Of a DNA stretch of 64,000 nt, positions 1 to 64,000 are shown one piece after another. Position 1 is the stretch's first letter. Each line of letters begins with the position of its first letter. The stretch lies in assembly GCA_964057225.1 (NCBI GenBank), contig OZ059899.1:12400001-12464000 (forward strand), given 5' to 3'. This DNA comes from Auanema rhodensis. Taxonomy: Eukaryota > Animalia > Nematoda. A model generated the notes under the pieces. The model was given only the letters and a program-made list of their open reading frames with translations, was not told the origin of the DNA and made no database searches. Both the position numbers and the translations under genes were made by a program.

Positions 1-1
1 C

Positions 2-2470
2 TAAAGGCTCCTGGTGATTGTTGGGAATTTGTTCGACAATGTTATCTTTGAGGTAACTTTCAATGGTTGTAGTATAGTGTGAGAGCATTTCTGGATTGTG
101 CAGTAACTTTCGCCATAGGGATACGAATCTATGGTACGCGGGCATTTTGTTGTTTTTAAGATTTTTGAAGTTATTTTTTAACGGGAACGGTGCAATAATA
201 CGGTTGTTCTCAATTTTTATATCTTTTGAGTATTCTTCATAATAATCAATAGTGCGGTCTGCGTTGGCATTTTCTGTATTGATGCCGATAGAATCCAGTT
301 CAAACAGATTAGTGAGGAGTTCTTTATGAGAGGTTTCTTTTGTTATTTCTTCTACTGTAGAGCATAATATTACTTCTTGTTGTGTATTATCATCGGGAAG
401 AGGAGCTTCTCCATGTATCATGTGGCCGAATACCGAATTTTTCAATCTCATACGTGAGGGGAGTTCGGTTTCTTCGTTTAAATGCATGAACAGTTTGTAT
501 CTATCCATCCCTATCAGTATATCCGGAGTAAATAATTCTCCGTTTGTTTGTGGATTGGCTAATTTTATTTTTCTTGTCTTTATAAATTTCAAGTCTTCTT
601 TAGATAGTTTTGGACAACGTATGGGTGTGGTTAACATGGGTTTGGTGAATAGTTTTGTTACGATAAGGGATCCACTTGAGGTTCCAATAATTACCTTTAC
701 GTCCTGAACTTCGTGCGTTTCGGACAATGCTCCGATACCGTAAAAGGTTTTCTTTTGAGAACCAAGGATGGGCAATCCTAACTTAGTGGATAAGTCCTTA
801 GATATAAACGATCTCATAGATCCTTCGTCTATGAGCATGCGTACTTGCTCATATTTTTTACTATTGTGGTTGTATATGTTTGCCATTGCTGTGCGTAATA
901 TTACTTGACTTTCTTCAATATTATGGGTGTCGGCAATGTGATTAAGTGATACTGGTGCATTGAGTGCCTCAGTAGGAATTTGATTAGTGTCAGATTCTGG
1001 TTTATAATCTGTTGTTTTTTTATTCAATGATTCTTCTGTGGTGATCAGTAAAGCCTGATCTTTTTTAATTGTAGAAGTTTCTTTATCTTTTTGGATATTT
1101 TGCACGTTGTTTCTTCCTTGTGAGCACAAGGAGGAATTATGGTCTCCTTGGCAATTTCGACATTTTTGTTTTCTGCATTCGGAACTTTTGTGTTTCTCGG
1201 AAAAACAAATCCAACAGATGGCCTTTCCGCGGATGCGGTGTCTTCTTTTCTCTGGTGTTTCAAATGTGGTGCAATGATAAAAGCGATGTTCGGATGAGTC
1301 GCAGAAAACACATGGCCAAGTTTGGGTTTTCCGTTGTTCTACGGAGTTTTCTTTATGTGCTACAGATGTGACATTCTCTTTGTGATTTCGAAACTTTTGT
1401 TCATGACTATTTCTTGTTTGTTCTTTTAGAAAAAAGGAATAGATTTTGTGGTCTACAGCTGTCAGCATTTCTTTAGTGGAATGGTAGTTGTTTGGATAAA
1501 TTAGAATGTCTTCCACGATGTGGTATGGGAATTTGTTGAGAATCATCGCGGTACACATTTCGCGGGATACTGTAGCTCCGGCTGCTTCAATTTGCCTGAT
1601 AAGTGCCTTGGTTTCCCCAAATGTTTCTTTACATGATTTTGCATTATTGCTTGCAAATCTCAAATTACGTAGTTGTGTTAAAAGAGAATTGATATCCGAC
1701 GAATAGTCTCCAAATTCAGAAACTAATGCTTCACGCATGAGCTCATAATTTTGAGCAGAGGGTTCTATTCCTCTGATTGCTATTTGTGAATCGCCTTTGA
1801 GGCTTTCACAGAGTAGGTTTACCTTTTCTAAGGTTGTAAACTGTTCATTATCATGAACAAGTCTATCAAAACGGCCCCAGAATGATTTGAAGTTCTCTGG
1901 TTTGCCATCAAATGTAGGTAGCGACATCGCTGGTTTTTGGATGCTAGTTTGTTGGATGTGTAGGAATGACTTGATAATTTCCAGAAATTGATCATTCGAT
2001 TTGTTTTCTGTTTCATTGTTTTCTGTTGAGCAATTGCTGTTGTGCTCAGATTCATTCTTATGAAGCGTTTTTCTCAGCTTTCTAAGTATGCGTTCGGCTT
2101 TCATGATGTGTTCGTCAAGCTCAATAATGGCGTTTTGAACCTTTTTAATGTTGGGTTCAAAGTCTTCATCGGATGTGAAGGCGATGTACTGTTCGTCTAA
2201 TGCTTTACGAAGCGTTTTGTCTGATGCTTCGTAAAATTTTTGGAATTTTTTCTCGTTATCTTGATGATTTTTCAACGATTCTTTGAATTGGTGTTGGACT
2301 TTTGTCCAGCGAATGATAAGGCAAGAGAGGGTTTCCTCTTCTTCCTCAGTGTGGAAGTCGCAATCTACCAGAATACCAGGAAGGTCCTTCACTTCCATCT
2401 CGTATCGTGTCAGCAGTTCTCCAAGAAACTGGTTAGATTGTTTGATATGATTGACAAAAAGGAGTGACAT
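2..2470 (-). CDS. BEL/Pao gag-pol polyprotein, N-terminal part (no stop inside the window)
   Basis: ATG at 2470 (MSLLFVNHIKQ); DUF1759-like LPTFDGKPENFKSFWGRFDRLVHDNEQFTTLEKVNLLCESLKG; triple zinc knuckle CVFCDSSEHRFYHC..CWICFSEKHKSSEC..CRNCQGDHNSSLC; protease VRMLIDEGSMRSFIS; pre-RT YTTTIESYLKDNIVEQIP. Start and window-edge segments share one frame; I did not read every codon. Its absence from the ORF track fits an ORF running off the window. Confidence 0.9.
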   Translation of the reverse strand, partial: MSLLFVNHIKQSNQFLGELLTRYEMEVKDLPGILVDCDFHTEEEEETLSCLIIRWTKVQHQFKESLKNHQDNEKKFQKFYEASDKTLRKALDEQYIAFTSDEDFEPNIKKVQNAIIELDEHIMKAERILRKLRKTLHKNESEHNSNCSTENNETENKSNDQFLEIIKSFLHIQQTSIQKPAMSLPTFDGKPENFKSFWGRFDRLVHDNEQFTTLEKVNLLCESLKGDSQIAIRGIEPSAQNYELMREALVSEFGDYSSDINSLLTQLRNLRFASNNAKSCKETFGETKALIRQIEAAGATVSREMCTAMILNKFPYHIVEDILIYPNNYHSTKEMLTAVDHKIYSFFLKEQTRNSHEQKFRNHKENVTSVAHKENSVEQRKTQTWPCVFCDSSEHRFYHCTTFETPEKRRHRIRGKAICWICFSEKHKSSECRKQKCRNCQGDHNSSLCSQGRNNVQNIQKDKETSTIKKDQALLITTEESLNKKTTDYKPESDTNQIPTEALNAPVSLNHIADTHNIEESQVILRTAMANIYNHNSKKYEQVRMLIDEGSMRSFISKDLSTKLGLPILGSQKKTFYGIGALSETHEVQDVKVIIGTSSGSLIVTKLFTKPMLTTPIRCPKLSKEDLKFIKTRKIKLANPQTNGELFTPDILIGMDRYKLFMHLNEETELPSRMRLKNSVFGHMIHGEAPLPDDNTQQEVILCSTVEEITKETSHKELLTNLFELDSIGINTENANADRTIDYYEEYSKDIKIENNRIIAPFPLKNNFKNLKNNKMPAYHRFVSLWRKLLHNPEMLSHYTTTIESYLKDNIVEQIPNNHQEPL

Positions 2471-2708
2471 TTTTGTTGTAGATGTAGGAATAATGCTTAT
2501 ATTCCTTTTTTGTTTTGTGAACGTAAGGAAATTGAAACCTCTGTTTCTAATTTCAGAGTTTGCTTATTGTTCAAGTCTGTTTGGTGTGACTTGACGTGGA
2601 CTTATGATCGCCACGATTTTTATTAAGTATGTTTTTTGCTCAAACACGCTTGGTTCGAGTTGTATCTCACCTGCCACGCGGGACTTAAAGCGGCTAAGAT
2701 CTAAACTA

Positions 2709-2720
2709 GCCGATGCACCA
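2709..2720 (-). promoter_or_regulatory. Primer binding site complementary to the 3' end of tRNA-Gly(GCC)
   Basis: Minus strand TGGTGCATCGGC begins 3 nt after the LTR-terminal CA; plus strand GCCGATGCACCA matches the remembered 3' end plus CCA of eukaryotic tRNA-Gly(GCC). Confidence 0.85.
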
Positions 2721-2723
2721 ATT

Positions 2724-2973
2724 TGTGGCGATATACCACAAATGTATAGTATGGTTGGAAGTAAAACACAAATTGAATATGTAGAAAAGGGTTTATTGAT
2801 GAATTAACAAGACAAGCACGGAATAAAATCACTGACTGCGAACGTTGAAAATGTAAGACTGATCTCTTCTCGTGGGCGGTCGTCAGCCTGAAACAAAGAG
2901 TTAGTCATGCCACATGTATAACACAACATGTGGTATGGATAAAAATTACTTAGGAAGTTAGAAGAAAGAAGAA

Positions 2974-3018
<45 letters not shown>

Positions 3019-3084
3019 AGAAACGAATAAAACAATTGTTGAAGATAAAAAAAAATTATGCAAACTCACTCGCTTATCGCGACA
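2724..3084 (-). repeat. 5' LTR (361 bp) of the BEL/Pao element
   Basis: Termini TGTGGCGATA (2724) and TATCGCGACA (3084) form a 9/10 inverted repeat with TG...CA ends; flanked by the PBS on one side and array spacer on the other; minus-strand AATAAA near 2793-2798. Confidence 0.88.
2977..3015. repeat. (GA)n microsatellite inside the LTR
   Basis: Direct GA dinucleotide run. Confidence 0.9.
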
Positions 3085-3164
3085 CTTTTATTATATAAAA
3101 CATTTTGATATATACGAAGGGTCGATCGGGATCATTTGAGCATCAAGAGTTTCAACAGACAACA

Positions 3165-3246
3165 GGTGAGATGGCCGAGCGGTCTAAGGCGCTGGTTTAA
3201 GGCACCAGTCTCTTCGGAGGCGTGGGTTCGAATCCCACTCTCATCA
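3165..3246 (+). tRNA. tRNA-Leu(AAG), first copy (representative)
   Basis: Cloverleaf: acceptor GGTGAGA/TCTCATC plus discriminator A; D arm GCC-GAGCGGTCTAA-GGC; anticodon stem CTGGT/ACCAG with loop TT-AAG-GC; long variable arm CTC-TTCG-GAG; T arm GTGGG-TTCGAAT-CCCAC; TTTT terminator 6 nt downstream. Confidence 0.98.
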
Positions 3247-3580
3247 GAATCCTTTTATTATATAAAATATTTTGTTATCTACGAAGGGTCGACAAGAACC
3301 ATTTGAGCATCAAGAGTTTCAACTGACAACAGGTGAGATGGCCGAGCGGTCTAAGGCGCTGGTTTAAGGCACCAGTCTCTTCGGAGGCGTGGGTTCGAAT
3401 CCCACTCTCATCAGAGTCCTTTTATTATATAAAACATTTTGATATCTACGAAGGGTCGACAAGAACCATTTGAGCATCAAGAGTTTCAACAGACAACAGG
3501 TGAGATGGCCGAGCGGTCTAAGGCGCTGGTTTAAGGCACCAGTCTCTTCGGAGGCGTGGGTTCGAATCCCACTCTCATCA
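3165..3580 (+). tRNA. tRNA-Leu(AAG) block 1, 3 copies
   Basis: Starts at 3165, 3332, 3499. Confidence 0.96.
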
Positions 3581-3599
3581 GAATCCTTTTATTATATAA

Positions 3600-4438
3600 C
3601 GTTCCGTTATGCTCCTGCGTCGATAATATAAACCATTGTAGTTTATACCATGACGCGAATAGTATTCCTTGGTGTAGCGGTAAGAATACAGAGCATAAGG
3701 TCAATCATAAGATAAAAGAGAGAAAGATTTATTGACATGAAACTACAACAATAATATACAAAGATAAAGATACATTACAATAAGATAAATAAAAGTATAG
3801 AGACTAAACTACAAGCCGTCCATGAGCTTGCTAAGAGGCGAACTCCCGACCAAGGGAACGAGGGAAGGCGGAGCCATTCCTCGGTCCTCTGGTCGTCTGG
3901 CTCTAACCCTTCAGCTACATACAGTCCTGTGCGAAATAGTTGGGACACTCACTAGAAACCCTTGTACCTTCTCAGACAAACTACAAAAATTCAGAAAAAA
4001 TATATTTTGGGTGTTAAAAAACGATAATGAATTCAGAAAAAATCTTCAAAATTTTAAAAATCATGTTGAAAAGTATTTTCTGAAGTCTTGAATCTATGCC
4101 ATAGGAAAAACTTGGTTATTGATCGAGCTCTGTGCTCAGAATGATTTAAAGATATTTTTAATAAATTAACTTGTTTCTAATCTCAAATTTTGTTATATTA
4201 AGAAGGATTATTCAAAATAGTCAAAAAACACTATTTTTCCTTATAAATTTAGAAATCTCATTGAAATCAGTTTTCATTATATTAACATATATTTTGACTG
4301 AATATAAACTAAACGCAAAATGTTTGAAATTAAAAAAAAAATTTTTTTTGTAGTTTGAAGGGGAATTCTGGGGCCTCTAACATAGGGGTGTCCCAACTAT
4401 TTCGCACAGGACTGTATATGGGGAGTCCGAATAGACCG
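3600..4438. mobile_element. Unclassified 344-bp insertion element, copy 1 (with nested MITE)
   Basis: Interrupts the spacer with ATAA duplicated on both sides; CGTTCCGTT...AATAGACCG termini. Confidence 0.75.
3922..4414. mobile_element. Tc1/mariner-type MITE (493 bp), copy 1
   Basis: Perfect 27-bp TIR CAGTCCTGTGCGAAATAGTTGGGACAC; TA target duplication confirmed against the empty sites near 24967 and 31501; AT-rich non-coding interior. Confidence 0.92.
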
Positions 4439-4508
4439 ATAAAATTTTTTGATATATACGAAGGGTCGACAAGAACCATTTGAGCATCAAGAGTTTCAAC
4501 TGACAACA

Positions 4509-7500
4509 GGTGAGATGGCCGAGCGGTCTAAGGCGCTGGTTTAAGGCACCAGTCTCTTCGGAGGCGTGGGTTCGAATCCCACTCTCATCAGAATCCTTTT
4601 ATTGTATAAAACATTTTGATATATACGAAGTGTCGACAAGAACCATTTGAGCATCAAGAGTTTCAACTGACAACAGGTGAGATGGCCGAGCGGTCTAAGG
4701 CGCTGGTTTAAGGCACCAGTCTCTTCGGAGGCGTGGGTTCGAATCCCACTCTCATCAGAATCCTTTTATTATATAAAACATTTTGATATATACGAAGGGT
4801 CGATCGGGATCATTTGAGCATCAAGAGTTTCAACAGACAACAGGTGAGATGGCCGAGCGGTCTAAGGCGCTGGTTTAAGGCACCAGTCTCTTCGGAGGCG
4901 TGGGTTCGAATCCCACTCTCATCAGAATCCTTTTATTATATAAAATATTTTGTTATCTACGAAGGGTCGACAAGAACCATTTGAGCATCAAGAGTTTCAA
5001 CTGACAACAGGTGAGATGGCCGAGCGGTCTAAGGCGCTGGTTTAAGGCACCAGTCTCTTCGGAGGCGTGGGTTCGAATCCCACTCTCATCAGAATCCTTT
5101 TATTATATAAAACATTTTGATATATACGAAGGGTCGACAAGAACCATTTAGGCATCAAGAGTTTCAACAGACAACAGGTGAGATGGCCGAGCGGTATAAG
5201 GCGCTGGTTTAAGGCACCAGTCTCTTCGGAGGCGTGGGTTCGAATCCCACTCTCATTTATTGTAAAAAACATTTTGATATATACGAAGGGTCGATCGGGA
5301 TCATTTGATTATCAAGAGTTTCAACTGACAACAGGTGAGATGGCCGAGCGGTCTAAGGCGCTGGTTTAAGGCACCAGTCTCTTCGGAGGCGTGGGTTCGA
5401 ATCCCACTCTCATCAGAATCCTTTTATTATATAAAACATTTTGTTATATACGAAGTGTCGACAAGAACCATTTGAGCTTTAAGAGTTTCAACAGACAACA
5501 GGTGAGATGGCCGAGCGGTCTAAGGCGCTGGTTTAAGGCACCAGTCTCTTCGGAGGCGTGGGTTCGAATCCCACTCTCATCAGAATCCTTTTATTGTATA
5601 AAACATTTTGATATATACGAAGGGTCGACAAGAACCATTTGAGCATCAAGAGTTTCAACAGACAACAGGTGAGATGGCCGAGCGGTCTAAGGCGCTGGTT
5701 TAAGGCACCAGTCTCTTCGGAGGCGTGGGTTCGAATCCCACTCTCATCAGAATCCTTTTATTATATAAAACATTTTGTTATATACGAAGTGTCGACAAGA
5801 ACCATTTGAGCATCAAGAGTTTCAACAGACAACAGGTGAGATGGCCGAGCGGTCTAAGGCGCTGGTTTAAGGCACCAGTCTCTTCGGAGGCGTGGGTTCG
5901 AATCCCACTCTCATCAGAATCCTTTTATTGTATAAAACATTTTGATATATACGAAGGGTCGACAAGAACCATTTGAGCATCAAGAGTTTCAACAGACAAC
6001 AGGTGAGATGGCCGAGCGGTCTAAGGCGCTGGTTTAAGGCACCAGTCTCTTCGGAGGCGTGGGTTCGAATCCCACTCTCATCAGAATCCTTTTATTGTAT
6101 AAAACATTTTGATATATACGAAGGGTCGACAAGAACCATTTGAGCATCAAGAGTTTCAACAGACAACAGGTGAGATGGCCGAGCGGTCTAAGGCGCTGGT
6201 TTAAGGCACCAGTCTCTTCGGAGGCGTGGGTTCGAATCCCACCCTCATCAGAATCCTTTTATTGTATAAAACATTTTGATATATACGAAGGGTCGATCGA
6301 GATCATTTGATTATCAAGAGTTTCAACAGATAACAGGTGAGATGGCCGAGCGGTCTAAGGCGCTGGTTTAAGGCACCAGTATCTTCGGAGGCGTGGGTTC
6401 GAATCCCACTCTCATCAGAATCCTTTTATTATATAAAACATTTTGATATATACGAAGGGTCGACAAGAACCATTTGAGCATCAAGAGTTTCAACAGACAA
6501 CAGGTGAGATGGCCGAGCGGTCTAAGGCGCTGGTTTAAGGCACCAGTCTCTTCGGAGGCGTGGGTTCGAATCCCACTCTCATCAGAATCCTTTTATTGTA
6601 TAAAACATTTTGATATATACGAAGGGTCGACAAGAACCATTTGAGCATCAAGAGTTTCAACAGACAACAGGTGAGATGGCCGAGCGGTCTAAGGCGCTGG
6701 TTTAAGGCACCAGTCTCTTCGGAGGCGTGGGTTCGAATCCCACCCTCATCAGAATCCTTTTATTGTATAAAACATTTTGATATATACGAAGGGTCGATCG
6801 AGATCATTTGATTATCAAGAGTTTCAACAGATAACAGGTGAGATGGCCGAGCGGTCTAAGGCGCTGGTTTAAGGCACCAGTATCTTCGGAGGCGTGGGTT
6901 CGAATCCCACTCTCATCAGAATCCTTTTATTATATAAAACATTTTGATATATACGAAGGGTCGACAAGAACCATTTGAGCATCAAGAGTTTCAACAGACA
7001 ACAGGTGAGATGGCCGAGCGGTCTAAGGCGCTGGTTTAAGGCACCAGTCTCTTCGGAGGCGTGGGTTCGAATCCCACTCTCATCAGAATCCTTTTATTGT
7101 ATAAAACATTTTGATATATACGAAGGGTCGACAAGAACCATTTGAGCTTTAAGAGTTTCAACAGACAACAGGTGAGATGGCCGAGCGGTCTAAGGCGCTG
7201 GTTTAAGGCACCAGTCTCTTCGGAGGCGTGGGTTCGAATCCCACTCTCATCAGAATCCTTTTATTGTATAAAACATTTTGATATATACGAAGGGTCGACA
7301 AGAACCATTTGAGCTTCAAGAGTTTCAACAGACAACAGGTGAGATGGCCGAGTGGTCTAAGGCGCTGGTTTAAGGCACCAGTCTCTTCGGAGGCGTGGGT
7401 TCGAATCCCACTCTCATCAGAATCCTTTTATTGTATAAAACATTTTGATATATACGAAGGGTCGACAAGAACCATTTGAGCATCAAGAGTTTCAACAGAC

Positions 7501-10500
7501 AACAGGTGAGATGGCCGAGCGGTCTAAGGCGCTGGTTTAAGGCACCAGTCTCTTCGGAGGCGTGGGTTCGAATCCCACTCTCATCAGAATCCTTTTATTA
7601 TATAAAACATTTTGTTATATACGAAGTGTCGACAAGAACCATTTGAGCATCAAGAGTTTCAACAGACAACAGGTGAGATGGCCGAGCGGTCTAAGGCGCT
7701 GGTTTAAGGCACCAGTCACTTCGGAGGCGTGGGTTCGAATCCCACTCTCATCAGAATCCTTTTATTGTATAAAACATTTTGATATATACGAAGGGTCGAC
7801 AAGAACCATTTGAGCATCAAGAGTTTCAACAGACAACAGGTGAGATGGCCGAGCGGTCTAAGGCGCTGGTTTAAGGCACCAGTCTCTTCGGAGGCGTGGG
7901 TTCGAATCCCACTCTCATCAGAATCCTTTTATTATATAAAACATTTTGTTATATACGAAGTGTCGACAAGAACCATTTGAGCATCAAGAGTTTCAACAGA
8001 CAACAGGTGAGATGGCCGAGCGGTCTAAGGCGCTGGTTTAAGGCACCAGTCTCTTCGGAGGCGTGGGTTCGAATCCCACTCTCATCAGAATCCTTTTATT
8101 GTATAAAACATTTTGATATATACGAAGGGTCGACAAGAACCATTTGAGCATCAAGAGTTTCAACAGACAACAGGTGAGATGGCCGAGCGGTCTAAGGCGC
8201 TGGTTTAAGGCACCAGTCTCTTCGGAGGCGTGGGTTCGAATCCCACTCTCATCAGAATCCTTTTATTGTATAAAACATTTTGATATATACGAAGGGTCGA
8301 CAAGAACCATTTGAGCTTTAAGAGTTTCAACAGACAACAGGTGAGATGGCCGAGCGGTCTAAGGCGCTGGTTTAAGGCACCAGTCTCTTCGGAGGCGTGG
8401 GTTCGAATCCCACTCTCATCAGAATCCTTTTATTGTATAAAACATTTTGATATATACGAAGGGTCGATCGAGATCATTTGATTATCAAGAGTTTCAACAG
8501 ATAACAGGTGAGATGGCCGAGCGGTCTAAGGCGCTGGTTTAAGGCACCAGTATCTTCGGAGGCGTGGGTTCGAATCCCACTCTCATCAGAATCCTTTTAT
8601 TATATAAAACATTTTGATATATACGAAGGGTCGACAAGAACCATTTGAGCATCAAGAGTTTCAACAGACAACAGGTGAGATGGCCGAGCGGTCTAAGGCG
8701 CTGGTTTAAGGCACCAGTCTCTTCGGAGGCGTGGGTTCGAATCCCACTCTCATCAGAATCCTTTTATTGTATAAAACATTTTGATATATACGAAGGGTCG
8801 ACAAGAACCATTTGAGCTTTAAGAGTTTCAACAGACAACAGGTGAGATGGCCGAGCGGTCTAAGGCGCTGGTTTAAGGCACCAGTCTCTTCGGAGGCGTG
8901 GGTTCGAATCCCACTCTCATCAGAATCCTTTTATTGTATAAAACATTTTGATATATACGAAGGGTCGACAAGAACCATTTGAGCTTCAAGAGTTTCAACA
9001 GACAACAGGTGAGATGGCCGAGTGGTCTAAGGCGCTGGTTTAAGGCACCAGTCTCTTCGGAGGCGTGGGTTCGAATCCCACTCTCATCAGAATCCTTTTA
9101 TTATATAAAACATTTTGATATATACGAAGGGTCGACAAGAACCATTTGAGCATCAAGAGTTTCAACAGACAACAGGTGAGATGGCCGAGCGGTCTAAGGC
9201 GCTGGTTTAAGGCACCAGTCTCTTCGGAGGCGTGGGTTCGAATCCCACTCTCATCAGAATCCTTTTATTGTATAAAACATTTTGATATATACGAAGGGTC
9301 GATCGGGATCATTTGATTATCAAGAGTTTCAACAGACAACAGGTGAGATGGCCGAGCGGTCTAAGGCGCTGGTTTAAGGCACCAGTCTCTTCGGAGGCGT
9401 GGGTTCGAATATCACTCTCATCAGAATCCTTTTATTATATAAAACATTTTGATATATACGAAGGGTCGACAAGAACCATTTGAGCATCAAGAGTTTCAAC
9501 TGACAACAGGTGAGATGGCCGAGCGGTCTAAGGCGCTGGTTTAAGGCACCAGTCTCTTCGGAGGCGTGGGTTCGAATCCCACTCTCATCAGAATCCTTTT
9601 ATTGTATAAAACATTTTGATATATACGAAGGGTCGACAAGAACCATTTGAGCTTTAAGAGTTTCAACAGACAACAGGTGAGATGGCCGAGCGGTCTAAGG
9701 CGCTGGTTTAAGGCACCAGTCTCTTCGGAGGCGTGGGTTCGAATCCCACTCTCATCAGAGTCCTTTTATTATATAAAACATTTTGATATCTACGAAGGGT
9801 CGACAAGAACCATTTGAGCATCAAGAGTTTCAACAGACAACAGGTGAGATGGCCGAGCGGTCTAAGGCGCTGGTTTAAGGCACCAGTCTCTTCGGAGGCG
9901 TGGGTTCGAATCCCACTCTCATCAGAATCCTTTTATTATATAAAACATTTTGATATATACGGAGGGTCGACAAGAACCATTTGAGCTTCAAGAGTTTCAA
10001 CAGACAACAGGTGAGATGGCCGAGTGGTCTAAGGCGCTGGTTTAAGGCACCAGTCTCTTCGGAGGCGTGGGTTCGAATCCCACTCTCATCAGAATCCTTT
10101 TATTGTATAAAACATTTTGATATATACGAAGGGTCGACAAGAACCATTTGAGCATCAAGAGTTTCAACAGACAACAGGTGAGATGGCCGAGCGGTCTAAG
10201 GCGCTGGTTTAAGGCACCAGTCTCTTCGGAGGCGTGGGTTCGAATCCCACTCTCATCAGAATCCTTTTATTATATAAAACATTTTGATATATACGGAGGG
10301 TCGACAAGAACCATTTGAGCTTCAAGAGTTTCAACAGACAACAGGTGAGATGGCCGAGTGGTCTAAGGCGCTGGTTTAAGGCACCAGTCTCTTCGGAGGC
10401 GTGGGTTCGAATCCCACTCTCATCAGAATCCTTTTATTGTATAAAACATTTTGATATATACGAAGGGTCGATCGAGATCATTTGATTATCAAGAGTTTCA

Positions 10501-13500
10501 ACAGACAACAGGTGAGATGGCCGAGCGGTCTAAGGCGCTGGTTTAAGGCACCAGTCTCTTCGGAGGCGTGGGTTCGAATCCCACTCTCATCAGAATCCTT
10601 TTATTATATAAAACATTTTGATATATACGAAGGGTCGACAAGAACCATTTGAGCATCAAGAGTTTCAACAGACAACAGGTGAGATGGCCGAGCGGTCTAA
10701 GGCGCTGGTTTAAGGCACCAGTCTCTTCGGAGGCGTGGGTTCGAATCCCACTCTCATCAGAATCCTTTTATTGTATAAAACATTTTGATATATACGAAGG
10801 GTCGACAAGAACCATTTGAGCATCAAGAGTTTCAACAGACAACAGGTGAGATGGCCGAGCGGTCTAAGGCGCTGGTTTAAGGCACCAGTCTCTTCGGAGG
10901 CGTGGGTTCGAATCCCACTCTCATCAGAATCCTTTTATTATATAAAACATTTTGATATATACGAAGGGTCGACAAGAACCATTTGAGCTTCAAGAGTTTC
11001 AACAGACAACAGGTGAGATGGCCGAGTGGTCTAAGGCGCTGGTTTAAGGCACCAGTCTCTTCGGAGGCGTGGGTTCGAATCCCACTCTCATCAGAATCCT
11101 TTTATTATATAAAACATTTTGATATATACGAAGGGTCGACAAGAACCATTTGAGCATCAAGAGTTTCAACAGACAACAGGTGAGATGGCCGAGCGGTCTA
11201 AGGCGCTGGTTTAAGGCACCAGTCTCTTCGGAGGCGTGGGTTCGAATCCCACTCTCATCAGAATCCTTTTATTGTATAAAACATTTTGATATATACGAAG
11301 GGTCGACAAGAACCATTTGAGCATCAAGAGTTTCAACAGACAACAGGTGAGATGGCCGAGCGGTCTAAGGCGCTGGTTTAAGGCACCAGTCTCTTCGGAG
11401 GCGTGGGTTCGAATCCCACTCTCATCAGAATCCTTTTATTATATAAAACATTTTGTTATATACGAAGTGTCGACAAGAACCATTTGAGCATCAAGAGTTT
11501 CAACAGACAACAGGTGAGATGGCCGAGCGGTCTAAGGCGCTGGTTTAAGGCACCAGTCTCTTCGGAGGCGTGGGTTCGAATCCCACTCTCATCAGAATCC
11601 TTTTATTGTATAAAACATTTTGATATATACGAAGGGTCGACAAGAACCATTTGAGCATCAAGAGTTTCAACAGACAACAGGTGAGATGGCCGAGCGGTCT
11701 AAGGCGCTGGTTTAAGGCACCAGTCTCTTCGGAGGCGTGGGTTCGAATCCCACTCTCATCAGAATCCTTTTATTGTATAAAACATTTTGATATATACGAA
11801 GGGTCGACAAGAACCATTTGAGCATCAAGAGTTTCAACAGACAACAGGTGAGATGGCCGAGCGGTCTAAGGCGCTGGTTTAAGGCACCAGTCTCTTCGGA
11901 GGCGTGGGTTCGAATCCCACTCTCATCAGAATCCTTTTATTGTATAAAACATTTTGATATATACGAAGGGTCGATCGAGATCATTTGATTATCAAGAGTT
12001 TCAACAGATAACAGGTGAGATGGCCGAGCGGTCTAAGGCGCTGGTTTAAGGCACCAGTCTCTTCGGAGGCGTGGGTTCGAATCCCACTCTCATCAGAATC
12101 CTTTTATTATATAAAACATTTTGATATATACGAAGGGTCGACAAGAACCATTTGAGCATCAAGAGTTTCAACAGACAACAGGTGAGATGGCCGAGCGGTC
12201 TAAGGCGCTGGTTTAAGGCACCAGTCTCTTCGGAGGCGTGGGTTCGAATCCCACTCTCATCAGAATCCTTTTATTGTATAAAACATTTTGATATATACGA
12301 AGGGTCGACAAGAACCATTTGAGCATCAAGAGTTTCAACAGACAACAGGTGAGATGGCCGAGCGGTCTAAGGCGCTGGTTTAAGGCACCAGTCTCTTCGG
12401 AGGCGTGGGTTCGAATCCCACTCTCATCAGAATCCTTTTATTATATAAAACATTTTGATATATACGAAGGGTCGACAAGAACCATTTGAGCTTCAAGAGT
12501 TTCAACAGACAACAGGTGAGATGGCCGAGTGGTCTAAGGCGCTGGTTTAAGGCACCAGTCTCTTCGGAGGCGTGGGTTCGAATCCCACTCTCATCAGAAT
12601 CCTTTTATTATATAAAACATTTTGATATATACGAAGGGTCGACAAGAACCATTTGAGCATCAAGAGTTTCAACAGACAACAGGTGAGATGGCCGAGCGGT
12701 CTAAGGCGCTGGTTTAAGGCACCAGTCTCTTCGGAGGCGTGGGTTCGAATCCCACTCTCATCAGAATCCTTTTATTATATAAAACATTTTGTTATATACG
12801 AAGTGTCGACAAGAACCATTTGAGCATCAAGAGTTTCAACAGACAACAGGTGAGATGGCCGAGCGGTCTAAGGCGCTGGTTTAAGGCACCAGTCTCTTCG
12901 GAGGCGTGGGTTCGAATCCCACTCTCATCAGAATCCTTTTATTGTATAAAACATTTTGATATATACGAAGGGTCGACAAGAACCATTTGAGCATCAAGAG
13001 TTTCAACAGACAACAGGTGAGATGGCCGAGCGGTCTAAGGCGCTGGTTTAAGGCACCAGTCTCTTCGGAGGCGTGGGTTCGAATCCCACTCTCATCAGAA
13101 TCCTTTTATTGTATAAAACATTTTGATATATACGAAGGGTCGACAAGAACCATTTGAGCATCAAGAGTTTCAACAGACAACAGGTGAGATGGCCGAGCGG
13201 TCTAAGGCGCTGGTTTAAGGCACCAGTCTCTTCGGAGGCGTGGGTTCGAATCCCACTCTCATCAGAATCCTTTTATTGTATAAAACATTTTGATATATAC
13301 GAAGGGTCGATCGAGATCATTTGATTATCAAGAGTTTCAACAGATAACAGGTGAGATGGCCGAGCGGTCTAAGGCGCTGGTTTAAGGCACCAGTCTCTTC
13401 GGAGGCGTGGGTTCGAATCCCACTCTCATCAGAATCCTTTTATTATATAAAACATTTTGATATATACGAAGGGTCGACAAGAACCATTTGAGCATCAAGA

Positions 13501-16500
13501 GTTTCAACAGACAACAGGTGAGATGGCCGAGCGGTCTAAGGCGCTGGTTTAAGGCACCAGTCTCTTCGGAGGCGTGGGTTCGAATCCCACTCTCATCAGA
13601 ATCCTTTTATTGTATAAAACATTTTGATATATACGAAGGGTCGACAAGAACCATTTGAGCATCAAGAGTTTCAACAGACAACAGGTGAGATGGCCGAGCG
13701 GTCTAAGGCGCTGGTTTAAGGCACCAGTCTCTTCGGAGGCGTGGGTTCGAATCCCACTCTCATCAGAATCCTTTTATTATATAAAACATTTTGATATATA
13801 CGAAGGGTCGACAAGAACCATTTGAGCTTCAAGAGTTTCAACAGACAACAGGTGAGATGGCCGAGTGGTCTAAGGCGCTGGTTTAAGGCACCAGTCTCTT
13901 CGGAGGCGTGGGTTCGAATCCCACTCTCATCAGAATCCTTTTATTATATAAAACATTTTGATATATACGAAGGGTCGACAAGAACCATTTGAGCATCAAG
14001 AGTTTCAACAGACAACAGGTGAGATGGCCGAGCGGTCTAAGGCGCTGGTTTAAGGCACCAGTCTCTTCGGAGGCGTGGGTTCGAATCCCACTCTCATCAG
14101 AATCCTTTTATTATATAAAACATTTTGATATATACGAAGGGTCGACAAGAACCATTTGAGCTTCAAGAGTTTCAACAGACAACAGGTGAGATGGCCGAGT
14201 GGTCTAAGGCGCTGGTTTAAGGCACCAGTCTCTTCGGAGGCGTGGGTTCGAATCCCACTCTCATCAGAATCCTTTTATTATATAAAACATTTTGATATAT
14301 ACGAAGGGTCGACAAGAACCATTTGAGCATCAAGAGTTTCAACAGACAACAGGTGAGATGGCCGAGCGGTCTAAGGCGCTGGTTTAAGGCACCAGTCTCT
14401 TCGGAGGCGTGGGTTCGAATCCCACTCTCATCAGAATCCTTTTATTGTATAAAACATTTTGATATATACGAAGGGTCGACAAGAACCATTTGAGCATCAA
14501 GAGTTTCAACAGACAACAGGTGAGATGGCCGAGCGGTCTAAGGCGCTGGTTTAAGGCACCAGTCTCTTCGGAGGCGTGGGTTCGAATCCCACTCTCATCA
14601 GAATCCTTTTATTATATAAAACATTTTGTTATATACGAAGTGTCGACAAGAACCATTTGAGCATCAAGAGTTTCAACAGACAACAGGTGAGATGGCCGAG
14701 CGGTCTAAGGCGCTGGTTTAAGGCACCAGTCTCTTCGGAGGCGTGGGTTCGAATCCCACTCTCATCAGAATCCTTTTATTGTATAAAACATTTTGATATA
14801 TACGAAGGGTCGACAAGAACCATTTGAGCATCAAGAGTTTCAACAGACAACAGGTGAGATGGCCGAGCGGTCTAAGGCGCTGGTTTAAGGCACCAGTCTC
14901 TTCGGAGGCGTGGGTTCGAATCCCACTCTCATCAGAATCCTTTTATTGTATAAAACATTTTGATATATACGAAGGGTCGATCGAGATCATTTGATTATCA
15001 AGAGTTTCAACAGATAACAGGTGAGATGGCCGAGCGGTCTAAGGCGCTGGTTTAAGGCACCAGTATCTTCGGAGGCGTGGGTTCGAATCCCACTCTCATC
15101 AGAATCCTTTTATTATATAAAACATTTTGATATATACGAAGGGTCGACAAGAACCATTTGAGCATCAAGAGTTTCAACAGACAACAGGTGAGATGGCCGA
15201 GCGGTCTAAGGCGCTGGTTTAAGGCACCAGTCTCTTCGGAGGCGTGGGTTCGAATCCCACTCTCATCAGAATCCTTTTATTGTATAAAACATTTTGATAT
15301 ATACGAAGGGTCGACAAGAACCATTTGAGCTTTAAGAGTTTCAACAGACAACAGGTGAGATGGCCGAGCGGTCTAAGGCGCTGGTTTAAGGCACCAGTCT
15401 CTTCGGAGGCGTGGGTTCGAATCCCACTCTCATCAGAATCCTTTTATTGTATAAAACATTTTGATATATACGAAGGGTCGACAAGAACCATTTGAGCTTC
15501 AAGAGTTTCAACAGACAACAGGTGAGATGGCCGAGTGGTCTAAGGCGCTGGTTTAAGGCACCAGTCTCTTCGGAGGCGTGGGTTCGAATCCCACTCTCAT
15601 CAGAATCCTTTTATTGTATAAAACATTTTGATATATACGAAGGGTCGACAAGAACCATTTGAGCATCAAGAGTTTCAACAGACAACAGGTGAGATGGCCG
15701 AGCGGTCTAAGGCGCTGGTTTAAGGCACCAGTCTCTTCGGAGGCGTGGGTTCGAATCCCACTCTCATCAGAATCCTTTTATTGTATAAAACATTTTGATA
15801 TATACGAAGGGTCGACAAGAACCATTTGAGCATCAAGAGTTTCAACAGACAACAGGTGAGATGGCCGAGCGGTCTAAGGCGCTGGTTTAAGGCACCAGTC
15901 TCTTCGGAGGCGTGGGTTCGAATCCCACTCTCATCAGAATCCTTTTATTGTATAAAACATTTTGATATATACGAAGGGTCGATCGAGATCATTTGATTAT
16001 CAAGAGTTTCAACAGATAACAGGTGAGATGGCCGAGCGGTCTAAGGCGCTGGTTTAAGGCACCAGTATCTTCGGAGGCGTGGGTTCGAATCCCACTCTCA
16101 TCAGAATCCTTTTATTATATAAAACATTTTGATATATACGAAGGGTCGACAAGAACCATTTGAGCATCAAGAGTTTCAACAGACAACAGGTGAGATGGCC
16201 GAGCGGTCTAAGGCGCTGGTTTAAGGCACCAGTCTCTTCGGAGGCGTGGGTTCGAATCCCACTCTCATCAGAATCCTTTTATTGTATAAAACATTTTGAT
16301 ATATACGAAGGGTCGACAAGAACCATTTGAGCTTTAAGAGTTTCAACAGACAACAGGTGAGATGGCCGAGCGGTCTAAGGCGCTGGTTTAAGGCACCAGT
16401 CTCTTCGGAGGCGTGGGTTCGAATCCCACTCTCATCAGAATCCTTTTATTGTATAAAACATTTTGATATATACGAAGGGTCGACAAGAACCATTTGAGCT

Positions 16501-19500
16501 TCAAGAGTTTCAACAGACAACAGGTGAGATGGCCGAGTGGTCTAAGGCGCTGGTTTAAGGCACCAGTCTCTTCGGAGGCGTGGGTTCGAATCCCACTCTC
16601 ATCAGAATCCTTTTATTATATAAAACATTTTGATATATACGAAGGGTCGACAAGAACCATTTGAGCATCAAGAGTTTCAACAGACAACAGGTGAGATGGC
16701 CGAGCGGTCTAAGGCGCTGGTTTAAGGCACCAGTCTCTTCGGAGGCGTGGGTTCGAATCCCACTCTCATCAGAATCCTTTTATTGTATAAAACATTTTGA
16801 TATATACGAAGGGTCGATCGGGATCATTTGAGCATCAAGAGTTTCAACAGACAACAGGTGAGATGGCCGAGCGGTCTAAGGCGCTGGTTTAAGGCACCAG
16901 TCTCTTCGGAGGCGTGGGTTCGAATCCCACTCTCATCAGAATCCTTTTATTATATAAAACATTTTGATATATACGGAGGGTCGACAAGAACCATTTGAGC
17001 TTCAAGAGTTTCAACAGACAACAGGTGAGATGGCCGAGTGGTCTAAGGCGCTGGTTTAAGGCACCAGTCTCTTCGGAGGCGTGGGTTCGAATCCCACTCT
17101 CATCAGAATCCTTTTATTGTATAAAACATTTTGATATATACGAAGGGTCGACAAGAACCATTTGAGCATCAAGAGTTTCAACAGACAACAGGTGAGATGG
17201 CCGAGCGGTCTAAGGCGCTGGTTTAAGGCACCAGTCTCTTCGGAGGCGTGGGTTCGAATCCCACTCTCATCAGAATCCTTTTATTATATAAAACATTTTG
17301 ATATATACGAAGGGTCGACAAGAACCATTTGAGCATCAAGAGTTTCAACAGACAACAGGTGAGATGGCCGAGCGGTCTAAGGCGCTGGTTTAAGGCACCA
17401 GTCTCTTCGGAGGCGTGGGTTCGAATCCCACTCTCATCAGAATCCTTTTATTGTATAAAACATTTTGATATATACGAAGGGTCGACAAGAACCATTTGAG
17501 CATCAAGAGTTTCAACAGACAACAGGTGAGATGGCCGAGCGGTCTAAGGCGCTGGTTTAAGGCACCAGTCTCTTCGGAGGCGTGGGTTCGAATCCCACTC
17601 TCATCAGAATCCTTTTATTATATAAAACATTTTGATATATACGAAGGGTCGACAAGAACCATTTGAGCTTCAAGAGTTTCAACAGACAACAGGTGAGATG
17701 GCCGAGTGGTCTAAGGCGCTGGTTTAAGGCACCAGTCTCTTCGGAGGCGTGGGTTCGAATCCCACTCTCATCAGAATCCTTTTATTATATAAAACATTTT
17801 GATATATACGAAGGGTCGACAAGAACCATTTGAGCATCAAGAGTTTCAACAGACAACAGGTGAGATGGCCGAGCGGTCTAAGGCGCTGGTTTAAGGCACC
17901 AGTCTCTTCGGAGGCGTGGGTTCGAATCCCACTCTCATCAGAATCCTTTTATTGTATAAAACATTTTGATATATACGAAGGGTCGACAAGAACCATTTGA
18001 GCATCAAGAGTTTCAACAGACAACAGGTGAGATGGCCGAGCGGTCTAAGGCGCTGGTTTAAGGCACCAGTCTCTTCGGAGGCGTGGGTTCGAATCCCACT
18101 CTCATCAGAATCCTTTTATTATATAAAACATTTTGTTATATACGAAGTGTCGACAAGAACCATTTGAGCATCAAGAGTTTCAACAGACAACAGGTGAGAT
18201 GGCCGAGCGGTCTAAGGCGCTGGTTTAAGGCACCAGTCTCTTCGGAGGCGTGGGTTCGAATCCCACTCTCATCAGAATCCTTTTATTGTATAAAACATTT
18301 TGATATATACGAAGGGTCGACAAGAACCATTTGAGCATCAAGAGTTTCAACAGACAACAGGTGAGATGGCCGAGCGGTCTAAGGCGCTGGTTTAAGGCAC
18401 CAGTCTCTTCGGAGGCGTGGGTTCGAATCCCACTCTCATCAGAATCCTTTTATTGTATAAAACATTTTGATATATACGAAGGGTCGACAAGAACCATTTG
18501 AGCATCAAGAGTTTCAACAGACAACAGGTGAGATGGCCGAGCGGTCTAAGGCGCTGGTTTAAGGCACCAGTCTCTTCGGAGGCGTGGGTTCGAATCCCAC
18601 TCTCATCAGAATCCTTTTATTGTATAAAACATTTTGATATATACGAAGGGTCGATCGAGATCATTTGATTATCAAGAGTTTCAACAGATAACAGGTGAGA
18701 TGGCCGAGCGGTCTAAGGCGCTGGTTTAAGGCACCAGTCTCTTCGGAGGCGTGGGTTCGAATCCCACTCTCATCAGAATCCTTTTATTATATAAAACATT
18801 TTGATATATACGAAGGGTCGACAAGAACCATTTGAGCATCAAGAGTTTCAACAGACAACAGGTGAGATGGCCGAGCGGTCTAAGGCGCTGGTTTAAGGCA
18901 CCAGTCTCTTCGGAGGCGTGGGTTCGAATCCCACTCTCATCAGAATCCTTTTATTGTATAAAACATTTTGATATATACGAAGGGTCGACAAGAACCATTT
19001 GAGCATCAAGAGTTTCAACAGACAACAGGTGAGATGGCCGAGCGGTCTAAGGCGCTGGTTTAAGGCACCAGTCTCTTCGGAGGCGTGGGTTCGAATCCCA
19101 CTCTCATCAGAATCCTTTTATTATATAAAACATTTTGATATATACGAAGGGTCGACAAGAACCATTTGAGCATCAAGAGTTTCAACAGACAACAGGTGAG
19201 ATGGCCGAGCGGTCTAAGGCGCTGGTTTAAGGCACCAGTCTCTTCGGAGGCGTGGGTTCGAATCCCACTCTCATCAGAATCCTTTTATTATATAAAACAT
19301 TTTGATATATACGAAGGGTCGACAAGAACCATTTGAGCATCAAGAGTTTCAACAGACAACAGGTGAGATGGCCGAGCGGTCTAAGGCGCTGGTTTAAGGC
19401 ACCAGTCTCTTCGGAGGCGTGGGTTCGAATCCCACTCTCATCAGAATCCTTTTATTGTATAAAACATTTTGATATATACGAAGGGTCGACAAGAACCATT

Positions 19501-22449
19501 TGAGCATCAAGAGTTTCAACAGACAACAGGTGAGATGGCCGAGCGGTCTAAGGCGCTGGTTTAAGGCACCAGTCTCTTCGGAGGCGTGGGTTCGAATCCC
19601 ACTCTCATCAGAATCCTTTTATTATATAAAACATTTTGTTATATACGAAGTGTCGACAAGAACCATTTGAGCATCAAGAGTTTCAACAGACAACAGGTGA
19701 GATGGCCGAGCGGTCTAAGGCGCTGGTTTAAGGCACCAGTCTCTTCGGAGGCGTGGGTTCGAATCCCACTCTCATCAGAATCCTTTTATTGTATAAAACA
19801 TTTTGATATATACGAAGGGTCGACAAGAACCATTTGAGCATCAAGAGTTTCAACAGACAACAGGTGAGATGGCCGAGCGGTCTAAGGCGCTGGTTTAAGG
19901 CACCAGTCTCTTCGGAGGCGTGGGTTCGAATCCCACTCTCATCAGAATCCTTTTATTGTATAAAACATTTTGATATATACGAAGGGTCGACAAGAACCAT
20001 TTGAGCATCAAGAGTTTCAACAGACAACAGGTGAGATGGCCGAGCGGTCTAAGGCGCTGGTTTAAGGCACCAGTCTCTTCGGAGGCGTGGGTTCGAATCC
20101 CACTCTCATCAGAATCCTTTTATTGTATAAAACATTTTGATATATACGAAGGGTCGATCGAGATCATTTGATTATCAAGAGTTTCAACAGATAACAGGTG
20201 AGATGGCCGAGCGGTCTAAGGCGCTGGTTTAAGGCACCAGTATCTTCGGAGGCGTGGGTTCGAATCCCACTCTCATCAGAATCCTTTTATTATATAAAAC
20301 ATTTTGATATATACGAAGGGTCGACAAGAACCATTTGAGCATCAAGAGTTTCAACAGACAACAGGTGAGATGGCCGAGCGGTCTAAGGCGCTGGTTTAAG
20401 GCACCAGTCTCTTCGGAGGCGTGGGTTCGAATCCCACTCTCATCAGAATCCTTTTATTGTATAAAACATTTTGATATATACGAAGGGTCGACAAGAACCA
20501 TTTGAGCTTTAAGAGTTTCAACAGACAACAGGTGAGATGGCCGAGCGGTCTAAGGCGCTGGTTTAAGGCACCAGTCTCTTCGGAGGCGTGGGTTCGAATC
20601 CCACTCTCATCAGAATCCTTTTATTGTATAAAACATTTTGATATATACGAAGGGTCGACAAGAACCATTTGAGCTTCAAGAGTTTCAACAGACAACAGGT
20701 GAGATGGCCGAGTGGTCTAAGGCGCTGGTTTAAGGCACCAGTCTCTTCGGAGGCGTGGGTTCGAATCCCACTCTCATCAGAATCCTTTTATTGTATAAAA
20801 CATTTTGATATATACGAAGGGTCGACAAGAACCATTTGAGCATCAAGAGTTTCAACAGACAACAGGTGAGATGGCCGAGCGGTCTAAGGCGCTGGTTTAA
20901 GGCACCAGTCTCTTCGGAGGCGTGGGTTCGAATCCCACTCTCATCAGAATCCTTTTATTGTATAAAACATTTTGATATATACGAAGGGTCGACAAGAACC
21001 ATTTGAGCATCAAGAGTTTCAACAGACAACAGGTGAGATGGCCGAGCGGTCTAAGGCGCTGGTTTAAGGCACCAGTCTCTTCGGAGGCGTGGGTTCGAAT
21101 CCCACTCTCATCAGAATCCTTTTATTGTATAAAACATTTTGATATATACGAAGGGTCGATCGAGATCATTTGATTATCAAGAGTTTCAACAGATAACAGG
21201 TGAGATGGCCGAGCGGTCTAAGGCACTGGTTTAAGGCACCAGTATCTTCGGAGGCGTGGGTTCGAATCCCACTCTCATCAGAATCCTTTTATTATATAAA
21301 ACATTTTGATATATACGAAGGGTCGACAAGAACCATTTGAGCATCAAGAGTTTCAACAGACAACAGGTGAGATGGCCGAGCGGTCTAAGGCGCTGGTTTA
21401 AGGCACCAGTCTCTTCGGAGGCGTGGGTTCGAATCCCACTCTCATCAGAATCCTTTTATTGTATAAAACATTTTGATATATACGAAGGGTCGACAAGAAC
21501 CATTTGAGCTTTAAGAGTTTCAACAGACAACAGGTGAGATGGCCGAGTGGTCTAAGGCGCTGGTTTAAGGCACCAGTCTCTTCGGAGGCGTGGGTTCGAA
21601 TCCCACTCTCATCAGAATCCTTTTATTGTATAAAACATTTTGATATATACGAAGGGTCGACAAGAACCATTTGAGCTTCAAGAGTTTCAACAGACAACAG
21701 GTGAGATGGCCGAGTGGTCTAAGGCGCTGGTTTAAGGCACCAGTCTCTTCGGAGGCGTGGGTTCGAATCCCACTCTCATCAGAATCCTTTTATTATATAA
21801 AACATTTTGATATATACGAAGGGTCGACAAGAACCATTTGAGCATCAAGAGTTTCAACAGACAACAGGTGAGATGGCCGAGCGGTCTAAGGCGCTGGTTT
21901 AAGGCACCAGTCTCTTCGGAGGCGTGGGTTCGAATCCCACTCTCATCAGAATCCTTTTATTGTATAAAACATTTTGATATATACGAAGGGTCGATCGGGA
22001 TCATTTGATTATCAAGAGTTTCAACAGACAACAGGTGAGATGGCCGAGCGGTCTAAGGCGCTGGTTTAAGGCACCAGTCTCTTCGGAGGCGTGGGTTCGA
22101 ATATCACTCTCATCAGAATCCTTTTATTATATAAAACATTTTGATATATACGAAGGGTCGACAAGAACCATTTGAGCATCAAGAGTTTCAACTGACAACA
22201 GGTGAGATGGCCGAGCGGTCTAAGGCGCTGGTTTAAGGCACCAGTCTCTTTGGAGGCGTGGGTTCGAATCCCACTCTCATCAGAGTCCTTTTATTATATA
22301 AAACATTTTGATATCTACGAAGGGTCGACAAGAACCATTTGAGCATCAAGAGTTTCAACAGACAACAGGTGAGATGGCCGAGCGGTCTAAGGCGCTGGTT
22401 TAAGGCACCAGTCTCTTCGGAGGCGTGGGTTCGAATCCCACTCTCATCA
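4509..22449 (+). tRNA. tRNA-Leu(AAG) block 2, 108 copies
   Basis: 5 copies at 4509-5177 (the last with a 10-bp 3' deletion), then 103 copies from 5334 to 22368 at 167-bp spacing. Confidence 0.96.
5177..5257 (+). pseudogene. Damaged tRNA-Leu copy
   Basis: D-loop C>A change plus a 10-bp deletion that removes the 3' end of the acceptor stem and part of the terminator (unit length 157). Confidence 0.7.
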
Positions 22450-22468
22450 GAATCCTTTTATTATATAA

Positions 22469-23306
22469 CGTTCCGTTATGCTCCTGCGTCGATAATATAA
22501 ACCATTGTAGTTTATACCATGACGCGAATAGTATTCCTTGGTGTAGCGGTAAGAATACAGAGCATAAGGTCAATCATAAGATAAAAGAGAGAAAGATTTA
22601 TTGACATGAAACTACAACAATAATATACAAAGATAAAGATACATTACAATAAGATAAATAAAAGTATAGAGACTAAACTACAAGCCGTCCATGAGCTTGC
22701 TAAGAGGCGAACTCCCGACCAAGGGAACGAGGGAAGGCGGAGCCATTCCTCGGTCCTCTGGTCGTCTGGCTCTAACCCTTCAGCTACATACAGTCCTGTG
22801 CGAAATAGTTGGGACACTCACTAGAAACCCTTGTACCTTCTCAGACAAACTACAAAAATTCAGAAAAAATATATTTTGGGTGTTAAAAAACGATAATGAA
22901 TTCAGAAAAAATCTTCAAAATTTTAAAAATCATGTTGAAAAGTATTTTCTGAAATCTTGAATCTATGCCATAGGAAAAACTTGGTTATTGATCGAGCTCT
23001 GTGCTCAGAATGATTTAAAGATATTTTTAATAAATTAACTTGTTTCTAATCTCAAATTTTGTTATATTAAGAAGGATTATTCAAAATAGTCAAAAAACAC
23101 TATTTTTCCTTATAAATTTAGAAATCTCATTGAAATCAGTTTTCATTATATTAACATATATTTTGACTGAATATAAACTAAACGCAAAATGTTTGAAATT
23201 AAAAAAAAATTTTTTTTGTAGTTTGAAGGGGAATTCTGGGGCCTCTAACATAGGGGTGTCCCAACTATTTCGCACAGGACTGTATATGGGGAGTCCGAAT
23301 AGACCG
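22469..23306. mobile_element. Unclassified insertion element, copy 2 (with nested MITE)
   Basis: Near-identical to copy 1, same spacer position. Confidence 0.75.
22791..23282. mobile_element. Tc1/mariner-type MITE (492 bp), copy 2
   Basis: Same 27-bp TIRs and TA flanks. Confidence 0.92.
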
Positions 23307-23376
23307 ATAAAATTTTTTGATATATACGAAGGGTCGACAAGAACCATTTGAGCATCAAGAGTTTCAACTGACAACA

Positions 23377-24627
23377 GGTGAGATGGCCGAGCGGTCTAAG
23401 GCGCTGGTTTAAGGCACCAGTCTCTTCGGAGGCGTGGGTTCGAATCCCACTCTCATCAGAATCCTTTTATTATATAAAACATTTTGATATATACGAAGTG
23501 TCGACAAGAACCATTTGAGCATCAAGAGTTTCAACTGACAACAGGTGAGATGGCCGAGCGGTCTAAGGCGCTGGTTTAAGGCACCAGTCTCTTCGGAGGC
23601 GTGGGTTCGAATCCCACTCTCATCAGAATCCTTTTATTATATAAAACATTTTGATATATACGAAGTGTCGACAAGAACCATTTGAGCATCAAGAGTTTCA
23701 ACTGACAACAGGTGAGATGGCCGAGCGGTCTAAGGCGCTGGTTTAAGGCACCAGTCTCTTCGGAGGCGTGGGTTCGAATCCCACTCTCATCAGAATCCTT
23801 TTATTATATAAAACATTTTGATATATACGAAGTGTCGACAAGAACCATTTGAACATCAAGAGTTTCAACTGACAACAGGTGAGATGGCCGAGCGGTCTAA
23901 GGCGCTGGTTTAAGGCACCAGTCTCTTCGGAGGCGTGGGTTCGAATCCCACTCTCATCAGAATCCTTTTATTGTATAAAACATTTTGATATATACGAAGT
24001 GTTGACAAGATCCATTTGAGTATCAAGAGTTTCAACAGAGAACAGGTGAGATGGCCGAGCGGTCTAAGGCGCTGGTTTAAGGCACCAGTCTCTTCGGAGG
24101 CGTGGGTTCGAATCCCACTCTCATCAGAATCCTTTTATTATATAAAACATTTTGATATATACGAAGTGTCGACAAGAACCATTTGAACATCAAGAGTTTC
24201 AACTGACAACAGGTGAGATGGCCGAGCGGTCTAAGGCGCTGGTTTAAGGCACCAGTCTCTTCGGAGGCGTTGGTTCGAATCCCACTCTCATCAGAATCCT
24301 TTTATTATATAAAACATTTTGACATATACGAAGGGTCGACAAGAACCATTTGAACATCAAGAGTTTCAACAGACAACAGGTGAGATGGCCGAGCGGTCTA
24401 AGGCGCTGGTTTAAGGCACCAGTCTCTTCGGAGGCGTGGGTTCGAATCATACTCTCATCAGAATCCTTTTATTATATAAAACATTTTGATATATACGAAG
24501 TGTCGACAAGATCCATTTTAGTATCAAGAGTTTCAACAGAGAACAGGTGAGATGGCCGAGCGGTCTAAGACGCTGGTTTAAGGCACCAGTCTCTTCGGAG
24601 GCGTGGGTTCGAATCCCACTCTCATCA
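23377..24627 (+). tRNA. tRNA-Leu(AAG) block 3, 8 copies
   Basis: Starts 23377 to 24546 at 167-bp spacing. Confidence 0.96.
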
Positions 24628-24646
24628 GAATCCTTTTATTACATAA

Positions 24647-24990
24647 CGTTCCGTTATGCTCCTGCGTCCATAATATAAACCATTGTAGTTTATACCATGA
24701 CGCGAATAGTATTCCTTGGTGTAGCGGTAAGAATACAGAGCATAAGGTCAATCATAAGATAAAAGAGAGAAAGATTTATTGACATGAAACTACAACAATA
24801 ATATACAAAGATAAAGATACATTACAATAAGATAAATAAAAGTATAGAGACTAAACTACAAGCCGTCCATGAGCTTGCTAAGAGGCGAACTCCCGACCAA
24901 GGGAACGAGGGAAAGCGGAGCCATTCCTCGGTCTTCTGGTCGTCTGGCTCTAACCCTTCAGCTACATATATGGGGAGTCCGAATAGACCG
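24647..24990. mobile_element. Unclassified 344-bp insertion element, copy 3 (MITE-free)
   Basis: ATAA-flanked; empty MITE site gctaca-TA-tatgggg. Confidence 0.75.
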
Positions 24991-25060
24991 ATAAAATATT
25001 TTGATATATACGAAGGGTCGACAAGAACCATTTGAGCATCAAGAGTTTCAACAGACAACA

Positions 25061-25643
25061 GGTGAGATGGCCGAGCGGTCTAAGGCGCTGGTTTAAGGCA
25101 CCAGTCTCTTCGGAGGCGTGGGTTCGAATCCCACTCTCATCAGAATCCTTTTATTGTATAAAATATTTTGATATATACGAAGGGTCGACAAGAACCATTT
25201 GAGCATCAAGAGTTTCAACAGACAACAGGTGAGATGGCCGAGCGGTCTAAGGCGCTGGTTTAAGGCACCAGTCTCTTCGGAGGCGTGGGTTCGAATCCCA
25301 CTCTCATCAGAATCCTTTCATTGTATAAAATATTTTGATATATACGAAGGGTCGACAAGAACCATTTGAGCATCAAGAGTTTCAACTGACAACAGGTGAG
25401 ATGGCCGAGCGGTCTAAGGCGCTGGTTTAAGGCACCAGTCTCTTTGGAGGCGTGGGTTCGAATCCCACTCTCATCAGAGTCCTTTTATTATATAAAACAT
25501 TTTGATATCTACGAAGGGTCGACAAGAACCATTTGAGCATCAAGAGTTTCAACAGACAACAGGTGAGATGGCCGAGCGGTCTAAGGCGCTGGTTTAAGGC
25601 ACCAGTCTCTTCGGAGGCGTGGGTTCGAATCCCACTCTCATCA
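25061..25643 (+). tRNA. tRNA-Leu(AAG) block 4, 4 copies
   Basis: Starts 25061 to 25562. Confidence 0.96.
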
Positions 25644-25662
25644 GAATCCTTTTATTATATAA

Positions 25663-26500
25663 CGTTCCGTTATGCTCCTGCGTCGATAATATAAACCATT
25701 GTAGTTTATACCATGACGCGAATAGTATTCCTTGGTGTAGCGGTAAGAATACAGAGCATAAGGTCAATCATAAGATAAAAGAGAGAAAGATTTATTGACA
25801 TGAAACTACAACAATAATATACAAAGATAAAGATACATTACAATAAGATAAATAAAAGTATAGAGACTAAACTACAAGCCGTCCATGAGCTTGCTAAGAG
25901 GCGAACTCCCGACCAAGGGAACGAGGGAAGGCGGAGCCATTCCTCGGTCCTCTGGTCGTCTGGCTCTAACCCTTCAGCTACATACAGTCCTGTGCGAAAT
26001 AGTTGGGACACTCACTAGAAACCCTTGTACCTTCTCAGACAAACTACAAAAATTCAGAAAAAATATATTTTGGGTGTTAAAAAACGATAATGAATTCAGA
26101 AAAAATCTTCAAAATTTTAAAAATCATGTTGAAAAGTATTTTCTGAAATCTTGAATCTATGCCATAGGAAAAACTTGGTTATTGATCGAGCTCTGTGCTC
26201 AGAATGATTTAAAGATATTTTTAATAAATTAACTTGTTTCTAATCTCAAATTTTGTTATATTAAGAAGGATTATTCAAAATAGTCAAAAAACACTATTTT
26301 TCCTTATAAATTTAGAAATCTCATTGAAATCAGTTTTCATTATATTAACATATATTTTGACTGAATATAAACTAAACGCAAAATGTTTGAAATTAAAAAA
26401 AAATTTTTTTTGTAGTTTGAAGGGGAATTCTGGGGCCTCTAACATAGGGGTGTCCCAACTATTTCGCACAGGACTGTATATGGGGAGTCCGAATAGACCG
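25663..26500. mobile_element. Unclassified insertion element, copy 4 (with nested MITE)
   Basis: Near-identical to copy 2, offset 3194 bp. Confidence 0.75.
25985..26476. mobile_element. Tc1/mariner-type MITE (492 bp), copy 3
   Basis: Same 27-bp TIRs and TA flanks. Confidence 0.92.
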
Positions 26501-26570
26501 ATAAAATTTTTTGATATATACGAAGGGTCGACAAGAACCATTTGAGCATCAAGAGTTTCAACTGACAACA

Positions 26571-29500
26571 GGTGAGATGGCCGAGCGGTCTAAGGCGCTG
26601 GTTTAAGGCACCAGTCTCTTCGGAGGCGTGGGTTCGAATCCCACTCTCATCAGAATCCTTTTATTATATAAAACATTTTGATATATACGAAGTGTCGACA
26701 AGAACCATTTGAGCATCAAGAGTTTCAACTGACAACAGGTGAGATGGCCGAGCGGTCTAAGGCGCTGGTTTAAGGCACCAGTCTCTTCGGAGGCGTGGGT
26801 TCGAATCCCACTCTCATCAGAATCCTTTTATTATATAAAACATTTTGATATATACGAAGTGTCGACAAGAACCATTTGAGCATCAAGAGTTTCAACTGAC
26901 AACAGGTGAGATGGCCGAGCGGTCTAAGGCGCTGGTTTAAGGCACCAGTCTCTTCGGAGGCGTGGGTTCGAATCCCACTCTCATCAGAATCCTTTTATTA
27001 TATAAAACATTTTGATATATACGAAGTGTCGACAAGAACCATTTGAACATCAAGAGTTTCAACTGACAACAGGTGAGATGGCCGAGCGGTCTAAGGCGCT
27101 GGTTTAAGGCACCAGTCTCTTCGGAGGCGTGGGTTCGAATCCCACTCTCATCAGAATCCTTTTATTGTATAAAACATTTTGATATATACGAAGTGTTGAC
27201 AAGATCCATTTGAGTATCAAGAGTTTCAACAGAGAACAGGTGAGATGGCCGAGCAGTCTAAGGCGCTGGTTTAAGGCACCAGTCTCTTCGGAGGCGTGGG
27301 TTCGAATCCCACTCTCATCAGAATCCTTTTATTATATAAAACATTTTGATATATACGAAGTGTCGACAAGAACCATTTGAACATCAAGAGTTTCAACTGA
27401 CAACAGGTGAGATGGCCGAGCGGTCTAAGGCGCTGGTTTAAGGCACCAGTCTCTTCGGAGGCGTTGGTTCGAATATCACTCTCATCAGAATCCTTTTATT
27501 GTATAAAACATTTTGATATCTACGAAGGGTCGACAAGAACCATTTGAGCATCAAGAGTTTCAACAGACAACAGGTGAGATGGCCGAGCGGTCTAAGGCGC
27601 TGGTTTAAGGCACCAGTCTCTTCGGAGGCGTGGGTTCGAATCCCACTCTCATCAGAATCCTTTTATTATATAAAACATTTTGATATATACGAAGTGTCGA
27701 CAAGAACCATTTGAGCATCAAGAGTTTCAACTGACAACAGGTGAGATGGCCGAGCGGTCTAAGGCGCTGGTTTAAGGCACCAGTCTCTTCGGAGGCGTGG
27801 GTTCGAATCCCACTCTCATCAGAATCCTTTTATTATATAAAACATTTTGATATATACGAAGTGTCGACAAGAACCATTTGAACATCAAGAGTTTCAACTG
27901 ACAACAGGTGAGATGGCCGAGCGGTCTAAGGCGCTGGTTTAAGGCACCAGTCTCTTCGGAGTCGTGGGTTCGAATCCCACTCTCATCAGAATCCTTTTAT
28001 TGTATAAAACATTTTGATATATACGAAGTGTTGACAAGATCCATTTGAGTATCAAGAGTTTCAACAGAGAACAGGTGAGATGGCCGAGCGGTCTAAGGCG
28101 CTGGTTTAAGGCACCAGTCTCTTCGGAGGCGTGGGTTCGAATCCCACTCTCATCAGAATCCTTTTATTATATAAAACATTTTGATATATACGAAGTGTCG
28201 ACAAGAACCATTTGAGCATCAAGAGTTTCATTAGACAACAGGTGAGATGGCCGAGCGGTCTAAGGCGCTGGTTTAAGGCACCAGTCTCTTCGGAGGCGTG
28301 GGTTCGAATCCCACTCTCATCAGAATTCTTTTATTGTATAAAACATTTTGATATATACGAAGTGTCGACAAGAACCATTTGAGTATCAAGAGTTTCAACA
28401 GAGAACAGGTGAGATGGCCGAGCGGTCTAAGACGCTGGTTTAAGGCACCAGTCTCTTCGGAGGCGTGGGTTCGAATCCCACTCTCATCAGAATCCTTTTA
28501 TTGTATAAAACATTTTGATATATACGAAGTGTTGACAAGATCCATTTGAGTATCAAGAGTTTCAACAGAGAACAGGTGAGATGGCCGAGCGGTCTAAGGC
28601 GCTTGTTTAAGGCACCAGTCTCTTCGGAGGCGTGGGTTCGAATATCACTCTCATCAGAATCCTTTTATTGTATAAAATATTTTGATATATACGAAGGGTC
28701 GACAAGAACCATTTGAGCATCAAGAGTTTCAACAGACAACAGGTGAGATGGCCGAGCGGTCTAAGGCGCTGGTTTAAGGCACCAGTCTCTTCGGAGGCGT
28801 GGGTTCGAATCCCACTCTCATCAGAATCCTTTTATTGTATAAAACATTTTGATATCTACGAAGGGTCGACAAGAACCATTTGAGCATCAAGAGTTTCAAC
28901 AGACAACAGGTGAGATGGCCGAGCGGTCTAAGGCGCTGGTTTAAGGCACCAGTCTCTTCGGAGGCGTGGGTTCGAATCCCACTCTCATCAGAATCCTTTT
29001 ATTATATAAAACATTTTGATATATACGAAGTGTCGACAAGAACCATTTGATTATCAAGAGTTTCAACAGACAACAGGTGAGATGGCCGAGCGGTCTAAGG
29101 CGCTGGTTTAAGGCACCAGTCTCTTCGGAGGCGTGGGTTCGAATATCACTCTCATCAGAATCCTTTTATTGTATAAAATATTTTGATATATACGAAGTGT
29201 TGACAAGATCCATTTGAGTATCAAGAGTTTCAACTGACAACAGGTGAGATGGCCGAGCGGTCTAAGGCGCTGGTTTAAGGCACCAGTCTCTTCGGAGGCG
29301 TGGGTTCGAATCCCACTCTCATCAGAATCCTTTTATTATATAAAACATTTTGATATATACGAAGTGTCGACAAGAACCATTTGAGCATCAAGAGTTTCAA
29401 CTGACAACAGGTGAGATGGCCGAGCGGTCTAAGGCGCTGGTTTAAGGCACCAGTCTCTTCGGAGGCGTGGGTTCGAATCCCACTCTCATCAGAATCCTTT

Positions 29501-31161
29501 TATTATATAAAACATTTTGATATATACGAAGTGTCGACAAGAACCATTTGAACATCAAGAGTTTCAACTGACAACAGGTGAGATGGCCGAGCGGTCTAAG
29601 GCGCTGGTTTAAGGCACCAGTCTCTTCGGAGTCGTGGGTTCGAATCCCACTCTCATCAGAATCCTTTTATTGTATAAAACATTTTGATATATACGAAGTG
29701 TTGACAAGATCCATTTGAGTATCAAGAGTTTCAACAGAGAACAGGTGAGATGGCCGAGCGGTCTAAGGCGCTGGTTTAAGGCACCAGTCTCTTCGGAGGC
29801 GTGGGTTCGAATCCCACTCTCATCAGAATCCTTTTATTATATAAAACATTTTGATATATACGAAGTGTCGACAAGAACCATTTGAGCATCAAGAGTTTCA
29901 TTAGACAACAGGTGAGATGGCCGAGCGGTCTAAGGCGCTGGTTTAAGGCACCAGTCTCTTCGGAGGCGTGGGTTCGAATCCCACTCTCATCAGAATTCTT
30001 TTATTGTATAAAACATTTTGATATATACGAAGTGTCGACAAGAACCATTTGAGTATCAAGAGTTTCAACAGAGAACAGGTGAGATGGCCGAGCGGTCTAA
30101 GACGCTGGTTTAAGGCACCAGTCTCTTCGGAGGCGTGGGTTCGAATCCCACTCTCATCAGAATCCTTTTATTGTATAAAACATTTTGATATATACGAAGT
30201 GTTGACAAGATCCATTTGAGTATCAAGAGTTTCAACAGAGAACAGGTGAGATGGCCGAGCGGTCTAAGGCGCTGGTTTAAGGCACCAGTCTCTTCGGAGG
30301 CGTGGGTTCGAATCCCACTCTCATCAGAATCCTTTTATTATATAAAACATTTTGATATATACGAAGTGTCGACAAGAACCATTTGAGCATCAAGAGTTTC
30401 ATTAGACAACAGGTGAGATGGCCGAGCGGTCTAAGGCGCTGGTTTAAGGCACCAGTCTCTTCGGAGGCGTGGGTTCGAATCCCACTCTCATCAGAATTCT
30501 TTTATTGTATAAAACATTTTGATATATACGAAGTGTCGACAAGAACCATTTGAACATCAAGAGTTTCAACTGACAAGAGGTGAGATGGCCGAGCGGTCTA
30601 AGGCGCTGGTTTAAGGCACCAGTCTCTTCGGAGGCGTGGGTTCGAATCCCACTCTCATCAGAATCCTTTTATTGTATAAAACATTTTGATATATACGAAG
30701 TGTCGACAAGAACCATTTGAGCATCAAGAGTTTCAACAGACAACAGGTGAGATGGCCGAGCGGTCTAAGGCGCTGGTTTAAGGCAACAGTCTCTTCGGAG
30801 GCGTGGGTTCGAATCCCACTCTCATCAGAATCCTTTTATTATATAAAACATTTTGATATATACGAAGGGTCGACAAGAACCATTTGAGCATCAAGAGTTT
30901 CAACAGAGAACAGGTGAGATGGCCGAGCGGTCTAAGACGCTGGTTTAAGGCACCAGTCTCTTCGGAGGCGTGGGTTCGAATCCCACTCTCATCAGAATCC
31001 TTTTATTGTATAAAATATTTTGATATATACGAAGGGTCGACAAGAACCATTTGAGCATCAAGAGTTTCAACAGACAACAGGTGAGATGGCCGAGCGGTCT
31101 AAGACGCTGGTTTAAGGCACCAGTCTCTTCGGAGGCGTGGGTTCGAATCCCACTCTCATCA
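26571..31161 (+). tRNA. tRNA-Leu(AAG) block 5, 28 copies
   Basis: Starts 26571 to 31080 at 167-bp spacing. Confidence 0.96.
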
Positions 31162-31180
31162 GAATCCTTTTATTACATAA

Positions 31181-31524
31181 CGTTCCGTTATGCTCCTGCG
31201 TCGATAATATAAACCATTGTAGTTTATACCATGACGCGAATAGTATTCCTTGGTGTAGCGGTAAGAATACAGAGCATAAGGTCAATCATAAGATAAAAGA
31301 GAGAAAGATTTATTGACATGAAACTACAACAATAATATACAAAGATAAAGATACATTACAATAAGATAAATAAAAGTATAGAGACTAAACTACAAGCCGT
31401 CCATGAGCTTGCTAAGAGGCGAACTCCCGACCAAGGGAACGAGGGAAAGCGGAGCCATTCCTCGGTCCTCTGGTCGTCTGGCTCTAACCCTTCAGCTACA
31501 TATATGGGGAGTCCGAATAGACCG
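31181..31524. mobile_element. Unclassified 344-bp insertion element, copy 5 (MITE-free)
   Basis: ATAA-flanked; empty MITE site; shares diagnostic variants with copy 3. Confidence 0.75.
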
Positions 31525-31594
31525 ATAAAATATTTTGATATATACGAAGGGTCGACAAGAACCATTTGAGCATCAAGAGTTTCAACAGACAACA

Positions 31595-34500
31595 GGTGAG
31601 ATGGCCGAGCGGTCTTAGGCGCTGGTTTAAGGCACCAGTCTCTTCGGAGGCGTGGGTTCGAATCCCACTCTCATCAGAATTCTTTTACGATATAAAACAT
31701 TTCGATATCTATGAAGTGTCGACAAGAACCATTTGAGCATCAAGAGTGTCAACAGACAACAGGTGAGATGGCCGAGCGGTCTTAGGCGCTGGTTTAAGGC
31801 ACCAGTCTCTTCGGAGGCGTGGGTTCGAATCCCACTCTCATCAGAATCCTTTTATTATATAAAACATTTTGATATATACGAAGGATCGACAAGAACCATT
31901 TGAGCATCAAGAGTTTCAACAGACAACAGGTGAGATGGCCGAGCGGTCTTAGGCGCTGGTTTAAGGCACCAGTCTCTTCGGAGGCGTGGGTTCGAATCCC
32001 ACTCTCATCAGAATCCTTTTATTGTATAAAACATTTTGATATATACGAAGGGTCGATCGGGATCATTTGATTATCAAGAGTTTCAACAGACAACAGGTGA
32101 GATGGCCGAGCGGTCTTAGGCGCTGGTTTAAGGCACCAGTCTCTTCGGAGGCGTGGGTTCGAATCCCACTCTCATCAGAATCCTTTTATAGTATAAAACA
32201 TTTTGATATATACGAAGGGTCGATCGGGATCATTTGATTATCAAGAGTTTCAACAGACAACAGGTGAGATGGCCGAGCGGTCTAAGGCGCTGGTTTAAGG
32301 CACCAGTCTCTTCGGAGGCGTGGGTTCGAATATCACTCTCATCAGAATCCTTTTATTATATAAAACATTTTGATATATACGAAGGGTCGACAAGAACCAT
32401 TTGAGCATCAAGAGTTTCAACTGACAACAGGTGAGATGGCCGAGCGGTCTAAGGCGCTGGTTTAAGGCACCAGTCTCTTCGGAGGCGTGGGTTCGAATCC
32501 CACTCTCATCAGAATCCTTTTATTGTATAAAACATTTTGATATATACGAAGGGTCGACAAGAACCATTTGAGCTTTAAGAGTTTCAACAGACAACAGGTG
32601 AGATGGCCGAGCGGTCTAAGGCGCTGGTTTAAGGCACCAGTCTCTTCGGAGGCGTGGGTTCGAATATCACTCTCATCAGAATCCTTTTATTATATAAAAC
32701 ATTTTGATATATACGAAGGGTCGACAAGAACCATTTGAGCATCAAGAGTTTCAACTGACAACAGGTGAGATGGCCGAGCGGTCTAAGGCGCTGGTTTAAG
32801 GCACCAGTCTCTTCGGAGGCGTGGGTTCGAATCCCACTCTCATCAGAATCCTTTTATTGTATAAAACATTTTGATATATACGAAGGGTCGACAAGAACCA
32901 TTTGAGCTTTAAGAGTTTCAACAGACAACAGGTGAGATGGCCGAGCGGTCTAAGGCGCTGGTTTAAGGCACCAGTCTCTTCGGAGGCGTGGGTTCGAATC
33001 CCACTCTCATCAGAGTCCTTTTATTATATAAAACATTTTGATATCTACGAAAGGTCGACAAGAACCATTTGAGCATCAAGAGTTTCAACAGACAACAGGT
33101 GAGATGGCCGAGCGGTCTAAGGCGCTGGTTTAAGGCACCAGTCTCTTCGGAGGCGTGGGTTCGAATCCCACTCTCATCAGAATCCTTTTATTATATAAAA
33201 CATTTTGATATATACGAAGGGTCGACAAGAACCATTTGAGCATCAAGAGTTTCAACAGACAACAGGTGAGATGGCCGAGCGGTCTAAGGCGCTGGTTTAA
33301 GGCACCAGTCTCTTCGGAGGCGTGGGTTCGAATCCCACTCTCATCAGAGTCCTTTTATTATATAAAACATTTTGATATCTACGAAGGGTCGACAAGAACC
33401 ATTTGAGCATCAAGAGTTTCAACAGACAACAGGTGAGATGGCCGAGCGGTCTAAGGCGCTGGTTTAAGGCACCAGTCTCTTCGGAGGCGTGGGTTCGAAT
33501 CCCACTCTCATCAGAATCCTTTTATTATATAAAACATTTTGATATATACGAAGGGTCGACAAGAACCATTTGAGCATCAAGAGTTTCAACAGACAACAGG
33601 TGAGATGGCCGAGCGGTCTAAGGCGCTGGTTTAAGGCACCAGTCTCTTCGGAGGCGTGGGTTCGAATCCCACTCTCATCAGAATCCTTTTATTGTATAAA
33701 ACATTTTGATATATACGAAGTGTTGACAAGATCCATTTGAGTATCAAGAGTTTCAACAGAGAACAGGTGAGATGGCCGAGCGGTCTAAGGCGCTGGTTTA
33801 AGGCACCAGTCTCTTCGGAGGCGTGGGTTCGAATCCCACTCTCATCAGAATCCTTTTATTGTATAAAACATTTTGATATATACGAAGTGTTGACAAGATC
33901 CCTTTGAGTATCAAGAGTTTCAACAGAGAACAGGTGAGATGGCCGAGCGGTCTAAGGCGCTGGTTTAAGGCACCAGTCTCTTCGGAGGCGTGGGTTCGAA
34001 TCCCACTCTCATCAGAATCCTTTTATTATATAAAACATTTTGATATATACGAAGTGTCGACAAGAACCATTTGAACATCAAGAGTTTCAACTGACAACAG
34101 GTGAGATGGCCGAGCGGTCTAAGGCGCTGGTTTAAGGCACCAGTCTCTTCGGAGGCGTGGGTTCGAATCCCACTCTCATCAGAATCCTTTTATTATATAA
34201 AACATTTTGATATATACGAAGTGTCGACAAGAACCATTTGAACATCAAGAGTTTCAACTGACAACAGGTGAGATGGCCGAGCGGTCTAAGGCGCTGGTTT
34301 AAGGCACCAGTCTCTTCGGAGGCGTGGGTTCGAATCCCACTCTCATCAGAATCCTTTTATTGTATAAAACATTTTGATATATACGAAGTGTTGACAAGAT
34401 CCATTTGAGTATCAAGAGTTTCAACAGAGAACAGGTGAGATGGCCGAGCGGTCTAAGGCGCTGGTTTAAGGCACCAGTCTCTTCGGAGGCGTGGGTTCGA

Positions 34501-34682
34501 ATCCCACTCTCATCAGAATCCTTTTATTATATAAAACATTTTGATATATACGAAGGATCGACAAGAACCATTTGAGCATCAAGAGTTTCAACAGACAACA
34601 GGTGAGATGGCCGAGCGGTCTAAGGCGCTGGTTTAAGGCACCAGTCTCTTCGGAGGCGTGGGTTCGAATCCCACTCTCATCA
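31595..34682 (+). tRNA. tRNA-Leu(AAG) block 6, 19 copies
   Basis: Starts 31595 to 34601 at 167-bp spacing. Confidence 0.96.
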
Positions 34683-34701
34683 GAATCCTTTTATTATATA
34701 A

Positions 34702-34738
34702 CGTTCCGTTATGCTCCTGCGTCGAAACAAAGATAAAG
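34702..34738. other. Truncated remnant of the 344-bp element at the array inversion junction
   Basis: First 24 bp of the element, then ACAAAGATAAAG (an internal piece of the same element), then inverted tRNA sequence. Confidence 0.75.
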
Positions 34739-34833
34739 CCATCTCACCTGTTTTCAGCTGAAACTCTTGATGCTCAAATGGTTCTTGTCGACACTTCATA
34801 GATATCGAAATGTTTTATATCGTAAAAGAATTC

Positions 34834-35583
34834 TGATGAGAGTGGGATTCGAACCCACGCCTCCGAAGAGACTGGTGCCTTAAACCAGCGCCTTAGACCG
34901 CTCGGCCATCTCACCTGTTTTCAGCTGAAACTCTTGATGCTCAAATGGTTCTTGTCGACACTTCATAGATATCAAAATGTTTTATATCGTAAAAGAATTC
35001 TGATGAGAGTGGGATTCGAACCCACGCCTCCGAAGAGACTGGTGCCTTAAACCAGCGCCTTAGACCGCTCGGCCATCTCACCTGTTTTCACCTGAAACTC
35101 TTGATGCTCAAATGGTTCTTGTCGACACTTCATAGATATCAAAATGTTTTATATCGTAAAAGAATTCTGATGAGAGTGGGATTCGAACCCACGCCTCCGA
35201 AGAGACTGGTGCCTTAAACCAGCGCCTTAGACCGCTCGGCCATCTCACCTGTTTTCAGCTGAAACTCTTGATGCTCAAATGGTTCTTGTCGACCCTTCGT
35301 ATATATCAAAATGTTTTATATAATAAAAGGATTCTGATGAGAGTGATATTCGAACCCACGCCTCCGAAGAGACTGGTGCCTTAAACCAGCGCCTTAGACC
35401 GCTCGGCCATCTCACCTGTTGTCTGTTGAAACTCTTAAAGCTCAAATGGTTCTTGTCGACCCTTCGTATATATCAAAATGTTTTATACAATAAAAGGATT
35501 CTGATGAGAGTGGGATTCGAACCCACGCCTCCGAAGAGACTGGTGCCTTAAACCAGCGCCTTAGACCGCTCGGCCATCTCACC
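34834..35583 (-). tRNA. tRNA-Leu(AAG) inverted block, 5 copies
   Basis: Reverse-complement copies at 34834-34915, 35001-35082, 35168-35249, 35335-35416, 35502-35583. Confidence 0.96.
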
Positions 35584-35668
35584 TATTTTCAGCTGAAACT
35601 CTTGATGCTCAAATGGTTCTTGCTGACACATCGTAGATATCGAAATGTTTTATATCGTAAAAGAATTC

Positions 35669-35705
35669 TGATGAGTGGGATTCGAACCCACGCCTCCGAA
35701 GAGAC
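35669..35705 (-). pseudogene. Truncated tRNA-Leu (3' half only) at the array edge
   Basis: Only variable arm, T arm and a 2-nt-deleted acceptor strand remain before unique sequence starts. Confidence 0.85.
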
Positions 35706-35989
35706 AGAAAAGAAAAAATTTTTCTCGATTTTTATGTGAATGACCTCCAACACTTCAAATGTTAATGTCAACAACGATGATTTAGGATCATGATAGATCA
35801 TTATCAATGAAATAAAATATAAAAACAGAACAACAACGTGATAGTATGGCAAAAGTAAGAAAGGAAAAATTAGAATATGGTGTCTACCTTTCGTACAAAT
35901 AACAAATAAGATATAAAGGAATGACAAATGTATACAGAAAGATATGGATGCTTAAAGGAGACAGTGTTATAGGTCTAAGTTAAAACAAC

Positions 35990-38900
35990 TCATGCGCGTC
36001 CAAGGGTTAAGGCTAAGATAGCCATTCGAACATACATACCGTTCTTAGCCTGACGGAAGTAAGCAGCTCGATCATCGTGATCTAAATCACTGCTGATCTC
36101 ATCTACACGAGGCAATGGATGCATGACAATTGGCCGGGATCTTTGAGATGGTCCCAGAATACTTTCAAATTCTTGTTCGCGAGCAGCTGCATTCAGGATT
36201 TTGGGGGTAATCACGTAACTTCCTCGGACATTTTCATATTCTTCCTAAAAACGGCTTCAATTAACTTTGAAATATACGATAAGATTCTTACAACAGTAGC
36301 AAATCGCTCTTTCTGAATTCTTGTAACGTATACAACATCCACATGATTAATACCTTCCGTAATGTCAAAGAACTCTTTCTGAAACGAATATTCTTTAGTA
36401 TATAGTATATAAATGAACAAAGTACTTGGACGAATCCTGCATGATTCCTAACATAATCCTTGATTTCGTCAGGCATTGCAAGATCCTTGTTGGGACTAAC
36501 GTAATGAATAGTGACATTCTGAAAAGGACCAAAATAACTAAATAACTTATTAGAATTTCAACTTTATAGACACAAAGAAGCTTGGCTAAAGAATGAACAG
36601 TACGGCCATTTCTCAAGTCTCCAACTAAAGCGATTGTAATTCCATGAACAGTTCCAATTTCTTGCCGAATGGTGTAGATATCAAGAAGTGCCTGAAAATC
36701 TTCACATACTACTCATATCATGATTCTAAAGAAACCTGAGTTGGATGTTCACCAGTTCCATCACCAGCATTAATCAAAGGTTGACGACAAATTGCAGAAG
36801 CTCTGCTTGCAGCACCTTTTTCCTTGTGGCGCAATACAACTACGTCGGAATAGTTACCCATTATGGTAACAGTGTCTTCCAAGGACTCTCCCTTTTGAAC
36901 AGAAGAAGAAACACTGTCAATGGAGATTACACTGCCTCCAAGTCTCTGCATAGCAGCGGCAAAGGAGCAAGAAGTTCTTGTCGAAACTTCGTAGAATAAG
37001 GAAGCCATAACGTATCCCTGAAGAATATGGGTGAGAGGGTGATGTTTCTCAACGTCAGCCTTATAACGGTCAGAGACTTCAAAGATACGATTAAGCTGAA
37101 ATTTAGCATCAATAAATGACAAATATAATTTTCGTGTATACCATTGGCTTCGTGAAATCAGATACAGATATGAAGTGCATTCCAGCCAAGGATGTCATTG
37201 AAACTTCAGGAGAAAGAGCACGAGGAGGAGTTCCCAAGGATGAATCAACACTGGTTACACTAGCAGTCATTTCATTACCTTCACGAATTTCAGCCATTAC
37301 TTCGACATCTGCAGCAATACATTATAACCCATAGTTATAAATTAAACGTACCTTCAACATCGGCCTGAGCATACTTCTGAGCTTCAGCGGAAATACGAAC
37401 GTTAATTCCAAATCCAGGCTTAGCCACGACTTCGCCATCGATTAAAGCATCCTCCCCACGAATGACGACATTAACAACCTTTCCTCTAACAGTTCTTCCC
37501 TCGAAAGGTGTCCAGCCAGCCTTGCTTTGACCACCATGTTTAGGAATAGTCCACTCAAGATTCATATCAACTTCAATGAAGGTGTCTGGTTGTTCGGCGA
37601 GCTTGAAGATTTTCTTAGGGTTGTAATGAAGACGGTCAAGAAGTTGCCTAGAGACAGTAATTTAGTTTTTTCCACTGTTCTGAACATACTTCATGGTCAG
37701 CTTTCCTTGCGAGACCGCGGTAAGAAGTAATGGAAGCATATATTCAACTCCAGGGAATCCAGGTGGTACCTTATCAGAAGTCTTTTCAGCCCAGGTGTGA
37801 GGAGCTTCAAAGAAAATAATAACAAAATTACAAAATCTATCAGTATACCATGATCGGTTGCAAAGCAATCAATAACATCTAAATTATCCCACAAAGCTTT
37901 TCTATCGCTATCAGCAGCCAAACGTGGACGAACTTCTCTAATTCCATCTGGTAACTCATCGACAGTTAACAACAGATGATGAGGAGCAACTTCACAAGTC
38001 ACAGGGCAACCCTAAAAGTAGAACAGTAACAGCATTCACTTAGACATTTTGTACCTTTTCCTTGGCCAACTTAATAATATTGATTTCTTCGGCTGTAGCA
38101 ACATGGCAAATATGAACTTAAATCATGAAAATTAATGAAAATACTCCATGATATTTGTGAATAATAGAATGCAACCGTTTTGAATCGTTGGTAAAAATGT
38201 CTATGACTTACCTGCTCTATTTGTCATTTGAGCAGCCCATAATACAGAAGCCAACGTTTGTTTCTCAGCGTGGCAAACAATAGGACGGTTAGCAGGAAAA
38301 GCTTCGAAATGCTGAGATCATAACATAAGAACATCAAAACAGTTCAAAAACAACCTTGATCCAATCATGAACAGAATCCATCTTTAGAGTACTGAATGTT
38401 TCATTCAAATACATTTTCAAACCAGCAGCTTTGTTAGCTATATCAGCAGCACTACGGCTGTTATTGGGAGTACCACCAATATATAAAGCATAATCCACAA
38501 CGGCAGACTCTGATGCTAACTGAAAAACAATGGTTTAAAGATATAGCACAGTTCGCCAACCTTATCAGTCAAAAGATATGCATCATTATCAACTAAAGGA
38601 GGATTTGTGTTTGGCATAGCCAAGATTTGAGTAACTCCTCCGCATAGAGCAGCACGAGTACAAGTGTTCCAGTCTTCCTGAATTCGATAGATCTTCAACA
38701 AATGTTTTTTCATACACACCTTGTGAGTGGCTCCAGGATCACGAACATGAACGTGGACATCAATAAGTCCAGGAAGACGCTTAAGAGAACGGCCAGCAAT
38801 GCAATCTACTTGAGTATTGAGTGCTGGACGACGTCCAACCATTTGTAAAGCCTAAAATTTAAATTACATAAGTTCCATCTTTCCAGTATATACCTGGATA

Positions 38901-41900
38901 AACATCTTAGCGCACTTGATATCAGTGATGAGAGGAATACCGTTATCAACGGCCATTCTTCTGGTCTTGTATCCATGAGTTCTGAAATTAATTTAAAACT
39001 TAAGCGATAGGTATTTGGATCTACCTGAACGCAGAAACTCTGTATGCTCCAGATCCCTTGATTGGAAGATTAATTACAAGATGGAACTCCTTAGACTCGA
39101 AGAACTCAGTAACAGATCTACAAATGCATTGCATAACTTGAACTAAACACGTTCATAATTATACCTTAATCCAGCACTAGTCTTCTCATCGCTTGATCCT
39201 TCTTCGAAAGGCCAATCGACTGCTTTAACATTTACACCGCAAGACTTGCAATAGTCAGCAGTACCCTTAGATCCATAAAGCTCAAATCCAAGTTCTTCTA
39301 ATACATGAATGCTGCTCAGCATTTCGGTCTTTGCCTATAAACAAGAAAATTGAATACATGTAAAAATATCCTAAAATTACATGATATCCTCCGATAGAGA
39401 TGAAGATAGTTTTCTTTGGTACCACAAATCCAGTAGATAAGAGAGCCTTTAAATACGCTTCTTGTCTGTTGGTTCCGAAGCAAGCAACCTAAAAATTAAT
39501 GAACTTTTTGATAAAATAAATGAACCAGCTACTTCTCCAGTAGAAGCCATTTCAACTCCAAGCATAACATCAGCTCCAGCTAAACGTGAGAAAGAGAACT
39601 GTGGTACTTTAACTCCAACACGTCCTTTTCCTCTAAGAACAGGATGAGACTTGATGCTGTTTTTCAATAACGGATTATCGGCAGACATCATAGCTCTAGT
39701 GGCTAAGGCAACGAAATCAAAATCTAATGTCTTGGATACGAATGGGAATGAACGTGAAACACGAAGATTGCATTCGATTACTTTCAATTCGTTATCCTAA
39801 AAAATCCTTGGGTTTAAATTTTTAAATTTTTAAATACTTTAGCAATGAGCTGCATATTGAAAGGGCCATTCACGCTGAAAGCTTCAGCAATGCGGTGGGT
39901 GATATCCTTGATTCCTTGAAGGGTAACCTTAACAAATTTCATTATAAACAAAAATATTTAAGTCTCCAACCTGGTTCATATCTTGAGGAGGTGTAACCAA
40001 AGTAGCATCTCCAGAGTGAATTCCAGCATTCTCAACGTGCTCACTGACTGCCATCACAAGAACCTTTCCGTCCATGGCAACGACATCTACGTCAATTTCT
40101 TTGGCTTCACTGATAAACTTCGAAACGACGACAGGATGTTCTTTTGCAACAACGGCAGCTTGCTTCAAAAAAGTAGCAAGATCTTCTTCATTGTGAGCAA
40201 CGTTCATAGCCGCACCAGAAAGAACGTAAGACGGACGAATTAAGCAAGGATATCCAACAGTTTGACAGAAAATCTGCAAAGAGTTTATATTAAAACAATT
40301 TTCGAAAAATGTAAACCTTGGAATCTTCAACATTCTCAGTGTTCTTCCATTGGGGTTGACTGATACGAAGTCCTTCCAAAATTCTAGAAAACTTGAAACG
40401 ATCTTCAGCATTGTCAATGTCATCAGGAGACGTTCCGAAAATATTGACCTGAATTATAACTTATCTTTTTAGATAACTATATATTCATCTTACCTGAGCT
40501 CTACTGAGTCCCATGGCAATATTATTTGGAGCTTGTCCACCAAAGGCAAGAATAACTCCTTTAGGCTTTTCTTGAGAATAGACATCAATTACAGTTTCGA
40601 AAGATATTTCTTCAAAGTATAGACGATCACACATATCATAATCGGTAGACACCTAAACCAAAAATGCGATAAATGTACTTATTACAACTCTTACAGTTTC
40701 AGGATTGCAGTTGATAGTGATAGTAGAATATCCTAAAGCTTTGAGCTCTCTCAAACATCCTACACATGATGAATCAAACTCAACAGAAGAACCAATGCGA
40801 TATACACCAGATCCAAGTACAATAACACCGTTTTTCTGAAAATATACAGGTTGAAGCATCAAGGATGAGATGACAAACCAAATTGAAGGAAACATCGTTT
40901 TCTTCGCCATTGTAAGTGTGGTATAGATAATTGGTTTGAGCAGGCCATTCTCCAGCAACTGTATCGATTTGTTTAACACAAGGAGTAACCTTTTCACGAA
41001 GTCTAACATCACGAACCAACCACTCAGTGCTAAACAAAACATTAGGTTAGTATTCATGCATTTGCATAACACCTGTTGGTTCTGACCGCAATCTGTTTAT
41101 CTGAAAATCCAGATTGCTTAGCTTCAAGAAGAAGAGATTTGGGAAGTGTATGAATCTAAAATATCGAAAGAAATAGAAAAAAATAGCAATACTGATTTAT
41201 ACAGTTTCTTTCTCCAAACGATGATGAATATCAATGATATTTCGCATACGGTACAAGAACCAACGATCAATGGCAGTAAGCTCATAAAGCTTCTCGACAT
41301 CAAAGTCACCATAATACAATCCCCGGGCAAGAGCAAACATGCGACGATCAGTTGGATTCTCCAAATCCTGAAATTCAATTTAGTGAATTAATGATAGTTA
41401 ATACAACTTACATCAGCAACTGGGCGACGATGGAAAGTATTTGGAGAGAACCCGTCGGCTCTATCGCTCACCATGCGAAGTGCTTTTTGGAAAGCTTCTT
41501 CGAATGATCGTCCGATACCCATAACTTCTCCAACAGATTTCATAGAGCTACCAATCTTAAAAAAGAAATATGAGACACTTAAACTTGTGAAATTTTTTAC
41601 CTTAGTGCTGACACGAGCAAACTTTCCAAGATCCCATCTAGGAATTTTGACAACACAATAATCCAAACTAGGTTCGAAGCAAGCAGTAGTCACACCTAAA
41701 CTACATATATATGGCAGTTTTATTAGAGAATCCACAACCTGTAACACTATTTCTGATTACTGGAAGTCTTTGTCCAAGAGCGAGCTTGGCAGCAACATAG
41801 GCAAGAGGATACCCTGTAGCTTTAGAAGCTAAAGCTGAAGAACGAGATAGACGGGCATTTACTTCAATAATGTAGAACTGTAAATTTTCTATATAGAGCC

Positions 41901-44474
41901 TATTTCCTGTATAGTAAAACCTCAAGTTTGTTGGGATTCAAAGCATATTGAATATTACATTCTCCAATAATGCCAAGGTGACGAATAACTTTAACGGCGC
42001 ATGTACGAAGAGCATTATATTCTTTATCAGAGAGGGTTTGAGAAGGAGCAACAACAACAGATTCTCCAGTATGAATTCCAAGAGGATCAACATTTTCCAT
42101 ATTACAAACGGTAATGCAGTTGTCAAAAGCATCTCTTACAACTTCATATTCAACCTAAAGATTGTATGTGCTATTGCAATAATCAAGACCACAAACCTCT
42201 TTCCATCCCTTCAAACTCTTGTCGATTAAAACTTGATCGGAATGAGCCAATGCTTGTTGAGCAATGCTAACCAACTCAGCACGATCGTTGGCAAATCCAG
42301 ACCCAAGACCTCCCAGAGCAAATGCAGCCCTGACCAATACAGGGTATCCAATTTGTTCAGCTGCTTCGATAGATTGCTCTAGAGTTACAGCAGCTTTACT
42401 TGGAGCAACCTAAAAGTAGTTGTTCCATGTCGATTAAATATCGTGTATCTTACTTTCTCTCCAATACTATTGATTTCGAAATTGAATTTCTCACGATCTT
42501 CAGTATTCATGATAGTTTGAATTGAAGTTCCAAGAACTTGAACATTGTATTCTTCGAAAACACCATCTTTGTAAAGATCGATAGCACAATTCAAAGCTGT
42601 TTGTCCTCCGAATGTGCATAAAATACCGGTTGGCTTCTCCTTTTTAATGACCTAAGCGAAAAAAGCTAATTGATACCATCTTCTAAAAATACCTACATCA
42701 ATAACATACTCCTTAGTGATAGGAAGGAAATAAGTATAATCAGCAAAGCCCTTGGATGTTTGCACAGTGGCAACATTAGGATTGATAAGAATAGTGCGAA
42801 TGCCTTCCTCTTTAAGAGCTTTCAAAGCCTTAATTAGATCCCTCTATAAAATTAAAAAAGGTTTATTGCCAACCTGGGCTCCAGAGTAATCAAATTCTCC
42901 AGCTTGCCCAATGGTTAAACCACCAGAACCAAGAATAAGAATTTTCTTTTGTTCCGTAACGGTATAGGTTGTTTCAAATGTAAGATGCTCCGTAATCATA
43001 GAATCAATACTAAAACGTAATAATTAGCTAAAGCTAAAATTTTGTCCTATTGCCCACTTTATTTTATCGCCTGAAGCAACTTTGCGAACGGCATCAATGA
43101 ATATATCGAAAAGGAACTCAACATCGGTAGGACCAGCTGTGTGTTCAGGGTGGAATTGAACACTAAATTAGTAAGGAAAACTGGTTTTCAAATTGTAATA
43201 GTTACCTGAAGAAAGGCTTGGTCTTATGAACGATTCCTTCGTTTGTTTTGTCATTTTCGTTAGTAAACAGTGGTCTCCAATCGTTAGGTAAAGTAGCAGG
43301 ATCGACAGCAAATCCATGATTCTGAGATGTAATGAAGCATCTTCCTGTACCTTCGTGAGTACAAGGCTGGTTATGACCACGGTTTCCATATCTAAAGAGT
43401 ATAAGCTCCTCGATATTACAATTCAATAGCTACTGCTTACTTTAACTTGAAGGTATTAGCTCCAGCTGATCTAGCAAGCAACTGATGTCCTAGGCAAATA
43501 CCGAACACAGGTTTAGTAGTTTTGTTTATAACATTTGTGATTCTTTCAACAAGAGGAGCACATACTTCTGGATCACCAGGTCCGTTGGAAAGGAAAAGAC
43601 CATCATAATCTAAAACGTTTTTTTCATAAAAATCAGGGTTGATTTTCACGAACTGGTCTCAGTGTCAATTGGATGATCCCATGGAACCACTTTAACAGTA
43701 ACCCCTCGTTTAGCCAAGCAACGAATTTGGTTGTTTTTTAAACCACAGTCAACAGCTAGAACAGTAAGATTTCCTTGTCCAAAAAGTCCGGGAACCTAAA
43801 CTGCAGTTCATCTAGGAAAACAACATTGTACAACTACCGAACGAGACACATAGGCGACAAGATTTTCTTCGTTAATATCACGGAAACGATACTTCAATGG
43901 ATCGTCACTTTCAATAATAAGCTGAAAGCAAACGTTATCTGTTATGACTACCACAATAACTTGCCTTGGCTTTCATAGTTCCCTGTTCACGAATTTTCTT
44001 TGTAAGCATACGAATATCAATTCCAGATATTCCCGGAATACCAGAGCGGCGAAGCCACTCGTTAAGAGATTCTACAGCCTCCCAATGGCTGTGTTCCCCT
44101 TCAGGGCATAGTCTAAGATATTACGATTTATTTGGATCTCTCATTTAGTTTTCAAACCTATCAACAACCAAAGCAGCAGGCCAAATTTTATCTGATTCAA
44201 AACCAGCAGGTAATCCGAAGGAATCAACAATATCATGGTTAGGAACACCATAATTTCCAATTAAAGGATATGTCAAAGTTAAAAGTTGATTTGCATAACT
44301 GGGATCAGTCAATGATTCTACGTATCCGACCATACCCGTTTGGAATACTAGAACTCATTTATCAAATACATTTTCGAATTTACACAAACCGATTTCTCCA
44401 ACAATGCTTTTAGGAGCACCAAACAGTTGTCCAGAGAAAACAGATCCATCGTCGAGATACAAGGTAGCCTTCAT
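35990..44474 (-). CDS. pyr-1: CAD multifunctional protein (GATase/CPSase-DHOase-ATCase), many short introns
   Basis: [15 protein letters not shown] start; GATase LSNGPGDP and GICLGHQ; CPSase [36 protein letters not shown]; DHOase [22 protein letters not shown]; ATCase [31 protein letters not shown]; stop at 35990. An in-frame ATG at 44489 is an alternative start. Confidence 0.97.
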
Positions 44475-46181
44475 GGTCTCCCAGTGCATTGAGTGAACTA
44501 AAGTTTTTAATTTGTATGAAAGTTAAAATTTGGTCAAAAATGATGACCAGACACGAAATAAAACAATCGTCTGATGGGATTGATAGCAGAAATTTAATGA
44601 CCGGCGAAATAGCCATTGGCCACTCTGATAAGCTAAGGGAGACTCGGAAAAGTAGAGTTCAGAGAGTTAGAAAGATAAGAAATGGACGCTGCTAAAGCTG
44701 AAGAAAGGAAACCCCACGCGTGCTTAAGGAATAACAAACGTTTCAATTCACAAAGTTTTCGTAATATAACAGTGTGAAACTCAACGGGCTATGCAAAAGC
44801 CTATTTCACATTTGTTCGCGTAAGTGCAAGAGAGACAGAAACAGAGAAAACAGAAAAGGAAAACACCACAGCTCACTAACAGCTGAGTAATAGAAGGCTA
44901 AATGAAGGAACCATTTTGTTTACCAGAAGGAGAGGGCCATAAAATCAATATAAAAAGCAAGTAAAAAACTGAAGAAAAAAAAGAGTTGTTTCCTCTTTCA
45001 TTTGTTTAAAGAAAACTAGACAAATTAAAAGTATATCACCAATGCCCTAAGTACACAAATGAAGATTTGTCCATGATACAGAAAATAATCCAAAATGGAA
45101 AAAAGAAAAAAGAGAAAAGAGGCGGTGAGACGAAGCTGATACAATTTTCAGGATACATCAACCAGAAGAGAAGGGATATTTCTTGAAAATAGTTGCAGAA
45201 ATTCCTAAAACAATGCGAAACAAATCCATCGAGATAAGCAAAAAAGATTTCTTCCTATCAGCCTTTTGTTAAAGGGGATGATATCACTAGATAGAGCGAA
45301 GATACAAAAGATATCATGATCATCCTCACAGCACAAATCGGAACAACCGCTCTACAGGTGCAGTGCAGTCAAAATGAATTTTATTCCAAAAGTTTGAGGC
45401 TAAACAATATAAAACCGCATATTAGTAGCATATGAATTCATCCTATCAGTGTACTAAGACAGATTAAGATGGTGAGAAGGGGTCTCGAACAAAAATGAAA
45501 ACAAAAAGAACGATATGATACAAACTGGATAGATACAATGATGAGACACGTGAGCTAAAGTACAATTCTGCCAACTAAATGATTCTTCTATTTCATTCAT
45601 CATTTTCAATAGACATTTGTCCAGCAAACGAAGTAAAAAACTGAGAATAACAAAAAATAATTTAATTTATGTTGCAGACACTTTTTTTAAAAATATGTCT
45701 TTTTGACAATATTTTGTTAATTGATAACAAAAATAAATGTCCATCGGGATTAGCGGACATTCTTATCTCCAAAGTGACCAAATAGGTAACGACATTATGA
45801 AATAAACTCCAAAATGTGATAATTTGAAAAGAACGATAAAGAAGCAGATACAATTTTTCCAAGAAAAATGAATGAAATGCTGATCTTAGAAATAGACTGA
45901 CGAATACTTTCGAACCGGGATACGTATGAAAGAAAATCATAAACGACAACATTGCTTCAAGGTTAACACTAGGAACAAAGTAAATCTTTATCAAGTACTC
46001 TTGCCCCTTGCGAACAGATTCGCGTACTTTTAATCAACAATACAACCCTTGAACATCCTCATTCTTTTCCGAAGAAAAACCGTAACCACACAGGGAACTC
46101 CACCCAAACCATTCAAACAAAAATAAAATAAGAGAGTAACAATTTTATCATAAAGATAAATCAACAACAACTGCTCAGAAA

Positions 46182-46561
46182 TTAGTCGAAAAGTCCGAAT
46201 CCCATGTCGTCGTCGGATTCCTCCTTAGGCTCCTCCTTCTTCTTGGTTTCGGCGGCTGGGGCAGCTCCTCCGGCAGCAGCAGCAGCTGGAGCAGCAGAGG
46301 CGGCTGGGGCAGATCCAGCTCCGGATGAGACAGAGGTGATGAGGTTCTGAAAACGATAGTTTTAATGTCAGTTAAAAGATAGTAGCTCACCTTTACATCA
46401 ACTCCTTCAAGAGCCTTGGAGAAAAGTCCTGGCCAGAAAGGCTCGAACTCAACCTTGGCAGCCTCGAGGATAGTGGCGATCTTTTCACCAGTGATTTGGA
46501 GGTTGTCATCCTGAAGAATGAGAGCAGCGTATACGCAAGCCAGTTCCTGGGTAGAAGCCAT
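46182..46561 (-). CDS. rla-1: 60S acidic ribosomal protein P1 (exons 46391-46561, 46182-46346)
   Basis: [19 protein letters not shown]...[15 protein letters not shown]; Ala-rich hinge; C-terminal [13 protein letters not shown]; 44-nt GT-AG intron. Confidence 0.96.
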
Positions 46562-46739
46562 GTCCAAGTGCAAGTTGCAGGTGCCTTAGCTCAAACGAGA
46601 ACAAGCGCTTAAAGGCTTAAATATTAACAGTGAGATACAAACACAATTATCAAAAGGAATGTAAGGGATATAAACCCTTTAGAATTAGAAATCAACGACC
46701 GAAAACATTTGTATTGTTTATAAAATCAACAACGATGGC

Positions 46740-47975
<1,236 letters not shown>

Positions 47976-49079
47976 ATGGCTGCTCAAGCTGCTCAAAAGT
48001 TGCTTGGAAGACTCGGATCTCTTGGCGTTGGATTGGCCATCGCCGGTGGAGTAGCCCAATCAGCCTTGTTCAATGGTATAAACTTTGATTCTTTCATAAA
48101 AAATTTCAATTTTTTTTAGTTGATGGTGGACAGCGCGCTGTTCTCTTCGACAGATTTGGCGGAGTTAAAGATTACGTTATTGATGAAGGAACTCACTTCT
48201 TGATTCCATGGGTACAAAAGCCAATTATTTTCGACATTCGTTCCACCCCAAGACAGATCTCCACTATTACCGGAAGCAAAGGTTTTATAGCTTTAGTATT
48301 TATCAAATAATTTACTGAAATATAGATTTACAAAATATTGCCATTACTCTCCGTATTTTGCATAGACCAGATCCCAGCAAATTGCCAAACATTTATTTGA
48401 ACATTGGTACTGACTATGCTGAAAGAGTTTTACCATCTATTACAAATGAAGTTTTGAAAGCTGTTGTTGTATGTTTTAATAATTTTATAGTGTTTAATAT
48501 TTTACCTGTTTCAGGCTCAATTTGATGCTCATGAGATGATCACTCAACGTGAACTTGTATCCGATCAAGTTTCAGTAGCTCTCGCTCAACGTGCTGCTCA
48601 ATTCGGACTTCTTCTCGATGATATCTCTATCGTAAGTTTCAAATGTATATATGTATATAAATTGTTAAGATTTTTTATAGACTCATCTTGGATTCGGAAG
48701 AGAATTCACCGAGGCTGTTGAAATGAAGCAAGTTGCTCAACAAGAAGCTGAGAAAGCCCGTTATCTTGTAGAAAAGGCTGAACAGATGAAGGTTTTTATT
48801 AGCGAAAGATAATTTTAAGAATTGTTGTTTTCAGATCGCTGCTATTACTACCGCTGAAGGAGATGCTCAAGCTGCTAAGCTTTTGGCTAAGGTTACTAAT
48901 CGGTGAAGAACTTTATAAATTAAGTTTTTCAGGCTTTTGCTGACGCCGGAGACGGTCTTGTTGAACTGAGAAAAATCGAAGCTGCTGAGGAGATTGCAGC
49001 TAGAATGAGTAAAACTAAGAATGTTACATATCTTCCAAGTAATCAAGGAACTCTGTTGAATTTACCATCAACTGTTTAA
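47976..49079 (+). CDS. phb-1: Prohibitin 1 (multi-exon)
   Basis: [33 protein letters not shown]|[53 protein letters not shown]|[33 protein letters not shown]. Confidence 0.96.
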
Positions 49080-49305
49080 AGTTTTGGTCTCTTTTTTTTT
49101 TGTTTTTTTTTCTGTTCGCTATTGAAATCCATATTAGCTCTAGATTTTGTTAGTTGTTTTCTAGGAAAATTGTTGCATATTGTTTAGTTTGTTTATAAAT
49201 TCGTAATATTATTATCTTTTATTTACTTGAACTATTGGTTTTTCACCGAACGTCTTTGGTAACTCTGAAAGAAAGTTCAATATGTAATTAGGTTTATTTG
49301 TAGCC

Positions 49306-50750
<1,445 letters not shown>

Positions 50751-51455
50751 TTTTTTTTTTGTTGAGACTTTCCTGTTCAAATTGGTTTTCTTTCTGACTC
50801 TTTATTTTATTTTATTTTTCTCTCTATTTATAGTTTCTTGTTGTTCGGTGGTTGAACGTTGTAGTGGTCTTCTGTGTTTTACAGTGAAGAGTTGTTGTAC
50901 TTGGTTTTTGCTTTCAATGAATTTTATTGGAACTAAAATTGTTTAGACATAATACTTTATGAAGACATGTTTTTGGTATCTTTCACTATTCAAGAATGTT
51001 TCGTTGTTCAGCTCGAAGATTTTGCATCCTGCTGTGTCTCCGAAAGGTTCCCTATCGCGAATCTGATCGTTCGCTTAACCCATAAATATGACACTGTTTT
51101 TAGAATATCGCTTTATTCGTTACAATAAAAGAGTATCGGAATTTTCAAACATAGTTAGGTTTCATATTATAATCAATAGAAACTTTAAATTCTTATTTTA
51201 TAATTTTTATTCCTTCTAAATGATGAAATCAAGATAGAATCTGTTTTGCAACCTATATTGCTTGAAAAATTAATTTAAAAAGCCAATCCTGGTGCTCAAA
51301 TGATCAATTTTACAAGCAAATAATTGATAAAGCGATGATTCAAATGATAAGAATGGGAATCGACTTATAAGCATCATCTTTCTAATTTTCATTCAGTCCA
51401 ACCTTCTTTCTTGTTTCAGGTCATGAGAGAGAGTCCTAGAGAGATAAATTGAAAG

Positions 51456-51459
<4 letters not shown>

Positions 51460-51491
<32 letters not shown>

Positions 51492-51510
51492 AGAAAGAGA
51501 AAGAGAGGAG
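51460..51510. repeat. (GA)n-rich microsatellite
   Basis: GA dinucleotide run with a degenerate tail. Confidence 0.85.
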
Positions 51511-53030
51511 TGAGAAAGGTCTGAAAGATAGATAGATGGAGGGAAAATGAGAGGTCTGTTACCAGCTGAATACAGATCGGCTTGTGAAAGGGCGGGGCTT
51601 AGTTCTTCCACCAACTGTTAGCCAGAGTAGCTCCTTCACACACTCGGATAGACCTACACCTCGTCCATCGCATACTCATATTGTCTTGCTAGATCCATTC
51701 AGTGATCCCATATATGGTTACGCCCTGATTCTTTATCTGTTTTCAGAATGAAAGATGTAAATCGAGGCCCATTTATCTATTCGCTTTTTTCTGGTGAAGA
51801 CGTGTGAGGTAAATTGAATTTTGAATCTCCTCTTTTGTATATATTATGCTAACTGTATCTAAATATATATATGTATATCATCTGATTATTTCTTTGGTTA
51901 TAAAGCAGTATGACTAATAAGGATCATATCGCTTTTTGACCGAAGGAATTATCTCGATGATATTTCTAATTTTATATTATTGTATTACATTTATACTGGA
52001 AGACATAGCATATTCTATAGAACGATCTGGAACATTCGCTCTCGAAATTTTTGTTTTTGACAAAATTCTTACCAAATGTTTTGATTTCTGCTGTCCTCGC
52101 CTTTGTGTTTATATGGTCAACCATATGGTAATTATATGAAGAATTGTTTATTTGTAGCAATGAATTATTTATATACAAATGAAATTAGATATTTCAAAAA
52201 AAGATTTTGATTGATTCAATCAATATATTCTCTTTATGTGGTTTGCGCAGCATTTGATAATGCTCCATAATTCTTTTGTGCTGAAGAGTACACCCTGCCA
52301 GATAGTGATAGGATACGGAAACGTTAGGCTTTATCAAAAATTCAGAAATTAACGTCTTTTCACGTGAACAAGCAAGGCATTTTCATGTTGAAATGGTGCA
52401 GTAGTACGAACAGTAGGCAATACAATAAGGAGTGGAGACGGAGTCGAGGATGATTGAAAATTAAAAGAGGAAACAAAGATGGTCTTTTTATGTATACTCA
52501 TCGATCAGTGGAAAATCTTTTCTCTTCTTCTAGTATTTTCTCATGTCATCTGCACCTACTAAAAAGGGACAATGTCATAAGATCGTCTCATGGATAATGA
52601 GGAAAAAACAGTTTTTTTCTCGACGTTTCGATGATTTTTTCTTTTCTGTGAATTCCCCACATGAAATAGTAAGAACATTGGTCTGCTTACTTAAACTACT
52701 TCGTTTGTCGAATATTATAATGATATGAAGCCTCATGACTGATAATTAGCCAAATCAATTTGGGAGGAGGGCTCAAAGCCAACTTCATTAGCTACATCCC
52801 GAGATTTCAGTTTCTTCATTTCTCCACTTTTAGCTTTTCCTTGTCTATACGTTGCCTACTTCTATCCTATAACCTCTGTATTCAACTGAATTGTTCTCTA
52901 AAATCGAAGGATCATGCTTACCCTTTGCACTCCATTCGACAGATAGGTCAGCCAACTAAGCACAATAGCTGAACACCGATTTTCTGCCAAATTTGAATTT
53001 TCCTTTTACTCCACACATTTATAAAAAAAT

Positions 53031-54595
53031 ATGAATAATAACCGGAAACGTGTCAGTTACTCTGACTTGGAACAGAACAACAGCATCTCTCGCTATGTGT
53101 CATCTACTCGAGATTCAGTCTGTGAAATAGATGACAGTCAAGATGAGTCTCAACCATTCCTTTTTGATCCTAACGATCCAAAATATCTCTGCTTATGTGG
53201 TCATGCTCATTCTGTGGTAAGTCGTTTTTGCCTTTTCAGTGCTAAACTTAACATTTAGTATAGGGAGAAGGAGGAAGAGAGAGAGAAAGAGAGAACGATA
53301 GAGAGAGATCTAGAGAATATAAGAAAAGGTATCATCTTCTTAACCTGATTTCTTCCGTAAGTCTAAAATAAAAATGATTGAAAACGATGAACGGAGCATG
53401 CGGCTGTCGGACTCCCACAGCGTTTCAAATGCAAGTGTGGACAACATACTGTTGATGTTTCTCCTGTAATGAACGAAGTTATAAGAACAATTCACCGTTC
53501 AATCTCGAATAATAAGAAAATATCCGAGAAAAGTCGAAATATTTTTTCAGACAGGTGTTCGTCTTGTAACATACTTGATGATTATAACTTTATTCGCCGA
53601 TGCTTACGAATTACTAGTGACATACTACTTCTCCAGTGAGGTTGTTAAATTTGTTTGGAATATGAATAGAATCGTTTGGATTCAGATTACGAGAACCATA
53701 CAATCAATAAACGGAACTTTATCAAGCATAGTCAATAACCTTGTAAGACCATAGAATTTTCAATAAAAATTATATTTAAAAACTAACTTCTTTGGAATCT
53801 GAAACATACTACATTTGGATCTCAAAGTTTCGTATATACTTTCAACTTATTTCTACAGAATGAAGAAGAAGTTATTACTAACTTTATGACTATGTGGGGT
53901 GGATTATTTGTCATTTGTTGTATTTTTATCTCAATGAGATATAAGAAACCAGCCTTCTTACTACCATATTTGGTCATTCAGGTACAGTTTTCCAAAGATA
54001 CCCTTTTGTTTCCAAATAGTTTCTTCTAAAGATCATAGGACTTGTGAGTGTGACTATGCTTGGAGCCATGAATTTCCTGATGGCCGTGTCAGATGAGTAC
54101 AGAGATGATTTGCAAATTCATGTTTTCAATTTCTATTTGCCTCTTCAAAACACTCCGAGTAATAAACAAACGACTTGAAAGCTTCATTATTTTCACAAAT
54201 TTTGCTTTAGATCAAACCTTTATCTGCATCATAAAGTTTGGAGCATGTGTGTTTCTTTTCGGATTCCAAGTCTGGCTAGCAATGATAACACTGAGCTGCT
54301 GGCAGTACCTACGGTCTGTGTCCTCAACTAGATTATCAGAACCAACAACATCAACAACTCATTCCAGAGACATCCATTTGCCACATGCTCAAATTGAGGA
54401 AGTTGCAGCAAATGCCGTATTCAAAGGGGTAAGTTTTGAACAAAGTGCCAAGCCCCCCCATTTCGTAATAATTACTTCTAGTTACGCCGCTCAGTCTCAG
54501 CAGAAGATATTAACGATAAAAAGATGCGGAGAAGAGTCGCCGAAGTCAGATCTGTTAGTGTCTGTCTCGACAAGCATCCCATCTTAACCGTTTAA
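53031..54595 (+). CDS. Hypothetical multi-pass membrane protein (nematode FDPNDPKY-C-C-G-H type), multi-exon
   Basis: Exons splice to FLFDPNDPKYLCLCGHAHSV|TGVRLVTYLMIITLF..., several hydrophobic segments, KPAFLLPYLVIQ, and a last exon LRRSVSAEDI...HPILTV*; internal exon structure partly uncertain. Confidence 0.65.
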
Positions 54596-55476
54596 ATTAT
54601 TTTGTCATAATTGTCTTTATATCCCTAGTTTCTCTTAAGTTCTCATGAAATATACTATTATATCGTTACACAATATTAGTTCCGCAAATAAATTAACTTG
54701 ACTTTAATACTTCTTTCTACAAATTCTTTGAAACATACAAAATATTTAATGCTATTTAATTCCTTTTTTCCTACGATTTCTATAACTAATTGCCTTTATT
54801 AACATCAAATCTCTACAACTACCCTTATTTTGAGTATTTAACAAAGTTTTTTTTGAAAAGAATTGAATATAATTATTACGAATAAGCTTCTTTTAAATAT
54901 GTCTAGGTTTCTACCACTTTCATAGTAGTGTGGCATAAGAATTGATAACATTTGAAAATTGGAATTGCGAGATAAAAAAATTGAGACAACTATGAACTAC
55001 ATGAGCATGCGGACGAAAAATGTAGCGTTATTTTCGTTAAAAAGAATTAAAGCAAAATTCGTTTAAAAACAAAATTTTAAAATAAAAATTAATTTGAATA
55101 TATTGAAATATTTCTCCAAATATTTCCAAATTTCCATGGAAACACAAAGAACAACCAAAGAAACGCATACATCATAGATGTTGTGCAATATTTCTCCACG
55201 GTTTGTTTGCCCTTCGGAAGTGACACAACCACTGAGTTTTTTTCCTATATATTTGATCACTTTTTCTTGTGTGCCCTTTTGGTGACATCTTTTTGCCAGT
55301 CGCTAAAGCTTTTCTTATCACTCTTTTGAATCAGATATCATATCAATTGATTTCTTAAACATAACGACAACTTCTGTACGTTTGTGATAGAAGCAGATCG
55401 AAACTTAATTTTTTGTATTCCTCTTAAGCGTTCGTCTCTCTAATTTCTGTTAAATATCAAAATATTTTTAGGGGCT

Positions 55477-58400
55477 ATGAGCACCTTCTATACAGGGGGC
55501 CAAGCTCTTTATATCTCTATATTTTTCACAGTAATTGATGTTACAGTCAACATCTTTGGTTTAGCATGGAACGGAAAAGTGCGTAACATATTTTAAGTCT
55601 GACATCTATTTCCATTAATTTCAGGAATTTACTGTAGAAAACATCAAACATTGGTTTGATTTGGCAAATTATAAATTTTCAGTTAATCCTGTAGACTTTC
55701 TAGTAATCTAACGTTTAAATTTTTTTTCACCGTGAATTATATTCAGGGAGTAGCTTTAATACGAGATTGCATTCTTCTCGGAGGAGGAATTGCAGCATGG
55801 ACTTCACCTAATGGCTTCTCTCAAGCTGCAACCAAATCAAGGTTGGAATTACTTATGAAAAAAGAAATCAAACAGATACCTCAAATGTACCAAAACTAAG
55901 TAAACTTTCAAATTTCAGTAATGTAGTTTTGGGGATAATGCTAACCATGTTGGCTTTTGCTCCTTCTAAGTTATTAGCTTTCTATGAAGACGATAAAATC
56001 CAATTAGCTATTGGAGATTGGATTTTGATGATCTGGTGCTGTTTTGCTGTCATTGCTGTTCATGTAATAGATTTATTTTACCTGAATAATAGATAATTCC
56101 TTTCCAATCCAGGCAGTATGGTCAAATGTTTTCACCAGAGTACACGAATATGACACACTCAGTGGAGAAAGTGGACTTCTCGGTGATCCAGAATTCGAGA
56201 GTCGTATTCGACAGGAAGAAGCTTTGAAACAAGCTGAACAACGTGAAACTTTCACTTTATTATTCCGCTTACTTGGATATATGGCTCGTGAATGGCGTTA
56301 TTACGGATTAGCTTTCTTGTTCCTTCTCAGTTATTCCTTGTGTAAGTATTTTAATCAGTTAATGGAAAAATCTGAAAAAGATGTGATGTGTGATCAAAAA
56401 ACTGAATATTTTGATAATAAAAGCAACCGCTTAATCTGAATTTACGAAAAAGAAGGACCGAACTCATTGTGCACCTATTCAGGTCGTGTCTTCATTCCAT
56501 ATTACACTGGTGAAGTTGTTGCTGCCGTTTTCGGAACTGAGGGAAGCTATGAAAAGCTTCACAGAGCTGTTGGCGTTATGGCTGTGCTCTCTTTCCTTTG
56601 GTTTGTATCTTTAACAGCCACCTAGTAATTAGGAACGATTTTCAGTACTTTCTTTGGAGGTCTAAGAGGAGGTTCTTTCACCTATGCCCATGGTACGATT
56701 GATAGACAAATCCGTAATGACTTATTCCGCTCTGTTATTAGACAAGAAATTGGATTTTTCGATGCTAACAAAACAGGTTTGTAATTCAATTATCTTTCTT
56801 TTCGTCCCTCTAGTGTGTATTTTTCTTAATCTTGTCTGATTTGCCTGCTCTTATCAGCATTTGCACAATACGCACCTCGTAATCGCTTTTTTTTCAACTT
56901 GTTGCCAAAGTTTTTCATATCTTCACTGATATCAATATTGACTTCTGTGTAAAACTGATACAAAAAAGTGTTTAATCGCAAAAAAAACTACTTTTAGGAG
57001 AAATATGTTCAAGATTAACTTCCGACTGTCAGACTATGTCAAACACTTTATCTTTGTACATGAACGTTTTTTGCCGGTAGGTCTTTTTGCTCAAAAAATC
57101 ATCATTTCGATGTATAAATTCCAGTAATATTACTATGCTTGTTGGTTCCATGGTTTTCATGTTCACTCTATCATGGAAGCTATCTATGATTACTCTCATT
57201 AATATTCCAATTATCTTTCTTTTTTACAAGATTTTCGGTGTTTGGTATGATGTGAGTTGTTGATTCGTATTATTTTTCGTTCATCTACATCTCTCCATTT
57301 TTACAAATTCTGTTTTCCTTTCCAGAAACTTTGTGAGGAAACTCAAAATCAAATTGCCAAGTCTAACGATATCGCTGAAGAAGTCATCTCATCAGTTCGT
57401 ACTGTCAAAAGTTTTGCTTGTGAACGATATGAAATTCACCGCTTTTTGGAATGGCTTAATTCAATTCTTAAAATTGCCACTGTACGTGCTTTAGTTGTTA
57501 CTGGTTATATCTGGACTATTGAGGTAAGCAGGAACTATAGTTGTTTCCTTCCATATATAACTTTAGCTTCTTCAAATGGCTATCCTTACCATTGTTTTGG
57601 CATATGGAGGTCACTTGGTTATTCAAGATAAGGTTTGAATCTTATAAACAGGAGTATATTTGTTAAATATCAATTTCAGGTTGCTTCCGGTCTTCTAGTT
57701 TCTTTCTTATTGTATCAATTCCAACTTGGAGAAAATCTCAGAGTAATATTTGAGATATTTTTCTTATATTCAATATTATAATTTAAGGAATTGGGAGAAG
57801 TATGGAATGGACTTATGCAGGCTGTTGGAGCTTCTAGAAAAGTATTTGAATTCATTGATCGTACTCCAAAAGTTGACGTTAGTTTTCATGTTATATTTGT
57901 CTCATAATATTTTCATTTTTAGAACAATGGTAGCTATCGTCCTGATAAGCTGATTGGACGTATCGAATTCAAGAATGTGAAATTCAGTTATCCTCTTCGT
58001 CCAGATCTTCCAATTATGGAAGTATGAACCTTTTTTTTATTCTTGATTGATTTTATTTTTTCAGGATCTTACATTTACTGTTGAGCCTGGAGAGGTCGTC
58101 GCTCTTGTTGGACCATCCGGAGGAGGAAAGTCCTCATGCATTGCTATGCTCGAACATTTCTATGAGCCTACCGGTGGACAAGTTCTTCTAGATGGAGTGC
58201 CAGTCCGGGATTATGACCATAAATATCTTCATAACAAGGTGATTTGAACTATATTTTTCTAATTAACAGCCAATTTTTTTTAGATTTCTCTTGTCGGACA
58301 AGAGCCAGTGCTTTATGCTAGAAGCGTTACCGATAACATTGGTTATGGTTTAGATTATTATAACGATGACATGGTCCAAAAAGCATCCAAGCTTGCTAAT

Positions 58401-59097
58401 GCTCATGGTTTCATTATGGATACAACTGATGGATATAACACTGATGTCGGAGAGAAAGGAAGTCAGATGTCTGGTATGATTCAACCTTGTTATCTTAAAA
58501 ACGTTTTTTTTATTTAAGGGGGACAGAAACAGCGTATCGCCATTGCTCGTGCTTTAGTGCGTGAGCCGGTAGTATTGCTTCTTGATGAAGCCACCTCTGC
58601 TTTGGATTCCGAAAGTGAACACATCGTTCGTTACCATTTCTTGTTCATTCTATTGATTTTAAATTTAGGTACAAGAAGCAATTAGCAAGAATCTGAAGGG
58701 TAAGACAGTCGTCATGATTGCCCATAGATTAAGTACTGTTGAAAACGCTGATAAGATTGTAGTAATTAATAAGGTTGGCCATATATATTTAGTAAAATTT
58801 GACTTTACTGTTTTCAGGGAAAAGTAGAACAAATTGGTACCCACAACGAACTAATTAATCAAGAAGGAATGTATAAATTACTTGTTCAAAGACAAATGAT
58901 GAGTGAGTTTGTCTTGCCAATCTTTTTGTAATTTAAACTTTTACTCTTCAGGTAATGAATTGGATGATGATATAGTCGAGGAAGCTCACGTACCCATCCA
59001 ACCACGATCACGAAAGATTAGACATTCCACATCGCCTGCTCAAAGCATCAGTCAATCTTTCCTTGGTGGAACATCGTTAGCAAACAGCTATCTTTAG
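55477..59097 (+). CDS. haf-9: Half-type ABC transporter, ABCB9/TAPL-like (HAF-9/HAF-4 group), multi-exon
   Basis: N-terminal TMD0, TMD ([22 protein letters not shown]), Walker [25 protein letters not shown], signature [15 protein letters not shown], Walker [19 protein letters not shown]. haf-9 versus haf-4 is from memory of the N-terminus and is less certain than the family call. Confidence 0.88.
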
Positions 59098-59594
59098 GTG
59101 TGCTTTTATATACTTTAATCTCTGTGATGTTTTGCAATTCTATTAAATCACATTACGAGTTTGCCCTTATTGATTACATTTATGTTAAATCTTGTATACG
59201 ATCTTTTCATTCAACTCACTTATCTAGTTTTGCCACACTGATGACTGTTCTCATTTTTGAACAAATTCTTACATATCAATATGTATTCACAACATCAAAA
59301 TGTAATTGATAGTCCAGAAATAAATTGTTTCTTGCTAACACATTGATTACACAGAATTACCGATTTTCAACCGCCCATTGCACAATCTGCTGCAATATAT
59401 ACAATGAGTTTTGAAAAAAGTGCGGCGCGTGAAATCACGTGAAAATATCAAATATAGGGAAAACAACAGGGAAGTAGATTCCGTATAGTAAGTGAAAATT
59501 TTATTCAAGCAGCATGTAATATAGGTATTTCTGTTCGAAACCTACATTTCAATCATTTTAAATTAATGATACAAAAACAGTTTTGGTAAAAACA

Positions 59595-62500
59595 TTATAA
59601 CACTTTCATGCCTCTAAAGTGATCCCCCACTGCCGCCAAGTACGAGAGTTGAAGTGATCTTTCCAAATCAGCCAGTTGTTGCACCGATGAACCAAGGGAC
59701 TGGGCATGTCCTTCGAAAACTTCACCAGCGACTGAATATATTTGGTAATCGTACTTAATGTTTTTAGCTTATACTTCTCTTAGTTCCATACACGATTTTC
59801 CCATCAAATTCATTGATAGGTATTTGGAAATCGTTATCTACCGTAACAATGGTTTGTCCCAAATGCTCTTCAATATCTCCTAACATCTTGAAAATATAAT
59901 ATTTCAATAACATTAGAAGAAAATTAAAATACCGATTGCTCATTAAACCATATACTACATCCTCCTTTGCTAATATCAGCTGTATTCGTACAAGTTGGTT
60001 TTCTACATTTATGGAACCAAACTTTTTCTTCATTAACAGAAACAAGAGAAATTGCCAATCCCATTCTAAAAACCATAATGTATTATTTGAACCCATAAAA
60101 AGGTGAACCTGTCAGCTCTTCCTACTCTTCCTATACGATGAACATAAAGCTCCTTTTCTGCGGGTAAAGTAACATTGATAACTTGAAAATAAATGTTTGA
60201 TAGATAATTTTATCAGAAAGGATACCATATGGAACTCCATTAACATCAACTCCCCTGGCCATTACATCGGTACATATGATGAATGGTAGTTCTTTTCTCT
60301 GAAATAAGAGTAGAAGTTCGGAGCCAAAGCAAGAAAAACCTACTCTGAACAATTCCAGATTATTTTTTCGTTCTTCAGGATTTCGATCACCGTGAAGACA
60401 AGCAGCTTTCAGCCCTAAAAAAAGAGGAAAATTATGAGGAAAATTCGAAAAATACTTAACCATGCTTCAACAAAAATGTTTCTAAATGATCACATTGCTG
60501 CTTGGTTCGACAGAATATTATGCACTGGTCCATATTAAGAGCACGAATGGCCTGAAAAAGATATTCAAAGATAAAATATATTATTCAAGTTTCAAAAGTT
60601 TTTCAAAAAATAAACCTTTAGAACATATTCTCCTTTTAAAATTTTTGTACCTAATGATAATGTGGAACGATCTTTAGTACCTGGCATAACTCTATCAGCA
60701 TTATGAATTCCGTCATCCTCAAATGAGATACGATGAATCAAAATCATTTTTTTTAAAAAACCTCAAGTCTGTTTGGCTCTGGACGAAGTCTTATCCATTG
60801 CTTATCTTCAGCTGGGTCGACTCGACATACAACATGGTGAACATTTTCGGATACAGCATCCATTCCTTTCAGATCAATCCATTGAGGGAAAGTTAAGAAT
60901 CTACTCTAAACGCAAAGTTTGGTTATTAACTCGGAAAACTTCATAACATACAGCGAATTTTTTAATATTGGCATTATGAAGAGTAGCCGAACAAGCAATA
61001 ATCTGTAAAGATCAACATCAAAAACCAAAGTTTTTAAAAAGTTCAACTTGTCGTCTTGAACCATCACATGCCGTTAAAGGCAATAGTTCTAAAAATTGAG
61101 CCAGCATGCGTCCAGAACCACCAGCATCAGCTAATAAGGAGTCCTGAAGATAGTATAAACCTAGAAATTTTGTAAACTTGAACTTACAGCTTCGTCAATA
61201 ATAACAAATTGGAGGGAAGTCAGAGAAATTACTCCATTATAGGCATAATCATAAACTCGTTGAATACTACCTGTAAAGTTTGCACTTTCAGTTAAAATGC
61301 AGCTTCAAAATGCTGACCAGTAATAATATCGCATCCTTGTTGAAGTTTAGCACGATCTTCAGCGCCTCTGGATAAAGCTACGCATCTGATTATATGTAGT
61401 TTAATACAACATGAAACTCAAAAATAAAAACCTGATATTAGGATCGGCTAATCCTTTAGCAAAGTGATCCAAATTTTGATGAGTTTGATCAACCATTTCT
61501 CTTGTGGGTTCAAGAACTATACATAAGGGAGATAAGGGGTCAAGCTTTTTGGGTTGGTTGCCACTTTCGGCATATCTTGTTTCTTCGGTCCTTGCCTTTG
61601 ATACACCAATAAATGCCTAAAATAATAATACAACTATTGGAAAAAGGATAAGTTTATACATTTCCAGGGTTGAACTTGAAAGGTTTATCTCCGAAGTTTA
61701 AGTTGAGGCCCGAATTTTTCAAAACAACAGCGGGGAATAGCCCATTAGTAATTAATTTAGCGGGTACACTATAGGCAGCTTGGAACTGCTTTCCGTTTTT
61801 AGACCACCTGTAATAGTTAGAATGCATTCAGATAAAGAAACAAAGATACCACATAGATTTAGAATCAAGATCCAAAAAGCATCCGATGACGTCATTAGTG
61901 GTGAAACTTTCACCGTAAGCCTCAAATCTCTTGCAATTACTTTTCATTCCGGTACCTCCAAAACCGAAACTTTCGGGGTCAGTACCTATATTGAGATTTC
62001 CTCGCAGCGTAGCCCAACCCATACGACATAAGCCATCTTTAATGATGGTAGCTTCATAATAATATTTTCCTATTATATAATAATTATAATTTGTAATGAT
62101 AGTATGCGAGAAATACCTTTAGCATGTACTCCAGCCATGCAACGTGCACCACACCATTGTCCATTTTCGCTGCTACATTCGAGTTCTCCTTGTCTTAAGC
62201 CTAAGCCAGCATCTCTATCACCAATATTCATTTTCCATCCTTGCTTAACTAATTTGAAGATTGAAAATACTCTGTATCTACAACCATACTTAATGATTTG
62301 GTTTTAACTTTAGGATCAAGAGCGCTTTTTCTATTTTCCCAAACAATCTGAACCACAGGCAGACAAAAAGCCCCCGTTTTACCACTTCCAGTTTCTGCAG
62401 CCTGGATTCATCTTTTATTCGAGAAAAAGAAAAGTTTAACTTACTATGAGAACATCTCCCCCTCCTAGAATACATGGAACAGCTTCACATTGAATAGCCG

Positions 62501-62622
62501 TTGGGATTCTTACAATAAGCGATTATAGCTAGAACAAAATATCAAATTACTTACTCCCATCCAATTTTGGAAACAGACTCAGCTAGTTCAGGAATAACAC
62601 CAAGTTCTTCAAAAGCCGTCAT
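59595..62622 (-). CDS. DDX1: ATP-dependent RNA helicase DDX1 (DEAD box with SPRY insertion), multi-exon
   Basis: [28 protein letters not shown]|[12 protein letters not shown]; [34 protein letters not shown]; IDEA|D; CSATLH; [11 protein letters not shown]; HRIGRVGRA. Confidence 0.93.
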
Positions 62623-62820
62623 AGCTGGAACTGATAAATAGGTCAATGACGTCAACTCAAACAATAAAATAGAAAAAATGAAAATGAAACATTTTTAACA
62701 TTCAAATTTTGAAAAAAAAAATTTATCACTTGTAATTCCTACGTTCCTAATATATTATAATATTTAAAATATATGTCAACAATAACAATAACAATCATAC
62801 AAAAACCTAGGAAACCCGTT

Positions 62821-64000
62821 TTATTTCTTCGATTTCTTTCCTCCCTTTTTGCTTCCCCTCGAGGCTTTTCTTTTCTCGAATTGCATCTCATCTAAAGTTT
62901 TTTGAATATGTTTGATATCTATGTCATCATCAATTGACGCATTAATGGTCATGTGGAAACCTAAAAGAACTTTTGGTCTTCAATCTTTAACATGAAACTT
63001 TTTACCGGTTCGACTAGATAAACTTTCATTTTTGATAATAATTCCTTTCTTAGCTATTCTATTCAAGAAATCTTTATGTTCAACTGTTTTAGATCTTAAT
63101 AGAATTTCTTCCAATGATAGATTCTCAAGAACTTTACGAGGAGTTGGAATTCGACCACAGCTTACTCCATTGATCTGAAACATGAAATCGTGAAGTACTC
63201 AAAAAAGTTTCTATACTGACAACTAGCGTAAAATCTATGTCACAATCATCATCAACCTGTGGCCATGGTTGAAGAGCAAGTGCATCATCTGAAAAAAAGT
63301 TACAAGTAGAAGAGTAAAACACAACTTTGAATATTTACTTCGAGGAATATCTGCAATAGTTTTTACTGATAGTAACGCTTTCCATAATTCAGCAGCAGCA
63401 TAAGGAGCATAAATCTGAAAAGAAATAAGGAGTTACATCTTGTGCTTTGGACAATTACTTGTAGCATGGTGACTAAAGCAAAAACTGATCGCTCAGCTTC
63501 AATGCTGTTGGCAAATACTTCGGGATCAGTTTTCTGAGAAAAAAAAACAAATTTAATAGAAAATATAAAGCTATTATGAAACCCTAAGAGCATTAGTCAT
63601 TCCCTGTAAGCGAGCTAAAGCAGTATTATGCAGGTGAAGAACTTCCAAACACATAGAAACCTAAATTATATTAATCAGGACACGCAGAACAGAGAAAACT
63701 ACATTTCGGACAAAGTAGTTATAACTCTCTTTCAAAGTAGTTTCTACTTCTGGTGATGAAGACGTAGGGTTAACAGTATTCGAGCGTTGTTCAACATAGG
63801 TTGAAACTACCCAAGCAACTCGATCAAGCCATTTTCTAAGACCCTTTAAATCTGAAAATAAGTTATTCAAATTTATAAAATTATTCAAAAATCACCAGAA
63901 TCGCCCCAATTAATAGCTTGTCTAGGAGCAGCAGCTTCTAATAATTGAAGTCTAGTCATATCAATTCCATCTCTCTCTAACACGGTAAGTGGATCCACAC
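62821..64000 (-). CDS. 3' portion of an unidentified multi-exon protein-coding gene with a Lys-rich C-terminus
   Basis: Successive minus-strand ORF pieces bounded by short GT-AG introns (DLKGLRKWLDRVAWVV.., KTDPEVFANSIEAERSVFALV.., GVSCGRIPTPRKVLENL..), ending KKGGKKSKK* at 62821. Confidence 0.7.

What the first reader, a model, noticed from the sequence alone, without database searches (positions are those of the whole stretch)
3085..35705. Satellite-like mega-array of ~175 intact tRNA-Leu(AAG) genes with a 167-bp period
Seen: one tRNA isoacceptor repeated head-to-tail for more than 32 kb, each with A/B boxes, full cloverleaf and its own TTTT terminator; I saw no copy with an altered anticodon, and variation concentrates in the spacer. 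Established: nematode tRNA genes are usually dispersed, with tens of copies per isoacceptor, and 167 bp is about one nucleosome plus a short linker, like many satellites. Inference: the copy number probably exceeds translational need, so the array may serve a chromosomal role (TFIIIC/condensin platform, insulator, pairing or segregation site) or supply tRNA fragments. The array likely continues left of the retrotransposon.
Basis: partly seen in the sequence, partly recalled or inferred. Interest (0 to 1): 0.85.

Follow-up and report, generated by a model that had tools for sequence, protein, structure and literature searches.

The report
Giant leucine tRNA gene array
A roundworm chromosome (almost certainly Auanema rhodense) carries a real string of 392 near-identical leucine tRNA genes, 175 of them in this window; it looks like an over-amplified set of working genes, and it is one of many such arrays that a 2026 preprint on this genome mentions in outline.

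Summary
ARAGORN finds 175 tRNA-Leu(AAG) genes at 3165-35583 with a 167-bp period, and every anticodon is AAG.

Corrections:
- The last five genes are inverted.
- Five transposon-derived inserts interrupt the array.
- 28 of the 175 genes carry a substitution that breaks a stem pair.

The window holds the right part of one 95.5-kb array of 392 units (C7:12,340,2xx-12,435,705), which lies between the talin/PSAT-like genes and the CAD gene.

The genome is Auanema rhodense: the 180.9-Mb assembly size matches, and the preprint's X-chromosome FISH probes hit thousands of times. That preprint (10.64898/2026.08.27.747507) counts 19,554 tRNA genes and mentions tRNA arrays in passing. This scan has already found many sister arrays on other DNA.

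New here:
- The gene part is about ten times less variable than the spacer. No gene variant reaches 5% frequency, against 16 spacer variants.
- An identical gene body sits in a second array with an unrelated 177-bp unit and mixed AAG/TAG anticodons.
- Few copies appear outside the two arrays. Only about four isolated loci were listed, in truncated tables.
- No elimination motif lies near the array, so it is probably kept in body cells.
- Four separate retroelement insertions cluster just after the genes.

Best reading: an amplified Pol III gene array kept uniform by short-patch copying plus selection. Expression and read depth could not be tested. I found no evidence for a chromosomal role.

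The parts
1..3084 (.). 3' part of a 9.76-kb LTR retrotransposon (TG...CA ends) inserted in the array. Its target duplication CTTTT lies in the Pol III terminator run of the unit to its left.
   Evidence: Junction sequences. The array resumes at 3085 and continues beyond the element on the left.
3085..3599 (+). Three 167-bp units with tRNA-Leu(AAG) genes at 3165, 3332 and 3499.
3600..4438 (+). Solo LTR (344 bp, target duplication ATAA, 19 nt after the gene's 3' end) carrying a nested 493-bp Tc1-like MITE at 3922-4414 (inverted ends CAGTCCTGTGCG..., TA duplication).
   Evidence: The LTR is 96.8% identical to both LTRs of the full-length 11.9-kb element at C7:12,358,247-12,370,104.
4439..22468 (+). 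108 units in an uninterrupted run. This is the most homogeneous block. It includes one irregular copy (5176-5259, with a 2-nt insertion in the gene and a 10-bp shorter unit).
22469..23310 (+). Second copy of the solo LTR with MITE, at the same spacer site.
   Evidence: 0 mismatches to the other MITE-bearing copies over the 322-nt LTR part.
23311..24646 (+). Eight units (genes 23377-24627).
24647..24990 (+). Solo LTR without the MITE (344 bp).
24991..25662 (+). Four units (genes 25061-25643).
25663..26504 (+). Third copy in the window of the solo LTR with MITE.
26505..31180 (+). 28 units (genes 26571-31161).
31181..31524 (+). Solo LTR without the MITE (344 bp).
31525..34701 (+). 19 units (genes 31595-34682).
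34702..34738 (.). Inversion junction: the first 24 nt of the solo LTR and 13 nt of filler. It is followed by the first 10 nt of an inverted gene.
   Evidence: Sequence read, compared with the LTR start.
34739..35705 (-). Inverted terminal block: five complete genes (34834-35583) and a truncated, 3-nt-deleted gene at the array's right edge. These units are the most diverged, with up to 13 of 167 differences from the majority sequence.
35990..41100 (-). 3' part of the CAD (pyr-1-type) gene. It begins about 300 bp from the array edge and is used as evidence that the array lies in gene-rich, somatically retained DNA.
   Evidence: ORFs. Pfam OTCace_N at 1e-34 and CPSase_L_D2 at 9e-14.

Best explanation
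The window holds the right 45% of a single 95.5-kb tandem array of 392 tRNA-Leu(AAG) genes on an autosome of Auanema rhodense. Each 167-bp unit is a self-contained Pol III gene with internal A and B boxes, an 82-nt class II cloverleaf and a T4 terminator 6 nt downstream. The array arose when one gene and about 85 bp of its flank were amplified at the DNA level. It is kept uniform by frequent short-patch copying between units (gene conversion or unequal exchange over 1-2 kb). Variants in the gene part are prevented from spreading. Together with a second array 3.6 Mb away, it provides most of the genome's copies of this major leucine isoacceptor. It lies between housekeeping genes with no elimination signal nearby, so it is most likely kept in body cells and not discarded during programmed DNA elimination. 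Shown: anatomy, copy number in the assembly, the variation pattern, patch copying and gene context. Inferred: transcription, selection as the cause of the low gene diversity, and retention in the soma.
For: 1. Gene anatomy. There are 175 ARAGORN calls, all with anticodon AAG. Rfam tRNA scores are 41.6-58.4 bits against a 29-bit threshold. The A-box and B-box matches and the CTTTT run are present in nearly all 392 units.

2. Constraint over the whole array. Pi is 0.0074 in the gene and 0.077 in the spacer. Segregating sites number 31 of 82 in the gene and 79 of 85 in the spacer (Fisher p = 1e-14). Variant counts, gene versus spacer, by frequency class:
- singletons: 17 vs 27 (not significant)
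- 2-3 copies: 11 vs 53
- 4-9 copies: 6 vs 18
- 10-19 copies: 3 vs 10
- 20 or more copies: 0 vs 16
The depletion in the gene grows with frequency, as expected if gene variants arise but cannot spread.

3. The same 82-nt gene is the majority sequence in array B, whose spacer is unrelated (177-bp unit, T6 terminator), and in the isolated copies.

4. The genome has about 648 exact AAG anticodon arms and 884 gene bodies at up to 3 mismatches. 776 of the 884 lie in the two stretches I could read, and only about 4 isolated loci were listed. The arrays therefore appear to be the main source of this tRNA. CUU+CUC make up 42% of 189 Leu codons in flanking ORFs.

5. Ongoing homogenisation. Five copies of a solo LTR with a nested MITE are spread over 37 kb. 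They are identical over the 322-nt LTR part. The identity extends only 0.2-1 kb beyond the insert. Neighbouring units are no more alike than distant ones.

6. Context. Talin lies on the left, and CAD, a weak RPLP1-type match and an ABC transporter lie on the right. No elimination-motif-like sequence or telomere repeat occurs in the 144 kb around the array. The nearest such motif on this contig is at 8.816 Mb, and its longer telomere seed points towards the array side.

7. Species and background.
Against: Selection on any one of several hundred copies should be very weak. Among the changed genes, stem sites carry 27 variants against 10 at unpaired sites, and only 5 units have a stem change that still pairs against 58 with a broken pair. 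Damaged copies therefore decay freely. Part of the gene/spacer contrast could come from old spacer differences between a few founder units that were later amplified.

In Arabidopsis, clustered tandem tRNA genes are largely silenced (PMC7544208), so intact sequence does not prove activity.

[quoted passage not shown] My case for retention rests on gene context and the absence of a motif. I located only two of the four expected break sites on this contig.
Confidence: 0.6

Rival explanations
1. The array is a mostly silent, satellite-like expansion. A tRNA gene and its flank were amplified by the same processes that build satellites in this repeat-rich genome. Most units are packaged in repressive chromatin, as in the Arabidopsis tRNA clusters. 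The genes look intact because amplification and patch copying are recent, not because the copies are used.
For: Singleton variants are almost as dense in the gene as in the spacer (17 of 82 vs 27 of 85 sites, p = 0.12). 15% of units have a broken stem pair and there is no sign of compensatory change. The array tolerates four retroelement insertions and an inversion. The copy number is very large: the genome has 19,554 tRNA genes, roughly 30 times my recollection of the C. elegans count (recalled, not tested). Arabidopsis precedent: PMC7544208.
Against: No gene variant reaches 5% frequency while 16 spacer variants do. Variants at intermediate frequency are 3-5 times rarer per site in the gene. 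Patch copying acts on whole units, so it cannot alone spare the gene. Few copies of this major isoacceptor were seen outside the arrays. The gene body stays identical across two arrays with unrelated spacers.
Confidence: 0.27
2. The array has a chromosomal role. It would act as a TFIIIC/condensin platform, an insulator between neighbouring genes, or a pairing or segregation site, with tRNA output secondary.
For: Hundreds of B boxes lie in a row, about 300 bp from the 3' end of CAD. tRNA genes and TFIIIC sites act as boundaries in yeast and human; a human tRNA tandem repeat was proposed as a boundary (PMC4041453).
Against: Nothing in the sequence requires it. The period is not shared by sister arrays: 167 vs 177 bp here, and 208 and 264 bp in other arrays. 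Arrays for many different tRNAs are scattered over the chromosomes, with no fixed position relative to chromosome landmarks in what I saw. The constraint covers the whole gene, including the acceptor and anticodon arms, not only the A and B boxes.
Confidence: 0.06
3. The copy number is an assembly artefact, with units over-expanded or mis-joined.
For: I could not lay reads on it. Two runs of exactly 108 units and two of exactly 28 units occur in the array, which looked at first like a duplicated assembly path.
Against: The equal-length runs are not copies of each other. In register they differ by 5.9 mismatches per unit, the same as out of register. There are 127 distinct unit sequences among the 392, and the insertions are unique. 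The region has no Ns. The array sits inside a 21.5-Mb contig with unique genes on both sides. The assembly is PacBio HiFi with a contig N50 of 16.4 Mb, and its authors report that most reads map uniquely in repeats.
Confidence: 0.05

Closest known systems
tRNA gene arrays of Auanema rhodense as reported in the 2026 preprint on programmed DNA elimination (10.64898/2026.08.27.747507)
   Same: Same genome: 180.9 Mb, and the FISH probes match. The preprint counts 19,554 tRNA genes, of which only 215 are pseudogenes, and says that some tandem repeats are arrays of 5S rRNA, several tRNA loci and U2.
   Different: The preprint mentions the arrays in one sentence, in the context of germline-restricted repeats, and states an RNA-gene density always below 20% per 10 kb. 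This array is 49% tRNA gene by length (82 of 167 bp). It sits between housekeeping genes with no break motif nearby. Its unit anatomy, variation pattern, insertions and sister array are not described there.
Arabidopsis thaliana clustered tRNA genes (the Ser-Tyr-Tyr and Pro clusters on chromosome 1; PMC7544208, PMC12308677)
   Same: Tandemly repeated, sequence-intact Pol III tRNA genes far in excess of the dispersed set. Whether they are used is an open question.
   Different: The Arabidopsis clusters have tens of units, a larger and partly heterotypic unit, lie in heterochromatin, and are silenced by DNA methylation. Here there are 392 homotypic units of 167 bp in a gene-rich arm, and few dispersed copies that could do the work instead.
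Xenopus laevis 3.18-kb tDNA repeat and Entamoeba histolytica tRNA arrays (my own knowledge, not checked here)
   Same: Tandem amplification of tRNA genes to hundreds of copies, with concerted evolution of the units.
   Different: Those units carry several different tRNA genes each. Here each unit holds one gene and the unit is close to the minimum possible length.
5S rDNA tandem arrays
   Same: Short Pol III gene plus spacer, hundreds of head-to-tail copies, a conserved gene part, a fast-evolving spacer, and homogenisation by unequal exchange and conversion.
   Different: A different gene and promoter type. 5S arrays are the ancestral arrangement in most animals, whereas tRNA arrays of this size are unusual in nematodes.
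Human 1q23.3 tRNA variable-number tandem repeat (PMC4041453)
   Same: A copy-number-variable tandem repeat carrying tRNA genes, proposed to have a boundary role.
   Different: Its unit is 7.3 kb with 9-43 copies, several tRNA genes and CTCF sites. No such extra element is seen in the 85-bp spacer here.

Membership tests
Eukaryotic nuclear tRNA-Leu gene (class II tRNA, type 2 Pol III promoter) | Cloverleaf with a long variable arm and a Leu anticodon | tested here: met
   ARAGORN of 175 as Leu(AAG). Rfam RF00005 scores are 41.6-58.4 bits. The fold shows the acceptor, variable and T arms.
Eukaryotic nuclear tRNA-Leu gene (class II tRNA, type 2 Pol III promoter) | Internal A box (positions 8-18) and B box (GGTTCGAATCC, positions 61-71) | tested here: met
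   Read directly in the majority gene sequence. 48 of 392 units carry a change inside one of the boxes.
Eukaryotic nuclear tRNA-Leu gene (class II tRNA, type 2 Pol III promoter) | Run of at least 4 T shortly after the 3' end | tested here: met
   GAATC|CTTTTATT is present in almost all units.
Eukaryotic nuclear tRNA-Leu gene (class II tRNA, type 2 Pol III promoter) | Transcribed by Pol III and processed to mature tRNA | not testable with these tools
Tandem tRNA gene array evolving in concert | Head-to-tail units each holding a tRNA gene, over many copies | tested here: met
   392 units with a 167-bp period: 387 on the + strand and 5 inverted at the right end.
Tandem tRNA gene array evolving in concert | Evidence of sequence transfer between units | tested here: met
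   Five copies of a solo LTR with a nested MITE are identical over the 322-nt LTR part. The shared identity covers only 1-2 flanking units. Multi-unit duplications of 11-12 units are also present.
Tandem tRNA gene array evolving in concert | Gene part conserved relative to the spacer | tested here: met
   Pi is 0.0074 vs 0.077; variants at 5% or higher number 0 vs 16.
Germline-restricted (eliminated) tandem repeat of A. rhodense | Lies on the eliminated side of a break-site motif, in a gene-poor satellite block | tested here: not met
The array is flanked within 0.3-2 kb by conserved genes. No motif-like site or telomere repeat occurs in 144 kb.
Non-coding satellite DNA | Tandem repeat without a functional gene, with mutations spread evenly over the unit | tested here: not met
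   Every unit holds a recognisable tRNA gene, and variation is strongly uneven across the unit.

The most novel reading that the evidence does not exclude
Auanema rhodense has rebuilt its tRNA gene set along the lines of ribosomal DNA. For tRNA-Leu(AAG), and by extension most isoacceptors, the usual scatter of single genes has been almost wholly replaced by isoacceptor-specific mega-arrays. At least some of these arrays stay in the somatic genome. They are the working source of the tRNA, are kept uniform by short-patch copying under selection, and serve as preferred landing sites for several retroelement families that insert within 20 nt of the Pol III terminator.
Probability: 0.4. Interest if true: 0.6.

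Novelty: new member of a known kind. Interest (0 to 1): 0.38.

Why it matters
Tandem tRNA gene arrays are known, and the huge tRNA gene count of this species is already in a preprint, so the array itself is not a discovery. It is still a clean, fully assembled case for two questions.

How can hundreds of redundant gene copies stay uniform when selection on each copy must be negligible? The frequency spectrum of variants in gene and spacer, and the marked insert that has been pasted to five places, give direct handles on this.

Are the arrays used? Few isolated copies of this major leucine tRNA gene were seen, and the array seems to stay in body cells, so deleting it is a feasible test.

The clustered retroelement insertions also offer an animal system for Pol III-directed integration.

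Tried and rejected

2. More genome sequence. The rest of array B (beyond 16.09 Mb) and the flanks of the isolated copies were not read.

3. Large duplication or assembly doubling. This was suggested by two runs of 108 units and two of 28. I rejected it: the runs are no more alike in register than out of register, and no long diagonal of shared unit types links them.

4. Break-site motif. I derived a 25-nt form (TAGGCTTAGGCKTATCCACTGCCTA) from recurrent hits. It finds 23 sites genome-wide, one of them on this contig (8,815,798, minus strand). A perfect-palindrome guess found nothing. The contig's other break sites were therefore not located, and the right-hand boundary of the retained arm is unknown.

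5. Literature searches for the source preprint led nowhere until. One paper read on the way (Cranifera) was irrelevant.

6. Nucleosome-length reading of the 167-bp period. Rejected, because sister arrays have other periods.

7. Edge-decay gradient. Only the inverted right-end units are clearly more diverged. Otherwise there is no gradient, and neighbours are no more similar than distant units.

Full report
**What is there**

ARAGORN finds 175 tRNA-Leu genes in the window, all with anticodon AAG. 170 are on the + strand (3165-34682) and five on the - strand (34834-35583). Tandem Repeats Finder reports a 167-bp period over 3085-3599, 4439-34701 and 34738-35705.

The unit consists of:
- an 82-nt class II tRNA gene, with an A box at positions 8-18 and a perfect B box (GGTTCGAATCC) at 61-71;
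- a 5-nt trailer, GAATC;
- the run CTTTTATT;
- an AT-rich spacer of about 75 nt.

All 111 copies that I scanned against Rfam pass the tRNA gathering score, at 41.6-58.4 bits against 29.

Four corrections apply. The last five genes are inverted. Five inserts interrupt the array. One copy has a 2-nt insertion. Only 124 of the 175 genes are identical: 22 differ in loops only, 1 has a stem change that still pairs, and 28 have a broken stem pair.

**Whose genome, and how much more**

The window is C7:12,400,001-12,464,000 of a 180,911,798-base assembly in 112 contigs. A 2026 preprint on Auanema rhodense describes a 180.9-Mb HiFi assembly with 19,554 annotated tRNA genes, and programmed elimination of about 61% of the germline genome from body cells. 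Its FISH probes for X-chromosome repeats match contig C8 exactly, about 2,500 and 25,000 times. The species is therefore settled, C8 is the X, and C7 is an autosome.

The preprint mentions tRNA arrays in one sentence. Earlier notes of this scan list sister arrays for Phe, Ala, Val, Arg, Asp, Trp and the other Leu isoacceptors. The phenomenon is thus not new, either in print or in this scan. I used those notes only as leads.

**The whole array**

With 80 kb fetched to the left, the array runs from C7:12,340,2xx to 12,435,705 and holds 392 units: 387 on the + strand and 5 on the - strand. All carry anticodon AAG.

On the left lie a talin gene and an ORF that looks like phosphoserine aminotransferase (no Pfam match). 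On the right, about 300 bp from the array edge, lies the 3' end of the CAD gene. It is followed by a ribosomal P1-type ORF (a weak match, below Pfam's cut-off) and an ABC transporter.

Both array edges are decayed genes:
- On the left, a unit with an internal deletion of roughly gene positions 19-44.
- On the right, an inverted gene truncated at position 44.

**Genome-wide picture for this gene**

The 82-nt gene body occurs 884 times at up to three mismatches. The exact AAG anticodon arm occurs 648 times. Almost all copies are on C7, in this array and in a second one at about 15.98-16.16 Mb. Only about four isolated loci were listed, although the hit tables were truncated.

The second array has an unrelated spacer, a 177-bp unit, a T6 terminator and blocks in both orientations. 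In the 120 kb I could read, it is a shuffled mix of 204 AAG, 177 TAG and 3 TAA anticodons on the same gene body. Against that background, the purity of the present array (392 of 392 AAG) is a real property of this array and not of the gene family.

In 2,125 codons of flanking ORFs, CUU and CUC make up 42% of leucine codons. This fits AAG being the major isoacceptor. The sample is small.

**Variation**

Over the 392 units, diversity and segregating sites differ sharply between gene and spacer:
- Nucleotide diversity is 0.0074 in the gene and 0.077 in the spacer.
- 31 of 82 gene sites vary, against 79 of 85 spacer sites (Fisher p = 1e-14).

The contrast grows with variant frequency:

| Copies carrying the variant | Gene variants | Spacer variants |
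|---|---|---|
| 1 | 17 | 27 (difference not significant) |
| 2-3 | 11 | 53 |
| 4-9 | 6 | 18 |
| 10-19 | 3 | 10 |
| 20 or more | 0 | 16 |

New changes thus arise in the gene nearly as often as in the spacer, but they do not spread.

Among changed genes, stems are hit more often than loops, and almost never in a way that preserves pairing. Damaged copies are therefore not being rescued; they simply stay rare.

Neighbouring units are no more alike than units 300 apart (6.6 vs 7.5 differences), which indicates a well-mixed array.

**How the mixing works**

All seven small inserts sit at the same spacer position, TATAA|CG...CG|ATAAAA, 19 nt after the gene. The 344-bp insert is a solo LTR. It is 96.8% identical to both LTRs of a full-length 11.9-kb element that lies in the array to the left. 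That element's own LTRs are identical to each other, 0 differences in 339 nt.

Five of the seven solo LTRs carry a 493-bp Tc1-like MITE at one identical internal position, so these five descend from one insertion. They are identical over the 322-nt LTR part and are spread over 37 kb. Yet the shared identity reaches only 0.2-0.3 kb to the left and 0.2-1 kb beyond the insert on the right.

This is direct evidence for recent copying of 1-2-kb patches between distant places in the array. Duplications of 11-12 units also occur. Because such copying moves whole units, it cannot by itself explain why the gene is ten times less variable than the spacer. Selection against arrays in which a gene variant has spread is the simplest reading. 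An alternative contribution is old spacer differences among a few founder units.

**Retained or eliminated**

The preprint places break sites at a 29-nt near-palindromic motif, and reports about 236-fold read depth in retained DNA against about 29-fold in eliminated DNA. I could not use reads.

From recurrent genome hits I derived a 25-nt form of the motif. It is absent, even allowing six mismatches, from the 144 kb around this array and from 120 kb of the second array. Telomere repeats are absent too.

The only hit on C7 is at 8,815,798. It is oriented like the hit at the left-hand satellite/gene border on C6, so I read the retained DNA as lying to its right (inference).

Essential genes lie on both sides, and the preprint says only 3% of genes are eliminated. 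I therefore judge the array retained in body cells with about 85% confidence. This is inference and was not measured.

**Other insertions**

Besides the solo-LTR lineage, three larger elements interrupt the array:
- the 11.9-kb element, with target duplication TTTT inside the terminator run;
- a 3.3-kb relative in reverse orientation, with duplication TATA, 52 nt before the next gene;
- a 9.76-kb element of another family (TG...CA ends), with duplication CTTTT, again in the terminator run. Its last 3,084 nt open this window.

That makes four independent integrations within a 35-nt stretch of the spacer, three of them within about 20 nt after the gene's 3' end. This suggests targeting of Pol III-bound genes, which would be indirect evidence that the units are occupied in the germline. 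An array that tolerates insertions could give the same picture.

**Verdict**

This is a real and very large tandem array of a working-type tRNA gene, and one member of a known kind. Tandem tRNA arrays are known in Arabidopsis (PMC7544208, PMC12308677) and human (PMC4041453); Xenopus and Entamoeba are cited from memory. The arrays in this species have been reported in outline.

I found no support for the nucleosome-period idea or for a chromosomal role.

The most useful new points are:
- the frequency-dependent constraint on the gene part;
- the marked-patch evidence for homogenisation;
- the scarcity of copies seen outside the two arrays;
- the likely somatic retention;
- the clustered retroelement insertions.

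Expression and true copy number remain untested.

Noticed in passing
C7:15,983,861-16,089,788 (loci L020-L030): A second array carries the same 82-nt gene body in an unrelated 177-bp unit, with blocks in both orientations. It is a shuffled mix of anticodons AAG (204), TAG (177) and TAA (3). The spacer majority sequence does not differ between the AAG and TAG units, so the anticodon base has been moved around by the same copying that homogenises the array.
   Followed up: partly
window 3600-4438, 22469-23310, 24647-24990, 25663-26504, 31181-31524; also C7:12,388,815 and 12,392,162: The '344-bp unclassified element' noted on this window is a solo LTR of the env-bearing 11.9-kb LTR element at C7:12,358,247-12,370,104 (96.8% identity). 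Five of the seven copies carry a nested 493-bp Tc1-like MITE with roughly 27-nt inverted ends, and these five are identical to one another over the 322-nt LTR part.
   Followed up: yes
window 1-3084 and C7:12,358,2xx, 12,374,8xx, 12,393,3xx: Four independent LTR-element integrations fall within a 35-nt stretch of the spacer. Two different families inserted into the Pol III terminator T run itself (target duplications TTTT and CTTTT). This is possibly Pol III-directed integration.
   Followed up: partly
window 34702-34738: The switch from + to - units runs through a solo LTR (only its first 24 nt remain), 13 nt of filler, and a gene cut at position 10. The inversion therefore happened after the LTR insertion.
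   Followed up: partly
C7:12,340,140-12,340,205 and window 35,640-35,705: Both outer edges of the array are decayed genes whose similarity to the tRNA resumes at about gene position 42-45 (GTCTCTTCGG...), in opposite orientations. The left one looks like a deletion between the short direct repeats GTCT at positions 18-21 and 44-47. It is unclear why both ends share this point.
   Followed up: no
C7:12,340,286-12,358,236 vs 12,404,509-12,422,449; 12,370,190-12,374,780 vs 12,426,571-12,431,161: Two uninterrupted runs of exactly 108 units and two of exactly 28 units occur in the same order, yet their units are no more alike in register than out of register. This is probably coincidence, and it is unexplained.
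   Followed up: yes
window 7338-21781 (15 copies): The commonest gene variant, C16T in the D loop and A box, scores higher against the Rfam tRNA model than the majority sequence (58.4 vs 56.8 bits). It moves the A box towards the general consensus and is likely harmless.
   Followed up: no
genome-wide: A 25-nt telomere-seeded motif (TAGGCTTAGGCKTATCCACTGCCTA) occurs 23 times at up to 3 mismatches, often as 2-4 tandem copies 29-35 nt apart (for example C6:15,352,732-15,352,855 and C5:15,930,005-15,930,087). Its strand correlates with which side carries genes. It appears to be the published elimination motif.
   Followed up: partly
preprint 10.64898/2026.08.27.747507, section 7: The preprint states that non-coding RNA loci always cover less than 20% of any 10-kb window. 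In this array tRNA genes cover 49% (82 of 167 bp) over tens of kilobases. Either their density track is computed differently or many copies were collapsed in their annotation.
   Followed up: no

What the first reader, a model, noticed from the sequence alone, without database searches (positions are those of the whole stretch)
3600..4438. Unclassified 344-bp element resident in the tRNA array, with 4-bp ATAA duplication and CG...CG ends
Seen: the spacer ttttattat-ATAA-aacatttt becomes ATAA-[CGTTCCGTTATGCTCC ... GGAGTCCGAATAGACCG]-ATAA in five full copies (3600, 22469, 24647, 25663, 31181) and one stub (34702), always 20 bp 3' of a tRNA. The ends form only a weak inverted repeat (CGTTCCGTTATG-CTCC versus CGGTCTATTCGGACTCC); there is no poly-A tail, no convincing ORF and no TG...CA ends. 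It fits no transposon class I can name. Inference: one insertion of a non-autonomous element later amplified with the array, or an element that targets tRNA 3' flanks.
Basis: partly seen in the sequence, partly recalled or inferred. Interest (0 to 1): 0.75.

Follow-up and report, generated by a model that had tools for sequence, protein, structure and literature searches.

The report
Solo LTRs in tRNA gene array
The "unclassifiable" 344-bp element is the leftover end-repeat (solo LTR) of a 12-kb virus-like retrotransposon of a roundworm; every independent copy of this family I could check sits in a tandem array of tRNA or 5S RNA genes, a habit so far described in the reviews I read only for yeasts and slime moulds.

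Summary
Five copies plus a stub share exact ends, an ATAA duplication and a position 19 nt after a tRNA-Leu(AAG). Three of them are 838-839 bp because a 493-bp TA-flanked mariner-type MITE is nested inside.

The element can be classified. Elsewhere in this 180.9-Mb genome (probably Auanema rhodense) the same 344/345 bp occurs as direct terminal repeats, with 0-1 mismatch per pair. These flank a tRNA-Gln primer site, a polypurine tract and one 2977-codon frame: gag, gB-like env, protease, RT, RNase H, integrase. That gag-env-pol Ty3/gypsy layout is already published for nematodes. The window copies are therefore solo LTRs. Their ends are CG...CG, not TG...CA, and the duplication is 4 bp.

Seven private substitutions shared by all seven array copies show one old insertion that was later multiplied with the array.

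All 13 independent insertions I could resolve lie in tandem arrays of Pol III genes: 12 in tRNA arrays of nine anticodon types and one in a 5S array. The control MITE family gave 0 of 25. That favours directed integration but does not prove it.

Other windows of this scan had already noted this LTR guild.

The parts
3600..4438 (-). Solo LTR copy 1 (344 bp of LTR interrupted by a nested MITE). The element's sense strand is the window's minus strand: U3 starts at 4438 and U5 ends at 3600.
   Evidence: The same 344/345 bp forms direct terminal repeats around PBS, ORF and PPT elsewhere.
3596..3599 (.). Left copy of the 4-bp target-site duplication ATAA. The right copy is at 4439-4442.
   Evidence: Nine other insertions of the family also have perfect 4-bp duplications.
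4439..4442 (.). Right copy of the 4-bp target-site duplication ATAA.
3922..4414 (.). Nested 493-bp Tc1/mariner-type MITE: TA duplication and 27-bp perfect terminal inverted repeats starting CAGTCC. It lies in U3, 22 bp from the LTR's sense 5' end. The same insertion is at 22791-23282 and 25985-26476.
   Evidence: The family is dispersed in the genome.
3665..3684 (-). U5 box. The plus strand reads like tRNA-Gln nt 3-22 (18 of 20 identical, 12 contiguous), so the element's RNA is complementary to the primer tRNA's 5'/D arm. This explains the 'A-box-like' motif.
   Evidence: using the tRNA-Gln gene sequence found.
3728..3733 (-). AATAAA polyadenylation signal of the LTR (sense nt 211-216 of 344; TTTATT on the plus strand).
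   Evidence: Sequence motif only.
22469..23306 (-). Solo LTR copy with nested MITE (838 bp).
24647..24990 (-). Solo LTR copy without MITE (344 bp).
25663..26500 (-). Solo LTR copy with nested MITE (838 bp).
31181..31524 (-). Solo LTR copy without MITE (344 bp).
34702..34738 (-). LTR stub: LTR nt 1-24, one base, LTR nt 159-170. It forms the joint where the tRNA array turns into an inverted mini-array.
3085..34701 (+). Host tandem array of tRNA-Leu(AAG) genes, 167-bp period. Its spacer is the integration target.
34739..35705 (-). Inverted continuation of the array (5 tRNA-Leu(AAG) genes on the minus strand).

Best explanation
Each 344-bp unit is a solo long terminal repeat.

Shown: a roughly 12-kb Ty3/gypsy-type endogenous retrovirus-like element once integrated into the spacer of one tRNA-Leu(AAG) unit, 19 nt after the gene and antisense to it. 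Its layout is LTR, tRNA-Gln primer site, gag, class III gB-like env, protease, RT, RNase H, integrase, polypurine tract, LTR. Its integrase made a 4-bp staggered cut, giving the ATAA duplication.

Inferred, the standard route: recombination between the two LTRs removed the interior and left a solo LTR.

Shown by shared private substitutions, flank variants and the shared nested MITE: this single relic was then copied at least seven times as the array expanded and was rearranged. A mariner-type MITE entered one copy in between, and one copy was broken at an inversion joint (the stub). The relic itself is inert.

The CG...CG ends are the family's normal, non-canonical LTR termini. The tRNA-like motif is the U5 box that pairs with the primer tRNA-Gln.

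At family level, every independent insertion examined lies in a tandem array of Pol III-transcribed genes (tRNA or 5S). The most likely reason (inferred, about 0.65) is that the integration complex is tethered to Pol III machinery or to chromatin specific to these arrays. This would work like Ty1 or the Dictyostelium elements but without a fixed distance to the gene.
For: LTR identity:
- The same 344/345 bp occurs in direct pairs about 11.7 kb apart at C4:15092614-15104695 and C6:11395463-11407542, and in pairs 3.5-4 kb apart elsewhere. Pairs differ by 0-1 mismatch.
- Next to one LTR lies TGGAGGTTCCACC, 13 nt complementary to the 3' end of this genome's tRNA-Gln plus CCA. Next to the other lies GAAAAAGGGCA.
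- Ten insertions (nine elsewhere plus the window's) have perfect 4-bp duplications, all different.

Coding content:
- One 2977-codon frame carries Retrotrans_gag, Monjiviricetes_fusion/gB (64.5 bits against a cut-off of 27), aspartyl protease, RVT_1, RNase H, Integrase_H2C2 and rve.
- The best match among solved structures is the yeast Ty3 Gag-Pol, E 5.7e-104.
- Gag-env-pol gB-type Ty3/gypsy elements are published for Nematoda (PMC13524379).

Single origin in the window: seven substitutions are private to all seven array copies, one further substitution separates the short from the long copies, and the site and duplication are identical.

Array preference:
- 12 of 13 independent events lie in arrays of tRNA Leu-AAG, Leu-TAG, Ser-AGA, Lys-CTT, Lys-TTT, Asn-GTT, Thr-TGT, Met-CAT and Gly-TCC, or inside a tRNA-Tyr-like gene within a Leu-TAG array. 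These are spread over six chromosomes.
- The thirteenth lies in a 529-bp-period 5S rRNA array.
- The control family, the nested MITE's relatives, gave 0 of 25 loci with a tRNA within 1.5 kb.
- tRNA genes number about 19,554 (preprint) to about 28,000 rough candidates. By my estimate that is only a few percent of 181 Mb.
- About two thirds of this genome is said to be eliminated DNA, most of it tandem repeats (preprint 10.64898/2026.08.27.747507). A merely 'tolerated' element would be expected there.
Against: - The ends are CG...CG rather than the TG...CA usual for LTRs.
- Only 13 independent events out of roughly 450 candidate LTR copies could be examined. They are the best-scoring hits, not a random sample.
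- A random-sample control of the genome could not be run.
- Positions within the array units are scattered: 22 to 284 nt upstream, three inside genes, both orientations. No Ty3-like precision supports a defined tether.
- Every target is also a redundant tandem array, so Pol III specificity and tolerance in redundant DNA are confounded.
- A degenerate 79-85% relative with the same CG start lies at a locus with no tRNA within 1.5 kb (L061).
- Two solitary tRNA-Gln genes carry no copy nearby.
- Host identity rests on matching assembly size and on sub-threshold SL1 matches, not on a marker gene.
Confidence: 0.85

Rival explanations
1. Passive accumulation. The family integrates more or less at random, and copies survive and multiply only in redundant tandem arrays, where they do no harm. 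The link with tRNA and 5S arrays then reflects selection and array amplification, not targeting. The window copies would still be solo LTRs.
For: - All targets are redundant tandem arrays.
- Positions and orientations within units are scattered.
- Arrays demonstrably amplify resident copies: seven from one insertion here, and duplicated pairs on C5 and C6.
- Earlier follow-ups on other arrays of this genome reached this view (s1-418494, s1-419004).
- A degenerate relative sits outside any array.
Against: - The LTR pairs of nine elements differ by 0-1 of 344 nt, so they are very young and selection has had little time.
- tRNA and 5S arrays are a few percent of the genome, yet they took 13 of 13 events.
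- Most of the eliminated two thirds of this germline genome is reported to be tandem repeats, presumably equally tolerant, yet none of the 13 events lies there.
- Another mobile family gave 0 of 25 near tRNAs.
- Even if 90% of non-array insertions were lethal, 13 of 13 in arrays would be expected with a probability of about 4e-8 (my arithmetic).
Confidence: 0.25
2. Repeated independent site-specific insertions. An element that recognises the 3' flank of tRNA-Leu inserted separately into each of the array units.
For: Every window copy is at the same spacer position with the same ATAA duplication.
Against: - All seven copies share seven substitutions absent from the active family, including two in the terminal six bases.
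- Five share one nested MITE at the same TA.
- Flank variants travel with the copies.
- Other insertions of the family use different positions and different 4-bp duplications.
Confidence: 0.03
3. A non-autonomous DNA transposon: a MITE, a Dada-like element aimed at tRNA-Leu, or a Helitron, with weak terminal inverted repeats.
For: - Short terminal inverted repeat and a short duplication.
- No ORF in the 344 bp.
- Dada transposons are known to target tRNA-Leu genes in animals (PMC3706591).
Against: - The unit occurs as direct repeats around an interior with PBS, PPT and gag-env-pol.
- Dada makes 6-7-bp duplications and inserts at one site inside the gene; here the duplication is 4 bp and the site lies in the spacer.
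- There are no Helitron-type ends or A|T insertion site.
Confidence: 0.01
4. A tRNA-derived SINE or a captured genomic fragment, suggested by the A-box-like motif.
For: The motif TGGTGTAGCGGT resembles a tRNA A box.
Against: - No Rfam family matches the element.
- There is no poly-A or simple-repeat tail.
- The motif lies on the antisense strand of the LTR and matches tRNA-Gln nt 3-22, the same tRNA that the PBS pairs with. It is therefore a primer-pairing box.
- The LTR context is as above.
Confidence: 0.01

Closest known systems
Nematode gag-env-pol Ty3/gypsy endogenous retroviruses with gB-type (class III) envelope (Sacco et al. 2022, J Gen Virol 103:1739, cited but not read; eLife 2026, PMC13524379)
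   Same: - Ty3/gypsy pol with the order PR-RT-RH-IN.
- An envelope glycoprotein of herpes gB / mononegavirus G type placed between gag and pol.
- LTRs and a tRNA primer site.
- Multicopy, young insertions in a nematode genome.
   Different: - Clade membership was not tested by phylogeny.
- The eLife text contains no occurrence of 'integration site', 'insertion site' or 'target site'. Confinement to tRNA and 5S gene arrays and the CG...CG termini are therefore, as far as I could see, not described there.
- Here gag, env and pol lie in a single uninterrupted frame.
Pol III-gene-targeting retrotransposons: yeast Ty1 and Ty3, S. japonicus Tj1, Dictyostelium DGLT-A, Skipper-2, TRE5 and TRE3 (PMC5911963, PMC5006619, PMC6101501)
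   Same: Insertions are tied to Pol III-transcribed genes of different kinds (many tRNA isotypes and 5S) rather than to a DNA sequence. The targets are multicopy and presumably safe.
   Different: - The host is an animal with a 181-Mb germline genome, not a compact microbial genome.
- The targets are giant tandem arrays.
- There is no fixed distance or orientation relative to the gene, and some insertions split the gene.
- No interaction with TFIIIB, TFIIIC or Pol III has been shown.
Ordinary solo LTRs of LTR retrotransposons
   Same: A single LTR flanked by the target-site duplication, left after LTR-LTR recombination. It is older than the active copies (3% diverged).
   Different: - Termini are CG...CG instead of TG...CA.
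- The relic was multiplied at least sevenfold by expansion of its host array.
Dada DNA transposons targeting tRNA-Leu and snRNA genes (PMC3706591)
   Same: A mobile element living in multicopy small-RNA genes of animals, including tRNA-Leu arrays.
   Different: Dada has a DDE transposase, 6-7-bp duplications and one fixed site inside the gene. Here the element is an LTR retroelement with 4-bp duplications and variable sites.

Membership tests
Solo LTR of an LTR retrotransposon | The same sequence occurs as direct terminal repeats around an interior that begins with a tRNA primer-binding site and ends with a polypurine tract. | tested here: met
   - Pairs on C4, C6, C3, C1 and C5.
- PBS of 13 nt complementary to tRNA-Gln plus CCA.
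- PPT GAAAAAGGGCA.
Solo LTR of an LTR retrotransposon | Flanked by a short (4-6 bp) target-site duplication. | tested here: met
   ATAA in the window. Nine other perfect 4-bp duplications: ACGC, ATTC, ATAG, TAAG, GAGG, GTTG, TTGG, CTGG, ATCC.
Solo LTR of an LTR retrotransposon | Termini 5'-TG...CA-3'. | tested here: not met
   All 23 copies outside this array start CGTTCC and end GGAACG. This is a variant terminus, not grounds for exclusion given the other features.
Solo LTR of an LTR retrotransposon | The two LTRs of one insertion are near-identical. | tested here: met
   0-1 mismatch in 344/345 nt in nine pairs.
Ty3/gypsy (Metaviridae) | Pol domain order protease, RT, RNase H, integrase. | tested here: met
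   Pfam positions 1751-1840, 2094-2253, 2316-2449 and 2559-2728 in the 2977-aa frame.
Ty3/gypsy (Metaviridae) | RT-RH-IN sequence closest to Ty3/gypsy rather than to copia, Bel/Pao or retroviruses. | tested here: inconclusive
   The best solved-structure match is the Ty3 Gag-Pol at 5.7e-104, against retroviral RTs at 1e-34. There are no Bel/Pao-specific Pfam domains. No phylogeny was made.
Nematode gag-env-pol gB-type ERVs | A membrane glycoprotein of class III fusion type encoded between gag and pol. | tested here: met
   - PF24664 at 64.5 bits (cut-off 27), and PF00606 at 38.8 bits (below its cut-off of 43).
- Weak matches to gB chains in the PDB, E 1e-3.
- A hydrophobic signal-like segment before and a transmembrane segment after the ectodomain.
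- The fold itself was not predicted.
Nematode gag-env-pol gB-type ERVs | Falls in a published nematode clade of the POL tree. | not tested
   No reference sequences were at hand, and the supplement of PMC13524379 is not held.
Pol III-gene-targeting retrotransposons | Independent insertions associated with Pol III-transcribed genes of several kinds, far above expectation. | tested here: met
   13 of 13 events: 12 in tRNA arrays and one in a 5S array. The control family gave 0 of 25. The sample is small and consists of best-scoring hits only.
Pol III-gene-targeting retrotransposons | A characteristic distance and/or orientation relative to the Pol III gene. | tested here: not met
   Insertions lie 22, 40, 58, 70, 85, 87, 92, 106, 180 and 284 nt upstream. 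Two are at the same A-box spot and one is in a T loop. Both orientations occur.
Pol III-gene-targeting retrotransposons | Targeting depends on an interaction with TFIIIB, TFIIIC or Pol III, and is seen in new integrations. | not testable with these tools
   Needs experiments or population data.
Dada DNA transposons | 6-7-bp duplication at one fixed site inside the small-RNA gene, plus a DDE transposase. | tested here: not met
   The duplication is 4 bp, the sites are in spacers and variable, and the interior is gag-env-pol.
Tc1/mariner-type MITE (the nested element only) | TA duplication, terminal inverted repeats, no coding capacity. | tested here: met
   TA on both sides, 27-bp perfect TIRs, 493 bp. 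The parent transposase was not sought.

The most novel reading that the evidence does not exclude
An envelope-bearing Ty3/gypsy retrovirus-like lineage of an animal has evolved directed integration into Pol III-transcribed gene arrays (tRNA and 5S). This would be convergent with yeast Ty1/Ty3 and the Dictyostelium elements. It may be linked to the lineage's unusual CG...CG LTR ends and its multi-site pairing with tRNA-Gln. [quoted passage not shown]
Probability: 0.5. Interest if true: 0.8.

Novelty: new variant of a known kind. Interest (0 to 1): 0.55.

Why it matters
The 344-bp relic is ordinary in itself. It settles a puzzle (CG...CG ends, no ORF, a tRNA-like motif) and shows how a tRNA array copies its passengers.

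The parent family matters more. The reviews I consulted describe Pol III-gene targeting by retrotransposons only for yeasts and dictyostelid amoebae with compact genomes (PMC5911963, PMC5006619). A young, envelope-carrying family in a nematode whose examined insertions all lie in tRNA or 5S arrays would extend the phenomenon to animals. It would also give a natural system for asking two questions: how an integrase finds Pol III chromatin, and whether germline-restricted DNA acts as a transposon refuge in a species with massive programmed DNA elimination.

The published assembly makes a full census directly feasible.

Tried and rejected
- Rfam scan of the element and its flanks found only the tRNAs plus chance-level hits, so no SINE or RNA family.
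- MITE, Dada and Helitron readings were rejected on the LTR context, the 4-bp duplication and the ends.
A second LTR search returned coordinates but no loci for the same reason. I did not try to obtain those letters by another route.
- The one apparent exception to the tRNA link (C3:12.8 Mb) had no tandem repeat by TRF. Rfam showed it to be a 5S rRNA array.
- I looked for a positional rule relative to the Pol III gene and found none.
- Two solitary tRNA-Gln loci carry no LTR, which is too few to interpret.
- The supplement of PMC13524379 and the Sacco et al. paper could not be read.
- The costly protein searches, structure prediction and fold search were not used. Pfam, PDB sequence matches and the literature already placed the polyprotein.

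Full report
**What is in the window**

ARAGORN finds 175 tRNA-Leu(AAG) genes. They stand in a 167-bp tandem array from about 3085 to 34701, followed by five inverted units up to 35705.

The right end is at 4438, 23306, 24990, 26500 and 31524.

The alignment shows two 344-bp copies and three copies of 838-839 bp. The extra 492-493 bp is a nested element with a TA duplication and 27-bp perfect terminal inverted repeats, that is, a Tc1/mariner-type MITE.

Each copy starts 19 nt after a tRNA and is flanked by ATAA on both sides. An empty unit has a single ATAA at that point.

**What the 344 bp is**

The window is G000:C7:12400001-12464000 of a 180,911,798-base genome. A search of that genome with the 344 bp gave about 450 candidates. 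The 40 that were scored are full-length and 96-100% identical, on six large contigs.

Outside this array every copy starts CGTTCC and ends GGAACG, so the window copies carry two substitutions in their last six bases.

The flanks fall into three classes:
- host DNA;
- a constant sequence ending ...GGTGGAACCTCCA on one side;
- a constant sequence starting TGCCCTTTTTC on the other side.

Copies come in direct pairs about 11.7 kb apart (C4:15092614-15104695, C6:11395463-11407542, C3:12807670-12819755), in pairs 3.5-4 kb apart, and once 28 kb apart. Pairs differ by 0-1 mismatch in 344/345 nt. Each pair, and one further solo copy, is bounded by a perfect 4-bp duplication, different at each site.

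Read on the coding strand, the interior begins with TGGAGGTTCCACC. These 13 nt are complementary to the 3' end plus CCA of the tRNA-Gln genes of this genome. The interior ends with the polypurine run GAAAAAGGGCA.

The unit is therefore a long terminal repeat, and the window copies are solo LTRs. Their sense strand is the window's minus strand. In that orientation the LTR carries AATAAA at nt 211 and, in U5, a 20-nt box complementary to nt 3-22 of tRNA-Gln (18 of 20). This box is the 'A-box-like' motif.

**The parent element**

Both full-length copies examined hold one uninterrupted frame of 2977-2982 codons. The two copies are 99.1% identical over 12 kb.

Pfam places the following along the frame:
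- a retrotransposon gag domain at about 463-580;
- a viral class III fusion glycoprotein at about 1340-1550 (PF24664, 64.5 bits against a cut-off of 27; herpes gB ectodomain below its cut-off);
- aspartyl protease at 1751-1840;
- RT at 2094-2253;
- RNase H at 2316-2449;
- integrase zinc and core domains at 2559-2728.

The translation shows a hydrophobic signal-like stretch before the glycoprotein part and a membrane anchor after it.

Among solved structures the pol part is closest to the yeast Ty3 Gag-Pol (5.7e-104). The env part matches herpesvirus gB weakly.

This gag-env-pol order with a gB-type envelope is already described for Ty3/gypsy elements of Nematoda, Bryozoa and Platyhelminthes (PMC13524379, which cites Sacco et al. 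2022). The architecture is therefore known.

The copies of 3.5-4 kb are internal-deletion derivatives. Two that I compared share one breakpoint, joining nt 3038 to nt 11545 of the full-length locus as I numbered it. They sit at different sites with their own duplications, so they moved as non-autonomous copies.

**History of the window copies**

All seven copies of this array (five in the window, two just upstream) share seven substitutions that none of eight active-family LTRs has. One further substitution separates the two short copies from the five MITE-bearing ones. The flank variants follow the same split.

The order of events was therefore:
1. One integration took place.
2. Reduction to a solo LTR followed (inferred).
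3. The relic was duplicated with the array.
4. The MITE entered one copy.
5. Further duplication followed.

The relic is 3% diverged from the active family, whose own LTR pairs are identical, so it is comparatively old. The stub at 34702 keeps LTR nt 1-24 and nt 159-170 and abuts the inverted array. An LTR copy thus lies at that rearrangement joint.

**Where the family lives**

Collapsing duplicates by flank and duplication, the loci give 13 independent insertions:

| Event | Target |
|---|---|
| This window | tRNA-Leu(AAG) array |
| Two events | tRNA-Ser(AGA) arrays, one of them in the T loop of a unit |
| Two events | tRNA-Lys(CTT) arrays |
| One event | tRNA-Lys(TTT) array |
| One event | tRNA-Asn(GTT) array |
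| One event | tRNA-Leu(TAG) array |
| One event | A-box region of a tRNA-Tyr-like gene (my reading of the flank) within a Leu(TAG) array |
| One event | The same A-box position of what reads as a further tRNA gene, beside a tRNA-Thr(TGT) array |
| One event | tRNA-Met(CAT) array |
| One event | Next to two tRNA-Gly(TCC) genes |
| One event (C3:12.8 Mb) | No tRNA nearby |

Rfam shows that the last site is a 529-bp-period array of 5S rRNA genes, with the insertion 58 nt upstream of a unit. All 13 events are thus in tandem arrays of Pol III-transcribed genes.

As a control, 25 loci of the nested MITE's family outside this array have no tRNA within 1.5 kb.

The genome holds roughly 28,000 tRNA candidates by the tool's rough count. 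By my estimate from the array periods, that is a few percent of the DNA.

**Host**

Full-length but sub-threshold SL1 spliced-leader genes form a large array on C3. A 2026 preprint reports a 180.9-Mb germline assembly of that nematode with seven chromosome scaffolds and 19,554 tRNA genes. It also reports elimination of about two thirds of the genome from the soma. The eliminated DNA is mostly satellite but includes 5S, tRNA and U2 arrays (10.64898/2026.08.27.747507).

The assembly size matches G000 to the digit given. I take the identification as probable, but I did not verify it with a marker.

If it holds, tolerant repeat DNA makes up most of the genome. That makes 13 of 13 in Pol III arrays hard to explain by tolerance alone.

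**Mechanism and limits**

Shown: retroviral-type integration with a 4-bp stagger; LTR identity; single origin and array-borne amplification of the window copies; the association of the family with Pol III gene arrays in the sample examined.

Inferred: formation of the solo LTR by LTR-LTR recombination; tethering of the integration complex to Pol III machinery or to array chromatin.

Several points weigh against a precise tether. Positions are scattered from 22 to 284 nt upstream, three insertions are inside genes, and both orientations occur. The sample is small and consists of best-scoring hits. All targets are also redundant arrays. A degenerate relative with the same CG start lies away from any tRNA.

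**Comparison with what is known**

The relic is a solo LTR of a known kind of element.

Two things appear not to be described in the papers I could read. One is the family's confinement to tRNA and 5S arrays in an animal: the reviews on Pol III targeting treat only yeasts and Dictyostelium, and the eLife survey does not discuss integration sites. The other is the CG...CG termini.

Other windows of this scan had already noted the same guild of CG-ended, tRNA-Gln-primed LTR elements in tRNA arrays, and the env-in-frame copy about 30 kb upstream of this window. Their follow-ups judged targeting unproven from single arrays. The cross-array tally and the 5S case are what this report adds.

Noticed in passing
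window 3922-4414, 22791-23282, 25985-26476: Nested 492-493-bp Tc1/mariner-type MITE with a TA duplication and 27-bp perfect TIRs. It is a rare deletion variant: most genomic relatives carry about 200 bp more between its nt 166 and 167. Near-identical copies exist only in this array, on C3:14.0 Mb and on C4:10.86 Mb.
   Followed up: partly
L019 and L024 (G000:C3:12806170-12821255): A full-length copy of the element sits in a tandem array of 5S rRNA genes (529-bp period) with the duplication TTGG, 58 nt upstream of a 5S unit.
   Followed up: yes
L003:766-916 and L003:3074-3224 (G000:C6:11375433-11378776): A second, related LTR family lies in the same tRNA-Ser(AGA) array as two copies in opposite orientation. 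It is 75-78% identical in U5 and has the same CGTTCCGTTATGCTC terminus, the same tRNA-Gln PBS and its own version of the D-arm box.
   Followed up: partly
L061 (G000:C3:13524119-13527453): At a locus with no tRNA within 1.5 kb lies a degenerate 79-85% relative of the element: integrase end, PPT, and an LTR that starts CGTTCC, carries a relative of the nested MITE (the hit that fetched this locus) and lacks its last bases. Beside it is another LTR end reading ...ACA followed by the tRNA-Gln PBS, that is, a canonical CA terminus.
   Followed up: partly
L038:222-1412 (G000:C4:15094721-15095911): The first ~397 codons of the 2977-codon frame contain no Met codon, yet stay open. Between the 5' LTR and the frame lies a leader of about 1.76 kb. 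The true start is unclear.
   Followed up: no
L033 and L034 (G000:C1:8254237-8262000; C5:9405000-9414999): Non-autonomous 3.5-4-kb deletion derivatives share one breakpoint (locus nt 3038 joined to 11545). They have transposed into tRNA-Asn and tRNA-Lys(CTT) arrays. The Lys(CTT) copy was then duplicated with a 4361-bp higher-order unit.
   Followed up: partly
L007, L021/L022 (G000:C3:17931629; C4:15092614-15104695): Two independent insertions split different tRNA genes at the same A-box position, after CAGTGG and after CAGTTG.
   Followed up: no
window 34702-35705: The direct tRNA-Leu array ends in an LTR stub and continues as five inverted units. The last unit is truncated at 35705, next to unique DNA.
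   Followed up: partly
window 36718-41747, minus strand: Exons of a CAD-type pyrimidine synthesis gene (carbamoyl-phosphate synthase and aspartate carbamoyltransferase domains) begin about 1 kb from the end of the array. Further right lie fragments of ABC-transporter and helicase genes.
   Followed up: no
G000:C3:6741531-7099372: A very large tandem array (252/504-bp spacing) of full-length SL1-like spliced-leader RNA genes scores 54-62 bits, below Rfam's 75-bit cut-off. None of the scored LTR hits falls in it.
   Followed up: no
G000:C7:12358247-12370110: A pair of LTRs of the active family, 11.5 kb apart, lies 30-42 kb before the window. It is presumably a full-length copy, but I could not fetch it.
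   Followed up: no
window 1-3084: Non-array sequence precedes the array, ending in an (AG)n microsatellite at 2962-3021. tRNA-Leu(AAG) units with the same solo LTR reappear further upstream (C7:12387315-12393983), so the array is interrupted here.
   Followed up: no
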